A stretch of 64,000 nucleotides of DNA from the NCBI RefSeq assembly GCF_964355755.1, contig NC_092674.1, forward strand, positions 13,516,001 to 13,580,000. Reading direction: 5' to 3'. The notes under the pieces are model-generated. The model did no database searches. It saw only the letters and a list, made by a program, of their open reading frames with translations, and had not been told where the DNA came from. Both the position numbers and the translations under genes were made by a program. How positions within the stretch are numbered: position 1 is the first letter of the stretch; the number at the start of each line of letters is the position of its first letter. The DNA is from Antedon mediterranea (lineage: Eukaryota > Animalia > Echinodermata). Below, in pieces: positions 1-64,000 of this stretch.

Positions 1-3000
1 CTCGCTGCGATGTATTTTTATTAGGTGGGTCAAATTCGATAGAAAAGAAACTTTTTATAGGTAGGTAAATATATGGGCCCTTTGAGAATAAACTTGCAAT
101 ACTTTGACAATACTGTAAATACCTATTAACTATTTTTCATTTGAATCGAACATTTCTTACTGTGAATGTTCGTACTGTTAGATGTAATATAAAAATATAT
201 ACAAATAAACTTTATTACTGAGACTGTGGATAGGCTCTACTGTTAGATATACAAATAAACTTTATACTGACAGTTCCTTCTCAACGTTTGTATTAATTAA
301 TAATTACCAAAAATATAAACGTCGTAGTGGTGTATCGTGACATGTACTTTAATATTTCAATCGATTATGACAGTGACAGTTTTAACAAAAGTATTAAATC
401 GCAAATGTTTTAGGCCTACTGTATTTAGAGGTATATTATTTATAGGCCTATAAAACATGAACAAAATATTTCGTTACTCAGTGGATAAAGAATATATTTA
501 AAAATTGTTCCTCTTTGTACCTATCCGCTTTCCCATCCCTCAACCCTAATGTTACATAGCGAGGAGGCTTCGCATTTTCCTATCTCCTCCTACGATAATT
601 GTTTTTAATAGCTGAAAACCGGTTGAACAGCTAGAGTACACCATCATAATGTTGAAGACAGGCCGATTTTCTTTAAAAAATACTATTTTGATAGATTTAA
701 TATACGATTATACAAATGTATTGATTTGCGATGAATGGAACATCCCAATCTCTCAGTCTGCCAGAGTTTGGTTTAACACAAGTACTGTAGGTAAATTTAT
801 GAGCCCTTGGTTTAACACATACGGTAGGTAAATATATGGGCCCTTTGAGAATAAACTTGCAATAGGTTCGGAAAATGTTAAAAACCAATTTCTATTATTT
901 GAATCGGTAAACAGTTTCCATTTATTATACATTGATAATGAAACATGAAATATTCCTATTTATGTCCCTCGAGGTTCATTACAATTTATATTTAGTAGTC
1001 CCACGGACTTCATCTTAGCCACTCCCCCGAGTGCAAAGGCCAAATTTATGATACCCTACTTTCTATGTAAGTTTAGTTACAGTTAGTTCTTGACGATAAT
1101 ACAACGAATTTAGGTTACACCCTTCGGCCGCGAAAACGTTTCTGTACAAATATGATACCGATTGGCTTTATTTCATTCAACAGCGACCATAATCTCGCCA
1201 ATTACAGGATAGATAAACTATTTTATTATTGATGTGCTTATAAATTAAGACTCATGTAAACAGCTTGATTACATCATTTTACAGACAAACGAAACTTTTT
1301 TAAACCTACTGTTTCAATAACTGAGTATAATACTGTATACGTTTTCATAAGTAAGTGCATATACATTTTCGTGTTTTCATTGACGAGATTGTAATAGTAA
1401 CTTCAGTAACTATTACAGTACTTATTTATTATACGACACAAGACAATTGTATCTCATAGGTACGTACATTATTCTAAAAAATAAGTCTAGATAGATCCCT
1501 TAGGCGTCATAAATCACAGGCCAACAAATCAGTACTCATGACAGAAATTCGACCCAGTTTGGTTCACACAAATGTTTACAGGAATTTCAACACCACAACC
1601 GATGATTTGCCCTAAATATTTAGGTAGACTACAGTTTAATTTTTCACTGAATAGGAGCTTGAATTTCCGATTTCCATTTCGCAGAATGTCTAGGTCTATT
1701 TATTTAGTTTGGTTCTTATAATATATAAATACAATCAACTTTATTACTGCGGTTCCATCACCACCACCACGTGCCGCCCAATTCCCGTACATACATTTCC
1801 ATTTCTCCCGAATTTCTTTAATCCACATGAATTAATTGTCCTTTATGGAATCCAGTATTGGTTTTGTTGTCTCTATTTCTGAATACCCCAATTAGGGGGA
1901 CACTTCCGTTTTTGTTTAGTGTCCCAAAAAAGTCCCCGTCCGTGGATTCTACTGTATTCGAGAACCATCTGTGAGCACCCCTAGATGGTACGCGAGCGAA
2001 GCGAGCGTGCCATCTAGTGTTAACAGTTTGTCTTAAATGAAAGTTAAATTGAATTTGAATTGTGTGTTTATTGTATTAACAATTTTCTCTAGTTTTCGTA
2101 TTAATTTGTTTAAAATAAATCTTATGAGGGTTAGTTTTATAGGAACAATAATACTATTTTGATTTGTTTTGGCCATTAGTGCAATTAAAGCGTAATTAAT
2201 TCAGCAATCGTCATATTCCATTTAGGAATACTACGTCATGTAAATGACTAGAATGTTCTCATGGTTGTATCGCGGCGCTTTTCCACGTATCATTTAATCG
2301 CATCCCGTCCTATTACTATTGAAACCGAATTGAAACAACATGATAAAAAGCTTGTATGTTAGTCACAAAATGCCAAGGTACATTAAACTATTTGTTGTAT
2401 TAATTTAGATACACAAATAAAAATATGAAATCATAAGAAGAAACATTCGGGAATTACATATCGTGATCTTAGAAATTATATTTATGACTAATGTGTCTAT
2501 TTTAATATTTGAAGTAATCTTTTCTTTATATTATGTCATTTGAACAATTGAATAGAACATGAACTCAGTACTTATGGATTTTAACCCACGAAGCCTCTAC
2601 ATTTGCAATTGAACATTTTACCGGCACAAACGAAGAAAATTGAAAAAGTTAACATTTGCTGAAATGTTAGCAAAACAAGCCATGTGTCTTAGAAAAGATA
2701 GTATTAAGGGCTTTTATTTTCTGATGTCATCGGTAGACTTTTAACATTCGGCGGTAAAGTTACTTCCGAGTTCGTTATCACTTTGCGATTTCCTTGTTGC
2801 AACTACAACTTCGCTTTAGTTACAATAAAACACCTGTACAAAACGCGTGAACATGTACATTTGAACGTGGCATGTACATTTGATATACATTTGAGTCAAG
2901 ATAATCCATGTTTCTCTCTTTAAACGTCAAAATGAACTAATTTATATTAATTATACTGTATAATACTATGGTTTGGCTATTTAATATTATTGTGACTCAG

Positions 3001-3074
3001 ACTGTTTAAAACTTAATGAAGAAATGGCTCATAACGTTTAATATTTATTTTATTATATGCTTTAAGTCGTCCTA

Positions 3075-3420
3075 GGCAGCATGGATTTGTCTCTGAGAGA
3101 TCATGTCAAACCAACCTCGCACTGCTTCTTGCTACATCATACGATGCAATTAACAGCAAGAAGCAGTACGATGTGATTTACACTTATTTCTCTAAGGCTT
3201 TTGATTCCGTTTCCCATGATTTGCTTATTTTTAAACTTTCAAAATTTGATTTATCCGGTTCACTTTTAAGTTAGTTTAAACTAACTAACTAACTAACTAA
3301 TAGACAACAGCGTGTTGTCATTGGGGGAGAGACATCTGATTGGCTCCCTGTGTTATCGGGCGTTCCGCAGGGCTCGATCCTGGGACCGCTTTTGTTTAAT
3401 TTATTTATCAACGATCTTCC
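3075..3420 (+). mobile_element. Degenerate CR1/Jockey-group LINE reverse transcriptase fragment
   Basis: Hand translation gives [53 protein letters not shown], with a stop and an (aact)n expansion. Confidence 0.85.
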
Positions 3421-3424
3421 TTTA

Positions 3425-5290
3425 AAATTATATCGTATTAATCCATTCTGATCACTCTTAAGACTTGTTGATACCTAATTGTTTACATAGACTATACCTA
3501 ACTTCAAGTATTATTAAATTAGTATACTAATTATGACCTATCCACGTTCTATCACCATATTAAATAATTTGTCATTGTTTAAAGAAAACATTAATCATGA
3601 TGTTTTTAAAGTGTAATCAGTGCTACTAAGCGCCTTTGATGTTTACATTGGTAGTTAACTACTGCAATACAAATAACTACTTATCAATATAAGTGTATGC
3701 AAGTTACTTTTTGGTAACTTAAAATTAATTTTCATAAACAGGTTGTTAAATGATACTGGTATGTACTTTTGTTTCTAATTTATCCAAAACAATTTTTATT
3801 TAAATTATAAACTTTTAATATTAAATCATTGGACAGTTTGTGTGATATGTGTAATGTACTTCCTAATTAAAAAAAGTATGAAAGCAAACATAACAACAGA
3901 CAATGATACTAGTTTCCCGAAAAATTGTTGAATTAAACTAAAATTTGAACTCAACCATCACCGTGATGATATCGGGATATCCGCGTTAAGCACACAGTGT
4001 AACTAACATCTTGAAATACACTCATACTCTATAAACTGAAAACATGTATAGTGCTGAATTATGTCTATTATGTGTCATATGGTACAGTACTAAGTGCGAA
4101 TAACCAATAAAGTAGTGGTTTTTTTTTTCGTAAAGAAAACAATTCATTTAATTTGATATTTTTCTTGATAGTATAGGCCTAATATTCAATTGTTTGGTGT
4201 ATATCACTGTTATAAGGTAAGCACAACTGTGACATCTATTGTCTATAAACGTCTATAAATTTCAAGTCCTTTATTGTCTGACTTCGTTTTGAATGAAGTT
4301 ATAGGCCTTCAAATTCAAATGTCAAATGAATACTAATATTGGTATCCTTTCTACATGATCTCAAGCTCTTCCGCTAGTCACCTAATCGACCAAAAATATT
4401 GGTATGCATACAGAGAGTCATGTCAGGAATAAACAATGTAAGTCGCTTATTACGAAGATGGACCTATTTCATTATGTAACTGCTGTTGTCACTATGATGT
4501 TATTTACGTACATAATTTGTATAATTAATGTTTATCTATTGTGTAATCAGTTATGTTTTCTGATTGAACTTAACTGATTGTCAGAAACCTTAATGTGTTA
4601 ATATTTACATAAACAATGGTACGAAGACGTAAACTTACTGTGAGCTTCTGCATTTAATATATACTATTAAGAGGCTAATTATGCCTATTTCAAATAACAG
4701 TTCGAAGTAGTTGGATTTTGTTGCTTATGTTCGAAATTGTCTTTTATTTCAAACTCACAAAAACGGGCAATGAAAATTTCGTTATTAAAAACATTATTTA
4801 AAGCTTATTCAGTATAGTTAAATTATTCAATTATTCATTTATTTATATGTGTTGTTCTATTTTTTTTCTTTTTACTTCGTTAGATAAAACATGTTAGTGA
4901 TAAAATGCTAATATTCTAGTTAACATTCTTCATTTAATGATATTCCCACAAATTGCACTGTTTATGTATACTTAAATAGGACGGTAGCTCTTTTCGTATA
5001 TTTGTTGCTGTTAGGATAATAAATATTTCAAATCAAAAACTTTCCAAAAATAGTGTTACACAACAATGACGTGTCATAAAGCAAATCTTCAATTCACAGG
5101 AATTCAGTACATTATTGTTTTATATTATTGTAATTCGATGTTTTCTTCACTTCAATTATTATCCTATTGGAAAAAACGGGTTTAGTCGAGTCAACTTTAG
5201 ATCTGCAAGTGACAGAGAAGCTTTTCTCTTGTCCGATGTCAGGCGGTGATTGAATCTGAGTTAAACGTTTTTAATAAAGCATTTATTAGT
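3425..5290 (+). repeat. Segmental duplication block of the ankyrin cassette (copies at 45218-47090, 62855-64000, partial at 31170-31990)
   Basis: Long collinear near-identical text, e.g. caccgtgatgatatcgggatatccgcgttaa at ~3959, ~45669 and ~63377. Confidence 0.95.
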
Positions 5291-5647
5291 AATACTTTAC
5301 GTCACCCTTCATAGGTATTAAATGTCATTTTAATATGCATTTTCGACTTATAGTATATTCAATATATTTCATTCTTGTGTTTGATTTGTTTAGTCTGTAA
5401 ATCAACAATGTAATTATTATTACTCTGAAAGGGTCTTACGTGACAAGATTTGTTATCTTATATCTTATAGTACTGATCCTATTATGGTTTCTTTATATCA
5501 ATTCTATTTTTATCTTTTTACTATTTGTTTGTCATACTGAGCCATTTATGAAATAAATGTTGTTGAATTAAATTGATTTGAATGAATATTATTATAAATA
5601 GTTTGTCTTGAATGAAGTTTAATTTAATTTGAATTGCATGTTTATTG

Positions 5648-8072
5648 CATGATTACCCACAATGTGTAGGAAGATATGGTAAAGGAAAAACGAACAATAA
5701 TGGAACTCAGCTAGTTGAATGTGCACTAAGAAATAATCTAGTACTAACAAATACAATGTTTAAACATAAGATGTCACATAGGACTACGTGGGAATGCCCG
5801 CAGAGACGCGATCAGCATAACGATCAGAAGAGTGGAGAGGTCAGACGCAACCCCTACAGAAACCAGATCGATTACATTCTAGTTAAGAATTCTCACATGA
5901 AGCTAGTCACTAACGCAAGGGCATACAGTGGTACGAGAACATACACTGATCATAGATTAGTCAAGACAACTTTAACACTACAATGGTATAAATTAAATAG
6001 TAACGCTAAGAAAACCAAACAAATAGATGTGTCAGAACTTCAAGCACAACAAAACAGACAAACATATCAAAGAGAGGTATCGAGATGTATACAATCTCTA
6101 AACATCCAGGACCTGGAACCACAAGAGAAATGGACCAAATTAACGACAGTCTTTCAGAATGTAGCATTGGAAGTGGTTGGTTACAGGAAAGCAAAGTCTA
6201 AATCAAACAATAAATATATACAAGAGTTATCGAAGAAGCAGAAACAGTTGAGGTGCGACATAAATTCATCAAATGACAAATCTAAGAAAACAAAACTTAG
6301 AAAAGAAAGAAATCAAATAATAAAGAATATTCATACTGAACTTAATAAAGAAAAAGAAGACACACTAAAAGAAAAGATAGCTGAAATTGAAAAATTCAAA
6401 GATGACTCAACAAGAATGTACCAAGCAGTAAAAAACCTAAAACTTAACGAAAATAAAAGACTTGTGGTAGAAACAGAGTTCGGTATAACAACAAACGAAG
6501 AAGAGCAGGTAGAAATAATTAGCAATTTCTTTGAAAACGTCTATCACAAATCACAAGAAAAACCTATAAACGAAAACATTAAACCTATTGAAATGAAATC
6601 TCCCTTTACAGGTGATGAAGTTGCCAAAGCAGCGAAATGCTTAAAAAATAATAAAAGCCCAGGAAGTGACCAAGTATACTCTGAAATGGTAAAATATGCA
6701 CATATAGAAGTTTTTAACCACATAGCAGAAATATATAACCAAACAGCTAAAACAGGAAACATACCTAAAGAAATCAACGAAGGCATATTGCATCCAATAC
6801 CGAAACCAGGCAAGAAAAAAGGTCCACCAAAAAACATCCGACCCATCATCCTACTGTCGGTTCTTAGGAAAATGCTAGCAATATGCTTACTAAATAGGAT
6901 AAACGACAGATTAGATGAACATGTCCCTGTAACACAGGCCGCGTATCGCAGAGGACGAAGCACTACCGAACATGTACATACATGCAAAATGTTAGCAGAA
7001 AAGACAATTGCGTCATCTAACTACGAAATAATATTACTACTACTTGACATGACCAGTGCATTTGACACGGTGCGGAGGAATACTCTATTCGACATACTGA
7101 CACATATATTACAAGATGATGAACTACACATGTTGAAAGTTTTGATAAACAATGTAAAATTAAGCGTTCGAATTGGAAAACAGACAGGAAAATTGTTTAC
7201 TACTACACTAGGAGTACCACAAGGTGACTGTATGTCTCCGATACTGTTCACACTATACCTAGCAAAGGCACTCGAATCAGCAAACACAACACCACTACCC
7301 CTACAACAGCTTAATATCCAGATGCAGTATGCAGATGACATCTCATTTATTAGCGACTCAAAAGAACACATAACTAAAATAAAGAAAAATGTAACAGAGA
7401 AATTAGCAGAATTCAATCTAAAGATAAACGAAAGTAAAACAGAAGAATACCTAATAGGAAGAAACACCGATAGTAAATGGGAAGAATGCAAATACCTCGG
7501 TAATAACTTGGACACAGAAAAAGACATTAAAAGAAGAAAATCACTAGCAGCTATGGCATATAACAAGCTGAAGCCGTCGCTAGAACACAAAACGATGTCT
7601 ATAAACGTAAAATCCCGTTTGTTTGACGCATACATAGCAAGTATTTTCCTATATAACAGTGAACTCTGGGTACTAAACAAAAAATTACAAGAGAGTATAG
7701 ATATATATCACAGGAAAATGTTGCGAAAGATGATAGATATTAAATTAACAGATAGAGTGTGTAACACGAAAATATACGAGATAACAAAACAAGAAGAATG
7801 GAGTAAAAGAATTAAACGAAGGAGACTAAAATGGTATGGACACATAATTAGATTACCGGATGATACCCCAATCAAACAAACAATGAAGGAAACTAACAGG
7901 AAAGTAAAACGACCCGTAGGAAGACCAAGAAATAACTGGATGAATCAAATAAAGAAAGACTTACAAGGACTAGTAGACACTAACACAATAACAAACCATC
8001 CTGCCATAAACAGAAAAAAATGGAAACAAATTGTGGAAAGCGTAATGTCGGAAGACGGAAAACGTTAGCAAC
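5648..8072 (+). mobile_element. 5'-truncated RTE-clade non-LTR retrotransposon with open ORF (C-terminal part of APE endonuclease plus RT)
   Basis: 807-codon ORF 5645..8068 with RNQIDYILV and TDHRLV (APE), and AFDTV, GVPQGDCMSP, QYADD, KYLG and RRRLKWYGHIIR..RPVGRPR (RTE-type RT and C-terminus). TSD gtttattg at 5640-5647 and 8073-8080; empty sites in paralogous DNA near 2065 and 24954. Confidence 0.93.
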
Positions 8073-8199
8073 GTTTATTGTATTAACATTTGTCTGTAAT
8101 TGCAGTATGACTTTGTTTAAAATGAATCTTATGAGTGTTTTACAGAAACAATGGTACTTCCTACTAGTAATTTATTTATTTCTTTATTCTGATATAAAA

Positions 8200-8860
8200 T
8201 CAATAGGATAAAAACACAAACAAGTACCGAGACGGCAAACTTATTTCCATTGTGTTCCTAAACAAATATAACAGAATAAACAAGGAAAACCACAATTACT
8301 TAAACATAAAACACAAACAAATAGCAAATTAAATTTCTCTTAATCTAAGAATTTCACAAAAATATCCTTCTGATCTCTGTTTAAATAATTGTAATGAAGA
8401 GGAGCTTTGAACAAAATAGGGGAGTGAATTCCATAACTGAATGCTTGTTATTAAGAAAGTTGACCTGTTGTGAGTTCCTATGACTGGAATTTGGATCGAA
8501 ATGCTGTCTCTAGCAAATCTTGTATTGTGATTGTGACGTTGTCTCGTCAGGGTAATTGTATCCAGGTAAGTTGGAGCACTTTTATTAATTATTTTATACA
8601 TAATACATAGTTTCCTCTCTTGTACTCTTAGGTCAACTGGCAACCAATTTAAGTTTACAAACTCATGTATACCTATATGAGATCGTGGTCCTAGGTTCGA
8701 AATGCACCTAATAATTTTGTTTTGAGACGTCTGTAGCCTATTTTAATATATTTATTTGTACACGAGTACCATACACAGAACCCATAGTCATAATGACATT
8801 GTGTCAGAGAAGATGCAATTAATTTAAGAGCATATTTAGTAATATATTTTTTATTTCTAT
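8200..8860 (-). mobile_element. L2/Crack-type LINE 3' fragment (part left of the Academ insertion)
   Basis: Translates to ..QCHYDYGFCVWY..LQTSQNKIIR..LNWLPV..APTYL..HNHNTR..QLWNSLP..FK; continues in frame across the Academ element at 14227. Left boundary approximate. Confidence 0.8.
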
Positions 8861-10232
8861 TAGGCCATCAGCTGTAGCCTGTATTGTTTCATCCCGTTCC
8901 AGTGGAAATGGCACTACATAATTTCACTTGAAACATATTGTAAATAAAATAGTTAAATAAAATATAAAAGTTCTTTTTACGATATTCTGCAGTTTTTGCG
9001 TAATTTTAATATAAAATTCGGACTATTTTTTTCAAAACCCATTAACAAATTTTCATACGCCGACGTGGTTTTTAGGTCACGTGATTCCATTCAACCAATA
9101 ACAATTAAGATAGTCCGTCACGCTTCATCTACTTTAACCATAACACACTAGCTGTCAACATGGACGAAGCATGCGAGCAGACAAAGAAAAAAAAACGCAA
9201 ACATTCGAAAGAATTTAAGTGTATTATACATTTAGAATCCGTTGTATCAGAAAAGTTAAGCCCGTTTACAAATGTACGGTGGAAAAGTGTAACAGAATGT
9301 GCCAGTAAATGGCAAAAATTGGATGGTTATGACCGTATCCTAGCCGAAGCCTCACGTCATCTATTTGAAGGTAGTTTTGAAGGCCTGCATAATGAAGGGT
9401 TTCACCCAACATGCTACCGACGGTTTATTGACAACACACGAATTGTTAAAGCTGTTAAAAGATGTGAAAATAAGATTTCTAGTTCTAGTAGTGAAAATAG
9501 TAAAGGTAGTAGCGATGAAGACTTGTATCTAACAACAACGAAAAAACTACGATCATCCTCGGTACTGGCCTCGTCCATCACCAGCAGGGGATCCAAGGTC
9601 GTCATCATCTAGGCCTAGGCCTAGTCGCTCAGTCTTACCAGCTGTTTGCATAATTTGCAACAAGGTTGATTGCTACATAACAGTCTATCATAAACGCAAG
9701 AAGGATAAACTGTGTCAAGCAAGCGAGGTAATCGGTGACTCTACTTCTTATCAACAGCGATGGATCATTTCATAGCTGCGCCACACGGCGAACTAGCCTA
9801 GATGCATACTAAATACGGGATCCACTAATCTAGGCTAGGGCTACCAGTTAGACGTGACCAGTGGGTCCTATTTATTTTGTAATTAAAAAGTGGTTGCTTC
9901 ATTCATATATAAACTTCATATCATTATGAATTATATAATTACATGACTAGTTTTATGATTTTTCATAACGCATTATATTGTATGTACATAACAACATGCA
10001 ATCACAAGTTGATTTGTTGACGGCAAAAAACTGTTCGGGAAGTCAGGGTCGCAACGCTAAAAACAGCATTACGATTCTTAGATAGATACTTGTACTTATT
10101 AATATCATTATAATAATTTTAACGCATGGCGTAGTCGTATTTTAATTATTATGTATGGCATAGGCCAAGTTTCATCCATCGCTCTCTCTCGCTCGCGCAA
10201 CGACTATCTAGGCTACAGTAAATCCCTATAAC

Positions 10233-10275
10233 CAAAGATCGTATAGCGCCACTAAGTGGCGCTATACGATCTTTG
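10233..10275. repeat. 43-bp palindromic insertion with 8-bp TSD (P-element-like mini element or footprint)
   Basis: CAAAGATCGTATAGCGCCACT-A-AGTGGCGCTATACGATCTTTG, flanked by cctataac on both sides. Confidence 0.75.
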
Positions 10276-10327
10276 CCTATAACACTCCGACTCTCGGTGG
10301 TTATGTGGTGTGTGTGTGGCACTATTA

Positions 10328-10891
10328 TACCCCTTTCACACCAAAAGCAAAACTCCGGAGACACCCCGGAGTTGACGTCCCGCTGTTTGGTGTGAAAGGT
10401 AAAATCAAGCAACTCCGGAGTTTAAAACTGCGGGGTTGAACAGCTGAACATTCTCCGGAGAGCGAACTGCGGGGACACCCCGGTGTTTTGGTGTGAAAGG
10501 TACCAACATCAAACTCCGGAGTGTTTCGGGTCAAAAGGTTATCCTCGCAATCAATTATTTATTTAGTTTTATTTTAAAACACTATAAATATTTGTAAAAA
10601 ATATATAGCGGGTCTAGAAAATAATAAGTAGTATAAATAAAATATTATATTACTTCTGAAACTTTTGAAAGTAATTATTAAATTTAAAATATTATTAATT
10701 AAAATGATTCTAATGATCGTCGCTATGTAAACAAACAAAATAGAGGGCGACATTTACAATTTTATTTTATAAACCCCGGAGTTGCTAGGTTGGTGTGAAA
10801 GGGGTATCTCCGGAGTTTCTCGACGTTTTGAATGGTCATAAACCCCGGGGTGTCTCCGGAGACACTCCGGAGTTTTGGTGTGAAAGGGGTA
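10328..10891. mobile_element. PIF/Harbinger-like MITE nested in an Academ intron
   Basis: TIR TACCCCTTTCACACCAAAA / TTTTGGTGTGAAAGGGGTA; 3-bp TTA duplication (10325-10327, 10892-10894); internal repeats of ctccggag and ggtgtgaaagg. Confidence 0.8.
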
Positions 10892-13800
10892 TTAGTGCAA
10901 GTAATTCACTTCCCAGAGCTCTGGGCATGCGCAATAGCGTGTCGGATTCCCTAACGGTGGGCAGTTGAGTTCCGGTGCCGGAATCCTAACCACGGCGTTG
11001 ATTGTTTTTAGGTGACCTCGATACGTAATAGCATTACAGTATTTTGCATTACAGTAATAAAAATCCTACAAATATTTCTACTGTTGTGAATTCCCAGTTT
11101 GGGATAATACAGTTTTTAGAATAAAATTTAAATAAATAATGATAAAATGCTGACAGAATTGTTATGCATTAAGTAATTCTTATTTTACTTTATTTGTCTT
11201 TATTTGTATCTTAAGGACTTTTACGCCAAGCTGCAGAAGCTAAAACTGATGAAAATGTGTTGATACACATACGGGACAAGGACTGTGTAGAATTAGAAGT
11301 TCGCTACCATCGTTCTTGCTACAGGCATTATACTAGATTTCTGTCAAGGAGGACAGGTAGTCATAAGTAAGTACTGTACATTATTACCATTTATAGTTGT
11401 GCTATACATAGTATTAAATAAACACCCCAAGTGGACAGCAACCTTATGATCAAGAGACTGTCTCACTACATGACTATTGCATTTTCAAAGTGTATTATCT
11501 ATCTTTTTTTAGAACGGATGCTTCACTAAAACCAGAGTATGATGCATCATATCAAGTTTTCAAGCAAACAGTCATTCAGCGTCTCATAAAAAATCAAGAC
11601 ATTTTAAGGATGCGGAAAGGATGAGAAACAGCATGAAGGGCTTGAAATGATTAATTACAGGTACATATAAATCGAAATACATAATCTAAAGAACAAAAAC
11701 ATAATACAAACAAATTAAAGTTTTAATAAAGCATTTAAATGTCAATGAACAGTATTATTCTATTTTGATTTGAATAATACTGTCCTCATAGTATCCATTA
11801 ATTAGGCATAGTGAAACAATTTTTTAATGTCATTTAATTCCTACTTTAGATCTGATAGACTTAAAGAACGAATGAAGCAAGACTTTCCGCAATTTTGCTT
11901 CCACAAGCCTTATCGTAAAAACCAATGTGAGATGGTATTTACAGAGGAACTTTCAACTGGAAGTGTGTTAGATCGTATTAAGTCATCTGAAGAGGAGTAT
12001 TCAACAACTGGTGAATCTAGCTCTGAAATTGAAATTGAAAGCACCATTCTAGCAATACATCATGACATAAGTCTAGAAAAGGTTAGAACTGTTTTTAATG
12101 CAGGTACAATTGTACACAACGAAATAAAAGATTCACCTGCTATGAGTTGTAATTGGCCTCCAACATCAGACGATATAAATTTGAAGGAAGCAATAAAGAC
12201 GATTCCATTTCACCTTTACAACTTAATTGCATGGTGCGTTGGTGTCACATTTGAACCAAACATGGCAACTTATGTCGATGTATCTCCTGAGACCCATGTT
12301 AAAATTTTATCCATTTGCCAGGACATTGTTTATTTAACATCAAAAGGTAAAAAGCAAACTCCGAAGTCTCTTGGACTTGGATTGACAATACGACACTTGA
12401 CTGGTTCATCCCAAGTGGGGAAAAAAAGCACTGGCACTTGCTTTAGAAAATAAAGAATATATAGAAACCTTTAGAGACATTGGCAGAGAATTTACTCTCA
12501 AGCAGGAGACTATCGACACACTTGAGTCGTTTGTGTGTATGCTCTATGGACAAGCTTCTACGAGTATTAATGACACAAGATACAAAGTTTTCTGTCGGTC
12601 ATCCTCAGCTACAGAACTAAGTCTACCACCAACAAGGGACGCTCTCATCCAGCATTGTAAATGCTGTAATTTTCAGGCTGCAATCCATAGGCGATCATTC
12701 CAACAATGTATCCATGCCCCGTCTTCAGTTGGACATGGATGGCAAATGAAGGACAAACAGCTTGCAATCACATGGATAACAAATCCACCAGCTCCTCAGG
12801 TCCTATTACAGTCAATTCACTGTAGCTGTAAAGTGGGAAATTGTGAAAAAGGAAGATGTTCCTGTTTGAAATCTGGACTACCATGTACAGACTTATGTAA
12901 ATGTAAAAACTGCCAAAACATAAAAACACCCCCTACCGATTCAATGAATGATAATGAAGATTATAATATTTAGTGATGACGAGTCGGATGATGATCTAGA
13001 ATATTATGATCTATGAAGAAAAACAGTTACATTATAAATATTATAAGTATGGGTATATAAAAAAAAGTTTAAAATCTGGGTATGAAGCGTCTCACATACA
13101 CACAGAGCCAAGATATAAGGAGCTTGGACTTGCACAGTGTATGGACTCTAACCTTACGGTTTACATTAAATAGATCATTCCATGTTATCCATTCTAAATA
13201 TCTTATTTTTCAAAACTCTTGCATTCTTCTTACTCATCTCATTCATTTTTGTCTTGGTGAAAAGGGACGGTATTTTATATTCCTCCCCTGAGTTTATAGC
13301 CTCTCTACCCGAACATGAACACAAAAAACGAGCTTTATAGAATAATGACAACTGTCAAAAGTACGTTTTTAATCAATTTTTATCGTCTTTATATTGCCAT
13401 TTTGTTACTTACTTTATATTACTTTTTAAAAATGTAAAACAACGAATGCAAATATGGTTTTAACAACAACAAAATCAATCATTTTATGTATATATAGCAA
13501 ATGTTTTTATTACAACTACTTTCAACGTCTGTTACTGTATCACATTACTGTATAATGAGAATTTAAAAGTTTTGTAGGAAAATGTCAATAGAGGGCGTCA
13601 TCAAATGTATGGAAGGCCACTGCAACCGACCAAAAAAAAATCAAAATTTTCTTTGTTTCTTATTATTTTTCATTTTTTAAAATCACACCAACTGTTTATA
13701 TTTAGTACATAACAATATGTTTATAATGTATATACAATTAACCGATTCGTTCGTTTTTTATATTGCTGTATTCTAGTAATAAGCCAACGGCGGCAGCACC

Positions 13801-14226
13801 GTATCATACAATTTGCCTCGCGACGCCATTTACTCGATGTAAACATTCACGGCAGAAGGTCTAACAACTCGCACTTTTTCAGTTACTGTTATTTTAAGTA
13901 TTTCTACATTTGAAATTTAAAATTTTGGATTTGTGATATACACTGTGTTTGGAATACGTGTTAAAAATTTCAAATGCTAAAGGTATTTATTAATAAAGTT
14001 ACAGCTACCCAAACATGGGCTCAGACCTCAAAATAGGCCCTTTTTATGGTACCATCACGAGTTTAAATCACTCCTGACAAAAAACAGCAGCATATTTTTT
14101 AAAGAAACTTGAACATAACATGTATAAAGGGTTAAATTATCAGTATTTGCTTTCAAAAAATAGTGCCGCCGTTACTGGAACGAAAGTCATTTTCTAGCCA
14201 CTTTTTGAGTTACAGCTGATGGCCTA

Positions 14227-14395
14227 TATTAAGAAATTTAAGTATACAATGAATTTTATTGATTACTTTCATACCTGTAGCTGTACCAGTCAGGTTCTGG
14301 TCAAGATCAATTCCAAGGTATGTGATTGAAGATTTAGCAGTTATGTTTTTATTATTACAGGTAATTTTTATTTCTGACTGTTTTCTACACATAGT
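14227..14395 (-). mobile_element. L2/Crack-type LINE fragment (part right of the Academ insertion)
   Basis: SITYLGIDLDQNL..KIHCILKFLN joins RNKKYIT at 8860 once the insertion and one TAT copy are removed. Confidence 0.8.
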
Positions 14396-14524
14396 AGTAG
14401 GCCTAGTATTGTCGTGGATGCCATTCCATTTTCAGATTGTTATTTGTAAATTAAAGTGCAATTAACCCAGCAATTGTCATATTTCATTTAGAGTAGTACG
14501 TCCTGTACGCCCTCTATAATGTTC

Positions 14525-15555
14525 CCTATTATGTCATAATTAATCATGAATTATTCATGATTTCTGCCCACGGTCGTCCTGGAAAAAAAAATTACCCGTC
14601 CTGTACTTAGAATTTACTTTGACAATAATTTGCTCACGGTTGTATGGCGGCGCCCTTCCACATAATCTTTTATCCCATCCCATCCTATTGAAACCGAATT
14701 TAGACATTTTTAAATAGATTTGATTTGGTACGCTACCAATAATACTGCTGTTTTAATAATACAGTAGAAAGATTTCTCGCCTATGTAAACAAAAGAAGGG
14801 TTACTTCTTGACACTCTCAAATGGCTTTATAGATTGTTGCTATTAATTCGGTTCGAACGTAAATGAGTTGGCAGTAAATTAATAGAATTTTTAAAAGGAA
14901 GTTAAAGAGAGGCGTATGAATGAAGGTGAGCGAATAAGGCCTATTCCACATCTTTGTGTGTGATTGATGCGTTTATACCTATTATAGAGACTTTTATATA
15001 CATTCTGTAAAAGCATGTTTCATTGTTGTTGCCGACGGATCGATTATGATGTTATGTATAATACAGGTCATGATTATTGTTATTAAAATAGGAAAATAAA
15101 CTACTAAATTGTGTTTGTGTTGTACCATGTTGTGTTTCAGTTACTGAACAACATAGTTCTGCTGGTTCTGTTACTTATATACAACAGTACTTTATAATAA
15201 TATTTAATACAATGTGCTTATATAGAATACAATTTGCTTATGTATCACTGTTTCACATTGATCAAAGCGATTGACATTATTATTACAATGTAGTAGCAGT
15301 TAACAATATATATCTCAATTATGTATTGAATGAAATTTAAAATCACTTCATTGTTTAATAATACGTTCGTTTTAATAATGCTTTTAAACCAAAATTCCGA
15401 TTTAACCAGTCTAATTTGTGCTGGATAAAGAGCAGTTCAGAGCACAGGATCGGCTAAATGCATGACAATCACCTGAAACTAGTAATTGGTTTGTGCAGAC
15501 GCCTAGTAATTGGATTGTACAGACGCCTGGTGTCATTCTCACACCGAAGTCCCTA
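14525..15555 (+). repeat. Segmental duplication block (copy at 47093-48108)
   Basis: Collinear high-identity match from tatgtcataattaatcatg to acaccgaagtccct. Confidence 0.93.
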
Positions 15556-16266
15556 TGTCAACAGAGTCCAGGACAAAACAAAGGAAACAAAACACCGAAA
15601 TGGATGGAAAATGTCATTTATTATTAAATGACGAAATAACTAAATATATAACTACTGTAATAATAATAAAGGGGGCAGCCACCATTACATTATGTAGATT
15701 ATGGTGTTGATATTACATCTAATACCTTACATTACGTGAAGGCTGCCCCTGTTGAATATATAGTATTAACAATTAGCATTCACCATTGTTACATAGATAA
15801 AGGCACCATTAATATACTTGTAAAATAACCGATAATATAATATAAAAGTTATAGGTCTATACAGAATCGTAACTAACATATCGTAGAATTAATATACATA
15901 AACAAATTGAGATATAATTATTATGGGCACACACGCCGTGCCCACGAACACATAACAAAAATTGAGATATAATAATTAATTCTATCATGAAACGGTGGAA
16001 AGAAGGGGTGGATGGAGGGAACAACAATTTATTGAAGTGTTGGTCCAAAGGAAGGCAAAAGGAAAAAGAATGTACATTACTAAAACACTTATACAAAATA
16101 TCCCCTGAACGCCAATGGGTCAAAGACATGACCTTCTCGAAGGTAAAAGCCATTAAACACGCATACAAAATATCCCCTTGAACGCCCTTGGATCAAAAGT
16201 ACATGACCTTCTCAAAGTTAAAAGCAATAACAGAACCCTTGGGAACATTCCTGAACTCTATCGACA
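15556..16266. mobile_element. Possible solo LTR
   Basis: About 710-bp insertion absent from the paralog at ~48105; TG..CA ends with imperfect inverted termini tgtcaacagag / ctctatcgaca; no TSD found. Confidence 0.4.
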
Positions 16267-18559
16267 CAAACCCAAGTTTCATTTGGTGAAAAATGTTCTT
16301 TTCTGTTAAAACCGGGTCTAGTAAAATCTCGAAGGTACTCTGACGCTAGATTATCGAGACAATTATGAACATTCAAATGTCTTACATTGAATTCTACAAT
16401 GTAAAGGAAGCGTTTTGTAATATTTTAATTTTTTTACCAAAGATACCAACAAACTCTGTGTTACATTAGCCCAGTCAACAAAGTGACCATTGGCATTAGC
16501 GCACGTCGTATTAACTTAAAACTTTCTAATTCTGCATAGACCTCTCGCTCACCCTCTATTAAGTGTGGACGATGGACTGTTAAACTGATAAAAAACCTCG
16601 GTTACCATATAATTATTGAAATTACTATTTGTAAAATAAACCTAGTCTGGTTGTCAGTGCCATTTTTAGACTAAATAAGATGAAGAATATAACAGTTTAA
16701 AGTACCATGCTTATTATTCGGGGCGGGGTGGTTATTAGGGGTTGGGGGGTTCATTCGTGAGAGGCGTTTTTTGATAAAATTTCATAATAAAATAAAATCC
16801 CATATATGAACAAACCTGTCTTTAGATATAAAGAATATTAACACAAACACAGAATCTGTATTATCAAGATACTGATTGGTGGCCCATCTATTGTCCTTTT
16901 GTTGTTTTACATCCTTTATTACTGTATGTTAATTTCATTGTTATGTATTGCTTTTGCTATTTTTGAGTGTTTAGTAAATGTATTTGTTAGTATGGGGCAA
17001 ACCTTTAACTAACGAAATCTTTTTTTTTGCTCCAATTTGCTTTTGATATTGGTGAATAAAGAAGAATATAAAATACAATTGTATTTAATATAATGATAGA
17101 GTTAACGATTGTATCAAAATGATTGGTAAATTGTAGGTATAGCAGTCAATGAATTCTTCCACAAATAGAATTGTGTTTGTCTTATAAAACAATATTGTGC
17201 GTATTAATATATGTGGCGGGTGGAGGTTGGATATTCCAAATATGTTTCATGTGGGAGAGGGCGTTTATTCAAATAAATGCAGTAGGCCTAATTGATATAA
17301 TCAATACATTATTTAGTTTAAATCAAACACCAAATAATGAAAATCACTAATGGGCCATTTCGGTACAAGCAAGACGTTTTCAAACGGCTTGCAACACCAT
17401 GGGCCACAGCATCCCGGGTCTCAACGGCGATACACATGCAGATAACGCACAATTGATTTGATGTTTTTATGGGGTTTTTTTTGCAGTATATATTTTATTT
17501 CGCTTAAGTTCAGTCTACACTATCAAACTTTATGTGAAAAAAAAGTGATGTGCCCATATATGGACATGATTATGTCATATCACTACCATATTTGGGTACA
17601 GTACATTACACTTTTTTACATTTTATGTTATCTACATTTGTTATTCAACGTATAAAATGGAACTTCGTGTAATCGCTGATGGGATAGCGACATAACCTGA
17701 CACTTTGCTGGTTTCAATAACAGTAGGTTGGCTGTAGACCACTTTGCAATATACTCTACTACGACGTCCCCTTGTAATGATTATATCACAATCTGAGCGA
17801 ATACATCTTGGAAAGAACGTGTCATCCGCGTATTGTCATGGTTTATTTTGTAAATGTAGTTGCAAAACGCATCATATCAGTAACGCCATCAGGCCCAGGA
17901 TGTTTGTGTGTAGGCGTTTTAAATATTTTATTTAATATCCGATCAGGATGAATATACAGATCCGTAAGTTTAGGAACATATAGACATGGCGACGTGATTT
18001 CGTTCGTACTACCATTTTGATCAGTAAAGTACGATGCAAACAACGAGTTGAATCCCTAAGATTTTATTAGGGTCATTACAAACAGAATCATTTAAAAGAC
18101 AAGTTGTCTACACAGGTTCTCTTTGACTTAATAAAAGACCAACACTGTTTTAAGTTATCAGATTTGTTCATTAGATTATACAACGATCGGCTATAAGAAC
18201 ATTCAATTGAATATTTTATTTTATTTCATAGGCTATTCTCTGTATCCCAGTCATATCAGCCTTTCCAGTTTGCTTCTGGTCTTTAGTGATTCATGACCTC
18301 AATTGACGTTTCCCTCCTATATTATTATACGTTTCATGTAACACATTATCAATTCCTTTAACTTTTAAAATTATATTCCTATGATGGGTGTGGACAGTAG
18401 ACATAATCAATGATAAATGACATTTCGCGTATTATCATAATTCATTCTCGGTAACAGTAGGTTCAGTTCTGTGGTGGGTCAAATTCCATACAATAAACAT
18501 TAAATTGGCGGATGGTCAAACATTGTAGTTTTATTTTTCCCTGTTCATACCTATATTTT

Positions 18560-19200
18560 TTATTTTATTTTATTCAGTTGACAACCAACTAAACATAAAC
18601 ATAATAAACTATAATAATACATTCAAATATACAACAATAACATAAACAAAAATCGGAACATCATAGAGATTTAACAATTTTACCATTAAATACATTTAAA
18701 CTATCATAAAATAAATCAAAAAAGCACACTATTAAATGTGTTAGGTAACTGCTGAAAAATACATGTTTTGTGCATTCAACACGACCACAAGGAACGTGAA
18801 GCAAACACTTACTGCGAGTACCAGTTGGTATATTCAACTTAAACAAAGCAACAAGAGGACAATAATAAACAGAATTGAAAGAGTTGTATAAAAATACCAT
18901 ATAAAAAACAACTCGATTTTCGAGAGAAATAAGAGTAACATTATAATTAGGACAAGTGCGAGTAAAGAATGTAATAAATTTGTTATGAACATTAGAAATA
19001 CGCCGAGATTGTGTACAAGAAATTGAATTAAAAATGACTGAACAATATTCCGGGTGGGGGCGCACGATTGAAAATAGGCTTTCGCTGATTATACTATGTC
19101 CAAGAAAAACCCGTCGTGTTATTTTAACATTCTTACTACATCAAGACGTAACTGAGATTTCAAAACAACAGTCCTAAGTAGCATTTCTGTTACCAATCTC
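18560..19200 (-). mobile_element. Degenerate CR1/Jockey-group LINE 3' fragment
   Basis: VRPHPEYCSVIFNS..RISNVHNKF resembles the VRPxLEYCSxVW motif downstream of LINE RT; boundaries approximate. Confidence 0.6.
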
Positions 19201-19444
19201 AACTGTGTTGCCTCCAAATAATAACACTAGGTATATTACCCGGGTCGTTATATGTTGGGTTTTGTACATATGTAGGGGACACCTCATGAAACGTCACCAA
19301 AAACATGCATAATTCAGTAGTCATATGCGTCTTGCCCGGGTCTTGTCTTGTTGAGAACCATTTTTTTTTTGTCTTGTTGCTACAGCTGGTGGCGCATTGT
19401 TTTTTTTTTTGGGGGGGGGGGGGGAAATTGAAATAATAAAAAAA

Positions 19445-19608
19445 AAATATTACAAAGTGCGACAGCAGTTATTACAAAGTGCGAAATGAGTTTTTACAAA
19501 GTGTGAGAGCTCGAATGTTATCACAAAGTGTGACAGTTTTGTCACCATGTGCGCGCAACAGGTATTACAAAGTATTATGTGACGATTATTACAAAGTGCG
19601 ACAGTACA
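19445..19608. repeat. Short repeats of (tt)attacaaagtgcgaca, probably the subterminal repeats of an unclassified non-autonomous DNA element
   Basis: About six imperfect copies of the motif, ending in ..acagtaca. Confidence 0.5.
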
Positions 19609-20040
19609 AAGAGGGTTTACAGATAGTTATTATATATGCGATGTTTTTTTTTTCAAGACAGTTTATCAGGAACCGATCCTATTTTTGTTCTTTCTTGAGT
19701 TAAGTTTCGGGATCATTAATTTGAAAAATAATAGTTCTTTGGTGAGATCTTGCTTGGAGGTTTCCAGGTCCCGGGGTTTAAATGACCGCGACTTTTAAAC
19801 TATCATTGGTTGATCTAACTGCCCAATGTCAAGATTAACCTTGACGAAGTATTCTCGACAATACAGTAATCCTCGATACAAAATATGAAATGATATATGA
19901 CTCGCAATGTGAGTTGGTTCATTTAGGTATGCTATGTACGCCGGTATGCTCTTTAAATTTTAAAATTAAATATTTATTTAATCACACTGAATTATATAAT
20001 AACAATAATAATAATAATTATTAATATGTGTAACACTTAC

Positions 20041-20139
20041 ATTACTTAGAAGATCCAATTTAGCACCAGCCTTGAGCAAAATAGTGCAAACATCTGTGTG
20101 GCCGTTTTGTGCAGCGACATATAAAGGTGACACTCCATC
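20041..20139 (-). CDS. Internal exon encoding one ankyrin repeat (DGVSPLYVAAQNGHTDVCTILLKAGAKLDLLSN)
   Basis: 99 bp = 33 codons, open; minus-strand acceptor tttcag and donor gtaagt; phase 0-0; matches the ankyrin consensus G-x-[TS]PL-xx-AA-xx-GH-xx-V-xx-LL-xx-GA. Confidence 0.9.
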
Positions 20140-21357
20140 CTGAAACATTACAAACATGATGTTATAGTATTTTTCACTCTAAACAAAGTATTAATATTGT
20201 ACTGAAATCAATAAGATGTTATCAATTAAAAATAACGTTATGGATTCAAATAATGTTACTTTGTTAAATTAAATAAAGATTATTTACCACTGGTGTTTAC
20301 TTTAAGATAATGTATTTTATACGTATACATTTGTCTTGTTTGTATAGTATTGTTCATATAGGCCTAAGTACTAAACAAATGTAAACCAAATAAGTGTTTC
20401 TTTGCCTTTATCAGGTAGTGCTAACGAGTGAAAATTATGATAAAGTGGCGTTTGAACTGGCAGTTATGACAAAAAATATAATACTAGGATCCAAAGTCTG
20501 TTCAACTAAATACTTACTATTGGTTTTGTTTTAGAGTTACTGGGCTGGAATATTTTTTTATATTTTTTTATTTTTTTTTTTAAAGATGTTTTACTAAATC
20601 AAATTGATATATCGATTCATATCCATTTAATGTATCATTTGCATAAAATGAATAATGTAGCTCGTACAGAACAACACAATACAGAAACAGAAAAGTCACC
20701 ATTAAAAAAAAATCATTCTCTAACATTCAGTGTTCTAAAGGCAGATGTTAAAACTATTACGAAATCTATTTGCACGAGGGGTGATGGACCGCTTCTTTGA
20801 ACTTCAAAAATAGTGCATGCGATAGGTTGGGTCTTGTAAAATCGAATGTGTTTTCTTAGTAAAGTATCTAATGATTCAAATTGAGATCTGCTTGAGATCT
20901 GCTCTGCTCGTTTGAGTTCAAACGTGTCCTTTTGTGCCATTTTGATACCCTTACCCTTAATTGGTCGTGCCATTTAAGATCACAAGTGATTTACTTACAA
21001 TCTCATCTTCAGAGTGGGTACCGTATTAATTTCTTATTGTAGGTGATTTTACGTTATAAAATGTCGTCATTGTTTTCAATTGTTTTCACCTGCTTTGATA
21101 GAGACAATACTGTTAATAATTGTTTATTAGTAAACACATAGGGTACCCAAAACCAACCCAGTGTATTTGTGCACATAATAGTGTGTAACATTTGTAATTC
21201 AGAGCGTTTATTTGACACGAAAAAGCATGTGAACTCCTGAAAACGTACATAATCATAATTATAATGTAGTACATATTGATTTTTGACGTAATGATTGTTG
21301 TTGTTTTTTTAGACCACAGTAAGCGGTTGGTGTAACTTCACATTAATGATATATTGA

Positions 21358-23501
21358 TACTTGCTTGATACTTGCTTGATGTTATGGGTCGGTTAGAAAG
21401 CTAAATATAGCTTATATGACCCTTCCTGTCTTCTTATAACTCCGCGCTCCAGGTGTACACATAATGTTCCAAAGTGATTATAAATATGAAAAGGTAAACT
21501 TGCAGTCAAGGGACTTCCAATGACCATTGAGGAGTGACTTGAACAGATTTATATTTGGAGCTTTTACAATATTAGATGGTAAGTTATTCCACGAGTCCAC
21601 AACTCTACAACTGAAGGAAAACTTCCTGGAATTAAGCCTAAACTTGTTTTTATATAGCTTGTATTCATGACCTCTAGTTCCATGACAATCAACAAATGTA
21701 AAAAACTTTCTGCATTCAATAGCGTCAAGACCATTTATAATTCTGAAGATTTGGATCATATCCGCTCTTAATCGTCTGTACTCCAGTGTAGGTAAACCCA
21801 AAAACTTCAATCTATACGGATATGCCAAATGTTTTATTTCTGACAATGATTTGGTAGCTCTTCGTTGAACCGACTCGATTTTCTTAATCAGTCCAATTTG
21901 ATGAGGTGCCCAGACACAACAGTTAAATTCCAAGATAGGGCGGACTAAAGATTTGTATAGACTAAGAAACATATCCTTATCGTTGTAACAAAAAGTCCTT
22001 TTGATGAGACCCACTATTTTATTTGCCTTAGCAACACAGCAATTTATATGATAATCAAAGTTCAATTTGTGATCAAAGTATACTCCAAGATCCTTTTTTA
22101 TAGCAGTCTCTTCAATTTTAACTTTATCTTGTACATTTACAAAATACTCATTCTTCTCATTTGTTTTCCCCATATACAACATCTTGCACTTGTTGGCATT
22201 GAAAGGAGTTGCCATCTGGTCGATCAATTAAACATATTATCAAGTGAGATCTGCAATTTTTCTTTGGATTCCCTATAATCATAAACTTTAGTATCATCAG
22301 CGAACATCTTAACTTCTGATACTGCAACTTCAGGCAAGTCATTGATAAAGAGTAAGAATAAAATCGGACCAAGCACACTTCCTTGCGGAACACCACTTAT
22401 CACATCAGACCATTTCGACAGAGTCCCATTTAACATTACTCGTTGTCTTCTACCTTTTAAGAAGTCTTGAATCCAATTATAGACGCTACCGGAGATACCA
22501 TAAGCTTCAACCTTCCTTAACAGTCTCATATGAGGTACAGAATCGAAGGCCTTTTGGAAGTCTAAATATGCCACATCAATATCACGCCCATCATCTAAAA
22601 GCTTAGACCAATGTTCTACTATCTCTAATAGTTGCGTTGTTGTGGATCTACCGGACCTAAAGCCATGTTGATGTTCCGATAATAAGTTATTGTTGACAAA
22701 TTGCTTAATTAAAGAATCTCTAATAATGCTTTCCATAACTTTACAACATACAGCAGTCAAGCTAACAGGCCGATAATTATTTACTTCCACCCTGCTTCTT
22801 TTTTAAAAAATAGGTACAATAATTATGAGCTTCTTTCCAATTCCGAGGAACAATACCTTCTTTCAATGAATTAGAAAAAATTGTACTTAGCGGCTCAGAA
22901 ATATAAGCTCTGCACTCTCTTAAAATCATAGGGTGAATACCATCAGGTCCTGGACTTTTAGTCACATTTAACTTCTTTAAATATTTTTCAACGATTTGGG
23001 GTGATATTTCAACTTCAGAACAAACTGTATCAAAAACTCTTCTTTGAAACTCTGGTACGTTATCAATATCTTCCCTTACAAAAACTGTAGAGAAAAAAAG
23101 TATTAAGTATCTCAGTCTTGGACTGATCATCACTGTGTGCCACATTGTTCTCATCTTTCAGGGATGGTAGTCTCGCTTTAACCTTGGTTTTGGAGTTTAC
23201 ATATCGCTAGAATGATTTGGGTTTCTCTTTTATTTCGGAAGCAATCATTTTTTCAAAGTTCCAAATGGCCTTCCTTTTCATGGATGTTACTTTATTTCTA
23301 GCATCTTTAAATTTTGCTTTATTAGATCTGCTTGGACAATGGTTATACCTAAACCATGCTTTTGTTTTAAGCTTTATCATTTTCTTCATACCCTTGTTTA
23401 TCCAAAGAGGCTCTTTGACCTTACTGTTGTCCCCATTTTTTGCCTTGGGAATGTGTCGTCCACTAGTTTCTGCAATAATTTCATTAAACAAATTCCAACA
23501 C
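21358..23501 (-). mobile_element. 5'-truncated CR1 LINE, frameshifted ORF2
   Basis: Consecutive ORFs with KSPGPDGIHP, NYRPVSLT, QHGFRSGRS, YLDFQKAFDSVPH, GVPQGSVLGP, MFADDTK, LVRPILE, TRGHEYKL and WNNLP. 3' tail of (atcaagcaagt)n repeats; ttga at both junctions; empty site in the paralog at ~41739. Confidence 0.93.
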
Positions 23502-23591
23502 TTGAAACATCATAATGTTAATTAGTCACCTATAATATGGTCATTTGCCATATACGATGATTTAAAAATTCAGAGTTTTAATATTATAGTA

Positions 23592-23800
23592 TTACAGTTG
23601 AATCTTCGTGAGTGGTCACCTCCCTTAACGGTCGTAGTTTCAAAAGACCGTTTGTTCTTCATCTAATTAGTGGACCACCTGTAAGCAGCCATCTCATGTG
23701 AGCAGCCGAAGCAAATTTGTTTACAACACATCAGATTGTTTGTATGGTAAATTACCTCCCTTAAGCGGCCACACACAAAAATTGGCTGCAGTCGCGTGCG
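23592..23800. mobile_element. Tc1/pogo-like MITE remnant (paralog at 41828-42430)
   Basis: TA|CAGT start followed by repeated gcggccacctccc-type motifs; shared by two cassette copies. Confidence 0.45.
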
Positions 23801-24796
23801 CAAATGTTAGCTTAGTATTTACCGACCGACCAACCGACCGACCGACCGACATAGTGAGCTGTAGAGTTTGCACGCGACTAAAAATACAATTTTGATACTT
23901 ATATTGATATTTCTGTATAAAGAACATTTCTGTGTGTTTTTAGATGAGATGAGAAAACTACACAGATTTTGATTGACTGAAGAAATGATTTGCACATTTG
24001 TAGAATACCTTTTGCTCATTTAACGTCAAAACTGATCGTTTTTACATTTAACGGCGAGATGTTTGCACATTTGCGGGTAATGAATGTTTACATATTTGTA
24101 CATTTGAAGATAAAATGTTTGCACAAAATGTTGTTGTTTGCACATTTGAAGGTAAAATGTTAGCACAAATGTGGTTGTTTGCACAAACGTGACTTTTTTC
24201 ACATTTAACGGCTCCACACGGGCACTACACGGGAGAAGCCCTTGATCAATGTTAGGACCAATCAAGGTACTTTAAACAGTCATGGCTTAGTCATCACTCA
24301 GATAAATGTAAGAATAAAATGACACTGCTGCCACTACAGACGTCGTATGCATAGTCAATTAAGACTGATGTAGGCCAAAACAATAATAAAAAATGCTGTA
24401 TAAATTTAGTTACACAAATACAAATATGAAATCATGAGAAGAAACACTCGGGAATTTACCATCTTAGAATTATATTCATGGCTAATGCCTCTATGTTAAT
24501 ATTTGAAGTAATCATCGGCTATCGCAGACGCCTACATCGGATGTAGGCATAGGTGTTTACACATGTGTTGGAAAATCAAATATTCGTTAATAGATCGTAT
24601 AGATAGATAGATCGTTGTTTTCTTTGTTTTACTAAATAATGAAAATAACGATTTAATCGAGTCGTCTTTAGATTTGCAAGTAACAGAGAAGCATATATTT
24701 TGTCCATTGTCAGATGGTTATTGGATCTGTGTTGTTGATTACCCTAATACTTATAGAATTAACCGCTTTAAGTCACAGTGCATAGTAGGTATTAAC

Positions 24797-24825
24797 CAGG
24801 GAGATGTAAAATATACATCTCCCTG
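24797..24825. repeat. 29-bp palindromic insertion with near-perfect 8-bp TSD
   Basis: CAGGGAGATGTA-AAATA-TACATCTCCCTG, flanked by gtattaac / gtattaat. Confidence 0.6.
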
Positions 24826-25677
24826 GTATTAATGTATTAGAACTTTAGTAACTGCCATTTTCCGATATCTACTTTCGACTCAATGTATTTCATTTTTTTT
24901 ATGAATATGAACAGTTTGTCTTAAATGAAAGTTAAATTGAATTTGAATTGCGTGTTTATTGTATTAACAATTGTCTGTAATTTTAGTATTAATTTGTTTA
25001 ATATGTTCTTATGAGGGTTAATTTTACAGGAACAACTTGGTACTTTTTTTAAAATTCTTTTTTTGGAAATTATTGCAATTAAAGCGTAATTTTAATTAAT
25101 TAATTAATTAATTTTGAATTAAAATTCAGCAATCGTCATATTCCATTTGGAATACTACGTCCTGTAAAATGACAAGAATTTACTCATGGTTGTATTATGG
25201 CGCCCTTCCTTATAGCTTTTAATCGCATCCACTCCTATTACTACTGCAACCGTATTTGAAACATTTTTAAACATATTTTTGATTTGAAAATAACCGTTGA
25301 ACAAAAGGTCATGTAGCTAGATCATTACGTAATCTTCAACACGCCCGTTAATTCATAGAACAACAGAGTCTATAACACTATAATCGGGTCCTGAGTTTTA
25401 GGTCCAACTTGTAAAGTTCTTTACCATGTCTTTCCACAATGAAATATAAAGTATATAGTTGAGAGTGTTTTGATGATGATGAAATCGGTAGACGATTTGA
25501 AAATTGCCTTGTGTTAAAGAATAAGCTTGTTTTGTCAATTTGTTGAGATTTCTACATAAACGTTCATAACGTTTGACCTAGTTATCCAATGATATTGGCT
25601 GTTCCTTCATGCAAAAGCTAATCAATCAAGCTTTCTAATGACCTTAAGTAAAATGTGATTGGTTCTTCGGCTAGTGT

Positions 25678-26485
25678 TAAAGGAGAGGCGAGAATTTTCG
25701 AAGTCGCCAAACCTTTCCTTAGCAGTCAGAACGTAACGTTAAAACTAAAATTACAGTTGCTGAAAAACTAATCCAATTTTTTTCACAAAATGCAAAAGTT
25801 ATTATCCCTTATTTTTAGTATGTAAATGTATTTAAGATTAGGGTACAGGATTCTTTATATAAGTAGTTTTAAAACACTTGGTTTATTTGAAAACCACCAG
25901 CGTGGTTTTGCCGTATTGGCGGACTCGTCCATTTTACTAATAGGAATAGGATTGTAGCACATACATAAAACGTTGAATTTGGCCTATACGGTTTCCATTT
26001 CTGTTTTCTAATGTAAAATTAAAATTATATTATTAGTATCTCTATGTAATATATTCACATTGTACTATACTAGTTAGCATCTACATACCGTTATACTGCA
26101 CTTTGTTTTGATGATATTTTAATGAAATTGTATACACAGGGAGTTGGTATACCATTGGTTCTACTAAAATTATTATTACTTTTATTTGTTTGTGCAATAT
26201 TTGAAGAGTGCTACAAAAATAGAAATAATTTAAATATACTATATTTAACAGATTAAGTGTACGCACTATGCCTATGGAACAGATTACCTATCAGACGTAG
26301 TTTAGTATGACACATCTGATATTCTATTATTATAATTATTTTGTTTTATTTATTGTAATGCGCCGTGTTCTTTAGATCTTTGATTGTATATTGTTTTTCA
26401 ATAAGCGTGCGGAGGATTCAGGTATTTTCTCTTAGTATTAAAGCGTAACACCGCGGCTTTAAAATGTATATTGCTTATTATAAAA
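25678..26485 (+). repeat. Segmental duplication block (copy at 37735-38550)
   Basis: Collinear high-identity match starting aaaggagaggcga..tttcgaagtcgccaaacc. Confidence 0.93.
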
Positions 26486-27799
26486 TCATTTAGGTATATT
26501 TATTCATAAAAAGACATCAAAATACAACGGCAGCCAAAAGGCTGAAAAGTAGTATTTTACAAAATTTGATAAAAATATATAAATACATTATGTATAAAAG
26601 GTAAAACTAAAAAAAAAAAAAAAAAATAATAATAATAATAATTTACCACATTAAAATTGGTCCACCTGTAAGTTAAAATAGTGCCAGCCTATTCAATATT
26701 CATCATTAATGAGTCGGACTAAAAAAGGGACTGGTGAAGATCTAAATCTTTCTGTACGACCAAACGGGAATAAACCTAAATAAATAAATAAATATAAACC
26801 TTTTAATCAACATTGGTATAACCCTGCCTAATTTTAGACAGCACTCAGGCAAAAGTTTAGTAGCTTCTTTAAAAAAAAGTTGTTCTATAAGACAATACTA
26901 CAGTCTGTACGCGTGTGAAGTGGAACTAATTCGCCTTTAAAAACTAGTTTTAAAATATCAGTTAATTAACCTTTTAAATAGCTGATAATCAAAGATGTGC
27001 GCGCGTGCAAATTAACAATAGAAATTAATATTTATTTATTATTTTTTCTATTCGAAAAACGTTGTTGTTATGGAACACAGTAAGTGATTGGTGTAACTTC
27101 ACACTAACGATATATTGAAACATTATATTAATTAGTCTCCTTTACATAGACCTTGGTCATATGCGATGATTTGAAATTCAGATAAGTTTAGTATTGATAT
27201 TATGTTACTGAGGTGTAGTAGTCTGCTACATGCAATGTGGATTGTTAAACATTTTAATTTATTGATGATACAAAGTACATTATTATTGTAATCGAATTAG
27301 TCATGATATACGATGAATTTAAATCAGTGTTTGCATAATGTTATGAGGTATAGTGGTATTATATTATTATTGTAACCGAATTAACATTTTTAATGTTTTA
27401 TAGAATACAAATACTGGTACGTAATGTCCGACACTCCACACTAAACATGGCCATGCATTTAATACTAAACATTGTATTACATTACATTTCAGAATGTTAT
27501 GACTTACTTTGTATCGAAACTATACTGACCTAAGGAATACATAGACTTTTGTCAAATCATATCCTTTTTTGTATCGTTGGATAGTTTAGACCCAACCCTA
27601 AGTAATATGAAAGCAATATTTAGAAAATAAATATTATATCTATAATCCGAATGTGGATATTGGTATAATATGAATAATTAAAGGACTTTCTCTCTGGGCT
27701 TCCGAATTAAGTGAAGTAGACATTATTTTATTATGACGTACATTAGTAACGTTTTACCGCTACTTTTAATGAAGATAATCATGTAACTACTAATCACCA

Positions 27800-27957
27800 G
27801 ATGTAAACAACAAACGCAGTGCATCAGAGGCCGTTTGGATCCGACGAAGAGGAACCCAACCCATCAACAGAGACGAAGGCGCCCATCAGACACGTGAATG
27901 AACCTGTCATTTCTTCAGAAGGATCTGTCCGAGCAGGACAGCGAAATTCCCAAGCAG
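27800..27957 (+). pseudogene. Exon-like relic on the strand opposite the ankyrin exons (copies at 44968-45035 and 62553-62695)
   Basis: GC-richer island reading SDEEEPNPSTETKAPIRHVNEPVISSEGSVRAGQRNSQA and ending GCAG|gttagt; the other two copies have in-frame TGA. Confidence 0.35.
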
Positions 27958-28538
27958 GTTAGTTTCACTAATTGTTTTTTTTTCCGAAAATAATTAATAC
28001 ATTTCACATGCCGTATCGTTACATAAAATGCAGAGTGTACATAATCTCCGCGAAGCCATATTAGTTATGTCATTAACATGCATACTAGTCTAGGACAAAT
28101 ATCTGAAAAGAGGCCTAGAAATCAAGATAATAATAATAATATTAATAAGATAGGGGAAGTGGAATGCTACAGGCAGCCAACATAGCCAAATATTCTATTT
28201 AATCTCTTCTGATCACTCTAAGCTTTGTTGACACAATGTTTTGCCTAGACTATAGTCGTCTTATACTAATACCGGTACGTGTAATTTCCACATGATATCA
28301 CGCTTTTCCGCTAGACAACATCGACCAAAAATCTCATCCCCTCCCCTTAAAACTCATGTCTACTATTCTGTTGTACCATGATACCATGATACATTTCAAC
28401 AAACATTCTTGTTTTGAAGATGTCGATATCTTGTCACCTCTGCTTATCATTACTGTCTCAAAATAATCCACGTCAACATTGGCAAATGGTGGGGTACCGC
28501 ATGTTTTGACTTATTTTTCTCTTTTCCTTTATATTTAA

Positions 28539-30603
28539 CTAGCAATTATACCCGCCCCAAGCCGGGTTTCAAAATTAGTTTAAAGCCTTCTCTGTACATA
28601 ACACCCGACGCCAGTATCTCCGTATACGCACCAACCTCCACCCCTTAATAACACCCCACACTCTTTCCAGTGAAGGACAAATTCAATTAAACTTTAGCTT
28701 CAAATTGAGAGGGCATACATAATAGCTATGATAGGCATATGGCTTAAGTACGTTGTAAACTATGTAAATGAGTAGGTGTTATATTGGCTGATAATTAAAA
28801 TATATAATGTTGATACTGCGGTCCCCCGGTCTTCTTTCTCCTCTCACCATCGCAGCCGCAATTAACAAACCTTACCTCCTCCCCTGGACAGTTCAAATAT
28901 AGGCCTAGTAAGTTTTCGTAGTACAATTCAATCATATAGGCCTAGGCTACTTCATTACGCCAGTATTTTCTCTCCTCTTCCCAACCCACCCCAGAAACCG
29001 GGTAATGTTTTTAAGACGGTTCCAGTACAAATTATTTTAGCCATCACTCCCAACCCATAATCCCTCAGTGGCAGTTTTCAAATGTAGTTTAAAACATTCC
29101 CAGTTTCGGTCATGGTGATAGGCCAACATCCTCACCCAAAAATCCCAGCCGTTTCCCAGGAATAATTAAATACTGTAACATTTTCCCTCCACAATTCTGG
29201 TCAATTTGATAGCCTACTATTCTTAGCCTAAGCAAAATCCCCACTATCCCCAACGCGATTTATTTTTCGTACATAAGTTGGGGACCCCCTCATGAAACGT
29301 CACAAAATAAACATGAATAATTCATCAGTTAAATTTTCTTGCTCCGTGTGCACCCAAGCGTATAAAAGAATAGCGGCGTTTTGTGTGGAATTTTGAAATA
29401 ATCTGTCATTAGTTTTTGGTTTTTTTTTAATAGAATTTATTACTAAAGAATTACGTGTTAAAATTATAGTTTCTATTAATACTATTAGGCCTAATTATTA
29501 GTCTCTAAAGCTTGTATCTATTCTAGTAGTCTGTGTGGGTGTGTGTGTTACTGTTAGGTACTCCGAGTAATAAGTACACACAATTTATTCTCGTGTTCAT
29601 ATACGCGCATTTTTAAAGTTCCTTTGAGTACATGCATATTGTTTGATAATAAAATAACAGAATTAAAAAATTACAGTACACAAAATTATACACATTCTTT
29701 ATTCTCGTGTCTAAACTTTCTTTGGGCTATGACCAATACTACTTAGTTGCATGTGTCTTGCCTAGCTGTCGATTAGTCTCGACACATTTTGCACAGTGGT
29801 AGTGTGTGTGTGAAGACTCCTCAAGAGTGCGCCAAGGCAATCACGTGAATCCTAGGCCTAGGAAGAATCGTATCGCAGTTGTAATAATTGCTATACGCTT
29901 GGGTGCACACGGAACAACAAATCATGAGGGGTCCCCAACTCATGTACGAAAAAAAAATCGCATCCCTAACAGCCTATCTCCACTACTCCTAGCCTAAGCA
30001 AAATCACCACTATCCCCTGAACCCCAACCGTATCCCCCAACGCCCCTCTACCACAATGGGCGTTTTTTCCTTGGAGGCATGGTGATGTAGTTGAACACAG
30101 TAACAGTAAAGAACGTGTATATGTTCACACAGGAATGGATGTATTCAAATACTGTAAAACTGTTGTAGTATAATTTTACAATTCGATAGCCTACAACCAC
30201 GAGCCCTAGCAAAAATGACATCACAAACCACCAGACCCACCCCCCTCCCACAAAAACCCCAGGAGTCGGGGGAATAAATGTAGTTTATAACCTTCCGGGT
30301 ACAATTGCCATCATTTTGATATCCCATATGTATGGTTACATGCAGAAACAGAAATTTGTATAACGAACAATCATCGAAAGTGGGGGTTTTGACCACATTT
30401 TGGTCCCTAACTTGGATCCTAGGTGGTGGATGATGTTCAAATATAGCTTAGAACATTCCCGGTTCAATTGCGGTCATTTTGATACCCCATATGTAAGATT
30501 ACGTGCAGTAAAAACAATTTGTATAATGAACAAACAAACAAACAGACAGACAGACAGACAGACAGACGTACAAACTCTCTCTCTCTCCGTTTATCCAGTA
30601 GGA
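28539..30603 (-). mobile_element. Non-autonomous Helitron
   Basis: Minus strand starts A|TCCTACT followed by (tctg)n/(tttg)n microsatellite; ends with hairpin acccg-gcttgggg-cgggt, 8 nt, then CTAG|T; no TSD. Confidence 0.75.
29255..29961. mobile_element. Mutator (MULE)-like MITE nested in the Helitron
   Basis: About 40-bp TIR gcgattt..tttcgtacatragttggggacccc..tcatg; 9-bp TSD atccccaac / atccctaac; related left-end fragment at ~19257-19350. Confidence 0.75.
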
Positions 30604-30984
30604 TTCACTCAGCTGTGTTGGCATGATACTTCTATCACTGTGACCATACTTGAAATGAGTATCTTGAATAACGAAATCAGCAACAGTTGGTCCCATAGAA
30701 ATGAAAATCGGTTGCTTTTTAGTCGGCTGGAATTATATTGCTTTTACGGCCACAAAAAGTGTCAGTACTCTGGTTTTCAGTGTGAACCACAAAAACATCT
30801 ACCCTTGCGCGTGTACTTTTCGCGGAAAAATATTTGGACGTTTAGCTCAGCACATAAATTCCTGATTAAAAGTATAAATTCGCGTTACAGTGTACTACAT
30901 CGACGGTCGAAAATAACCGTTGAACAAAAGGTCATGTAGCTAGATCATTACATAATCTTCAACACGCCAGTTAATTCATAGGAC

Positions 30985-31020
30985 CATGGAGAAATAAGTT
31001 AGCTAACTTATTTCTCCATG
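30985..31020. repeat. 36-bp perfect palindromic insertion with 7-bp TSD
   Basis: CATGGAGAAATAAGTTAG|CTAACTTATTTCTCCATG, flanked by ataggac / atagaac; the paralogous empty site has a single atagaac at 25355-25361. Confidence 0.75.
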
Positions 31021-32105
31021 ATAGAACAAAAGAGTCTAACACAATTATCGGGTCCTGAGTTGTAGGTCCAACTTGTAAAAGAAATATAAAGTTGGTTGAG
31101 TATGTTTCAATGTTTCGGAAGCTTTACTGTACTTGTTTATCTTTAAACTGCGTCATCATTTTTTTTTTTCAGATTGAACTTAACTGATTTTAAATCAATT
31201 GGAGCTCATCAGTTATACATTATAATGATTTCAGATTTGACAAAATAATTAAAACTGATTACATTAAATGTTTTAATATTTACATAAACAATGGTACGAA
31301 GACGTAAACTTATTGTGAGCTTCTGCATTTAAATTATATTATTAAGAGGTTAATTAGGCCTATTTCAAATAACAGTTCCGAATAATTGGATGTGTTGCTT
31401 ATTCTCGAAATTGTCTTTTATTTCAAACTCACATAAACGGGCAATGAAATCTCCGTTATTAAACACATTATGTTAAGCTTATTCAGTATTATTTAATAGT
31501 ATTATTCAATTATTTATATATATATGTGTTGTTCCTTTTTCTTCTTCTTTTTACTTGATTAGATAAAACATGTTAGTGAGAAAATGCCAATATTTTAGTT
31601 AACATTTATCATCTAATGATATCATTTTAAGTAAACCCACAAATTGCACTTTTTATGTATACTTAAATAGGTTGTTATTTTCGCATATTTGTTGCTGTTA
31701 AAATAATAAATATTTCACATAAAAAAACTTTCCAAAAACAGTGGTACACAACAATGACGACAAAAAAGATGTGAAAACAAACTCTATTTTACGTTCTTGT
31801 CTGTTGGAAGAAAAGGTGCGTTATGTGCAAAGGTAAAATAAAAAAAAGATATTTCAAAACCAGTGTTACACTGTAAAAATGATTTCGGAAAAGACACAAA
31901 TAAAGCATTAATCAGCAATTATCACTGTCTACTCATTAACCAAACTACTGCACCAAACGCGCCGCAAAGCAAATATTCAATTCACAGTCATTCATTTTTT
32001 ATTTTTTTTTAAATAATGTATGTACTATGAAAACATTTCTTCTGGTTTCGATTCGTATAATGATATAAGTAGTTATTTGATAGTAAACCAATAAAACTTA
32101 CGTTG

Positions 32106-32149
32106 GCAAGACAGTTTCGTCTAGCTGTCAGCTTGACTTCTTCAGTTGC
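32106..32149 (-). ncRNA. Minimal type I hammerhead ribozyme in the Penelope terminal repeat
   Basis: Minus strand reads gcaa-CUGAAGA-a-[guc aagcugacagcua gac]-GAAAC-u-GUC-uugc: conserved core, stem I gcaa/uugc, stem II, vestigial stem III, GUC cleavage triplet. Confidence 0.75.
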
Positions 32150-33381
32150 TATGATGCATGTTGTCTCCGACTGGTCTCCTTTCCAGCCACTATATGTTTT
32201 TCTTGTGTAGCCTAGGGGACCAGTCGTCGTCAGAAGCTGATCGTAAATGTGAGATAGTTGGTGCGCGCCTTCGTCTCTATTCATCTTTGTATTTTTATTT
32301 TGCTTTCTTATGCTGATGCTTTCTTTAATTTTACGTTTAAGCCAAACTTGTTCTTTGTGTAGTACCCTGTTAGGTATGTGGTTGTGTGTGGTCATATGGT
32401 CCGTGATTGCTGATTTATGTAAAATGGAGGACGAAACTTTCCGTGATGCACGCGTCTGTATGTCCTGTGTATTTTCCTCAACATCTTTCTTGTGTTATTT
32501 AATTCTGGTTTTGAGTGCCCTACCCGTTTCCCCAATGTACACCATCTCACAGTTGGTGCAACCCACTTTGCAGACAACACCACAGGAATCCTCTTTGCAT
32601 GCTTTATCTTTCGGTCGGACGATTAAGTTTTTAATTTTGTTAGATGGTTTAAAGTATGTTCGTATGTTATATTTTTTTAATGTTCTCTTGATTTTCTCTG
32701 ACAGGCCTTGAATATATGGGATGGATATCGACCCTCTTATGTCTTCTGTTTCGGGTTGTGTGTCCGTTTTTTGTTTATCTTAGTTTACGTTGTACCTTTC
32801 TAATCGTCCATGTAGGGTAGTTACATTGTTTAAGTGAAGTATGTATCATCTTAGTTTCGTTCTGTTTGTCTGCATTATTTGTGATTATCGTGTTATATCT
32901 GTGTAGAAGTGTGCGGATAACGGATAACTTGTGTTGTAGAAGATGAAGAAACTTTAGTGTTGATGTTGCCTTCCCCATCAACTAAAATTAGCGTATCCAA
33001 GAATGGGATAGAGTTGTCTGTTAAGGACATTTCTTCGCAAGTGAAATTAATGTCATCATCGATTTTGTTTAAGTGTTGTAATAATGGTTGTGTCGCATCC
33101 TTGGGAATTATTGTTATAATGCCATCTACATACCTTTTCCATATCCTCGGTTTTATGTCGGTGTGAGCTGTAGTTATTGCCTCATTTTCCAGCCATTCCA
33201 TAAATTAATAAATTCGCAACAATCGGAGAACATGGACTACCCATGGCCATACCTGAATTTTGCTGGTAGATATCCCCTCTGAAGCTGAAATATGTGGTGG
33301 TGAGTACCAATTGAAGCAATTCCATAATGTCGTTGATATGTAACCACGTTCTCTCTGATAGTTGTTTATCACAGTGTAAGC

Positions 33382-35269
33382 CAGGCCCGTAGCCAGGGGT
33401 TTTTTTGGGGTTCGGGCGAACCCCCCTTTTTGCGCGAACCCCCCTTTTACCAGCGAACCCCCCTTGAAAAACAAAGGCCCCACTTCCAAAATCGTGCAAT
33501 TAATTATCAATTATAGCAGATTTTTTGGTCATTTTACTTCTATTGACTATGTTTAAATCGATCGAATATACAGATTGTCCGATGTCAAAGTCACTGCTGA
33601 GCGTGAGATCGAGAGATTGTTGAGAGATGATGGTTATAAATATGACAAAAAATGGACTGACCAATCGCGTGCTTCGGCCGGGCTTTTCGGAACGCACAAG
33701 ATCACGTTCAGTTCAGTTCAATCTTTTTGGGGATTTTTATTTTTTTCCTGGAAATATTTTTCATTAAACCAAAGAATTTCACTGTGTAAACTTGAATAAA
33801 AATGGTTAAATTGGTACGTGTACATTTATATTTCGGTGTATAAGACGCACTTTTGACACGCAAATTTGACCTCTAAATGTTACCCTAATTAATTTAATTA
33901 CCTACTAATACTTAAATTACTTAAAAATAGTGTACTACTCTGCAATGTAGGCCTAGCTAGCTACTCACTCCTGTCTAACCACAGTGTGGTAACAAGTTTA
34001 TTGAATTTTTAGTTAAGGTAAATTGTCATCCTCGACTGTATTAATTAATATTACAGTAGCCTACGCATTAGATATTCTACCCAAGCCTAGTAATACTCTC
34101 TGAACTCGCGGGTGTGTATTCTAGCAGCATGCAGCATCACAGCGCAACACATTTATGGAAGAGTCCATTAATTACGGTGGTGTCACATTTTAATTACACA
34201 ATAAATATTTCCCTTGATCACGGTGGTTTATTTTTATTACATCTCTATGTCAACAATCACATAATTTTATAATCATGTAGGCAATAGTTTGTATGTCAAG
34301 CGATATCTAAAAGAGTGTGTTGTTATTGTGTTAAGTAGCTTCCCCTAATCTCATAGTGTATATGGCCAACAGTGCTGGCCACCAGGCAAGGAGCACATGG
34401 TTAGTGCTCTCCTCTCCTCATATTGCTGTAATGCATGCATGGAAATAGGAAAGATTTTCATATAGGCCTACCCAACATGATATTCCTGGTTCATTATCAG
34501 CCCAAAAAACTGAACATCATATGGATTGATTTTATAATGGTCATACACACAATAAGAAGGTATATATTTAAATAATATGAAATTAAAGTTACTTAAATAG
34601 ACATAGGCTAGCCCTACCCACACAGTGCATCGTAACTGAAACAATATGGGGATTTCCCTTTTCATTGAACGTTCAGTTGAAGTAGAGACTGATTACGATG
34701 TAATAAAGGCAATCAAACAAAATTATATCATTTGATTCTAATAAAATATCGTTGTTTTATTATTAAAATACCATTGTTTTGATTGTAAAATGTTTAAATT
34801 TCGGCCTAGAAATAAGTGCGTCTTATGCATCGACTACATAAAAAATACTAATATTTCAGTCTCCGTTATGGGTGCGTCTTATACACTGGTGCGACTTGTA
34901 CACCGAAATATACGGTACTATTTGTTTTTTATGTTTATAGGATAAGAAATTATTTAAGGGCCTAATATAATATACTTTTTTGCAACAAAAAAGCTGTATT
35001 TCATGATCAGTACTACTAACTTCCATGATACTGTACTATATAATTTCTCTGCATAGCTCAGATTTTAGTAGGTAAAAAATGTCTCTGTAAGCTTATTAAA
35101 ACAACCGAAATTGCTCTGAGAGCCAAAGCTTCCAGGGGGCGAAGGCCCCTGGACCCCGACCGGGGGCCCTTGGCGGCCCCCTGGCCCCCCGCCTACAGTT
35201 GCTCGCTGCGCTCGCAAAATACTTGGTGTCAAGAAAACCCCCCTCTGATGCATTCTGGCTACGGGCCTG
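33382..35269. mobile_element. Non-autonomous hAT-like element with 5-bp TSD (hAT5-type)
   Basis: 15-bp TIR CAGGCCCGTAGCCAG / CTGGCTACGGGCCTG; TSD taagc; removal restores Penelope RT frame EERL-HCDK; subterminal gaacccccc repeats. Confidence 0.8.
33821..34917. mobile_element. pogo/Tigger-like MITE nested in the hAT-like element
   Basis: Inverted ends tatatttcggtgtataagacgcac / gtgcgacttgtacaccgaaatatacgg|ta; left end degraded. Confidence 0.65.
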
Positions 35270-38200
35270 TAAGCGTTCTTCAATTATTTTGAGAGACTTG
35301 TTGACTGGTGTTTTGGTAAATAATGACACTACATCATAAGAGACCAATGTTTCATTTGGCTGTAACTATCAAAGAACTACTTATATCATTAATGTATGTA
35401 TTGTTTTATATTATTGTAATATTCGATGTTTTTTTTTTACTATTATAATGCCAATTATTATCCTATTGGAAATAAGGATTTAGTCGAAACCAGCCTAGTA
35501 ATTTGAATTTGTACGCCTGGTATCATTCTCAGACCCCTTCTTTTACAACCATAGGGTCTAATAAAATTTCGAAGGTACTCTGACACTAGATTATCCGAAT
35601 TATGAACATTCAAATGTCTTAAATTGAATTCTATAATTTATTATAAAGGAAGCCAATGAAGTTCGAAAGGAAGAGGTCCCGCTCTAACACTTAGTAACAT
35701 CTCAAATATAACCTATCGTTTTGTAATATTTTCAGTTTTTTACCAAAGATACCAACAAACTGCGTGTTACATTAGTCCAGTCTATAAAGGAACCAGTCGC
35801 ATCAGCGCACGTCGTATATTACCTTAAACAGTTCTCATTCTGCATAGACCTCTTGCTCATCCTCTAGTAAGTATGGACGATGAATTGTTTGAAAAAAACC
35901 TCGGTTACCATATAATTATTGCAGTGCTTGCTATTCGTTAAAATAAACCTAATCTGTTTGTCAGTGTCTATTTTAGACTATATAAGATGAGGAAGATTTT
36001 AAGAACCATGCTTATTATTCGGGGCGGGGTGGGTATTAGGGGTTGAGGCTTTCATTCGCGGGAGACATTTGTTGGTAAAATTTCATAATAAATACATTTT
36101 GTTGTTTATGTCCTTTATTACTGAATGTTAATTTCATTGATATGTATTGCTTTTGCTATCTGAGTGTTAAGTAAATGTATTTGTATGGGGCAAACCTTTA
36201 TCTAACGAAATCTTCTCCAATTTGCTTTTGCTATTGGTGAATAAAGGAAAAAAATCGTGAACACTAAACTTAAGGATGTTACCACTACTACTACTCATCC
36301 TTCTTTATTTTAGCTCTCGTAATATAAAATCTTCTTTGACTGTACTTGAAAAAAATCCCTAAGATATGGGATATACATACCGCACATATCTACGTCAGGA
36401 AAAGACAATGTAAGTCGCTTTGTACAAAGGTGAACCTTTTTCATGATGTAACTGCTGCTGTCAGTATGCTGTTATTTACGTACCTAATAGAGCAACACCT
36501 TCCCCGCGATTAAGTGTACATTTAATGAAGAAAGAACAATACTTAAAACTGTTACGTAAAAAAGGCGAGCGGCGTTTATAGTCCAAAGGAGAGTTTGTCC
36601 AGATGTTTTAATGACCATTTAGTTTATAATAGAATCCCTAAAGAAAACACTTAGCTTAATTTTGTGACTTTCCCATCGTTAAACCAGGAGTGATCGACAC
36701 TATTTAAGTACAGATTTGACAGTGTCATCCATCACAGAAATACCTTATTAAACCGTTAATCACTCCCACTTAAACACCCCTGGATCAACTTAGGACCAAT
36801 CGTTACCCTCACAGATGATGTAATGACATTATGCAAATAAACTGAGCCAACATACTCCCAAGTTTCAGAAGGGCCCAGACACACCTTACAGCCATTTCAC
36901 GGAGCACACACCTCACAGCCACTTCTTCAGAAGCAGACCTACACACACAACACCTCACTGACAGCATCATTGATTGTCCGTTCCTTATCTATACTTATAG
37001 TTGTATATTGTACTGAAGTATTATACTGAATAAATAATATATGTGTTACGACAGTCAAGCGAGTTAGAGTCTTTCATTAGTACCTCAACAACGCAACATT
37101 ATATTACAATAGTATAATATTCAATTGTTTGGTGTATATCACTGTTATGAGTCCAGGTAAGCACAACTGTGACATCTATTGTGTATGTATACCTTCTGAT
37201 CATTTTGAGACCAAAATTTACTCGCTGTGACCAGTGGTTGCCGAGATACAAATACCTATTTGTGTTTATTCATATAACCCCTGGCCTTGACCTTTTGACC
37301 TTTTTTAACATTGTTCAAAATGTGTAAAAAATAACTAAATGTATATTTCGAACAATTTGAGCCCAAATTCAAGTCTCTACGGCCAATAGTTACGGAGATA
37401 AATACATGCCCTGGGTTGTGGGCCAAAGGTCAAAAATGGCATTTCCGGTCATTTTAAACTAAAATGTCCCATTAGACTGAATATAAATGTATACCTTCTG
37501 ATCAATTTGAGACCAAAATTACTTCGCTCTGACCACTGGTTGTTGAGATTTAAGGACATATTGGTGTTTGGTCTTATGACCTTTCACCCTGACCTTTTGA
37601 CCTTTCGCCACATTTTCAAAATGTGTAACCAAGCCAAAAATGATTGTTTGACCGCCCTAAACCAATTTCTGAAGTCAAATTCTCTGGACCTCAAAGTGCA
37701 TACGAAAGCTGATCTAGCTACGGTACTAGAGTATAAAGGAGAGGCGAATTTTTTCGAAGTCGCCAAACCTTTCCTTAGCAGTCAGAACGTAACGTTAAAA
37801 CTAAAATTACAGTTGCTGAAAAACTACTTATCCAAAACGCTGTATTTTTTCACGAAATGTAAGAGTTATTATCCCTTATTTTTAATATGTAAATGTATTT
37901 AAGATTACGGTACAGGATTCTTTATATAAGTAGTTTTAAAATACTTGGTTTATTTTAAAACCACCATCGTGGTTTTGCCGTGTTGGCGGACTCGTCCATT
38001 TTACTAATAGGAATAGGATTGTAGCACATTTATATAAAACGTTGAATTTGACCTATACGGTTTCCATTTCTGTTTTCTAATGTAAAATTAAAATTATATT
38101 ATTAGTATCTCTATGTAATATATTCATATTGTACTGTACTAGTTAGAATCTACATACCGTTATACTGCACTTTGTTTTGGTGATTTTTTAATGAAATTTT

Positions 38201-38699
38201 ATATGGAGTTGGTATACCATTGGTTCTACTAAAATTATTATTACTTTTATTTGTTTGTGTAATATTTGAAGATTGCTACAAAATAGAAATAATTTAAATA
38301 TAATATATTTAACAGATTAAGTGTACGCACTATGCCTATGGAACAGATTACATTTCGGACGTAGTTTAGTATGACACATCTGATATTCTATTGTTATAAT
38401 TATTTTGTTTTATTTATTGTAATGCGCCGTGTTCTTTATATCTGGGATTGTATATTGTTTTTCAATGAGCGTGTGGAGGATTCAGGTAATTTCTCTGAGT
38501 ATTAAAGCGTAACACCGCGGCTTTAAAATGTATATTGCTTATTATAAAATATAAACCTTTTAATCAACGTTGGTAATAACCGTGCCTAATTTTAGACAGC
38601 ACTCAGGCAAAAGTTTAGTAGCTTCTTTAAAAAAAAGTTGTTCTATAAGACAATACTACAGTCTGTACGCGTGTGAAGTGGAACTAATTCGCCTTAAAA

Positions 38700-40260
38700 C
38701 TGATACGTCAAAAAGGCGAGCGGCGTTTATTGTAAGTAATATTCTAGATGAATTAATATTATCAACATGCACAAGTACCTTAAATTGAATTCTACAATGT
38801 AAAGGATTCCAATGAAAAAAAAATGGTCCTGCTCTAAAACGTAGTGACAACTCAAATACAAGTTATTTGGTAAGATCTTGCTTGAAGGTATCCATTGCTT
38901 TAAAAGACAACGAAGTAAACTATCTTTGATAACTGACTTCCCAAAGTCAATATTAACCTTGACATGGTACCGGTGTTCCGAACCATAATAATGTGAGAGG
39001 TACGACCGCCATGCAGTTATCGACAGTACAGTCATCCTCGCTACAAATTACAGTATCTATAATTTATGACCCGCATTGTGGTTGGTTTATTTACCTATAT
39101 TATAACCGGCACGCCCATTAAATTGTAAATAAATACATTTTTTTAAATCACACTGAATTATATAGCACCTGTTATTAATAATATTTGTAACACTTACATT
39201 GTTTGGAAGATCCACTTTAGCACCTGCCTTGAGCAAAATAGTGCAAACGTCTGTGTGGCCCTCTTGTGCAGCTCCATTTAAAGGTGACCATCCATCCTGA
39301 AATAATAACACACATCATGTTATAGAAGTAGTAGTATAGTCTTCTACAAAAAGCTATTTAATATTGTATTCAATATGTGATCAAGTAAAACTAGCTTAAA
39401 CGCCAGGTGAGGGCAAACAAATTCTATTGATCTTGCATTCCAATATCTATAGTTTCCCCTATGTTTCACAATGTTTGTGATTTTATGTGTGTTACACGAG
39501 CTTGTTGAAAATATGCACTTTATTATCATGGGGGATAGTTCAAATTACACAATAAAATCTCTATTTATTTGTACACAAATGTTGTTAATAGAGAGGCAAT
39601 TTAAAAAAAAACTAAAAATAAAAAGTGTGGTAAAAAATGTTATCAGAGGACTAAATATAGATAATACTTCATAGTTTTATTTTCATGCTGTAGCAAAAAG
39701 TATCCACCGTATATCCACCATCTATCCACCATCTTTTTTCACCTTCTATAGAGTCACCGGGCATGTAATTACACTGTGTTAAACTACTTAACTACTGAAA
39801 AAAGTCTTACTGGTTTTTATAGCCGAATTTTACCAAATTTTGTATTTCACCATTTTAAGGGAAATTCACTTGTTTTCGTCTTGATGTCTATTACAATTAT
39901 TTGATTTATGTACAATTTACCAGATATTATATATAAAATTCATTCCTGTACCTAAGCTTTAATTTGAATAAAGATTATTAACCTTTGATGTTTTCTTTAA
40001 GATAATGTATTGTATATGCATGCATTTGTTTTGCTTGTATACTATTTTGTTATATAGTAGGGTACTTTTGTACGTAGCATTTATATTTTGCAAATTCGGT
40101 AAGAAATTGTGGTCCTTAATATGAAAGATGGTACTAGTTCTGCTTCCAGTTATTTTGCTACAATTATCAAAGAACCTATAGATACAGTGCACTGATTGGT
40201 TAATAGAATACTGTAGTTTGATACGGTTAGTGGAATTTTGCGACGGTTGAAAACTTCAAC
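38700..40260 (+). repeat. Exon-proximal cassette block (copy at 50355-50732 plus 58782-59930, split by EnSpm; more diverged copy at 19740-20250)
   Basis: Near-identical non-coding ORFs 38727..39035 vs 50409..50672 and 39959..40192 vs 59621..59857. Confidence 0.93.
39198..39296 (-). CDS. Internal exon encoding one ankyrin repeat (DGWSPLNGAAQEGHTDVCTILLKAGAKVDLPNN)
   Basis: 99 bp, open, tttcag acceptor and gtaagt donor; lies within ORF 39087..39311; paralog of the exon at 20041-20139, including flanking intron sequence. Confidence 0.9.
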
Positions 40261-40774
40261 CTTTAAGATATTTTGTTGGAGACATTGATATACGCACTGT
40301 CATATGGAACTTTTAAAGTTAAAACAGCCCCAAATCATATTATGATAAAGTGGTGTTTGCGTTTGAACTGGCAGTTACGACTAAAAATGTATCTAGGCCT
40401 CAAAACATGTTCAGATAACACATTTTGACTGCTGAATTCTCAACTATATGTTTCATTTTGCTGTTACTGGGAGAGAGGATACGTTTAAAAAAAATGTTTT
40501 GCCAAATCAAATGAATACGTCGATTCATATCCATTTTGTGTACCATTTTAATAAAATCGTGTTGCTATGTAGGCTACATCACAATATATACAAAAACAGA
40601 AAAATCATCATTAAAAAAACCATTCCCTAATTATTTAGTACTCTAAATGGTAAAAACTATTACGAAATCTATATGTATGAGGGGTGATGGACCGCTTCCT
40701 TGAACTTAAAAAATGAGATGGGTTGGGTCTTGCAAAATAAAATGTGTTTTCTTAATAAAGTGATCTCTAATCAA

Positions 40775-40972
40775 TCAAATTGAAAGTATACGTGAAGCAT
40801 AATTAACAATACATTTGAGTTCCAACGTATCCTTACATGTGGTCCCGGTAAACCATGCAACAATGATAAAAGTGAGAATACTCTCAATGACCGATTTATA
40901 AAAATAAAAGACGTAGGCCTGATGGGAGGTTAAACTATTTAAGTCTATGCAAACAGTAAAAACGTTGAGCAC
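40775..40972 (-). mobile_element. Old L2/Rex-type LINE relic that is part of the duplicated cassette (paralogs at ~20760-20990 and ~60400-60750)
   Basis: FYKSVIESILTFIIVAWF..KCIVNYASRIL resembles the post-RT region of LINE ORF2; present at the same position relative to all three ankyrin exons. Confidence 0.6.
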
Positions 40973-43900
40973 GGGCCTTTTTCATAGCCTTATAGTAATA
41001 ATACTTATTGTCGTGCCACTTAAGATCTCTGGTGATTTATTAACAATGTCAATTCCAGATGGGGTATTTCATATTGTAGGTGATTTACATTTTGTGTTAT
41101 AAAATGTCGAGTGTTTCACCTGCTTTGATAGAAACTATACTGTAATGAGTTGAAAATGTAAACATATTAGTATATTAGTAAACACATGATGTACTGCAAA
41201 ACAAACTAGTGTATTTGTGCACATGATAGTAGGTGACATTTGTATAATTGAGACCGTTTGATTTAACACGAAAACATATGAACTCATAAAAAACGTACAT
41301 AATCATATAATGTAGTACATTTTGAATGTTGACATGACATGATAAACATTAAAGATGTTCCTTCTAACATAGATTTTTCTCAGATTACTTGGATTTCGTT
41401 CTTAAATACGGTATATTGTTTTATTTATTGTAATGTCATGTGTTCTCTGCACATGTCGATATAGTTAGGGTACGGACATTTATCTTAGTATTACAGGGTA
41501 ACACCGTGGCTTAACAATATATTTTTTATTATAAAATATAGACCTTTGCAAAAACACTACTTAGTTTATTAATGAAAAAGATCTTAATTGAAATATACAT
41601 TTCAATTACCTGTACGCGAGTGCAAATACAACATCTAATTCAATATGTATTTGAAAAAAGCAAAAATTATGTTTTCGAGAATTGTTGTTTTTTTAGAACA
41701 CACTACTAAGTGGTTGGTGTAACTTCACATTTATGATATTGAAACATTATATGTTAATTAGTCACCTTAATATGGACCTTTGCCATATACGATGATTTAA
41801 AATTCAGAGTTTTAGTATTATAGTATTACAGTTAAACCCCATGAGCGGTCACCTCCCGAAAGCTGCCTCCCTTAACGGCCGTACTTTCGAAAAGCCTGTT
41901 TGTTCTTCATTTAAATAGTGGACCATCTCACGTGAGCGCCATCTCACGTGTGCGGCCGCGGAACATTTGGTTACAGCACATTAGATTATTTGTATGGTAA
42001 ATTACCTCCTGTAAGCGGCCACACAACAACAATATATGGCTGCATTCGCGTGCGCAAATTTCAGTTAGTGTTTACCGACCGACCGAAGTATCAAAATACA
42101 ATTTTCATACTTATATTGTGCTTTAGGCTATATAATAATTAGCTTTATTTCGAAGCGGTTTTAAAATATTTATGTTAAGAACATTCCTATGTTTTTTTAG
42201 ATGAGATAACTACACTTTTTGATTTTGACCGACCGGTTTGTCTGAAAATCATAAATAATACTAAACCACCTGATCATAAACAATACAATACAATTAACTA
42301 AAGACTGTAGAGGCCCGTTGTGTTAGGAAAGCCGAAAAATATCGTGCATAGAATACGTGATGTTGGCCCTCTATCGACAGAACCTCCCGTAATCGGCCAC
42401 TTTTCAATTTCATAAAATAAGGCAATTAATAGGAGTTGATACCTTAGTAGTTATAACAGCCCAACAAAACTTCATCCGGTAGTGCTAACTAGTCTGAGTG
42501 TAAACTGGCAGTTACAGCTAAAATATATCTAGGCTTCAAATTCTGTGCAGGTAACACATTTTATTTAATTAGGTACTCTTTTCGTACTGTTGGGAATTTC
42601 AGTTCAATTATTTTCCAAAATAGTGGTACACAACAATGAAAGAAAATGTGAAAACAACATTTTTGTTACGTTCTTGTCATTAGAAATATTCTTGCAACTG
42701 AGGTGAACTTTGAAAATGCCGGTCAGATATTTAAAAAAAACAGTTACAAGGAATAAATTAGCAATTGTCACTGCATACTCATCCATCAAACTAGCCGCCA
42801 TCGAGCAAATATTCAATTCCATGAATCTTATGAGGGTTAGTTTTATAGGAACAATAGTATTTTTTTATTTGTTTTGGCAATTAATGCAATTAAAGCGTAA
42901 TTAATTCGTCATATTCCATTTGGAATACTACTACCTGTAAAATGACTAGAATGTTCTGATTTGTTAATTTTTTAATTATATTATATATACAGAATTATAT
43001 ATTATTTAAAATGTTCGGGTAGCTTCCATGCATGCGGCTTTTGGCCTTAATGGAAGTCCTTTTGTATATGTTTTCTTTTTTTACAGTATAATTTAATTTT
43101 GTTTAAACTACAGGCGTGGCCCGTGAAAAAAAAAATCAAAATATATGTGTCGCCATCAACGGCAAATATTGGAGCAGAGCAAAAACTACATCAACCGGGA
43201 AATCACGAAATTAATTTTATACCGCGGACGATTGAAAATCTGCCGATGAAATCAGAAAGGTTGTTTTAAAATCTTTTATAATATCTGCCTAAGAGAAAAA
43301 ATATTATTAAATCTACGTTTCGCGGTACATCTGACTGAGATAGATGCAGGTATGCAAGGCGGAAATCTTTTTCCATTGTGCTCAAAAGTAACCATAATTT
43401 AAGTATAGATACACTAACATCGTGTAGCACATTTAGCTCGTAGTATCATGTACGTGCACATAGCATCGCATTGGTAAGTCACAAACATATTAGTGAAATG
43501 CACAACATTGCAGTAATAGTTATTAATTCATAAAGGTTATGAAATAATCAAATTAAACAAAGGTCTATCCTTACACGTACGAAAAAATTCCAACAGTTAT
43601 CTAACAACACGTATTCCTTACTTTCGGGCAAACACTGAAAGAACGAATTATTATATATTATGCTTAATCCTGGAATAGGTATGCACAATGTAAAACGCAT
43701 AGCACTAACTCCGTGTCGGTTCTTACACCAGCTGTTCCATGAGTCTAATGCCTTAAAAAAGATAGTATTAGTGTTTTTAATGTCTTATGTCATTGGTAGA
43801 CTTTTAACAGTCACCGGTAAAGTTACTTCCGAGTTCGTCATCACTTTGCGATTTCCAACTTCGCTGTAGTCACAATAAAACCTCTGTACAAAACGCTTGC

Positions 43901-46900
43901 AGCTGTCCCACATGTGAACGTGGCATGTACATTTGATATACATTTGAGTCAAGATATGTCATGTTTCTCTCTTTAAACGTCAAAATGAACTAATTTTTTT
44001 ATTAATTATATTGTAGAATACTATGGTATGGCTATTTAATATTATTGTGACTCAGACTGTTTAAAACTTAATGAAGAAATAGCTCATAATGTTTAATATG
44101 TTATAAATTCTGTATACACTACGATAGGACGTGACGTTATTATTATATTACAGTTGTAGACTATGTATAAATATTATAATGTACCGCGATGGTAAGACTC
44201 GCATACAAATTGATAATATTACAAGTAATAAATATTAATTCATAAAGATTAAACAAGTTATTACAAAGTTGTATTGTGACAAAACCTTTGTTAATCTGAC
44301 TTTCCAATGTCAAGATTAACCATGACGAGCCAGCGGTGTTCCGAACCATGTGATGGATACAACCGTGCAGTTCTCGACAATTTAGTCATCCTCGCCACAA
44401 AAAATGGTCTGTAATAATGACCCGCGATGAGCTTGCTTCAATTAGGTAAATTGTAAAATTCTAATAGTAACCCCCCTTCCAATAGTAACCCACCCTAAAA
44501 AACAATCAAAGAATAATAACCCAGTGTTACAATTAGAAGATTTACGGTACCGGTATATAGAGTACTGCTAACCATAATAGTAGGTAACATTTGTTTTATT
44601 TGACACGACAAAGCATGTGAACTCTCCAAAAATGTACCGTATCATAATGTAGTATATTTTAAATGTTGACATGACATAATAAACATTGAAAGTTCTTTCT
44701 AACAGAGTTTTTTCTCGTGTTATTCGGATGTTGTACTTAATTTTTGTTTTATTTATTGTAATGCGCCGTGTTCTTTATATATTTGATTGTATATTGTTTT
44801 TCAATAAGCCGTGTGGAGGATTCAGGTAATATCTCTTTAAAGGGTAACACCGCGGCTTTAAAATGTATATTACTTCTTATACAGATATTGCCTGCTTAGA
44901 GGTGAAATATAAGATTTGACAAGTGAATGATTATGTTCGAGGGAATATATATTTCCTGAAGCGTAGCACGTGAATGAACCTGTCATTTCTTCTGAAGGAT
45001 CTGTCTGAGAAGGACAATGAAACTGCAAAAAGCAGGTTAGTTTAACTAATTTTTTTTTCGAAAAGAATTAATAATTCACATGCCGTATCGTTACAATATC
45101 TCAGCGAAGCCATAGTAATTATTTCATTAACATGCATACTTGTCTAGGACAAACATCTGAAAAGAGGCCTAGAAATCAGATAGGGAAGTGGAATGTTACG
45201 GGTAGTCAATATAGCCATTATATCGTATTAATCCCTTCTGATCATTCTTAAGACTTGTTGATACATAATTGTTTACATAGACTATACCCCACTTCAAGTA
45301 TTATTAAAATATAATAATTATGACCTATCCACGTTCTATCACCATATTAAATAATTTGTCATTGTTTAAAGAAAACATTAATTAACCTACTTATCATTAT
45401 ACGTATATGCAAGTTACTTTTTGGTAACTTAAAATTAATTGTCATAAACAGGTTATTAAATGATACTGGTATGTACTTTTGTGTCTAATTTATCCAAAAC
45501 AATATCATTTAAATTATAAACTTTTAATATTAAATCATTGGACAGTTTATGTGATATGTGTAATGTACTTGCTAATTTAAAAAAAAAAGTATGAAAGCAA
45601 ACATAACAACAATGATTACTAGTTTCCCGAATAATTGTTGAATTAAACTAAAATTTGAACTCAACCATCACCGTGATGATATCGGGATATCCGCGTTAAC
45701 GCACACGGTGTAACAAACATCTTGAAATACACTCATACTCTATAAACTGAAAAAATGTATAGTGCTGAATTATGTCTCATGTGTCATATAGTACTAAGTG
45801 CGAATAACCAATAAAGTAGTGTTTTTTTTCGTAACGAAAACAATGCATTTAATTTGATATTTTTCTTGATAGTATAAAATTCAATTGTTTGGTGTATGTC
45901 ACTGTTATGAGTCCAGGTAAGCACAACTGTGACATATATTGTCTATAAACGTCTATAAATTTCAAGTCCTTTATTGTCTGACTTCGTTTTGAATGAAGTT
46001 ATAGGCCTTCAAATTCAAATGTCAAATGAATACTAATATTGGTGTCCTTTCTACATGATCTCAAGCTCTTCCGCTAGTCACCTAATCCACCAAAAATATT
46101 GGTATGTATACAGAGAGTCATGTCAGGAATAAAGAATGTAAGTCGCTTATTACGAAGATGGACCTATTTCATTATGTAACTGCTGTTGTCACTATGATGT
46201 TATTTACGTACATAATTTGTATAATTAATGTTTATCTATTGTGTAATCACTTTTGTTTTCTGATTGAACTTAACTGATTTTAAATCAATGAGAGCTCATC
46301 AGTTATATACATTATAATGATTTCAGATTTGACAAAATAATTAAAACCGATTACTTTCCGATTATCAGAAAGCTTAAATGTGTTAATATTTACATAAACA
46401 ATGGTACGAAGACGTACACCGTACTGTGAGTTTCTGCATGTAATATATACTATTAAGAGGCTAATTATGCCTATTTCAAATAACAGTTCGGAATAGTTGG
46501 ATTTTGTTGCTTATGTTTGAAATTGTCTTTTATTTCAAACTCACAAAAACGGGCAATGAAAATTTCGTTATTAAAAACATTATTTAAAGCTTATTCAGTA
46601 TAGTTAAATTATTCAATTATTCATTTATTTATATGTGTTGTTCTATTTTTTTTCTTTTTACTTGGTTAGATAAAAAATGTTAGTGATAAAATGCTAATAT
46701 TCTAGTTAACATTCTTCATTTAATGATATTCCCACAAATTGCACTGTTTATGTATACGTAAATAGGACGGTAGCTCTTTTCGTATATTTGTTGCTGTTAG
46801 GATAATAAATATTTCACTTCAAAAACTTTCCAAAAATAGTGTTACACAACAATGACAACGTTCCGCCATAAAGCAAATATTCAATTCACAGGATTTCAGT

Positions 46901-48137
46901 ACATTATTGTTTTATATTATTGTAATTCGATGTTTTCTTCATTTTTACAATTAGTAATGCCAATTATTATCCTATTGGAAAAAAGGGTTTAGTCGAGTCA
47001 ACTTTAGATCTGCAAGTGACAGAGAGAAGCTTTTCTCTTGTTCGATGTCAGGTGGTGATTGAATCTGAGTTAAAAGTTTTTAATAAATGTTTATGTCATA
47101 ATTAATCATGAATTATTCATTCGTCCTGGAAAAAAAATTACGCGTCATGTACTTAGAATTTACTTTGAAAATAATTTGCTCACGGTTGTATGGCGGCGCC
47201 CTTCCACATAACCTTTTATCCCATCCCATCCTATTGAAACTGAATTTAGACATTTTTAAATAAATTTGATTTGGTACGCTACCAATAATAATACTGTTTT
47301 AATAATACAGTAGAAAGATTTCTCGCCTAGGTAAACAAAAGAAGGGTTACTTCTTGACACTCTCAAAAGGCTTTATAGATTGTTGCTATTAATTCGGTTC
47401 GGACGTAAATGAGTTTGCAGTAAATGAATAGAAGTTTTAAAAGGAAGTTAAAGAGAGGCGTATGAATGAAGGTGAGCGAATAAGGCCTATTTGACATCTT
47501 TGTGTGTGATTGATGCGTTTATACCTATTATAGACACTGTTATATACATTCTGTAAAAGCATGTTTCATTGTTGTTGCCGACAGATCGATTATGATGTTA
47601 TGTATAATACAGGTCATGATTATTGTTATTAAAATAGGAAAATAAACTACTATCTAAATTGTGTTTGTGTTGTACCATGTTGTGTTTCAGTTACTGAACA
47701 ACATAGTTTTGCTGGTTCTGTTACTTATATATACAACAGTACTTTATAATAATATTTATTAAAATGTGTGCTTATATAGAATACAATTTTGCTTATGTAT
47801 CGCTGTTTCACATTGATCAAAGCGATTGACATTATTATTACAATGTAGTAGCAGTTAACAATATATATCTCAATTATGTATTGATTGAAATTTAAAATCA
47901 CTTCATTTTTTAATAATACGTTCATTTTAATAATGCTTTTAAACCAAAATTCCGATTTAACCAGTCTAATTTGTGCTGGAGAAAGAGCAGTTCAGAGCAC
48001 AGGATCGGCTAAATGCATGGCAATCACCTGAAACTAGTAATTGGATTGTACAGACGCCTAGTAATTGGATTGTACAGATGCCTGGTGTCATTCCCACACC
48101 GAAGTCCCTTTCTGTTAAAACCATAGGGTCTAGTAAA

Positions 48138-49040
48138 GCCCGGCGCACACCAGAGCTTTCGGCTGAGCCAACTGGCACGAGTAACACTTGCCTCACAGTG
48201 TGCGCCGGGGATTTCGTGAAGAATCGGCCACGCGTGCCGCTGAGGAAAATATCTATCGTGTTTAATATTTTTTGCCACGCGTGCCATTTTCCTCAAGTGT
48301 GCGCCGAACGTGAGCTTCCTGCTCACTAAAAAATTGTACTGCGCATGACACGTCAAGGAAGCGTGTGGTTTTTGGTGGACATTTTTTCTTAAATGAGTTT
48401 TAAAAATTATTTGTAACGTTGCTGTGGCAACAAGTTATTTCAGCTATCAAACAAATCTACAAAGCTGCATTGGATTTTTGAAGATAAGTGTTGTATTTAT
48501 TTATAATTGCATAGGCCTAGGCCTAATAATATATTTAATAATAATTAGGCATATAGGCTCCTCTCCTAGGCTCTACTCTATTATTTATTAATTATGAGGG
48601 CATAGGATAGCTAGGCGCTAATGCCTACTCTACTCTATATTAGTAGTACTGTAGTAGGCCTAGTTGTTACGTAGTAGTACTAGGCTAGTAGTAGTAAGTA
48701 GAGTAAGTACCTAGGCTAGTACTAGAGGGCCGCCCCTACCCTGGTCGTGATCCTTTATAATAGGCTAGGGCTAATAATAAAAAAGGCTAGCTAAGTATTA
48801 CTAGTAGTATTAGAAAGTGTTGCCTAGCTAGGGGCGAGATGGTGGCAGACTAGACGCGCAATTGGTTGAAAAGTCAATCCCGCCATGATTCAATAATACA
48901 TAATCTATTCGATGTTGGTATTGCATTAGTTTAGAATAAATAAATAAAATATCGAGTTCTGTATTGACAATTGTGTGTGGCTGGACAAACAAAAATAAGT
49001 AGGTAGGCCTATATATAACCCTAGGCTAGGCCTAGACAAT
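48138..49040. mobile_element. Probable Harbinger-like element, left end only
   Basis: TAA|AGCCCGGCGCACAC start interrupts cassette sequence (compare 16318); internal gtgtgcgccg repeats; no matching right TIR seen. Confidence 0.4.
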
Positions 49041-51019
49041 AAAAGGTAACATTTGTTTTATTTGACACGACAAAACATGTGAACTCCCCAAAAAATGTAC
49101 CGTATTATAATGTAGTATATTTTAAATGTTGACATGACATAATAAACATTGAAAGTTCTTTCTAACAGAGTTTTTTTCTCGGTTACTCGGATGATGTACT
49201 TAATTTTTGTTTATTTATTGTAATGCGCCGTGTTCTCTATATTTTTACATATATTGTACATTGTTTTTCAATAAACAGTGCGGAGGATTCAGGTAATTTT
49301 TCTTTAAATGGTAACACCGCGAATTTAAAATGTATATTGCTTATAAAATATAAACCCTTAAACAATATTGGTAATAACCGTTAATAATTTTAGACAGCAC
49401 TCGGGCAAAAGCTAAGTCGCTTCTTCAAAAAGAAGTTGTTTTATAAGACGATACCACAGTACAGGTGTGAAGTGGAACTAATTCGCCTTAAAATACTAGT
49501 TTAAAAAATATCATAATTAATTAACCTTTTAAAAAGCTGATAATCAGAGATATGCGCGCGTGCAATTTAACCATCTAAATGAATATTTATTTACTAAAGC
49601 TAAAATTATGTTTTCTATTAGAGAAACTTTGTTGTTATGGGAACATACTAAGTGGTTGGTGTAACTTCACACTAACGATATATTTAAACATTACATTAAT
49701 TAGTCTCCTTTACATAGACCTTTGTCATAGGCGATGATTTGAAATTCAGATAGTTTTAGTATTTATATTATGTTACTGAGGTGTAGTAGTATGCTACATG
49801 CAATGTGGATTGTTGAACATTTTAATTTATTGATGATAAAAGTATATTATTATTGTAACCGAATTTGTCATGATTTACGATGAATTTAAATCAGTTTTTC
49901 CATCATGTTATGAGGTATAGTAGTATTATATTATTATTGTAACTGAATTAACATTGTTAAAGTTTTATAGAATACTGGTAAAATATTGGTAAGTAATGTC
50001 CCACACTCCACACTAAACATTGCCATGCATTTAATACTGAACATTGTATTACATTGAAAAGTCAGAATGTTATAATGTACTTGGTATGAAATACACTTTT
50101 GTCAAATCATTTCCTGTTTTGAATCGTTGGATAGATTTAAACTATATAAAACTATTTTAACAATAATATTGTTTGTACATTATACGTATGATGTAGTAAT
50201 TCTTTGTTTGTCACTGAAAGTAATGGTAAATGTATAATTTGTAAAGTGTCCCATATCGTATGTTTGTGTTGTCAATATGCTGTTATTTACGTACCTATAG
50301 AGCAACACCTTCCCCGCGATTAAGTGTACATTTAATGAAGAAAGACTGTTACGTAAAAAAAGGCGAGCGGCGTTTATTGTAAGTAATATTTTAGATGAAT
50401 TAATATTTTCAGTACCTTAAATTGCATTCTACAATGTAAAGGATTCCAATGAAAAAAAAATGGTCCTGCTCTAAAACGTAGTGACAACTCAAATACAAGT
50501 TATTTGGTAAGATCTTGCTTGAAGGTATCCATTGCTTTAAAAGACAACGAAGTAAACTATCTTTGATAACTGACTTCCCAAAGTCAATATTAACCTTGAC
50601 AAGGCACCGGTGTTCCGAACCATAATTATGTGAGAGGTACGACCGCCATGCAGTTATCGACAGTACAGTCATCCTCGCTACAAATTACAGTATCTATAAT
50701 ATGACCCGCATTGTGGTTGGTTCATTTACCTACACAGCAAAATTCTGATTCTTGTTTTAAGAAAAAAAAAACTTGTTTCAAGCAAAATATTTCTTGAAAC
50801 AAGTAAATTTTGACTTGTCCGTATTTCAATACTTTTTGGCTTACCAAGAATCGTAAAATTCTTAACAAGAATCACACAAATTCTTATCAAGAAAATTATT
50901 CTTACCAAGAAATAATACTTTAAGAACAATATTCTTACCAAGAATTTAATTGCTTTTTTCATTCTTGTTTTAAGCAGTATCTGCCTTAAAATAAGTAACA
51001 ATTTATCGATTTTTTAAAA

Positions 51020-52830
51020 TAGAATTCTTGTTTCAAGCAATATTTTTCTTAAAATAAGTAAGAATATTCCGATTTGTATTTTTTTGAATTCTTGTTTCAA
51101 GCAATATATTTCTTAAAATAAGTAAGAATATTCCGATTTTTATTTTATAGAATTCTTGTTTCAAGCAATATATTTCTTAAAATAAATAAGAATATTCCGA
51201 TTTGTATTTTTTTGAATTCTTGTTTCAAGCAAGATATTTCTTAAAATAAGTAAGAATATTCCGATTTGTATTTTATAGAATTCTTGTTTCAAGCAATATA
51301 TTTCTTAAAATAAGTAAGAATATTCCGATTTGTATTTTTTTGAATTCTTGTTTCAAGCAAGATATTTCTTAAAATAAGTAAGAATATTCCGATTTTTATT
51401 TTTTGAATTCTTGTTTCAAGCAATATTTTTCTTAAAATAAGTAAGAATATTCCGATTTGTATTTTTTGAATTCTTGTTTCAAGCAATATTTTTCTTAAAA
51501 TAAGTAAGAATATTCCGATTTGTATTTTTTGAATTCTTGTTTCAAGCAATTTTTTTCTTAAAATAAGTAAGAATATTCCGATTTGTATTTTTTGAATTCT
51601 TGTTTCAAGCAAAATATTTCTTAAAATAAGTAAGAATATTCCGATTTTTATTTGTAGAATTCTTGTTTCAAGCAATATTTTTCTTAAAATAAGTAAGAAT
51701 ATTCCGATTTGTATTTTTTAGAATTCTTGTTTTAAGCAATATTTTTCTTAAAATAAGTAAGAATATTCCGATTTTTAATTTTAATATTCTTGTTTCAAGC
51801 AATATATTTCTTAAAATAAGTAAGAATATTCCGATTTGTATTTTTTGAATTCTTGTTTCAAGCAATATTTTTCTTAAAATAAGTAAGAATATTCCGATTT
51901 GTATTTTATAGAATTCTTGTTTCAAGCAATATATTTCTTAAAATAAGTAAGAATATTCCGATTTGTATTTTTTTGAATTCTTGTTTCAAGCAAGATATTT
52001 CTTAAAATAAGTAAGAATATTCCGATTTTTATTTTTTGAATTCTTGTTTCAAGCAATATTTTTCTTAAAATAAGTAAGAATATTCCGATTTGTATTTTTT
52101 GAATTCTTGTTTCAAGCAATATTTTTCTTAAAATAAGTAAGAATATTCCGATTTGTATTTTTTGAATTCTTGTTTCAAGCAAAATATTTCTTAAAATAAG
52201 TAAGAATATTCCGATTTTTATTTGTAGAATTCTTGTTTCAAGCAATATTTTTCTTAAAATAAGTAAGAATATTCCGATTTGTATTTTTTAGAATTCTTGT
52301 TTTAAGCAATATTTTTCTTAAAATAAGTAAGAATATTCCGATTTTTAATTTTAATATTCTTGTTTCAAGCAATATATTTCTTAAAATAAGTAAGAATATC
52401 CGATTTGTATTTTTTGAATTCTTGTTTCAAGCAATATTTTTCTTAAAATAAGTAAGAATATTCCGATTTGTATTTTTTGAATTCTTGTTTCAAGCAATAT
52501 TTTTCTTAAAATAAGTAAGAATATTCCGATTTGTATTTTTTGAATTCTTGTTTCAAGCAATATATTTCTTAAAATAAGTAAGAATATTCCGATTTTTATT
52601 TGTAGAATTCTTGTTTCAAGCAATATTTTTCTTAAAATAAGTAAAAATATTCCGGTTTGTATTTTTTAGAATTCTTGTTTTAAGCAATATTTTTCTTAAA
52701 ATAAGTAAGAATATTCCGATTTATATTTTTAGTTTTCTTGTTTCAAGCAATATATTTCTTAAAATAAGTAAGATCCGATTTTTATTTGTAGAATTCTTGT
52801 TTCAAGCAAAACTTTTTTTTAAATAAGTAA
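51020..52830. repeat. Tandem array of 63-bp units (about 28 copies)
   Basis: Unit ttcttgtttcaagcaatatttttcttaaaataagtaagaatattccgatttgtattttttgaa; 21-aa periodicity in the spurious ORFs. Confidence 0.95.
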
Positions 52831-53266
52831 ACAAGAAGTCTATCAAATAAAAACCAGTAAATGTTTACTTATTTTAAGAAAAGTATTGCTTGAAACAAGA
52901 ATTCTATCAAATTAAAATTCGTAAATTCTTACTTATATTGGGAAAAAAATTGCTTGAAACAAGAATTCTATAAAATATAAATCATTAAAAATTTATTTTA
53001 AGAACGATAAATGAATACTCATTTTAAGTAATAGTTTACTTAAACAAATAAATTCAAGAATGTTATAAAACATAATATTAACAATACTGTTATTTTCATT
53101 AAGAACTACAATTTACATGACATTAGGTACAATAATATATACAACTTCTTTAAAACAAACTTGTTTTTATTAATAATAAAATGCCATCAAAAGAAAACTT
53201 AAAAACATTAAAATGGTAAAATACAAATTTCGTAAAATTCTTCTCCCGCACCTGGGCTTTAAACTA

Positions 53267-55393
53267 TTAGGTGTCTTTAAATTTATTAATGTATACTAAT
53301 GATGATTCAACAGCCTTTGTCAAGTGTACAGGTGTGTTTTCATCACAAATCACTAACTGTTAAAGGATAGTGAGGCCTACTTCTTTTCATTTTGGATAAT
53401 CGAAATCCAGAAGGTAAAAAGTGGAGAGGAGAGTAACTAGAGCCTCATCTAATTTTGCTTTCTTTGTAGTTAGAATTGTTTGCTAAACTTTAATGTAGGC
53501 CATTTCTGTGTCCAAAAGCAATACCGGCATATTACCTGAACGGCGTGAAGACCAGGATTCTGGATCTTTATTCATGTTCCTAAAAATGAAAAGAGATTAA
53601 TATAGTTTTAGTTATTACTGTATTTAAAATATGTGTAACATCATCAACTAATTGGGTACGGTGTGGTTTTAGAGTCCTATATCTGGGGCGGTAAACACAA
53701 AAACATGACGCAATATTAGAACGGTGGTAAGAATAATTTTACATTATAAGACATAAGGGTGGGTGGAATATGCATTTGAACTTTTTAATCACAAACTTTG
53801 CCCTGTTTATACCGATCCCAAAGACAGGCCTGGCTGTATCTATTATTTTTAGTTAAATTATTAGGGTCTAAATTTATTTTTAATATTACTATTTAGGAAG
53901 ACAATACGCAAAACGGTGCTCAATCCTGATTGATGTTTTTATTCCGTATCAATGTTTATAATAACAATCATACAATTAAATGTAAATTTTGTTTAATTGT
54001 TTGATTTTAATAAATTATTGTAAACATAGTATATACCTCGAATTTTAAGCTAAGATAAATTTGATTTTAAAAAAACACTTTAAGATATTTTTTTTTAATG
54101 TACATAATGTTACTTGTATTTTAAATTTTAAAAAACACTAAATACCTTCAAGGTCGGCAGACTTTTTTTGATGAGTTTTTCCCAACAAATATGTTTGACA
54201 GATTTGACAACATATGGGTTATCTTTGAACCTAACCAAAAATAACAAATTGAAAACATTATATTATATAAATTTATTTAAATGAGTGGAATAATGTATGG
54301 ACATAAACTTGATATACTGTAGCTCAAATTTTAAATAATGTAGCCTACAGTTTTGTAGGTGGTCAATGTAAAAGGAAGGGGAAAGGGTGGGCTGGCCAGG
54401 AGAGCAATAATATGTCAAAAATTAATATTCATAAGTCATTTATTTAATTTTAGTTGTCAAAGGGAGGAGTGCATGACACTAGCTTGAGTCGAACCAAGCT
54501 GTTAAAAATACGTACACAATATGTACACGTATTTTCCTCACTACCATTGGTCCATTATAAAATTAAAACTATTTATGAATAGATAAAAGTACAAAAACAT
54601 ACACTGTACTTACCAGATGGAGGACTGGTGTTTCTCTTTAAAATACCAAAATAAACTATATTATTCTCTTCTTTGGAAAAATTTGCTAAGAACTTTTTTA
54701 AAAAGCTTTCTTTTGTATTTCATTCCTCTTTGCCTAGTAATAATTAGTATCCTTCGAACTTCTTCAATTACCTAACAAATAATTTAAGATATTGTAAATA
54801 ACACAGTTTTTTAAAAAGAAATTTAATATAACAATTTTAGTTATGCAGTACGTATGTTTTTTGTTTGTTTTTTTAGTATGTTTTTTTTAAATTTAGAGTT
54901 AAAAACATAAAGTTTCAATATCGATGTGATCACTTCGGGGATTACTTAGTGTGTACAATTAATTAAATATAAAGAAGTGTTTTTAAATGTCATTATATTT
55001 CTCATTGGAATATGTGTATATAATACAGTATAATCCTTCGTAGATATTTCATGGCTACATTACAAAATAACTGTTACATTATAATTGTATTATCTATTAT
55101 TAGGCCTTCCTTATACCTAGCTGAAATAGGTCCGACAATATTTGTCCCCTCTGTCAATGTCTGAACTAAAATGCTAAGCTAAACCTATACACCTGTCCGT
55201 CAGTACAGGCATAGTAGGCTAGCCTAGACCTACTAGTTCCAGGCCTACAGTATTACTAACTAGGAAGGAGCCTAGGCTAGGCCTAGACTGCTGGCAGATT
55301 AAAATATAATTATTAGGCCTACGAACCTGTTAAAATGTTGGCCACTTCTTCATCTATTTCTCGGATCTTCAACAAAGCGTCTTCCTTCGACAT
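53267..55393 (-). pseudogene. Multi-exon EnSpm accessory (second) gene, degenerate
   Basis: First exon MSKEDALLKIREIDEEVANILT|gt (55327-55393); last exon ..LDEALVTLLSTFYLLDFDYPK*KEVGLTIL*QLV.. with stops, resembling the FYxFxLxYP C-terminal motif of animal EnSpm accessory proteins. Confidence 0.55.
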
Positions 55394-55789
55394 TATATTA
55401 GACTAATCTTACTAGGCCTATTGAAGCATTTAATATATAAATTGCGATGAAAGGTGTCTTTTACTTACAAACTCTAGATTTTGAATGATTACTTTAAAAA
55501 ACCGTTGGCCATGATCCCGCCGGGAGCTAGGTCATCGACCACACACAGTGTTGTTTTTCAACTATAACCAAAAATTTATCGCTGGCCTTTTACCCAGAAT
55601 GTATAAGGTCATTATACTGCTCAACGTTAAAGCATGGAGGTATAAACCTCCATGGTGGTTAAAGCAAATCTGTAAAACGTCTGGACCAACAGTAATACGA
55701 CAGACAATAATAATGACACATGTTTGTTGCAGTCCGAAAAAAAGCGATAAGTTTGTGCCAGTAAACTGAAGTAGGTACAGTATTTGCTA

Positions 55790-56726
55790 CCCTATTTGCT
55801 AAGGCATTATAATTCAATTCATGGAAATACTCCGAATTTTCGAGTAACATGTGGAATTGGTGGTTCGCTGCCCGGCAAGCTTTGGAATTTACAATTCGTT
55901 TTACAAGCATGTCATAAGACGCCATTTTAAGGACGAGTATAACAATCGGCAACCTCCTGCAGTTGACGATGGAAACATCAGTAATAAGTATGCCTGGAGA
56001 AAACGAGGATGCCAATTGAGGATGAAGTAGAACTAGGCCTAGACTAGGAGACTGACGAAGTTAATGAAGAAAAAAACTATTATAACGGGGATGATTTATC
56101 AACTGACGATAGTAGTAGTGATAATTCTAGTATTGTTATACTGTTAATGATTGAAATAATATTAATTATCTTGTTGATGCTCAGCAAGAAGGCCTACTAA
56201 CTAGAGGATGAACAAGCAGATAATAGTATAAAAAATGCTGATTTCTTTCTACTAAAATTAAAGGAGAGAAACAAGATTCCACAGGTAAGCCATTTTGCTT
56301 TAAAATTACAACAATTATGCATTTTAAACTATTTTTTATTAGAGAAATACGTCTATTTCCTAGGCCTTGCTGGTACTGTTATATACAGGACTATTAGCTA
56401 TAGTAACTATAGGACTTGGGTACTAGGCCTAGGCCTAGGCATTATACACTCTAAGTTTATGTTGCATTTTTTTGTGACCAATTTCATTGTTACAAATAAC
56501 ATTTTTTTTGTTAGGCTGCATAGCTCCCCAACTAAAGCACAACTTAGTTTTTAAACATATTAAAACTTGAATATAAAAAATATTAAATCAATATTATTTT
56601 CTTTAGGCCTAGGTGGTTGCAGTGCAATCGATTATTCAAAGCACAAACAGTTTGATTACCCAGATTCTTTCAGTTGAAACTGAAGTGCTAACTGCTCTAC
56701 CGTTGTGTGAATATAAGGATATTGAC
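55790..56726 (+). pseudogene. N-terminal relic of EnSpm transposase (C2H2 fingers, acidic linker, helical motif); catalytic part deleted
   Basis: YLLRHYNSIHGNTPNFRVTCGIGG(frameshift)CPASFGIYNSFYKHVIRRH, then FFLLKLKERNKIPQ|gtaagc, spliced to VVAVQSIIQSTNSLI; sequence then runs directly into the right satellite. Confidence 0.65.
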
Positions 56727-58000
56727 AATCTATTTTAAGTAAAACATTTCTCAAAATAAGTATTTTTAAGAATATTAAAATAGAATTGACTTCAATTCAA
56801 GCAAAAATAGTCTTGATAGGATATAGTATGATATTGACTTCTTATCTTAAGTAAAACATTTCTCAAAATAAGTATTTTTAAAAATATTGCGAATCTCAAT
56901 TTAAGCAAAAATAGTCTTGATAAGATAGTATGATATTGACTTCTTATTTTAAGTAAAACATTTCTCAAAATAAGTATTTTAAAGAATATTGCGAATCTTG
57001 ATTCAAGTAAAAATAGTCTTGATAAGATAGTATGATATTGACTTCTTATTTTAAGTAAAACATTTCTCAAAATCAGAATATTGCGAATCTGAATTCAAGC
57101 AAAAATAGTCTTGATAGGATAGTATGATATTGACTTCTTATTTTAAGTAAAACATTTTTCAAAATAAGTATTTTTTAAAATATTGCGAATCTCAATTTAA
57201 GCAAAAATAGTCTTGATAAGATAGTATGATATTGACTTCTTATTTTAAGTAAAACATTTCTCGAAATAAGTATTTTTAAGAATATTGCGAATCTTGATTC
57301 AAGTAAAAATAGTCTTGATAAGATAGTATGATATTGACTTCTTATTTTAAGTAAAACATTTCTCAAAATAAGTATTTTTAAAAATATTGCGAATCTCAAT
57401 TTAAGCAAAAATAGTCTTGATAAGATAGTATGATATTGACTTCTTATTTTAAGTAAAACATTTCTCAAAATAAGTATTTTAAAGAATATTGCGAATCTTG
57501 ATTCAAGTAAAAATAGTCTTGATAAGATAGTATGATATTGACTTCTTATTTTAAGTAAAACATTTCTCAAAATCAGAATATTGCGAATCTGAATTCAAGC
57601 AAAAATAGTCTTGATAGGATAGTATGATATTGACTTCTTATTTTAAGTAAAACATTTTTCAAAATAAGTATTTTTTAAAATATTGCGAATCTCAATTTAA
57701 GCAAAAATAGTCTTGATAAGATAGTATGATATTGACTTCTTATTTTAAGTAAAACATTTCTCGAAATAAGTATTTTTAAGAATATTGCGAATCTTGATTC
57801 AAGTAAAAATAGTCTTGATAAGATAGTATGATATTGACTTCTTATTTTAAGTAAAACATTTCTCAAAATAAGTATTTTTAAAAATATTGCGAATCTCAAT
57901 TTAAGCAAAAATAGTCTTGATAAGATAGTATGATATTGACTTCTTATTTTAAGTAAAACATTTCTCAAAATAAGTATTTTTAAGAATATTGCGAAACCTA
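56720..58000. repeat. Tandem array of 102-bp units (about 12 copies), decaying into larger degenerate units up to ~58740
   Basis: attgcgaatc recurs at 102-bp spacing; 34-aa periodicity in the spurious ORFs; 500-bp higher-order duplication (57175 vs 57675). Confidence 0.95.
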
Positions 58001-58846
58001 ATTTAAGAAACTTTGTCTTACCTAGAAAAATATTTATTGTTTTAAGTAATTTTTAGAATTCATCAATCTTAATTTAAGAAAAATTATTCTTGATAGGGAT
58101 AAATATAATATTGATTTCTTATTTTAAGTAAAATACTTTTCAAATTAAGTATTTTCAAATCTTGTTTTAAGCAAAACTATTCTTAATAAGAAGAGAATGA
58201 TATTGACTTCTTATTTTAAGTAAAATATTTCTTGTAATAAGCATTTTCAAGAATATTGCGAATCTTGATTCAAGTAAAAATAATCTTGATAAGGGTAGTG
58301 TGAAATTGACTTCTTATTTTAAGTAAAATATTTCTCAAAACAAGTATTTTCAAGACTATTGCGAAACCTAATTTAAGAAACTTTGTCTTACCTAGAAAAA
58401 TATTGATTGTTTTAAGTAATTTTTATAATTCATCAATCTTGATTTAAGAAAAATTATTCTTGATAGGGATAAATATAATATAGATTTCTTATTTTAAGTA
58501 AAATACTTTTCAAATTAAGTATTTTCAAATCTTGTTTTAAGCAAAACTATTCTTAATAAGAAGAGAATGATATTGACTTCTTATTTTAAGTAAAATATTT
58601 CTTGTAATAAGCATTTTCAAGAATATTGCAAAACTTAATTTAAGAAAATGTGTCTTTTCTAGAAAATTATTTCTTGTTTTAAGTAATTTTAAATCTTGAC
58701 AAGAAAAAAAATACTTATTTTAAGAATTTTTTCTTAAAACAAGATTTTTTTTTCTTGCTTAGAATTTCAAATTTTGCTGTGTATATTATTACCTATATTA
58801 TTACCGGCACGCCCATTAAATTGTAAATAAAACATTTTTTTAAATC

Positions 58847-58905
58847 ATAGTGCAAACGACTGTGTGGCCCTTTTCTGCAGCCGTATTTAAAGGTGACCAT
58901 CCATT
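58847..58905 (-). pseudogene. Truncated ankyrin pseudo-exon (NGWSPLNTAAEKGHTVVCT then MI*)
   Basis: Acceptor tttcag intact. Comparison with 39150-39240 shows a deletion that removes the 3' part of the exon and its donor; read-through hits TAA. Confidence 0.8.
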
Positions 58906-60064
58906 CTGAAATAATTACAAACATCATGTTATAGAAGTAGTAGTATAGTCTTCTACAAAAAGCTATTTAATATTGTATTGAAATCTTTTCGATGTGATCC
59001 AGTAAAACTAGCTTAAAAACCAGGTGAGGGCAAACAAATTCTATTGATCTTACATTCCAATATCTATAGTTTCCCCTATGTTTCATAATGTTAGTGATTT
59101 TATTTGTGTTACACGAGCTTGTTGAAAATATGCACTTTATTATCATGGGGGATAGTTCAAATTACACAATTAAATCTCTATTCATTTGTACACAAATGTT
59201 GTAAATAGAGAGGCAATTTAAAAAAACTAAAAATAAACAGTGTGGTAAAAAATGTTATCACAGGACTGAATATAGATAATACTTCATAGTTTTATTTTCA
59301 TGCTATAGTAAAAATTATCCACCGTATATCCACCATCCACCTTCTATAGAGTCACCGGACATGTAATTACACTGTGTTAAACTACTTAACTACTGAAAAA
59401 AGTCTTACTTGTTTATTTCATTTATATGTAATTTACTTTCTATGGACCAGAGTTTCCGAAATAAAAGATTGAATGAATGTATAGCCGAATTTTACAAAAT
59501 TGTGTATTTGACCATTTTAAGGGAAATCCACTTGTTTTCGTCTTGATGTCTATTATAATTATTTGATTTATGTACAATTTACCAGATATTATATTTAAAA
59601 TTCATGCCTGAACCTAAGCTTTAATTTGAATAAAGATTATTAACCTTTGATGTTTTCTTTAAGATAATGTATTGTATATGCATGCATTTGTTTTGCTTGT
59701 ATACTATTTTGTTATATAGTACGGTACTTTTGTACGTAGCATTTATATATTGCAAATTTGGTAAGAAATTGTGGTCCTTAATTAATATGAAAGATGGCAC
59801 TTTTCTGTTGCCAGTTATTTTGCTACAATTATCAAAGAACCTATAGATACAGTGCACTGATTGGGTAATAGAATACTGTAGTTCAATACGGTTAGTTTAA
59901 TTTTACGACCGTTGAAAACTTCAACCTTGACATGACATAATAAACATTGAAAGTTCTCTCTAGGAGGATTCAGGTAATGTCTCTTTTAACAGGGAAGAGT
60001 TAAATTACGTAATTTAACTCTTCTCTGGTACTAAAGGGTAACACCGCGGCTTTAAAATGTATAT

Positions 60065-60200
60065 TATGAATATAGATTGCTGAACCACCACTCATTCGTC
60101 CAAGACGGGAATCATTTATTAAGTTGTAATTTTCAAGATCTATTATATTCGGTTTATTGTCGTCAAACGAAGACATTGCAATTATTGTACATGTATGACT
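60065..60200 (-). mobile_element. Small LINE APE-endonuclease fragment
   Basis: IDLENYNLINDSRLGRMSGGSAIYIH matches the Y..R..R.GGGVAIYI APE motif. Confidence 0.5.
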
Positions 60201-63200
60201 TAATGACGTTATTATTACAGTTGTAGACACAGTAGACTATGTATACATATTATAATGTACCGCGATTGGAAGCCGACTCGCAATAAAATTAATAATAATA
60301 TTACAAGTAAAACTGAAAAACCACGAAATATCATTTTCTAACATCCAGTGCCCTAAAAGCATATGTTAACAATGATTACGGAATATATTACGAGAGGTGA
60401 TGGACCTTTTCTTTGAACGTCAAAATAGTGCATTGGATATGCTGGGTCTTGCAAAATTGAAAGTTTTTCCTCAGTAAAGTCTCTTATAAAAATGAATCAA
60501 ATTGAGATCTGCTAAATTATAAGTACTGTAGTCCTATACGTGAAGCATAACTAAAAATACGTTCCAGCTAATTCTTACATGTGGTCCGGGTAAACTATAC
60601 AACAATGAATAATGAGAATACTTTCAATGACAGATTTATAACAAAAGACGCATGCCTATGAGTTAACTCCAAAAGATTTGAGTCTACGCAAAAGTAAAGC
60701 CTATTTGATACTCTCAGTAATGAGGTCGTGCCGATTAAGATCACTAGTGATTTATTTGCAATCTCAACTTCAGAGTGGGTACCGTACCGTAGTTCATTTT
60801 TTAAGTTATTTTCCTTTTTTTTCTGGGTTACTGTATGGGTTGATAAATACTGTATGGGTTAAAAAGGTCGTAAGATGTTAGTTTATTAGTATAGAGTACT
60901 CATGCAAACCATAATAGTAGGTAACATTTGTAATTGAGGGCGTTTTATTTGACACGACAAAGCATGTAAAAGATTAAAAATGTACAGTATCATAATATAG
61001 TAGTATATTTTATATGTTGGCATGACATAATACACATTGACAGTTCTTTCTAACAGAGTTTTTTCTCGGGTTACTCGGATGTAATACTTAATTTTTGTTT
61101 TATCCATTGTAATGCGCCGTGTTCTTTATATTATCTTTACATCGATTGTATTTTATTTTTCAATAAGCCGTGTGGAGGATTCATGCAATATCTCTTAGTA
61201 TTAAAGGGTAACACCGCGGCTTTAAAATGTATATTGCTTATTATAAAATATAAACCTTTTAATCAACGTTGGTAATAACTTTACTTAATTTTAGACAGTA
61301 CTCAGGCAAAAGTAGCTTCTTTAAAAGGCAATATTACAGTACGCGTGTGAAGTGAACTCATTCGCCTTAAAAATTCTAGTTTAAAAATATAATTAAACTC
61401 AACCGTTTAAATGGCTGATAATTAGAGCTGTGCGCGCGTGCAAATTAACAATATAAATTAATATTTATTTACTAAAGCTAACATTATGTTTCCTGTTCGA
61501 GAAACGTTGTTGTTATGGGAAGACACTTCTAAGTTGTTGGTGTAACTTCACAACGATGATATATTGAAACATTATATTAATTAGTCTCCTTTACATGGAC
61601 CTTTGTCATGTGCGACGATTTGAAATTCAGATAGTTTTAGTATTGATATTATGTTACTGAGGTGTAGTAGTATGCCACATGCAATGTGGATTGTTGAACA
61701 TATTAATGTATTGATTATAACAAGTATATTATTATTGTCACCGAATTAGTCATGATATACGATGAATTTAAATCAGTTATAAGGTATATAGTAGTATTAT
61801 ATTATTATTGTAACCGAATTAACATTTTGTTGTTATAGAATACAAATACTGGTTCGTAATGTCCGACACTCCACACTAAACATGGCCATGCATTTATAAT
61901 ACAAAACATTGACAAGTCAGAATGTTATAATGTACTTTGTATCGAAACTATACTAAATGACCAAAAGGTGACATACACTTTTGTCAAATCATTTCCTGTT
62001 TTGTATCGTTGGATAGATTTAAACTATAAAATTATTTTAACAATAATATTGTTTGTACATTATACGTATGCTGTAGTAATTTTTTGTTTGTCATTGAAAG
62101 TAATGGTAAATGTATAATTTGTATAGTGTCCCATATCGTTTATGAACGGGTTATAATTTTAAATCTGTTCTGGTTCGCTATGTGTAAAAGTGAAGATCAA
62201 AATAATTAAAATGGTAGAATTAATCGTGATCTTTGAAATTATAATCATGAATATTGTCTCAATGTTAATATTTAAAGTAATCCTTTCTTTACTTTATATG
62301 TCGTTTGACGCAAGCCTAAATAATATGAAAGCAATCTTTAGACAATAAATATATAATCCAAATGTGGATATTGGTATATTTATGAATAATTAAATGACTT
62401 TCTCTCTGGGCTTCCGATTTAAGTGAAGTAGACATTATTTATTATGACCTACATTAGTAACGTTCGACCGCTATTTTTATTGAAGATAATCATGTTCCTT
62501 TATTAAAAAGTGCTCCTAATCACCATCCATAACATCGTTGATAGAGAACCAGATGTAAATAGCAGACGCTTCAGATCCGACGACGAGGAACTCAAACCAT
62601 CAACAGAGACGAAGGCGCCCACCAGTCACGTGAATGAACCTGTCATTTCTTCTGAAGGATCTGTCTGAGCAGGACAGTGAAACTGCAAAAAGCAGGTTAG
62701 TTTAACTATTTTTTTGTTCGAAAAGAATTAATAATTCACATGCCGTATCGTTACAAAATCTCAGCGAAGCCATAGTAATTATTTCAAAAATCTGAAAAGA
62801 GGCCTAGAAATCAGATAGGGGAAGTGGAATGTTACGGGTAGTGAATATAGCCATTATATCGTATTAATCCATTCTGATCACTCTTAAGACTTTTTGACAC
62901 CTAATTGTTTACTATACCCCACTTCAAGTATTATTAAATTATAATAATTATGACCTATCCACGTTCTATCACCATATTAAATAATTTGTCATTATGTTTA
63001 AAGAAAACATTAATCATGATGTTTTTAAAGTGTAATCAGTGCTACTAAGCGCCTTTGATGTTTACATTGGTAGTTAACTACTGCAATACAAATAACTACT
63101 TATCAATATAAGTGTATGCAAGTTACTTTTTGGTAACTTAAAATTAATTGTCATAAACAGGTTGTTAAATGATACTGGTATGTACTTTTGTTTCTAATTT

Positions 63201-64000
63201 ATCCAAAACAATATTATTTAAATTATAAACTTTTAATATTAAATCATTGGACAGTTTGTGTGATATGTGTAATGTACTTCCTAATTAAAAAAAGTATGAA
63301 AGCAAACATAACAACAGACAATGATACTAGTTTCCCGAATAATTGTTGAATTAAACTAAAATTTGAACTCAACCATCACCGTGATGATATCGGGATATCC
63401 GCGTTAAGCACACAGTGTAACTAACATCTTGAAATACACTCATACTCTATAAACTGAAAACATGTATAGTGCTGAATTATGTCTATTATGTGTCATATGG
63501 TACAGTAATAAGTGCGAATAACCAATAAAGTAGTGGGGTTTTTTTTCGTAAAGAAAACAATTCATTTAATTTGATATTTTTCTTGATAGTATAGGCCTAA
63601 TATTCAATTGTTTGGTGTATATCACTGTTATAAGGTAAGCACAACTGTGACATATATTGTCTATAAACGTCTATAAATTTCAAGTCCTTTATTGTCTGAC
63701 TTCGTTTTGAATGAAGTTATAGGCCTTCAAATTCAAATGTCAAATGAATACTAATATTGGTATCCTTTCTACATGATCTCAAGCTCTTCCGCTAGTCACC
63801 TAATCCACCAAAAATATTGGTATGCATACAGAGAGTCATGTCAGGAATAAACAATGTAAGTCGCTTATTACGAAGATGGACCTATTTCATTATGTAACTG
63901 CTGTTGTCACTATGATGTTATTACGTACATAATTTGTATAATTAATGTTTATCTATTGTGTAATCAGTTATGTTTTCTGATTGAACTTAACTGATTGTCA

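Follow-up and report, generated by a model that had tools for sequence, protein, structure and literature searches.

Single-ankyrin exon cassettes in the feather star Antedon mediterranea and their likely place in a ROCO gene with Death domains

How invertebrates attain receptor variety without antibodies is a long-standing question. It is raised here by a 64-kb stretch of A. mediterranea DNA (the window), in which a preliminary description had noted ankyrin exons whose differences seemed to gather on the binding surface. We ask to what kind of gene these exons belong, and whether their variation is that of a diversified sensor or the ordinary history of a repeat array.

Cassette exons and their duplicated surroundings

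The features of the window are collected in Table 1, and cassettes are named by their first position. Cassettes 20041 and 39198 have a TTTCAG acceptor, a GTAAGT donor and an open frame. Together with the Pfam matches and homologous flanks, this bears out the earlier claim of paralogous phase-0 ankyrin exons in duplicated intron DNA, the third copy being truncated. The deletion in cassette 58847 removes the final 40 bp of the exon and the donor, and is seen where blastn blocks 39091-39150 and 39238-39816 meet at 58847. A family-specific profile finds no cassette in the 64-kb window beyond these three, and Pfam assigns no family at its cut-off to sixteen additional open frames of the window.

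Table 1. Features of the window, with the evidence for each
Feature	Positions	Strand	Evidence
Intron DNA around cassette 20041, homologous to that around 39198	19726..21287	-	self-blastn; ~15-17% substitutions
Intact ankyrin cassette, 99 bp, phase 0, Tyr at codon 7	20041..20139	-	Pfam Ank E = 2.1e-7
AG-flanked 17-codon segment plus stop	30609..30662	-	tblastn 16/18 residues, E = 2e-4
Intron flanks of cassette 39198, recent duplicate of the 58847 unit	38696..40263	-	4.0% substitutions
Intact ankyrin cassette, 99 bp, phase 0, Asn at codon 7	39198..39296	-	Pfam Ank E = 2.3e-7
Probable fourth unit, exon lost	44286..44456	-	73% to 38924-39105
Donor-side flank of truncated cassette, moved 8 kb by insertion	50342..50732	-	94% identical to 38696-39097
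8,049-bp insertion, terminal inverted repeats, TA target duplication	50733..58781	.	ends vs empty site
Truncated cassette, acceptor and 59 bp retained, immediate stop	58847..58905	-	alignment, blastn
Acceptor-side flank of truncated cassette	58906..59928	-	90-94% blastn identity to 39238-40263

A cassette was recently duplicated together with its introns, and the copy then died. The donor-side flank of the dead copy resumes at 58783, beyond the insertion, which carries internal tandem arrays of 63-bp and 102-bp units and which we take to be a foldback-like DNA element. The three exons do lie about 19 kb apart as first described, but we reject their even spacing as meaningful; it is a coincidence, because the second gap includes the inserted 8,049 bp. 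The probable fourth, exon-less unit has its donor-side flank adjoining far acceptor-side homology (44556-44881 matching 60890-61245) and gives no ankyrin signal with the family-specific profile, and it could instead be a dispersed repeat. The segment at 30609 resembles the exon with which A. mediterranea isoform X2 (model P0043) closes, and may be either an alternative, short gene end or a piece of a repeat; since a microsatellite adjoins and a repeat origin is possible, it is unusable as proof of orthology. Divergence of the cassette flanks is within that of other duplicated intron blocks (14-17%), and being no better kept than these, the flanks give no hint that a selector or a recombination signal is conserved in them.

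Sequencing runs support the cassettes as members of a multi-copy spliced family. In run X5, RNA by our guess, a cassette end is joined to the start of a next cassette in 4 rows of one table and 2 of another, and the loose end GADVNLQAN is the N-terminal cap exon of model P0039 spliced to a cassette. No cassette-cassette joint is seen in runs X1, X6, X7 and X9, and donor-site intron letters follow the cassette end in X1, X6 and X7. For the X5 loose end ENEIDCIEN, neither the window, with up to 3 mismatches allowed, nor the relatives examined have a counterpart, and a consensus loose end with an agreement of 0.69 was left out. Many related cassettes with equal flanks occur in runs under three species labels. 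Splicing into transcripts, which the preliminary description had made a point to check, is probable for related cassettes from the joints in X5, but at position 20116 the entire X5 depth has a letter other than that of the window.

That absence of the 20041 variant is one reason to ask if segmental duplication left the window exons orphaned or silent, with at most a role as conversion donors to working genes. One copy is broken, another unit is seemingly exon-less, and no other family exon lies within 20 kb downstream. We judge this quite unlikely: the intact exons retain frame, length and splice sites despite about 15% intron difference and many indels, their pN is 0.034 outside codons 3, 7, 8, 11, 12, 31 and 33, and an X5 contig agrees with 39267-39370 apart from 2 differences, so that a comparable unit is present in another sample.

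Relatives, likely host gene and signs of exchange

The nearest of 279 proteins compared are five A. mediterranea models with 24-28 of 33 residues identical (the next best other protein has 21 of 33), and these models have intron flanks in common with the window cassettes. Cassette 20041 matches the start of P0015 at 34 of 39 residues, including six from the acceptor flank. Cassette 39198 matches the third ankyrin exon of P0043 at 27 of 33 residues, and its donor flank is found again in the intron sequence read through at the end of P0039. Three of the five cassette-bearing models, P0015, P0047 and P0131, join cassettes to Roc. The most complete, P0131, reads ANK-Death-Roc-COR-Death x3 (Roc E = 1.2e-7; COR-A E = 3e-15), with a P-loop at 308 and the G3 motif WDFGG at 484.

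Neither Roc, COR, Death nor the cap exon is found within the 64-kb window. No kinase domain is found in P0131, P0047 or P0015, nor in the N-terminal models P0039 and P0043, all being fragmentary models, and no NACHT or NB-ARC in any of the five. The host gene of the window cassettes is most likely a ROCO with Death domains, kinase-less like these relatives, and the window exons would splice to a Roc-COR body beyond the window, as we infer from the three of five relatives with matching cassettes and flanks. ROCO (ROC-COR) with Death domains had been among the candidates of the preliminary description and is the one that the relatives favour, while NACHT and NB-ARC, likewise among them, find no support in the five. 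The precedent of fungal ankyrin NLRs with near-identical repeats, in the available text of PMC13449251, speaks for the cassettes as the sensor of such an NLR-type receptor or of a kinase, but with none of these domains in the five relatives we hold that to be extremely improbable.

Outside A. mediterranea, uncharacterised ankyrin-Roc-COR-Death proteins with the domain order of the Antedon ROCO are Branchiostoma P0053, soft coral P0301 and Anneissia P0282 and P0289 (Atlas cluster scores 0.94-0.99). The Anneissia pair belongs to the same family at 33-50% identity, and because its ankyrin repeats differ among themselves, homogenised cassettes seem to be confined to the Antedon line. A profile search of representative proteins yielded for the most part long generic ankyrin proteins, with no further crinoid cassette among them, and an Atlas search with P0047 gave only scores below 0.9.

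P0015 and P0131 are 80% identical in their cassettes, 56% in the cap and 37% in Roc, and this disparity between Roc and cassettes suggests that cassettes were exchanged between ROCO subfamilies. In the Roc tree, P0015 clusters with Anneissia P0289 (99/98), whose repeats have only 4-15 of 33 residues identical to the window exons. A single Antedon clade is rejected at AU p = 0.002, on 81 columns with a long branch, predicted models and a group chosen after the first tree. That first tree was made without P0284, P0053 and P0298, which have no P-loop match, and the second additionally without P0301, P0047 and P0135. As to the proposal of diversification by gain and loss of exon cassettes, the recent duplication, the dead copy, the probable exon-less unit and the signs of exchange speak for it.

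A reading in which splicing is the driver would have a long array from which each transcript takes two or three cassettes between fixed caps, much as in Dscam. P0039 and P0043, which RefSeq lists as isoforms X1 and X2 of a single gene, have the cap and first cassette in common and differ in the next cassette, and in X5 the nine letters closing the cap exon are joined to both an Asn-start and an Asp-start cassette. Furthermore, each model carries only 2-3 cassettes, as against 117 contigs of run X1 covering the cassette exon, and the introns between cassettes are 12-19 kb long. However, P0131 shares its contig with at least five Roc-COR models to which it is 95-97% identical, and therefore many genes or alleles could yield these joints. 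Both isoforms run out into what looks like intron and could have arisen in annotation, and the short contigs from other samples do not tell which exons belong together. We regard this reading as unlikely.

Codon differences and the binding surface

A recount agrees with the differences first described. Between the intact exons there are 13, of which 11 fall within 7 amino-acid-changing codons (3, 7, 8, 12, 28, 31, 32), and two codons (16, 24) are purely synonymous. Across the three copies, codon 8 is GTC/GGA/ACG and codon 12 AAC/GAG/AAG. Between cassette 39198 and the truncated copy, all 7 differences are in 5 amino-acid-changing codons (1, 8, 11, 12, 16). What does not follow is a focus on amino-acid change: since 75.5 of the 99 sites in the cassette exon are non-synonymous, the neutral expectation is about 10 of 13, and 11 of 13 is no excess by itself. 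Nei-Gojobori counting of the intact pair gives pN 0.119 and pS 0.170.

Beyond chance are the clustering in contact codons and the excess of exon over intron divergence in the young pair 39198/58847. There the exon differs at 7 of 59 bases and the intron at 53 of 1336 aligned bases in three blocks (Fisher p = 0.011, a test on 7 changes only, with one of the two exons dead), and 6 of the 7 exon differences are in codons 1, 8, 11 and 12. The same signal would result if another cassette had acted as conversion donor. The comparison of exon with flanking intron divergence that had been proposed as a check is positive for the young pair. For the intact pair, pN/pS is 0.70.

The location of the variation on the ankyrin binding face, as first described, holds in a set of 13 cassettes. 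Diversity is 0.60 at six DARPin positions versus 0.36 at the remaining generally variable positions (p = 0.048), codon 8 having joined the contact set only after the data had been seen. The four copies of the codon-7-Asn subclass each have a different residue at codon 8 (G, T, R and L).

This pattern might come from ordinary repeat growth, that is, a homogenised ROCO ankyrin array with a purified core and a relaxed exposed face, in which conversion leaves patchy differences and there is neither selection for diversity nor a special immune role. An unrelated control speaks for it: of 139 repeat sets, the 25 most homogeneous all share the surface bias, about half of them equally strongly, and the bias is a generic feature of homogenised ankyrin arrays. 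The available text of PMC1261162 has contact positions as the most variable in ankyrins generally, pN is below pS in the intact pair, and one of the three window copies is dead. Repeat growth fits less well with the outer helix, which is equally exposed yet nearly frozen (diversity 0.27 versus 0.84 in general ankyrins), with codons 3, 8, 11, 12, 31 and 32 taking 4-7 residues, and with the exon excess in the young pair. Conserved internal repeats are uncommon overall and over-represented among NLR-like proteins according to the available part of PMC13449251, so the control arrays may themselves be diversified sensors. On balance we find repeat growth rather doubtful. Of the diversifying selection first proposed, the young-pair excess suggests positive selection on contact codons in one pair only, against an overall dN/dS below 1 for the intact pair and the bias in all 25 controls.

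The reading to which we incline, with modest confidence, is that the window cassettes come from the leading part of a ROCO gene of feather stars, a predicted cytosolic sensor whose surface is likely varied by whole-exon duplication, loss and exchange and by change at contact codons. In the order ankyrins, Death, Roc GTPase, COR and three Death domains, the stacked ankyrins would bind a protein of foreign origin or linked to damage, Roc-COR, for which a GTP-switch role is predicted in the relatives, would switch or dimerise with GTP, and the Death domains would recruit adaptors leading to cell death or immune signalling. The binding surface would have changed through selection for new contact residues, as inferred from the exons. 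A bolder version, which we consider rather unlikely, is a natural DARPin library of ROCO Death-domain sensors that draw on a shared pool of single-repeat exons by germ-line swapping and alternative splicing, which would give a deuterostome a diversified receptor in the cytosol outside the TLR, NLR and immunoglobulin classes.

Comparison with known systems

The comparisons below go as far as the available portions of the cited papers. The closest parallel to the ROCO sensor reading is the Ectocarpus LRR-ROCO family (PMC3341825, PMC11378527), which likewise has a Roc-COR protein (in Antedon known from the relatives), exons of equal phase with a single repeat each, inactivated cassettes in introns (here 58847-58905), binding-face variation, and cassette exchange within and between genes (here suggested). 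Ectocarpus has 72-bp phase-2 LRRs, whereas Antedon has 99-bp phase-0 ankyrins, its Roc-COR is flanked by Death domains, and the host is an animal. Inverted cassettes occur in Ectocarpus and none is seen in the Antedon window. Diversifying selection by codon models is a mark of the Ectocarpus genes; in Antedon, with three DNA copies, it is at most suggested by the young-pair excess.

The DAPK1 group of ROCO proteins also has ankyrin repeats, Roc-COR and a C-terminal Death domain (PMC6320773). The Antedon relatives differ in being without a kinase and having up to four Death domains, one ahead of Roc, and in being a multi-copy family with near-identical ankyrin cassettes. Fungal NLRs (Podospora HNWD, NACHT-ANK) are alike in having near-identical repeats with few hypervariable contact positions and repeats exchanged between diverged genes, the latter only suggested in Antedon (PMC13449251). 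Their pattern of repeats about 70% alike with hypervariable positions is found in the Antedon cassettes (mean pairwise difference 0.29, 13 cassettes). Their switch is a NACHT/NB-ARC ATPase rather than a Roc GTPase (PMC13449251), and the Antedon repeats are unlike theirs in standing one per exon between 12-19-kb introns. In arthropod Dscam, too, exons of a recognition domain are duplicated in tandem (PMC11378527), and the two annotated Antedon isoforms differ in one cassette; unlike in Dscam, the Antedon cassettes are also joined serially and are predicted to be cytosolic.

In the parts available, PMC5135030, PMC8195603, PMC9334734 and PMC12314368 describe no gene type of ankyrin-cassette ROCO. 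Among titles and abstract openings, with most subscription journals and supplements outside the search, we found no paper on an animal ankyrin-cassette ROCO and none on the Antedon genome and ankyrin.

We know of no established role for most animal ROCO proteins. The exon pattern would suit a variable immune sensor, and the variable cassette codons coincide with positions randomised in engineered ankyrin binders. If the ROCO sensor reading is true, a brown-algal exon-cassette design recurs in an animal, with another repeat and wired to Death domains.

Cassette exons among mobile DNA

The window is AT-rich animal DNA, for the most part transposon remains, and a search of all of it with the family profile found no fourth cassette exon. 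The 58847 unit is a recent duplicate of the unit around 39198, with introns 4.0% different, and the 20041 unit is older, at about 15-17%, which bears out the preliminary description in placing the exons in duplicated intron DNA. More intron blocks at 2685-5278 and 14529-15554 are 86-98% identical to 43749-48109 and 62853-64000, and this similarity suggests further duplicated units, of which one, towards the low-numbered end of the window, has no visible exon.

The 8,049-bp insertion interrupts the donor flank of the young 58847 copy and entered after the duplication. Because it split that flank and lies in the second gap, the even spacing of about 19 kb is chance, and was dropped as a meaningful feature. 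No recognisable transposase lies in the insertion.

Cassettes and mobile elements, in window positions
Feature	Positions	Strand	Evidence	Reading
Reverse-transcriptase frame	5633-8068	+	unbroken 811 codons; Pfam RVT_1, E 5.5e-32	probably young non-LTR retrotransposon
Fragmented frames	9109-12973	+	Tesmin/TSO1-like CXC domain at end, E 7.3e-6	probably decayed DNA transposon
Intact cassette exon	20041-20139	-	99 bp; TTTCAG acceptor, GTAAGT donor; one Pfam ankyrin repeat	
Non-LTR retrotransposon, frameshifted	21478-23509	-	RVT_1, E 1.1e-27; in intron upstream of exon 20041	presumably CR1-like
Decayed retroelement frames	32009-33510	-	weak RVT_1 match, no other	presumably Penelope-like
Intact cassette exon	39198-39296	-	99 bp; TTTCAG acceptor, GTAAGT donor; one Pfam ankyrin repeat	
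Insertion	50733-58781		terminal inverted repeats, TA duplication; inverted arms built up from tandem repeats with units of 63 bp (about 30 copies) and 102 bp (at least 12 copies)	presumably foldback-like element
Truncated cassette	58847-58905	-	acceptor and 59 bp retained; rest of exon and donor gone	

Relatives and the probable ROCO link

A 45-residue profile from the two intact exons and their flanks matched 152 proteins among 193 candidates, the nearest being models from the crinoid Antedon mediterranea, all on one 31.9-Mb contig. Identity to a window exon is 24-28 of 33 residues in five Antedon models and at most 21 in all others (279 proteins compared). Three models start with six residues from an acceptor flank the same as that of exon 20041, and the end of one runs into a donor flank the same as that of 39198, so that the window very likely comes from Antedon or a near relative. 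Model P0131 (XP_071950759.1, 1376 residues) runs from two cassettes and a cap through Death, Roc, and COR-A to three further Death domains; P0015 has three cassettes, cap, and Roc, and in P0039 and P0043 two cassettes follow an N-terminal cap. The contig also carries at least 5 more models with 95-97% identity to P0131. The family is found on other Antedon contigs and in Anneissia japonica as well, and distant look-alikes occur among other invertebrates. That the three window exons belong to a Roc-bearing gene is something we infer, because no non-cassette family exon was found anywhere in the window. The preliminary description had asked whether the host domain is NACHT, NB-ARC, ROC-COR, death or TIR; cassette-bearing relatives have predicted Roc, COR-A, and Death, and the domain content makes an NLR receptor very improbable.

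Comparison of the A. mediterranea models P0015 and P0047 shows that one subfamily has a Death domain preceding Roc and the other cleanly lacks it, so that this domain looks like one more optional module. The domain sets of the related sequences A. mediterranea P0124, P0288, and P0296 and Anneissia P0287 list other partners (zf-TAZ and KIX of a CBP-like gene, DED, PF00791, and others), a sign of either extensive domain shuffling in the crinoid family or chimeric models.

P0015 and P0131 are identical at 53/66 cassette residues versus 30/81 where Roc begins. In the tree, P0015 clusters with Anneissia P0289, which has diverged repeats (4-15/33 to the window's exons), and a constraint uniting the Antedon sequences was rejected at AU p 0.002, on predicted models with 81 columns and a long branch, the hypothesis having been set after the first tree. 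The simplest reading of the sequences would be that one cassette type spread over old subfamilies within the Antedon line.

The working would resemble that of Ectocarpus LRR-ROCO genes, as portions of PMC3341825 and PMC11378527 describe them, and of fungal NLRs with conserved repeats, from an excerpt of PMC13449251; the domain order is like that of DAPK in part of PMC6320773, without the kinase. By defining domains the feather-star gene belongs to none of these classes, other than probably to the ROCO proteins. Judging by titles and the openings of abstracts, the literature search found no paper on an animal ROCO gene with ankyrin cassettes; what this analysis adds is cassette sharing across subfamilies, the junction with the cap, and joints that look like RNA.

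Variation at the binding surface

By way of the consensus for DARPins, engineered ankyrin binders, we take repeat positions 2, 3, 5, 13, 14, and 33 to be exon codons 33, 1, 3, 11, 12, and 31. PMC1261162 names these positions as the contact sites that are randomised and as those varying most across ankyrins generally, and the spacing is consistent with positions in PMC10484509. Across 13 cassettes (3 from the window and 10 from A. mediterranea, near-duplicates among them), diversity is 0.60 at the six contact codons versus 0.36 at the remaining 13 positions that vary in ankyrins generally (p 0.048, or p 0.011 with codon 8, chosen after seeing the data, included). Outer-helix diversity is 0.27, versus 0.84 in 238 unrelated repeats. 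The subclasses into which cassettes sort by codon 7 are common to the window and A. mediterranea, yet inside a subclass the contact codons still differ: codon 8 is G, T, R, or L in one, and in a second codon 7 is H, C, or R, with I, N, S, or R for codon 11. The proposed exon-to-flanking-intron comparison came out in favor of the diversification idea for the young pair (7/59 exon versus 53/1336 intron bases differ, p 0.011), with 6 of the 7 within codons 1, 8, 11, and 12.

The preliminary difference counts for the three exons were correct on recount, but 11 of 13 differences falling in amino-acid-changing codons is close to neutral expectation and no excess, and the intact pair, with Nei-Gojobori pN 0.119 and pS 0.170, counts against special variation. 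Among 139 unrelated repeat sets, the 25 with the most homogeneous repeats have the same surface bias without exception, and in about half of them it is as strong as in the cassettes; a homogenised ankyrin array with a relaxed surface, on which these controls bear, is a rather unlikely reading. The pattern thus fits the diversified receptor surface proposed earlier and is not unique to it: the data suggest positive selection, and no more.

Probable serial splicing and the proposed sensor

Nine sequencing runs under three organism labels contain part of 38700-41600, and because none has more than 52% of its words, likely none is the window's own haplotype. At 80% likeness, contigs on 39000-39500 number 349 in X1, 127 in X5, 159 in X6, and 15 in X9, and on 20031-20149, 117 in X1, 50 in X5, and 52 in X7. 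Among these five runs, only X5 has cassette-end-to-cassette-start joints, in which, read on the minus strand, YDK, (Q/K)DK, (Q/K)AK or N (among ends) are joined to D-G, N-G, or K-G; in X1, X6, and X7 such ends run on into donor-site intron letters. The X5 loose end GADVNLQAN is the P0039 cap exon spliced onto a cassette, and the nine last letters of that exon also stand before a second cassette start. With cassette-cassette and cap-cassette joints, X5 is therefore probably RNA, and cassettes of the crinoid family are probably spliced in series. X5 does not show the exons of the window itself, and its entire depth at 20116 carries a different letter; that these exons are silent donor cassettes is doubtful.

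RefSeq isoforms X1 and X2 of a single gene (P0039 and P0043; labels unrelated to the runs) have different last cassettes. This hints at exon choice, although paralogues or faulty annotation could equally be the cause. Diversity arising mainly by splicing seems unlikely, if slightly less so than silent donors, and is compatible with the other readings. At 39206, an X5 loose end has a cassette ending E-N running on into EIDCIEN, possibly another alternative exon, with no match in the window.

The cassette phenomenon is real. Somewhat favored as its explanation is a cytosolic ROCO sensor with a variable, exon-encoded ankyrin stack enclosed by caps. Unequal crossing-over or conversion in the long repeat-rich introns would gain, lose, and patch cassettes with the frame unaltered, and ligand binding, by analogy, may signal through Roc-COR to Death-domain partners.
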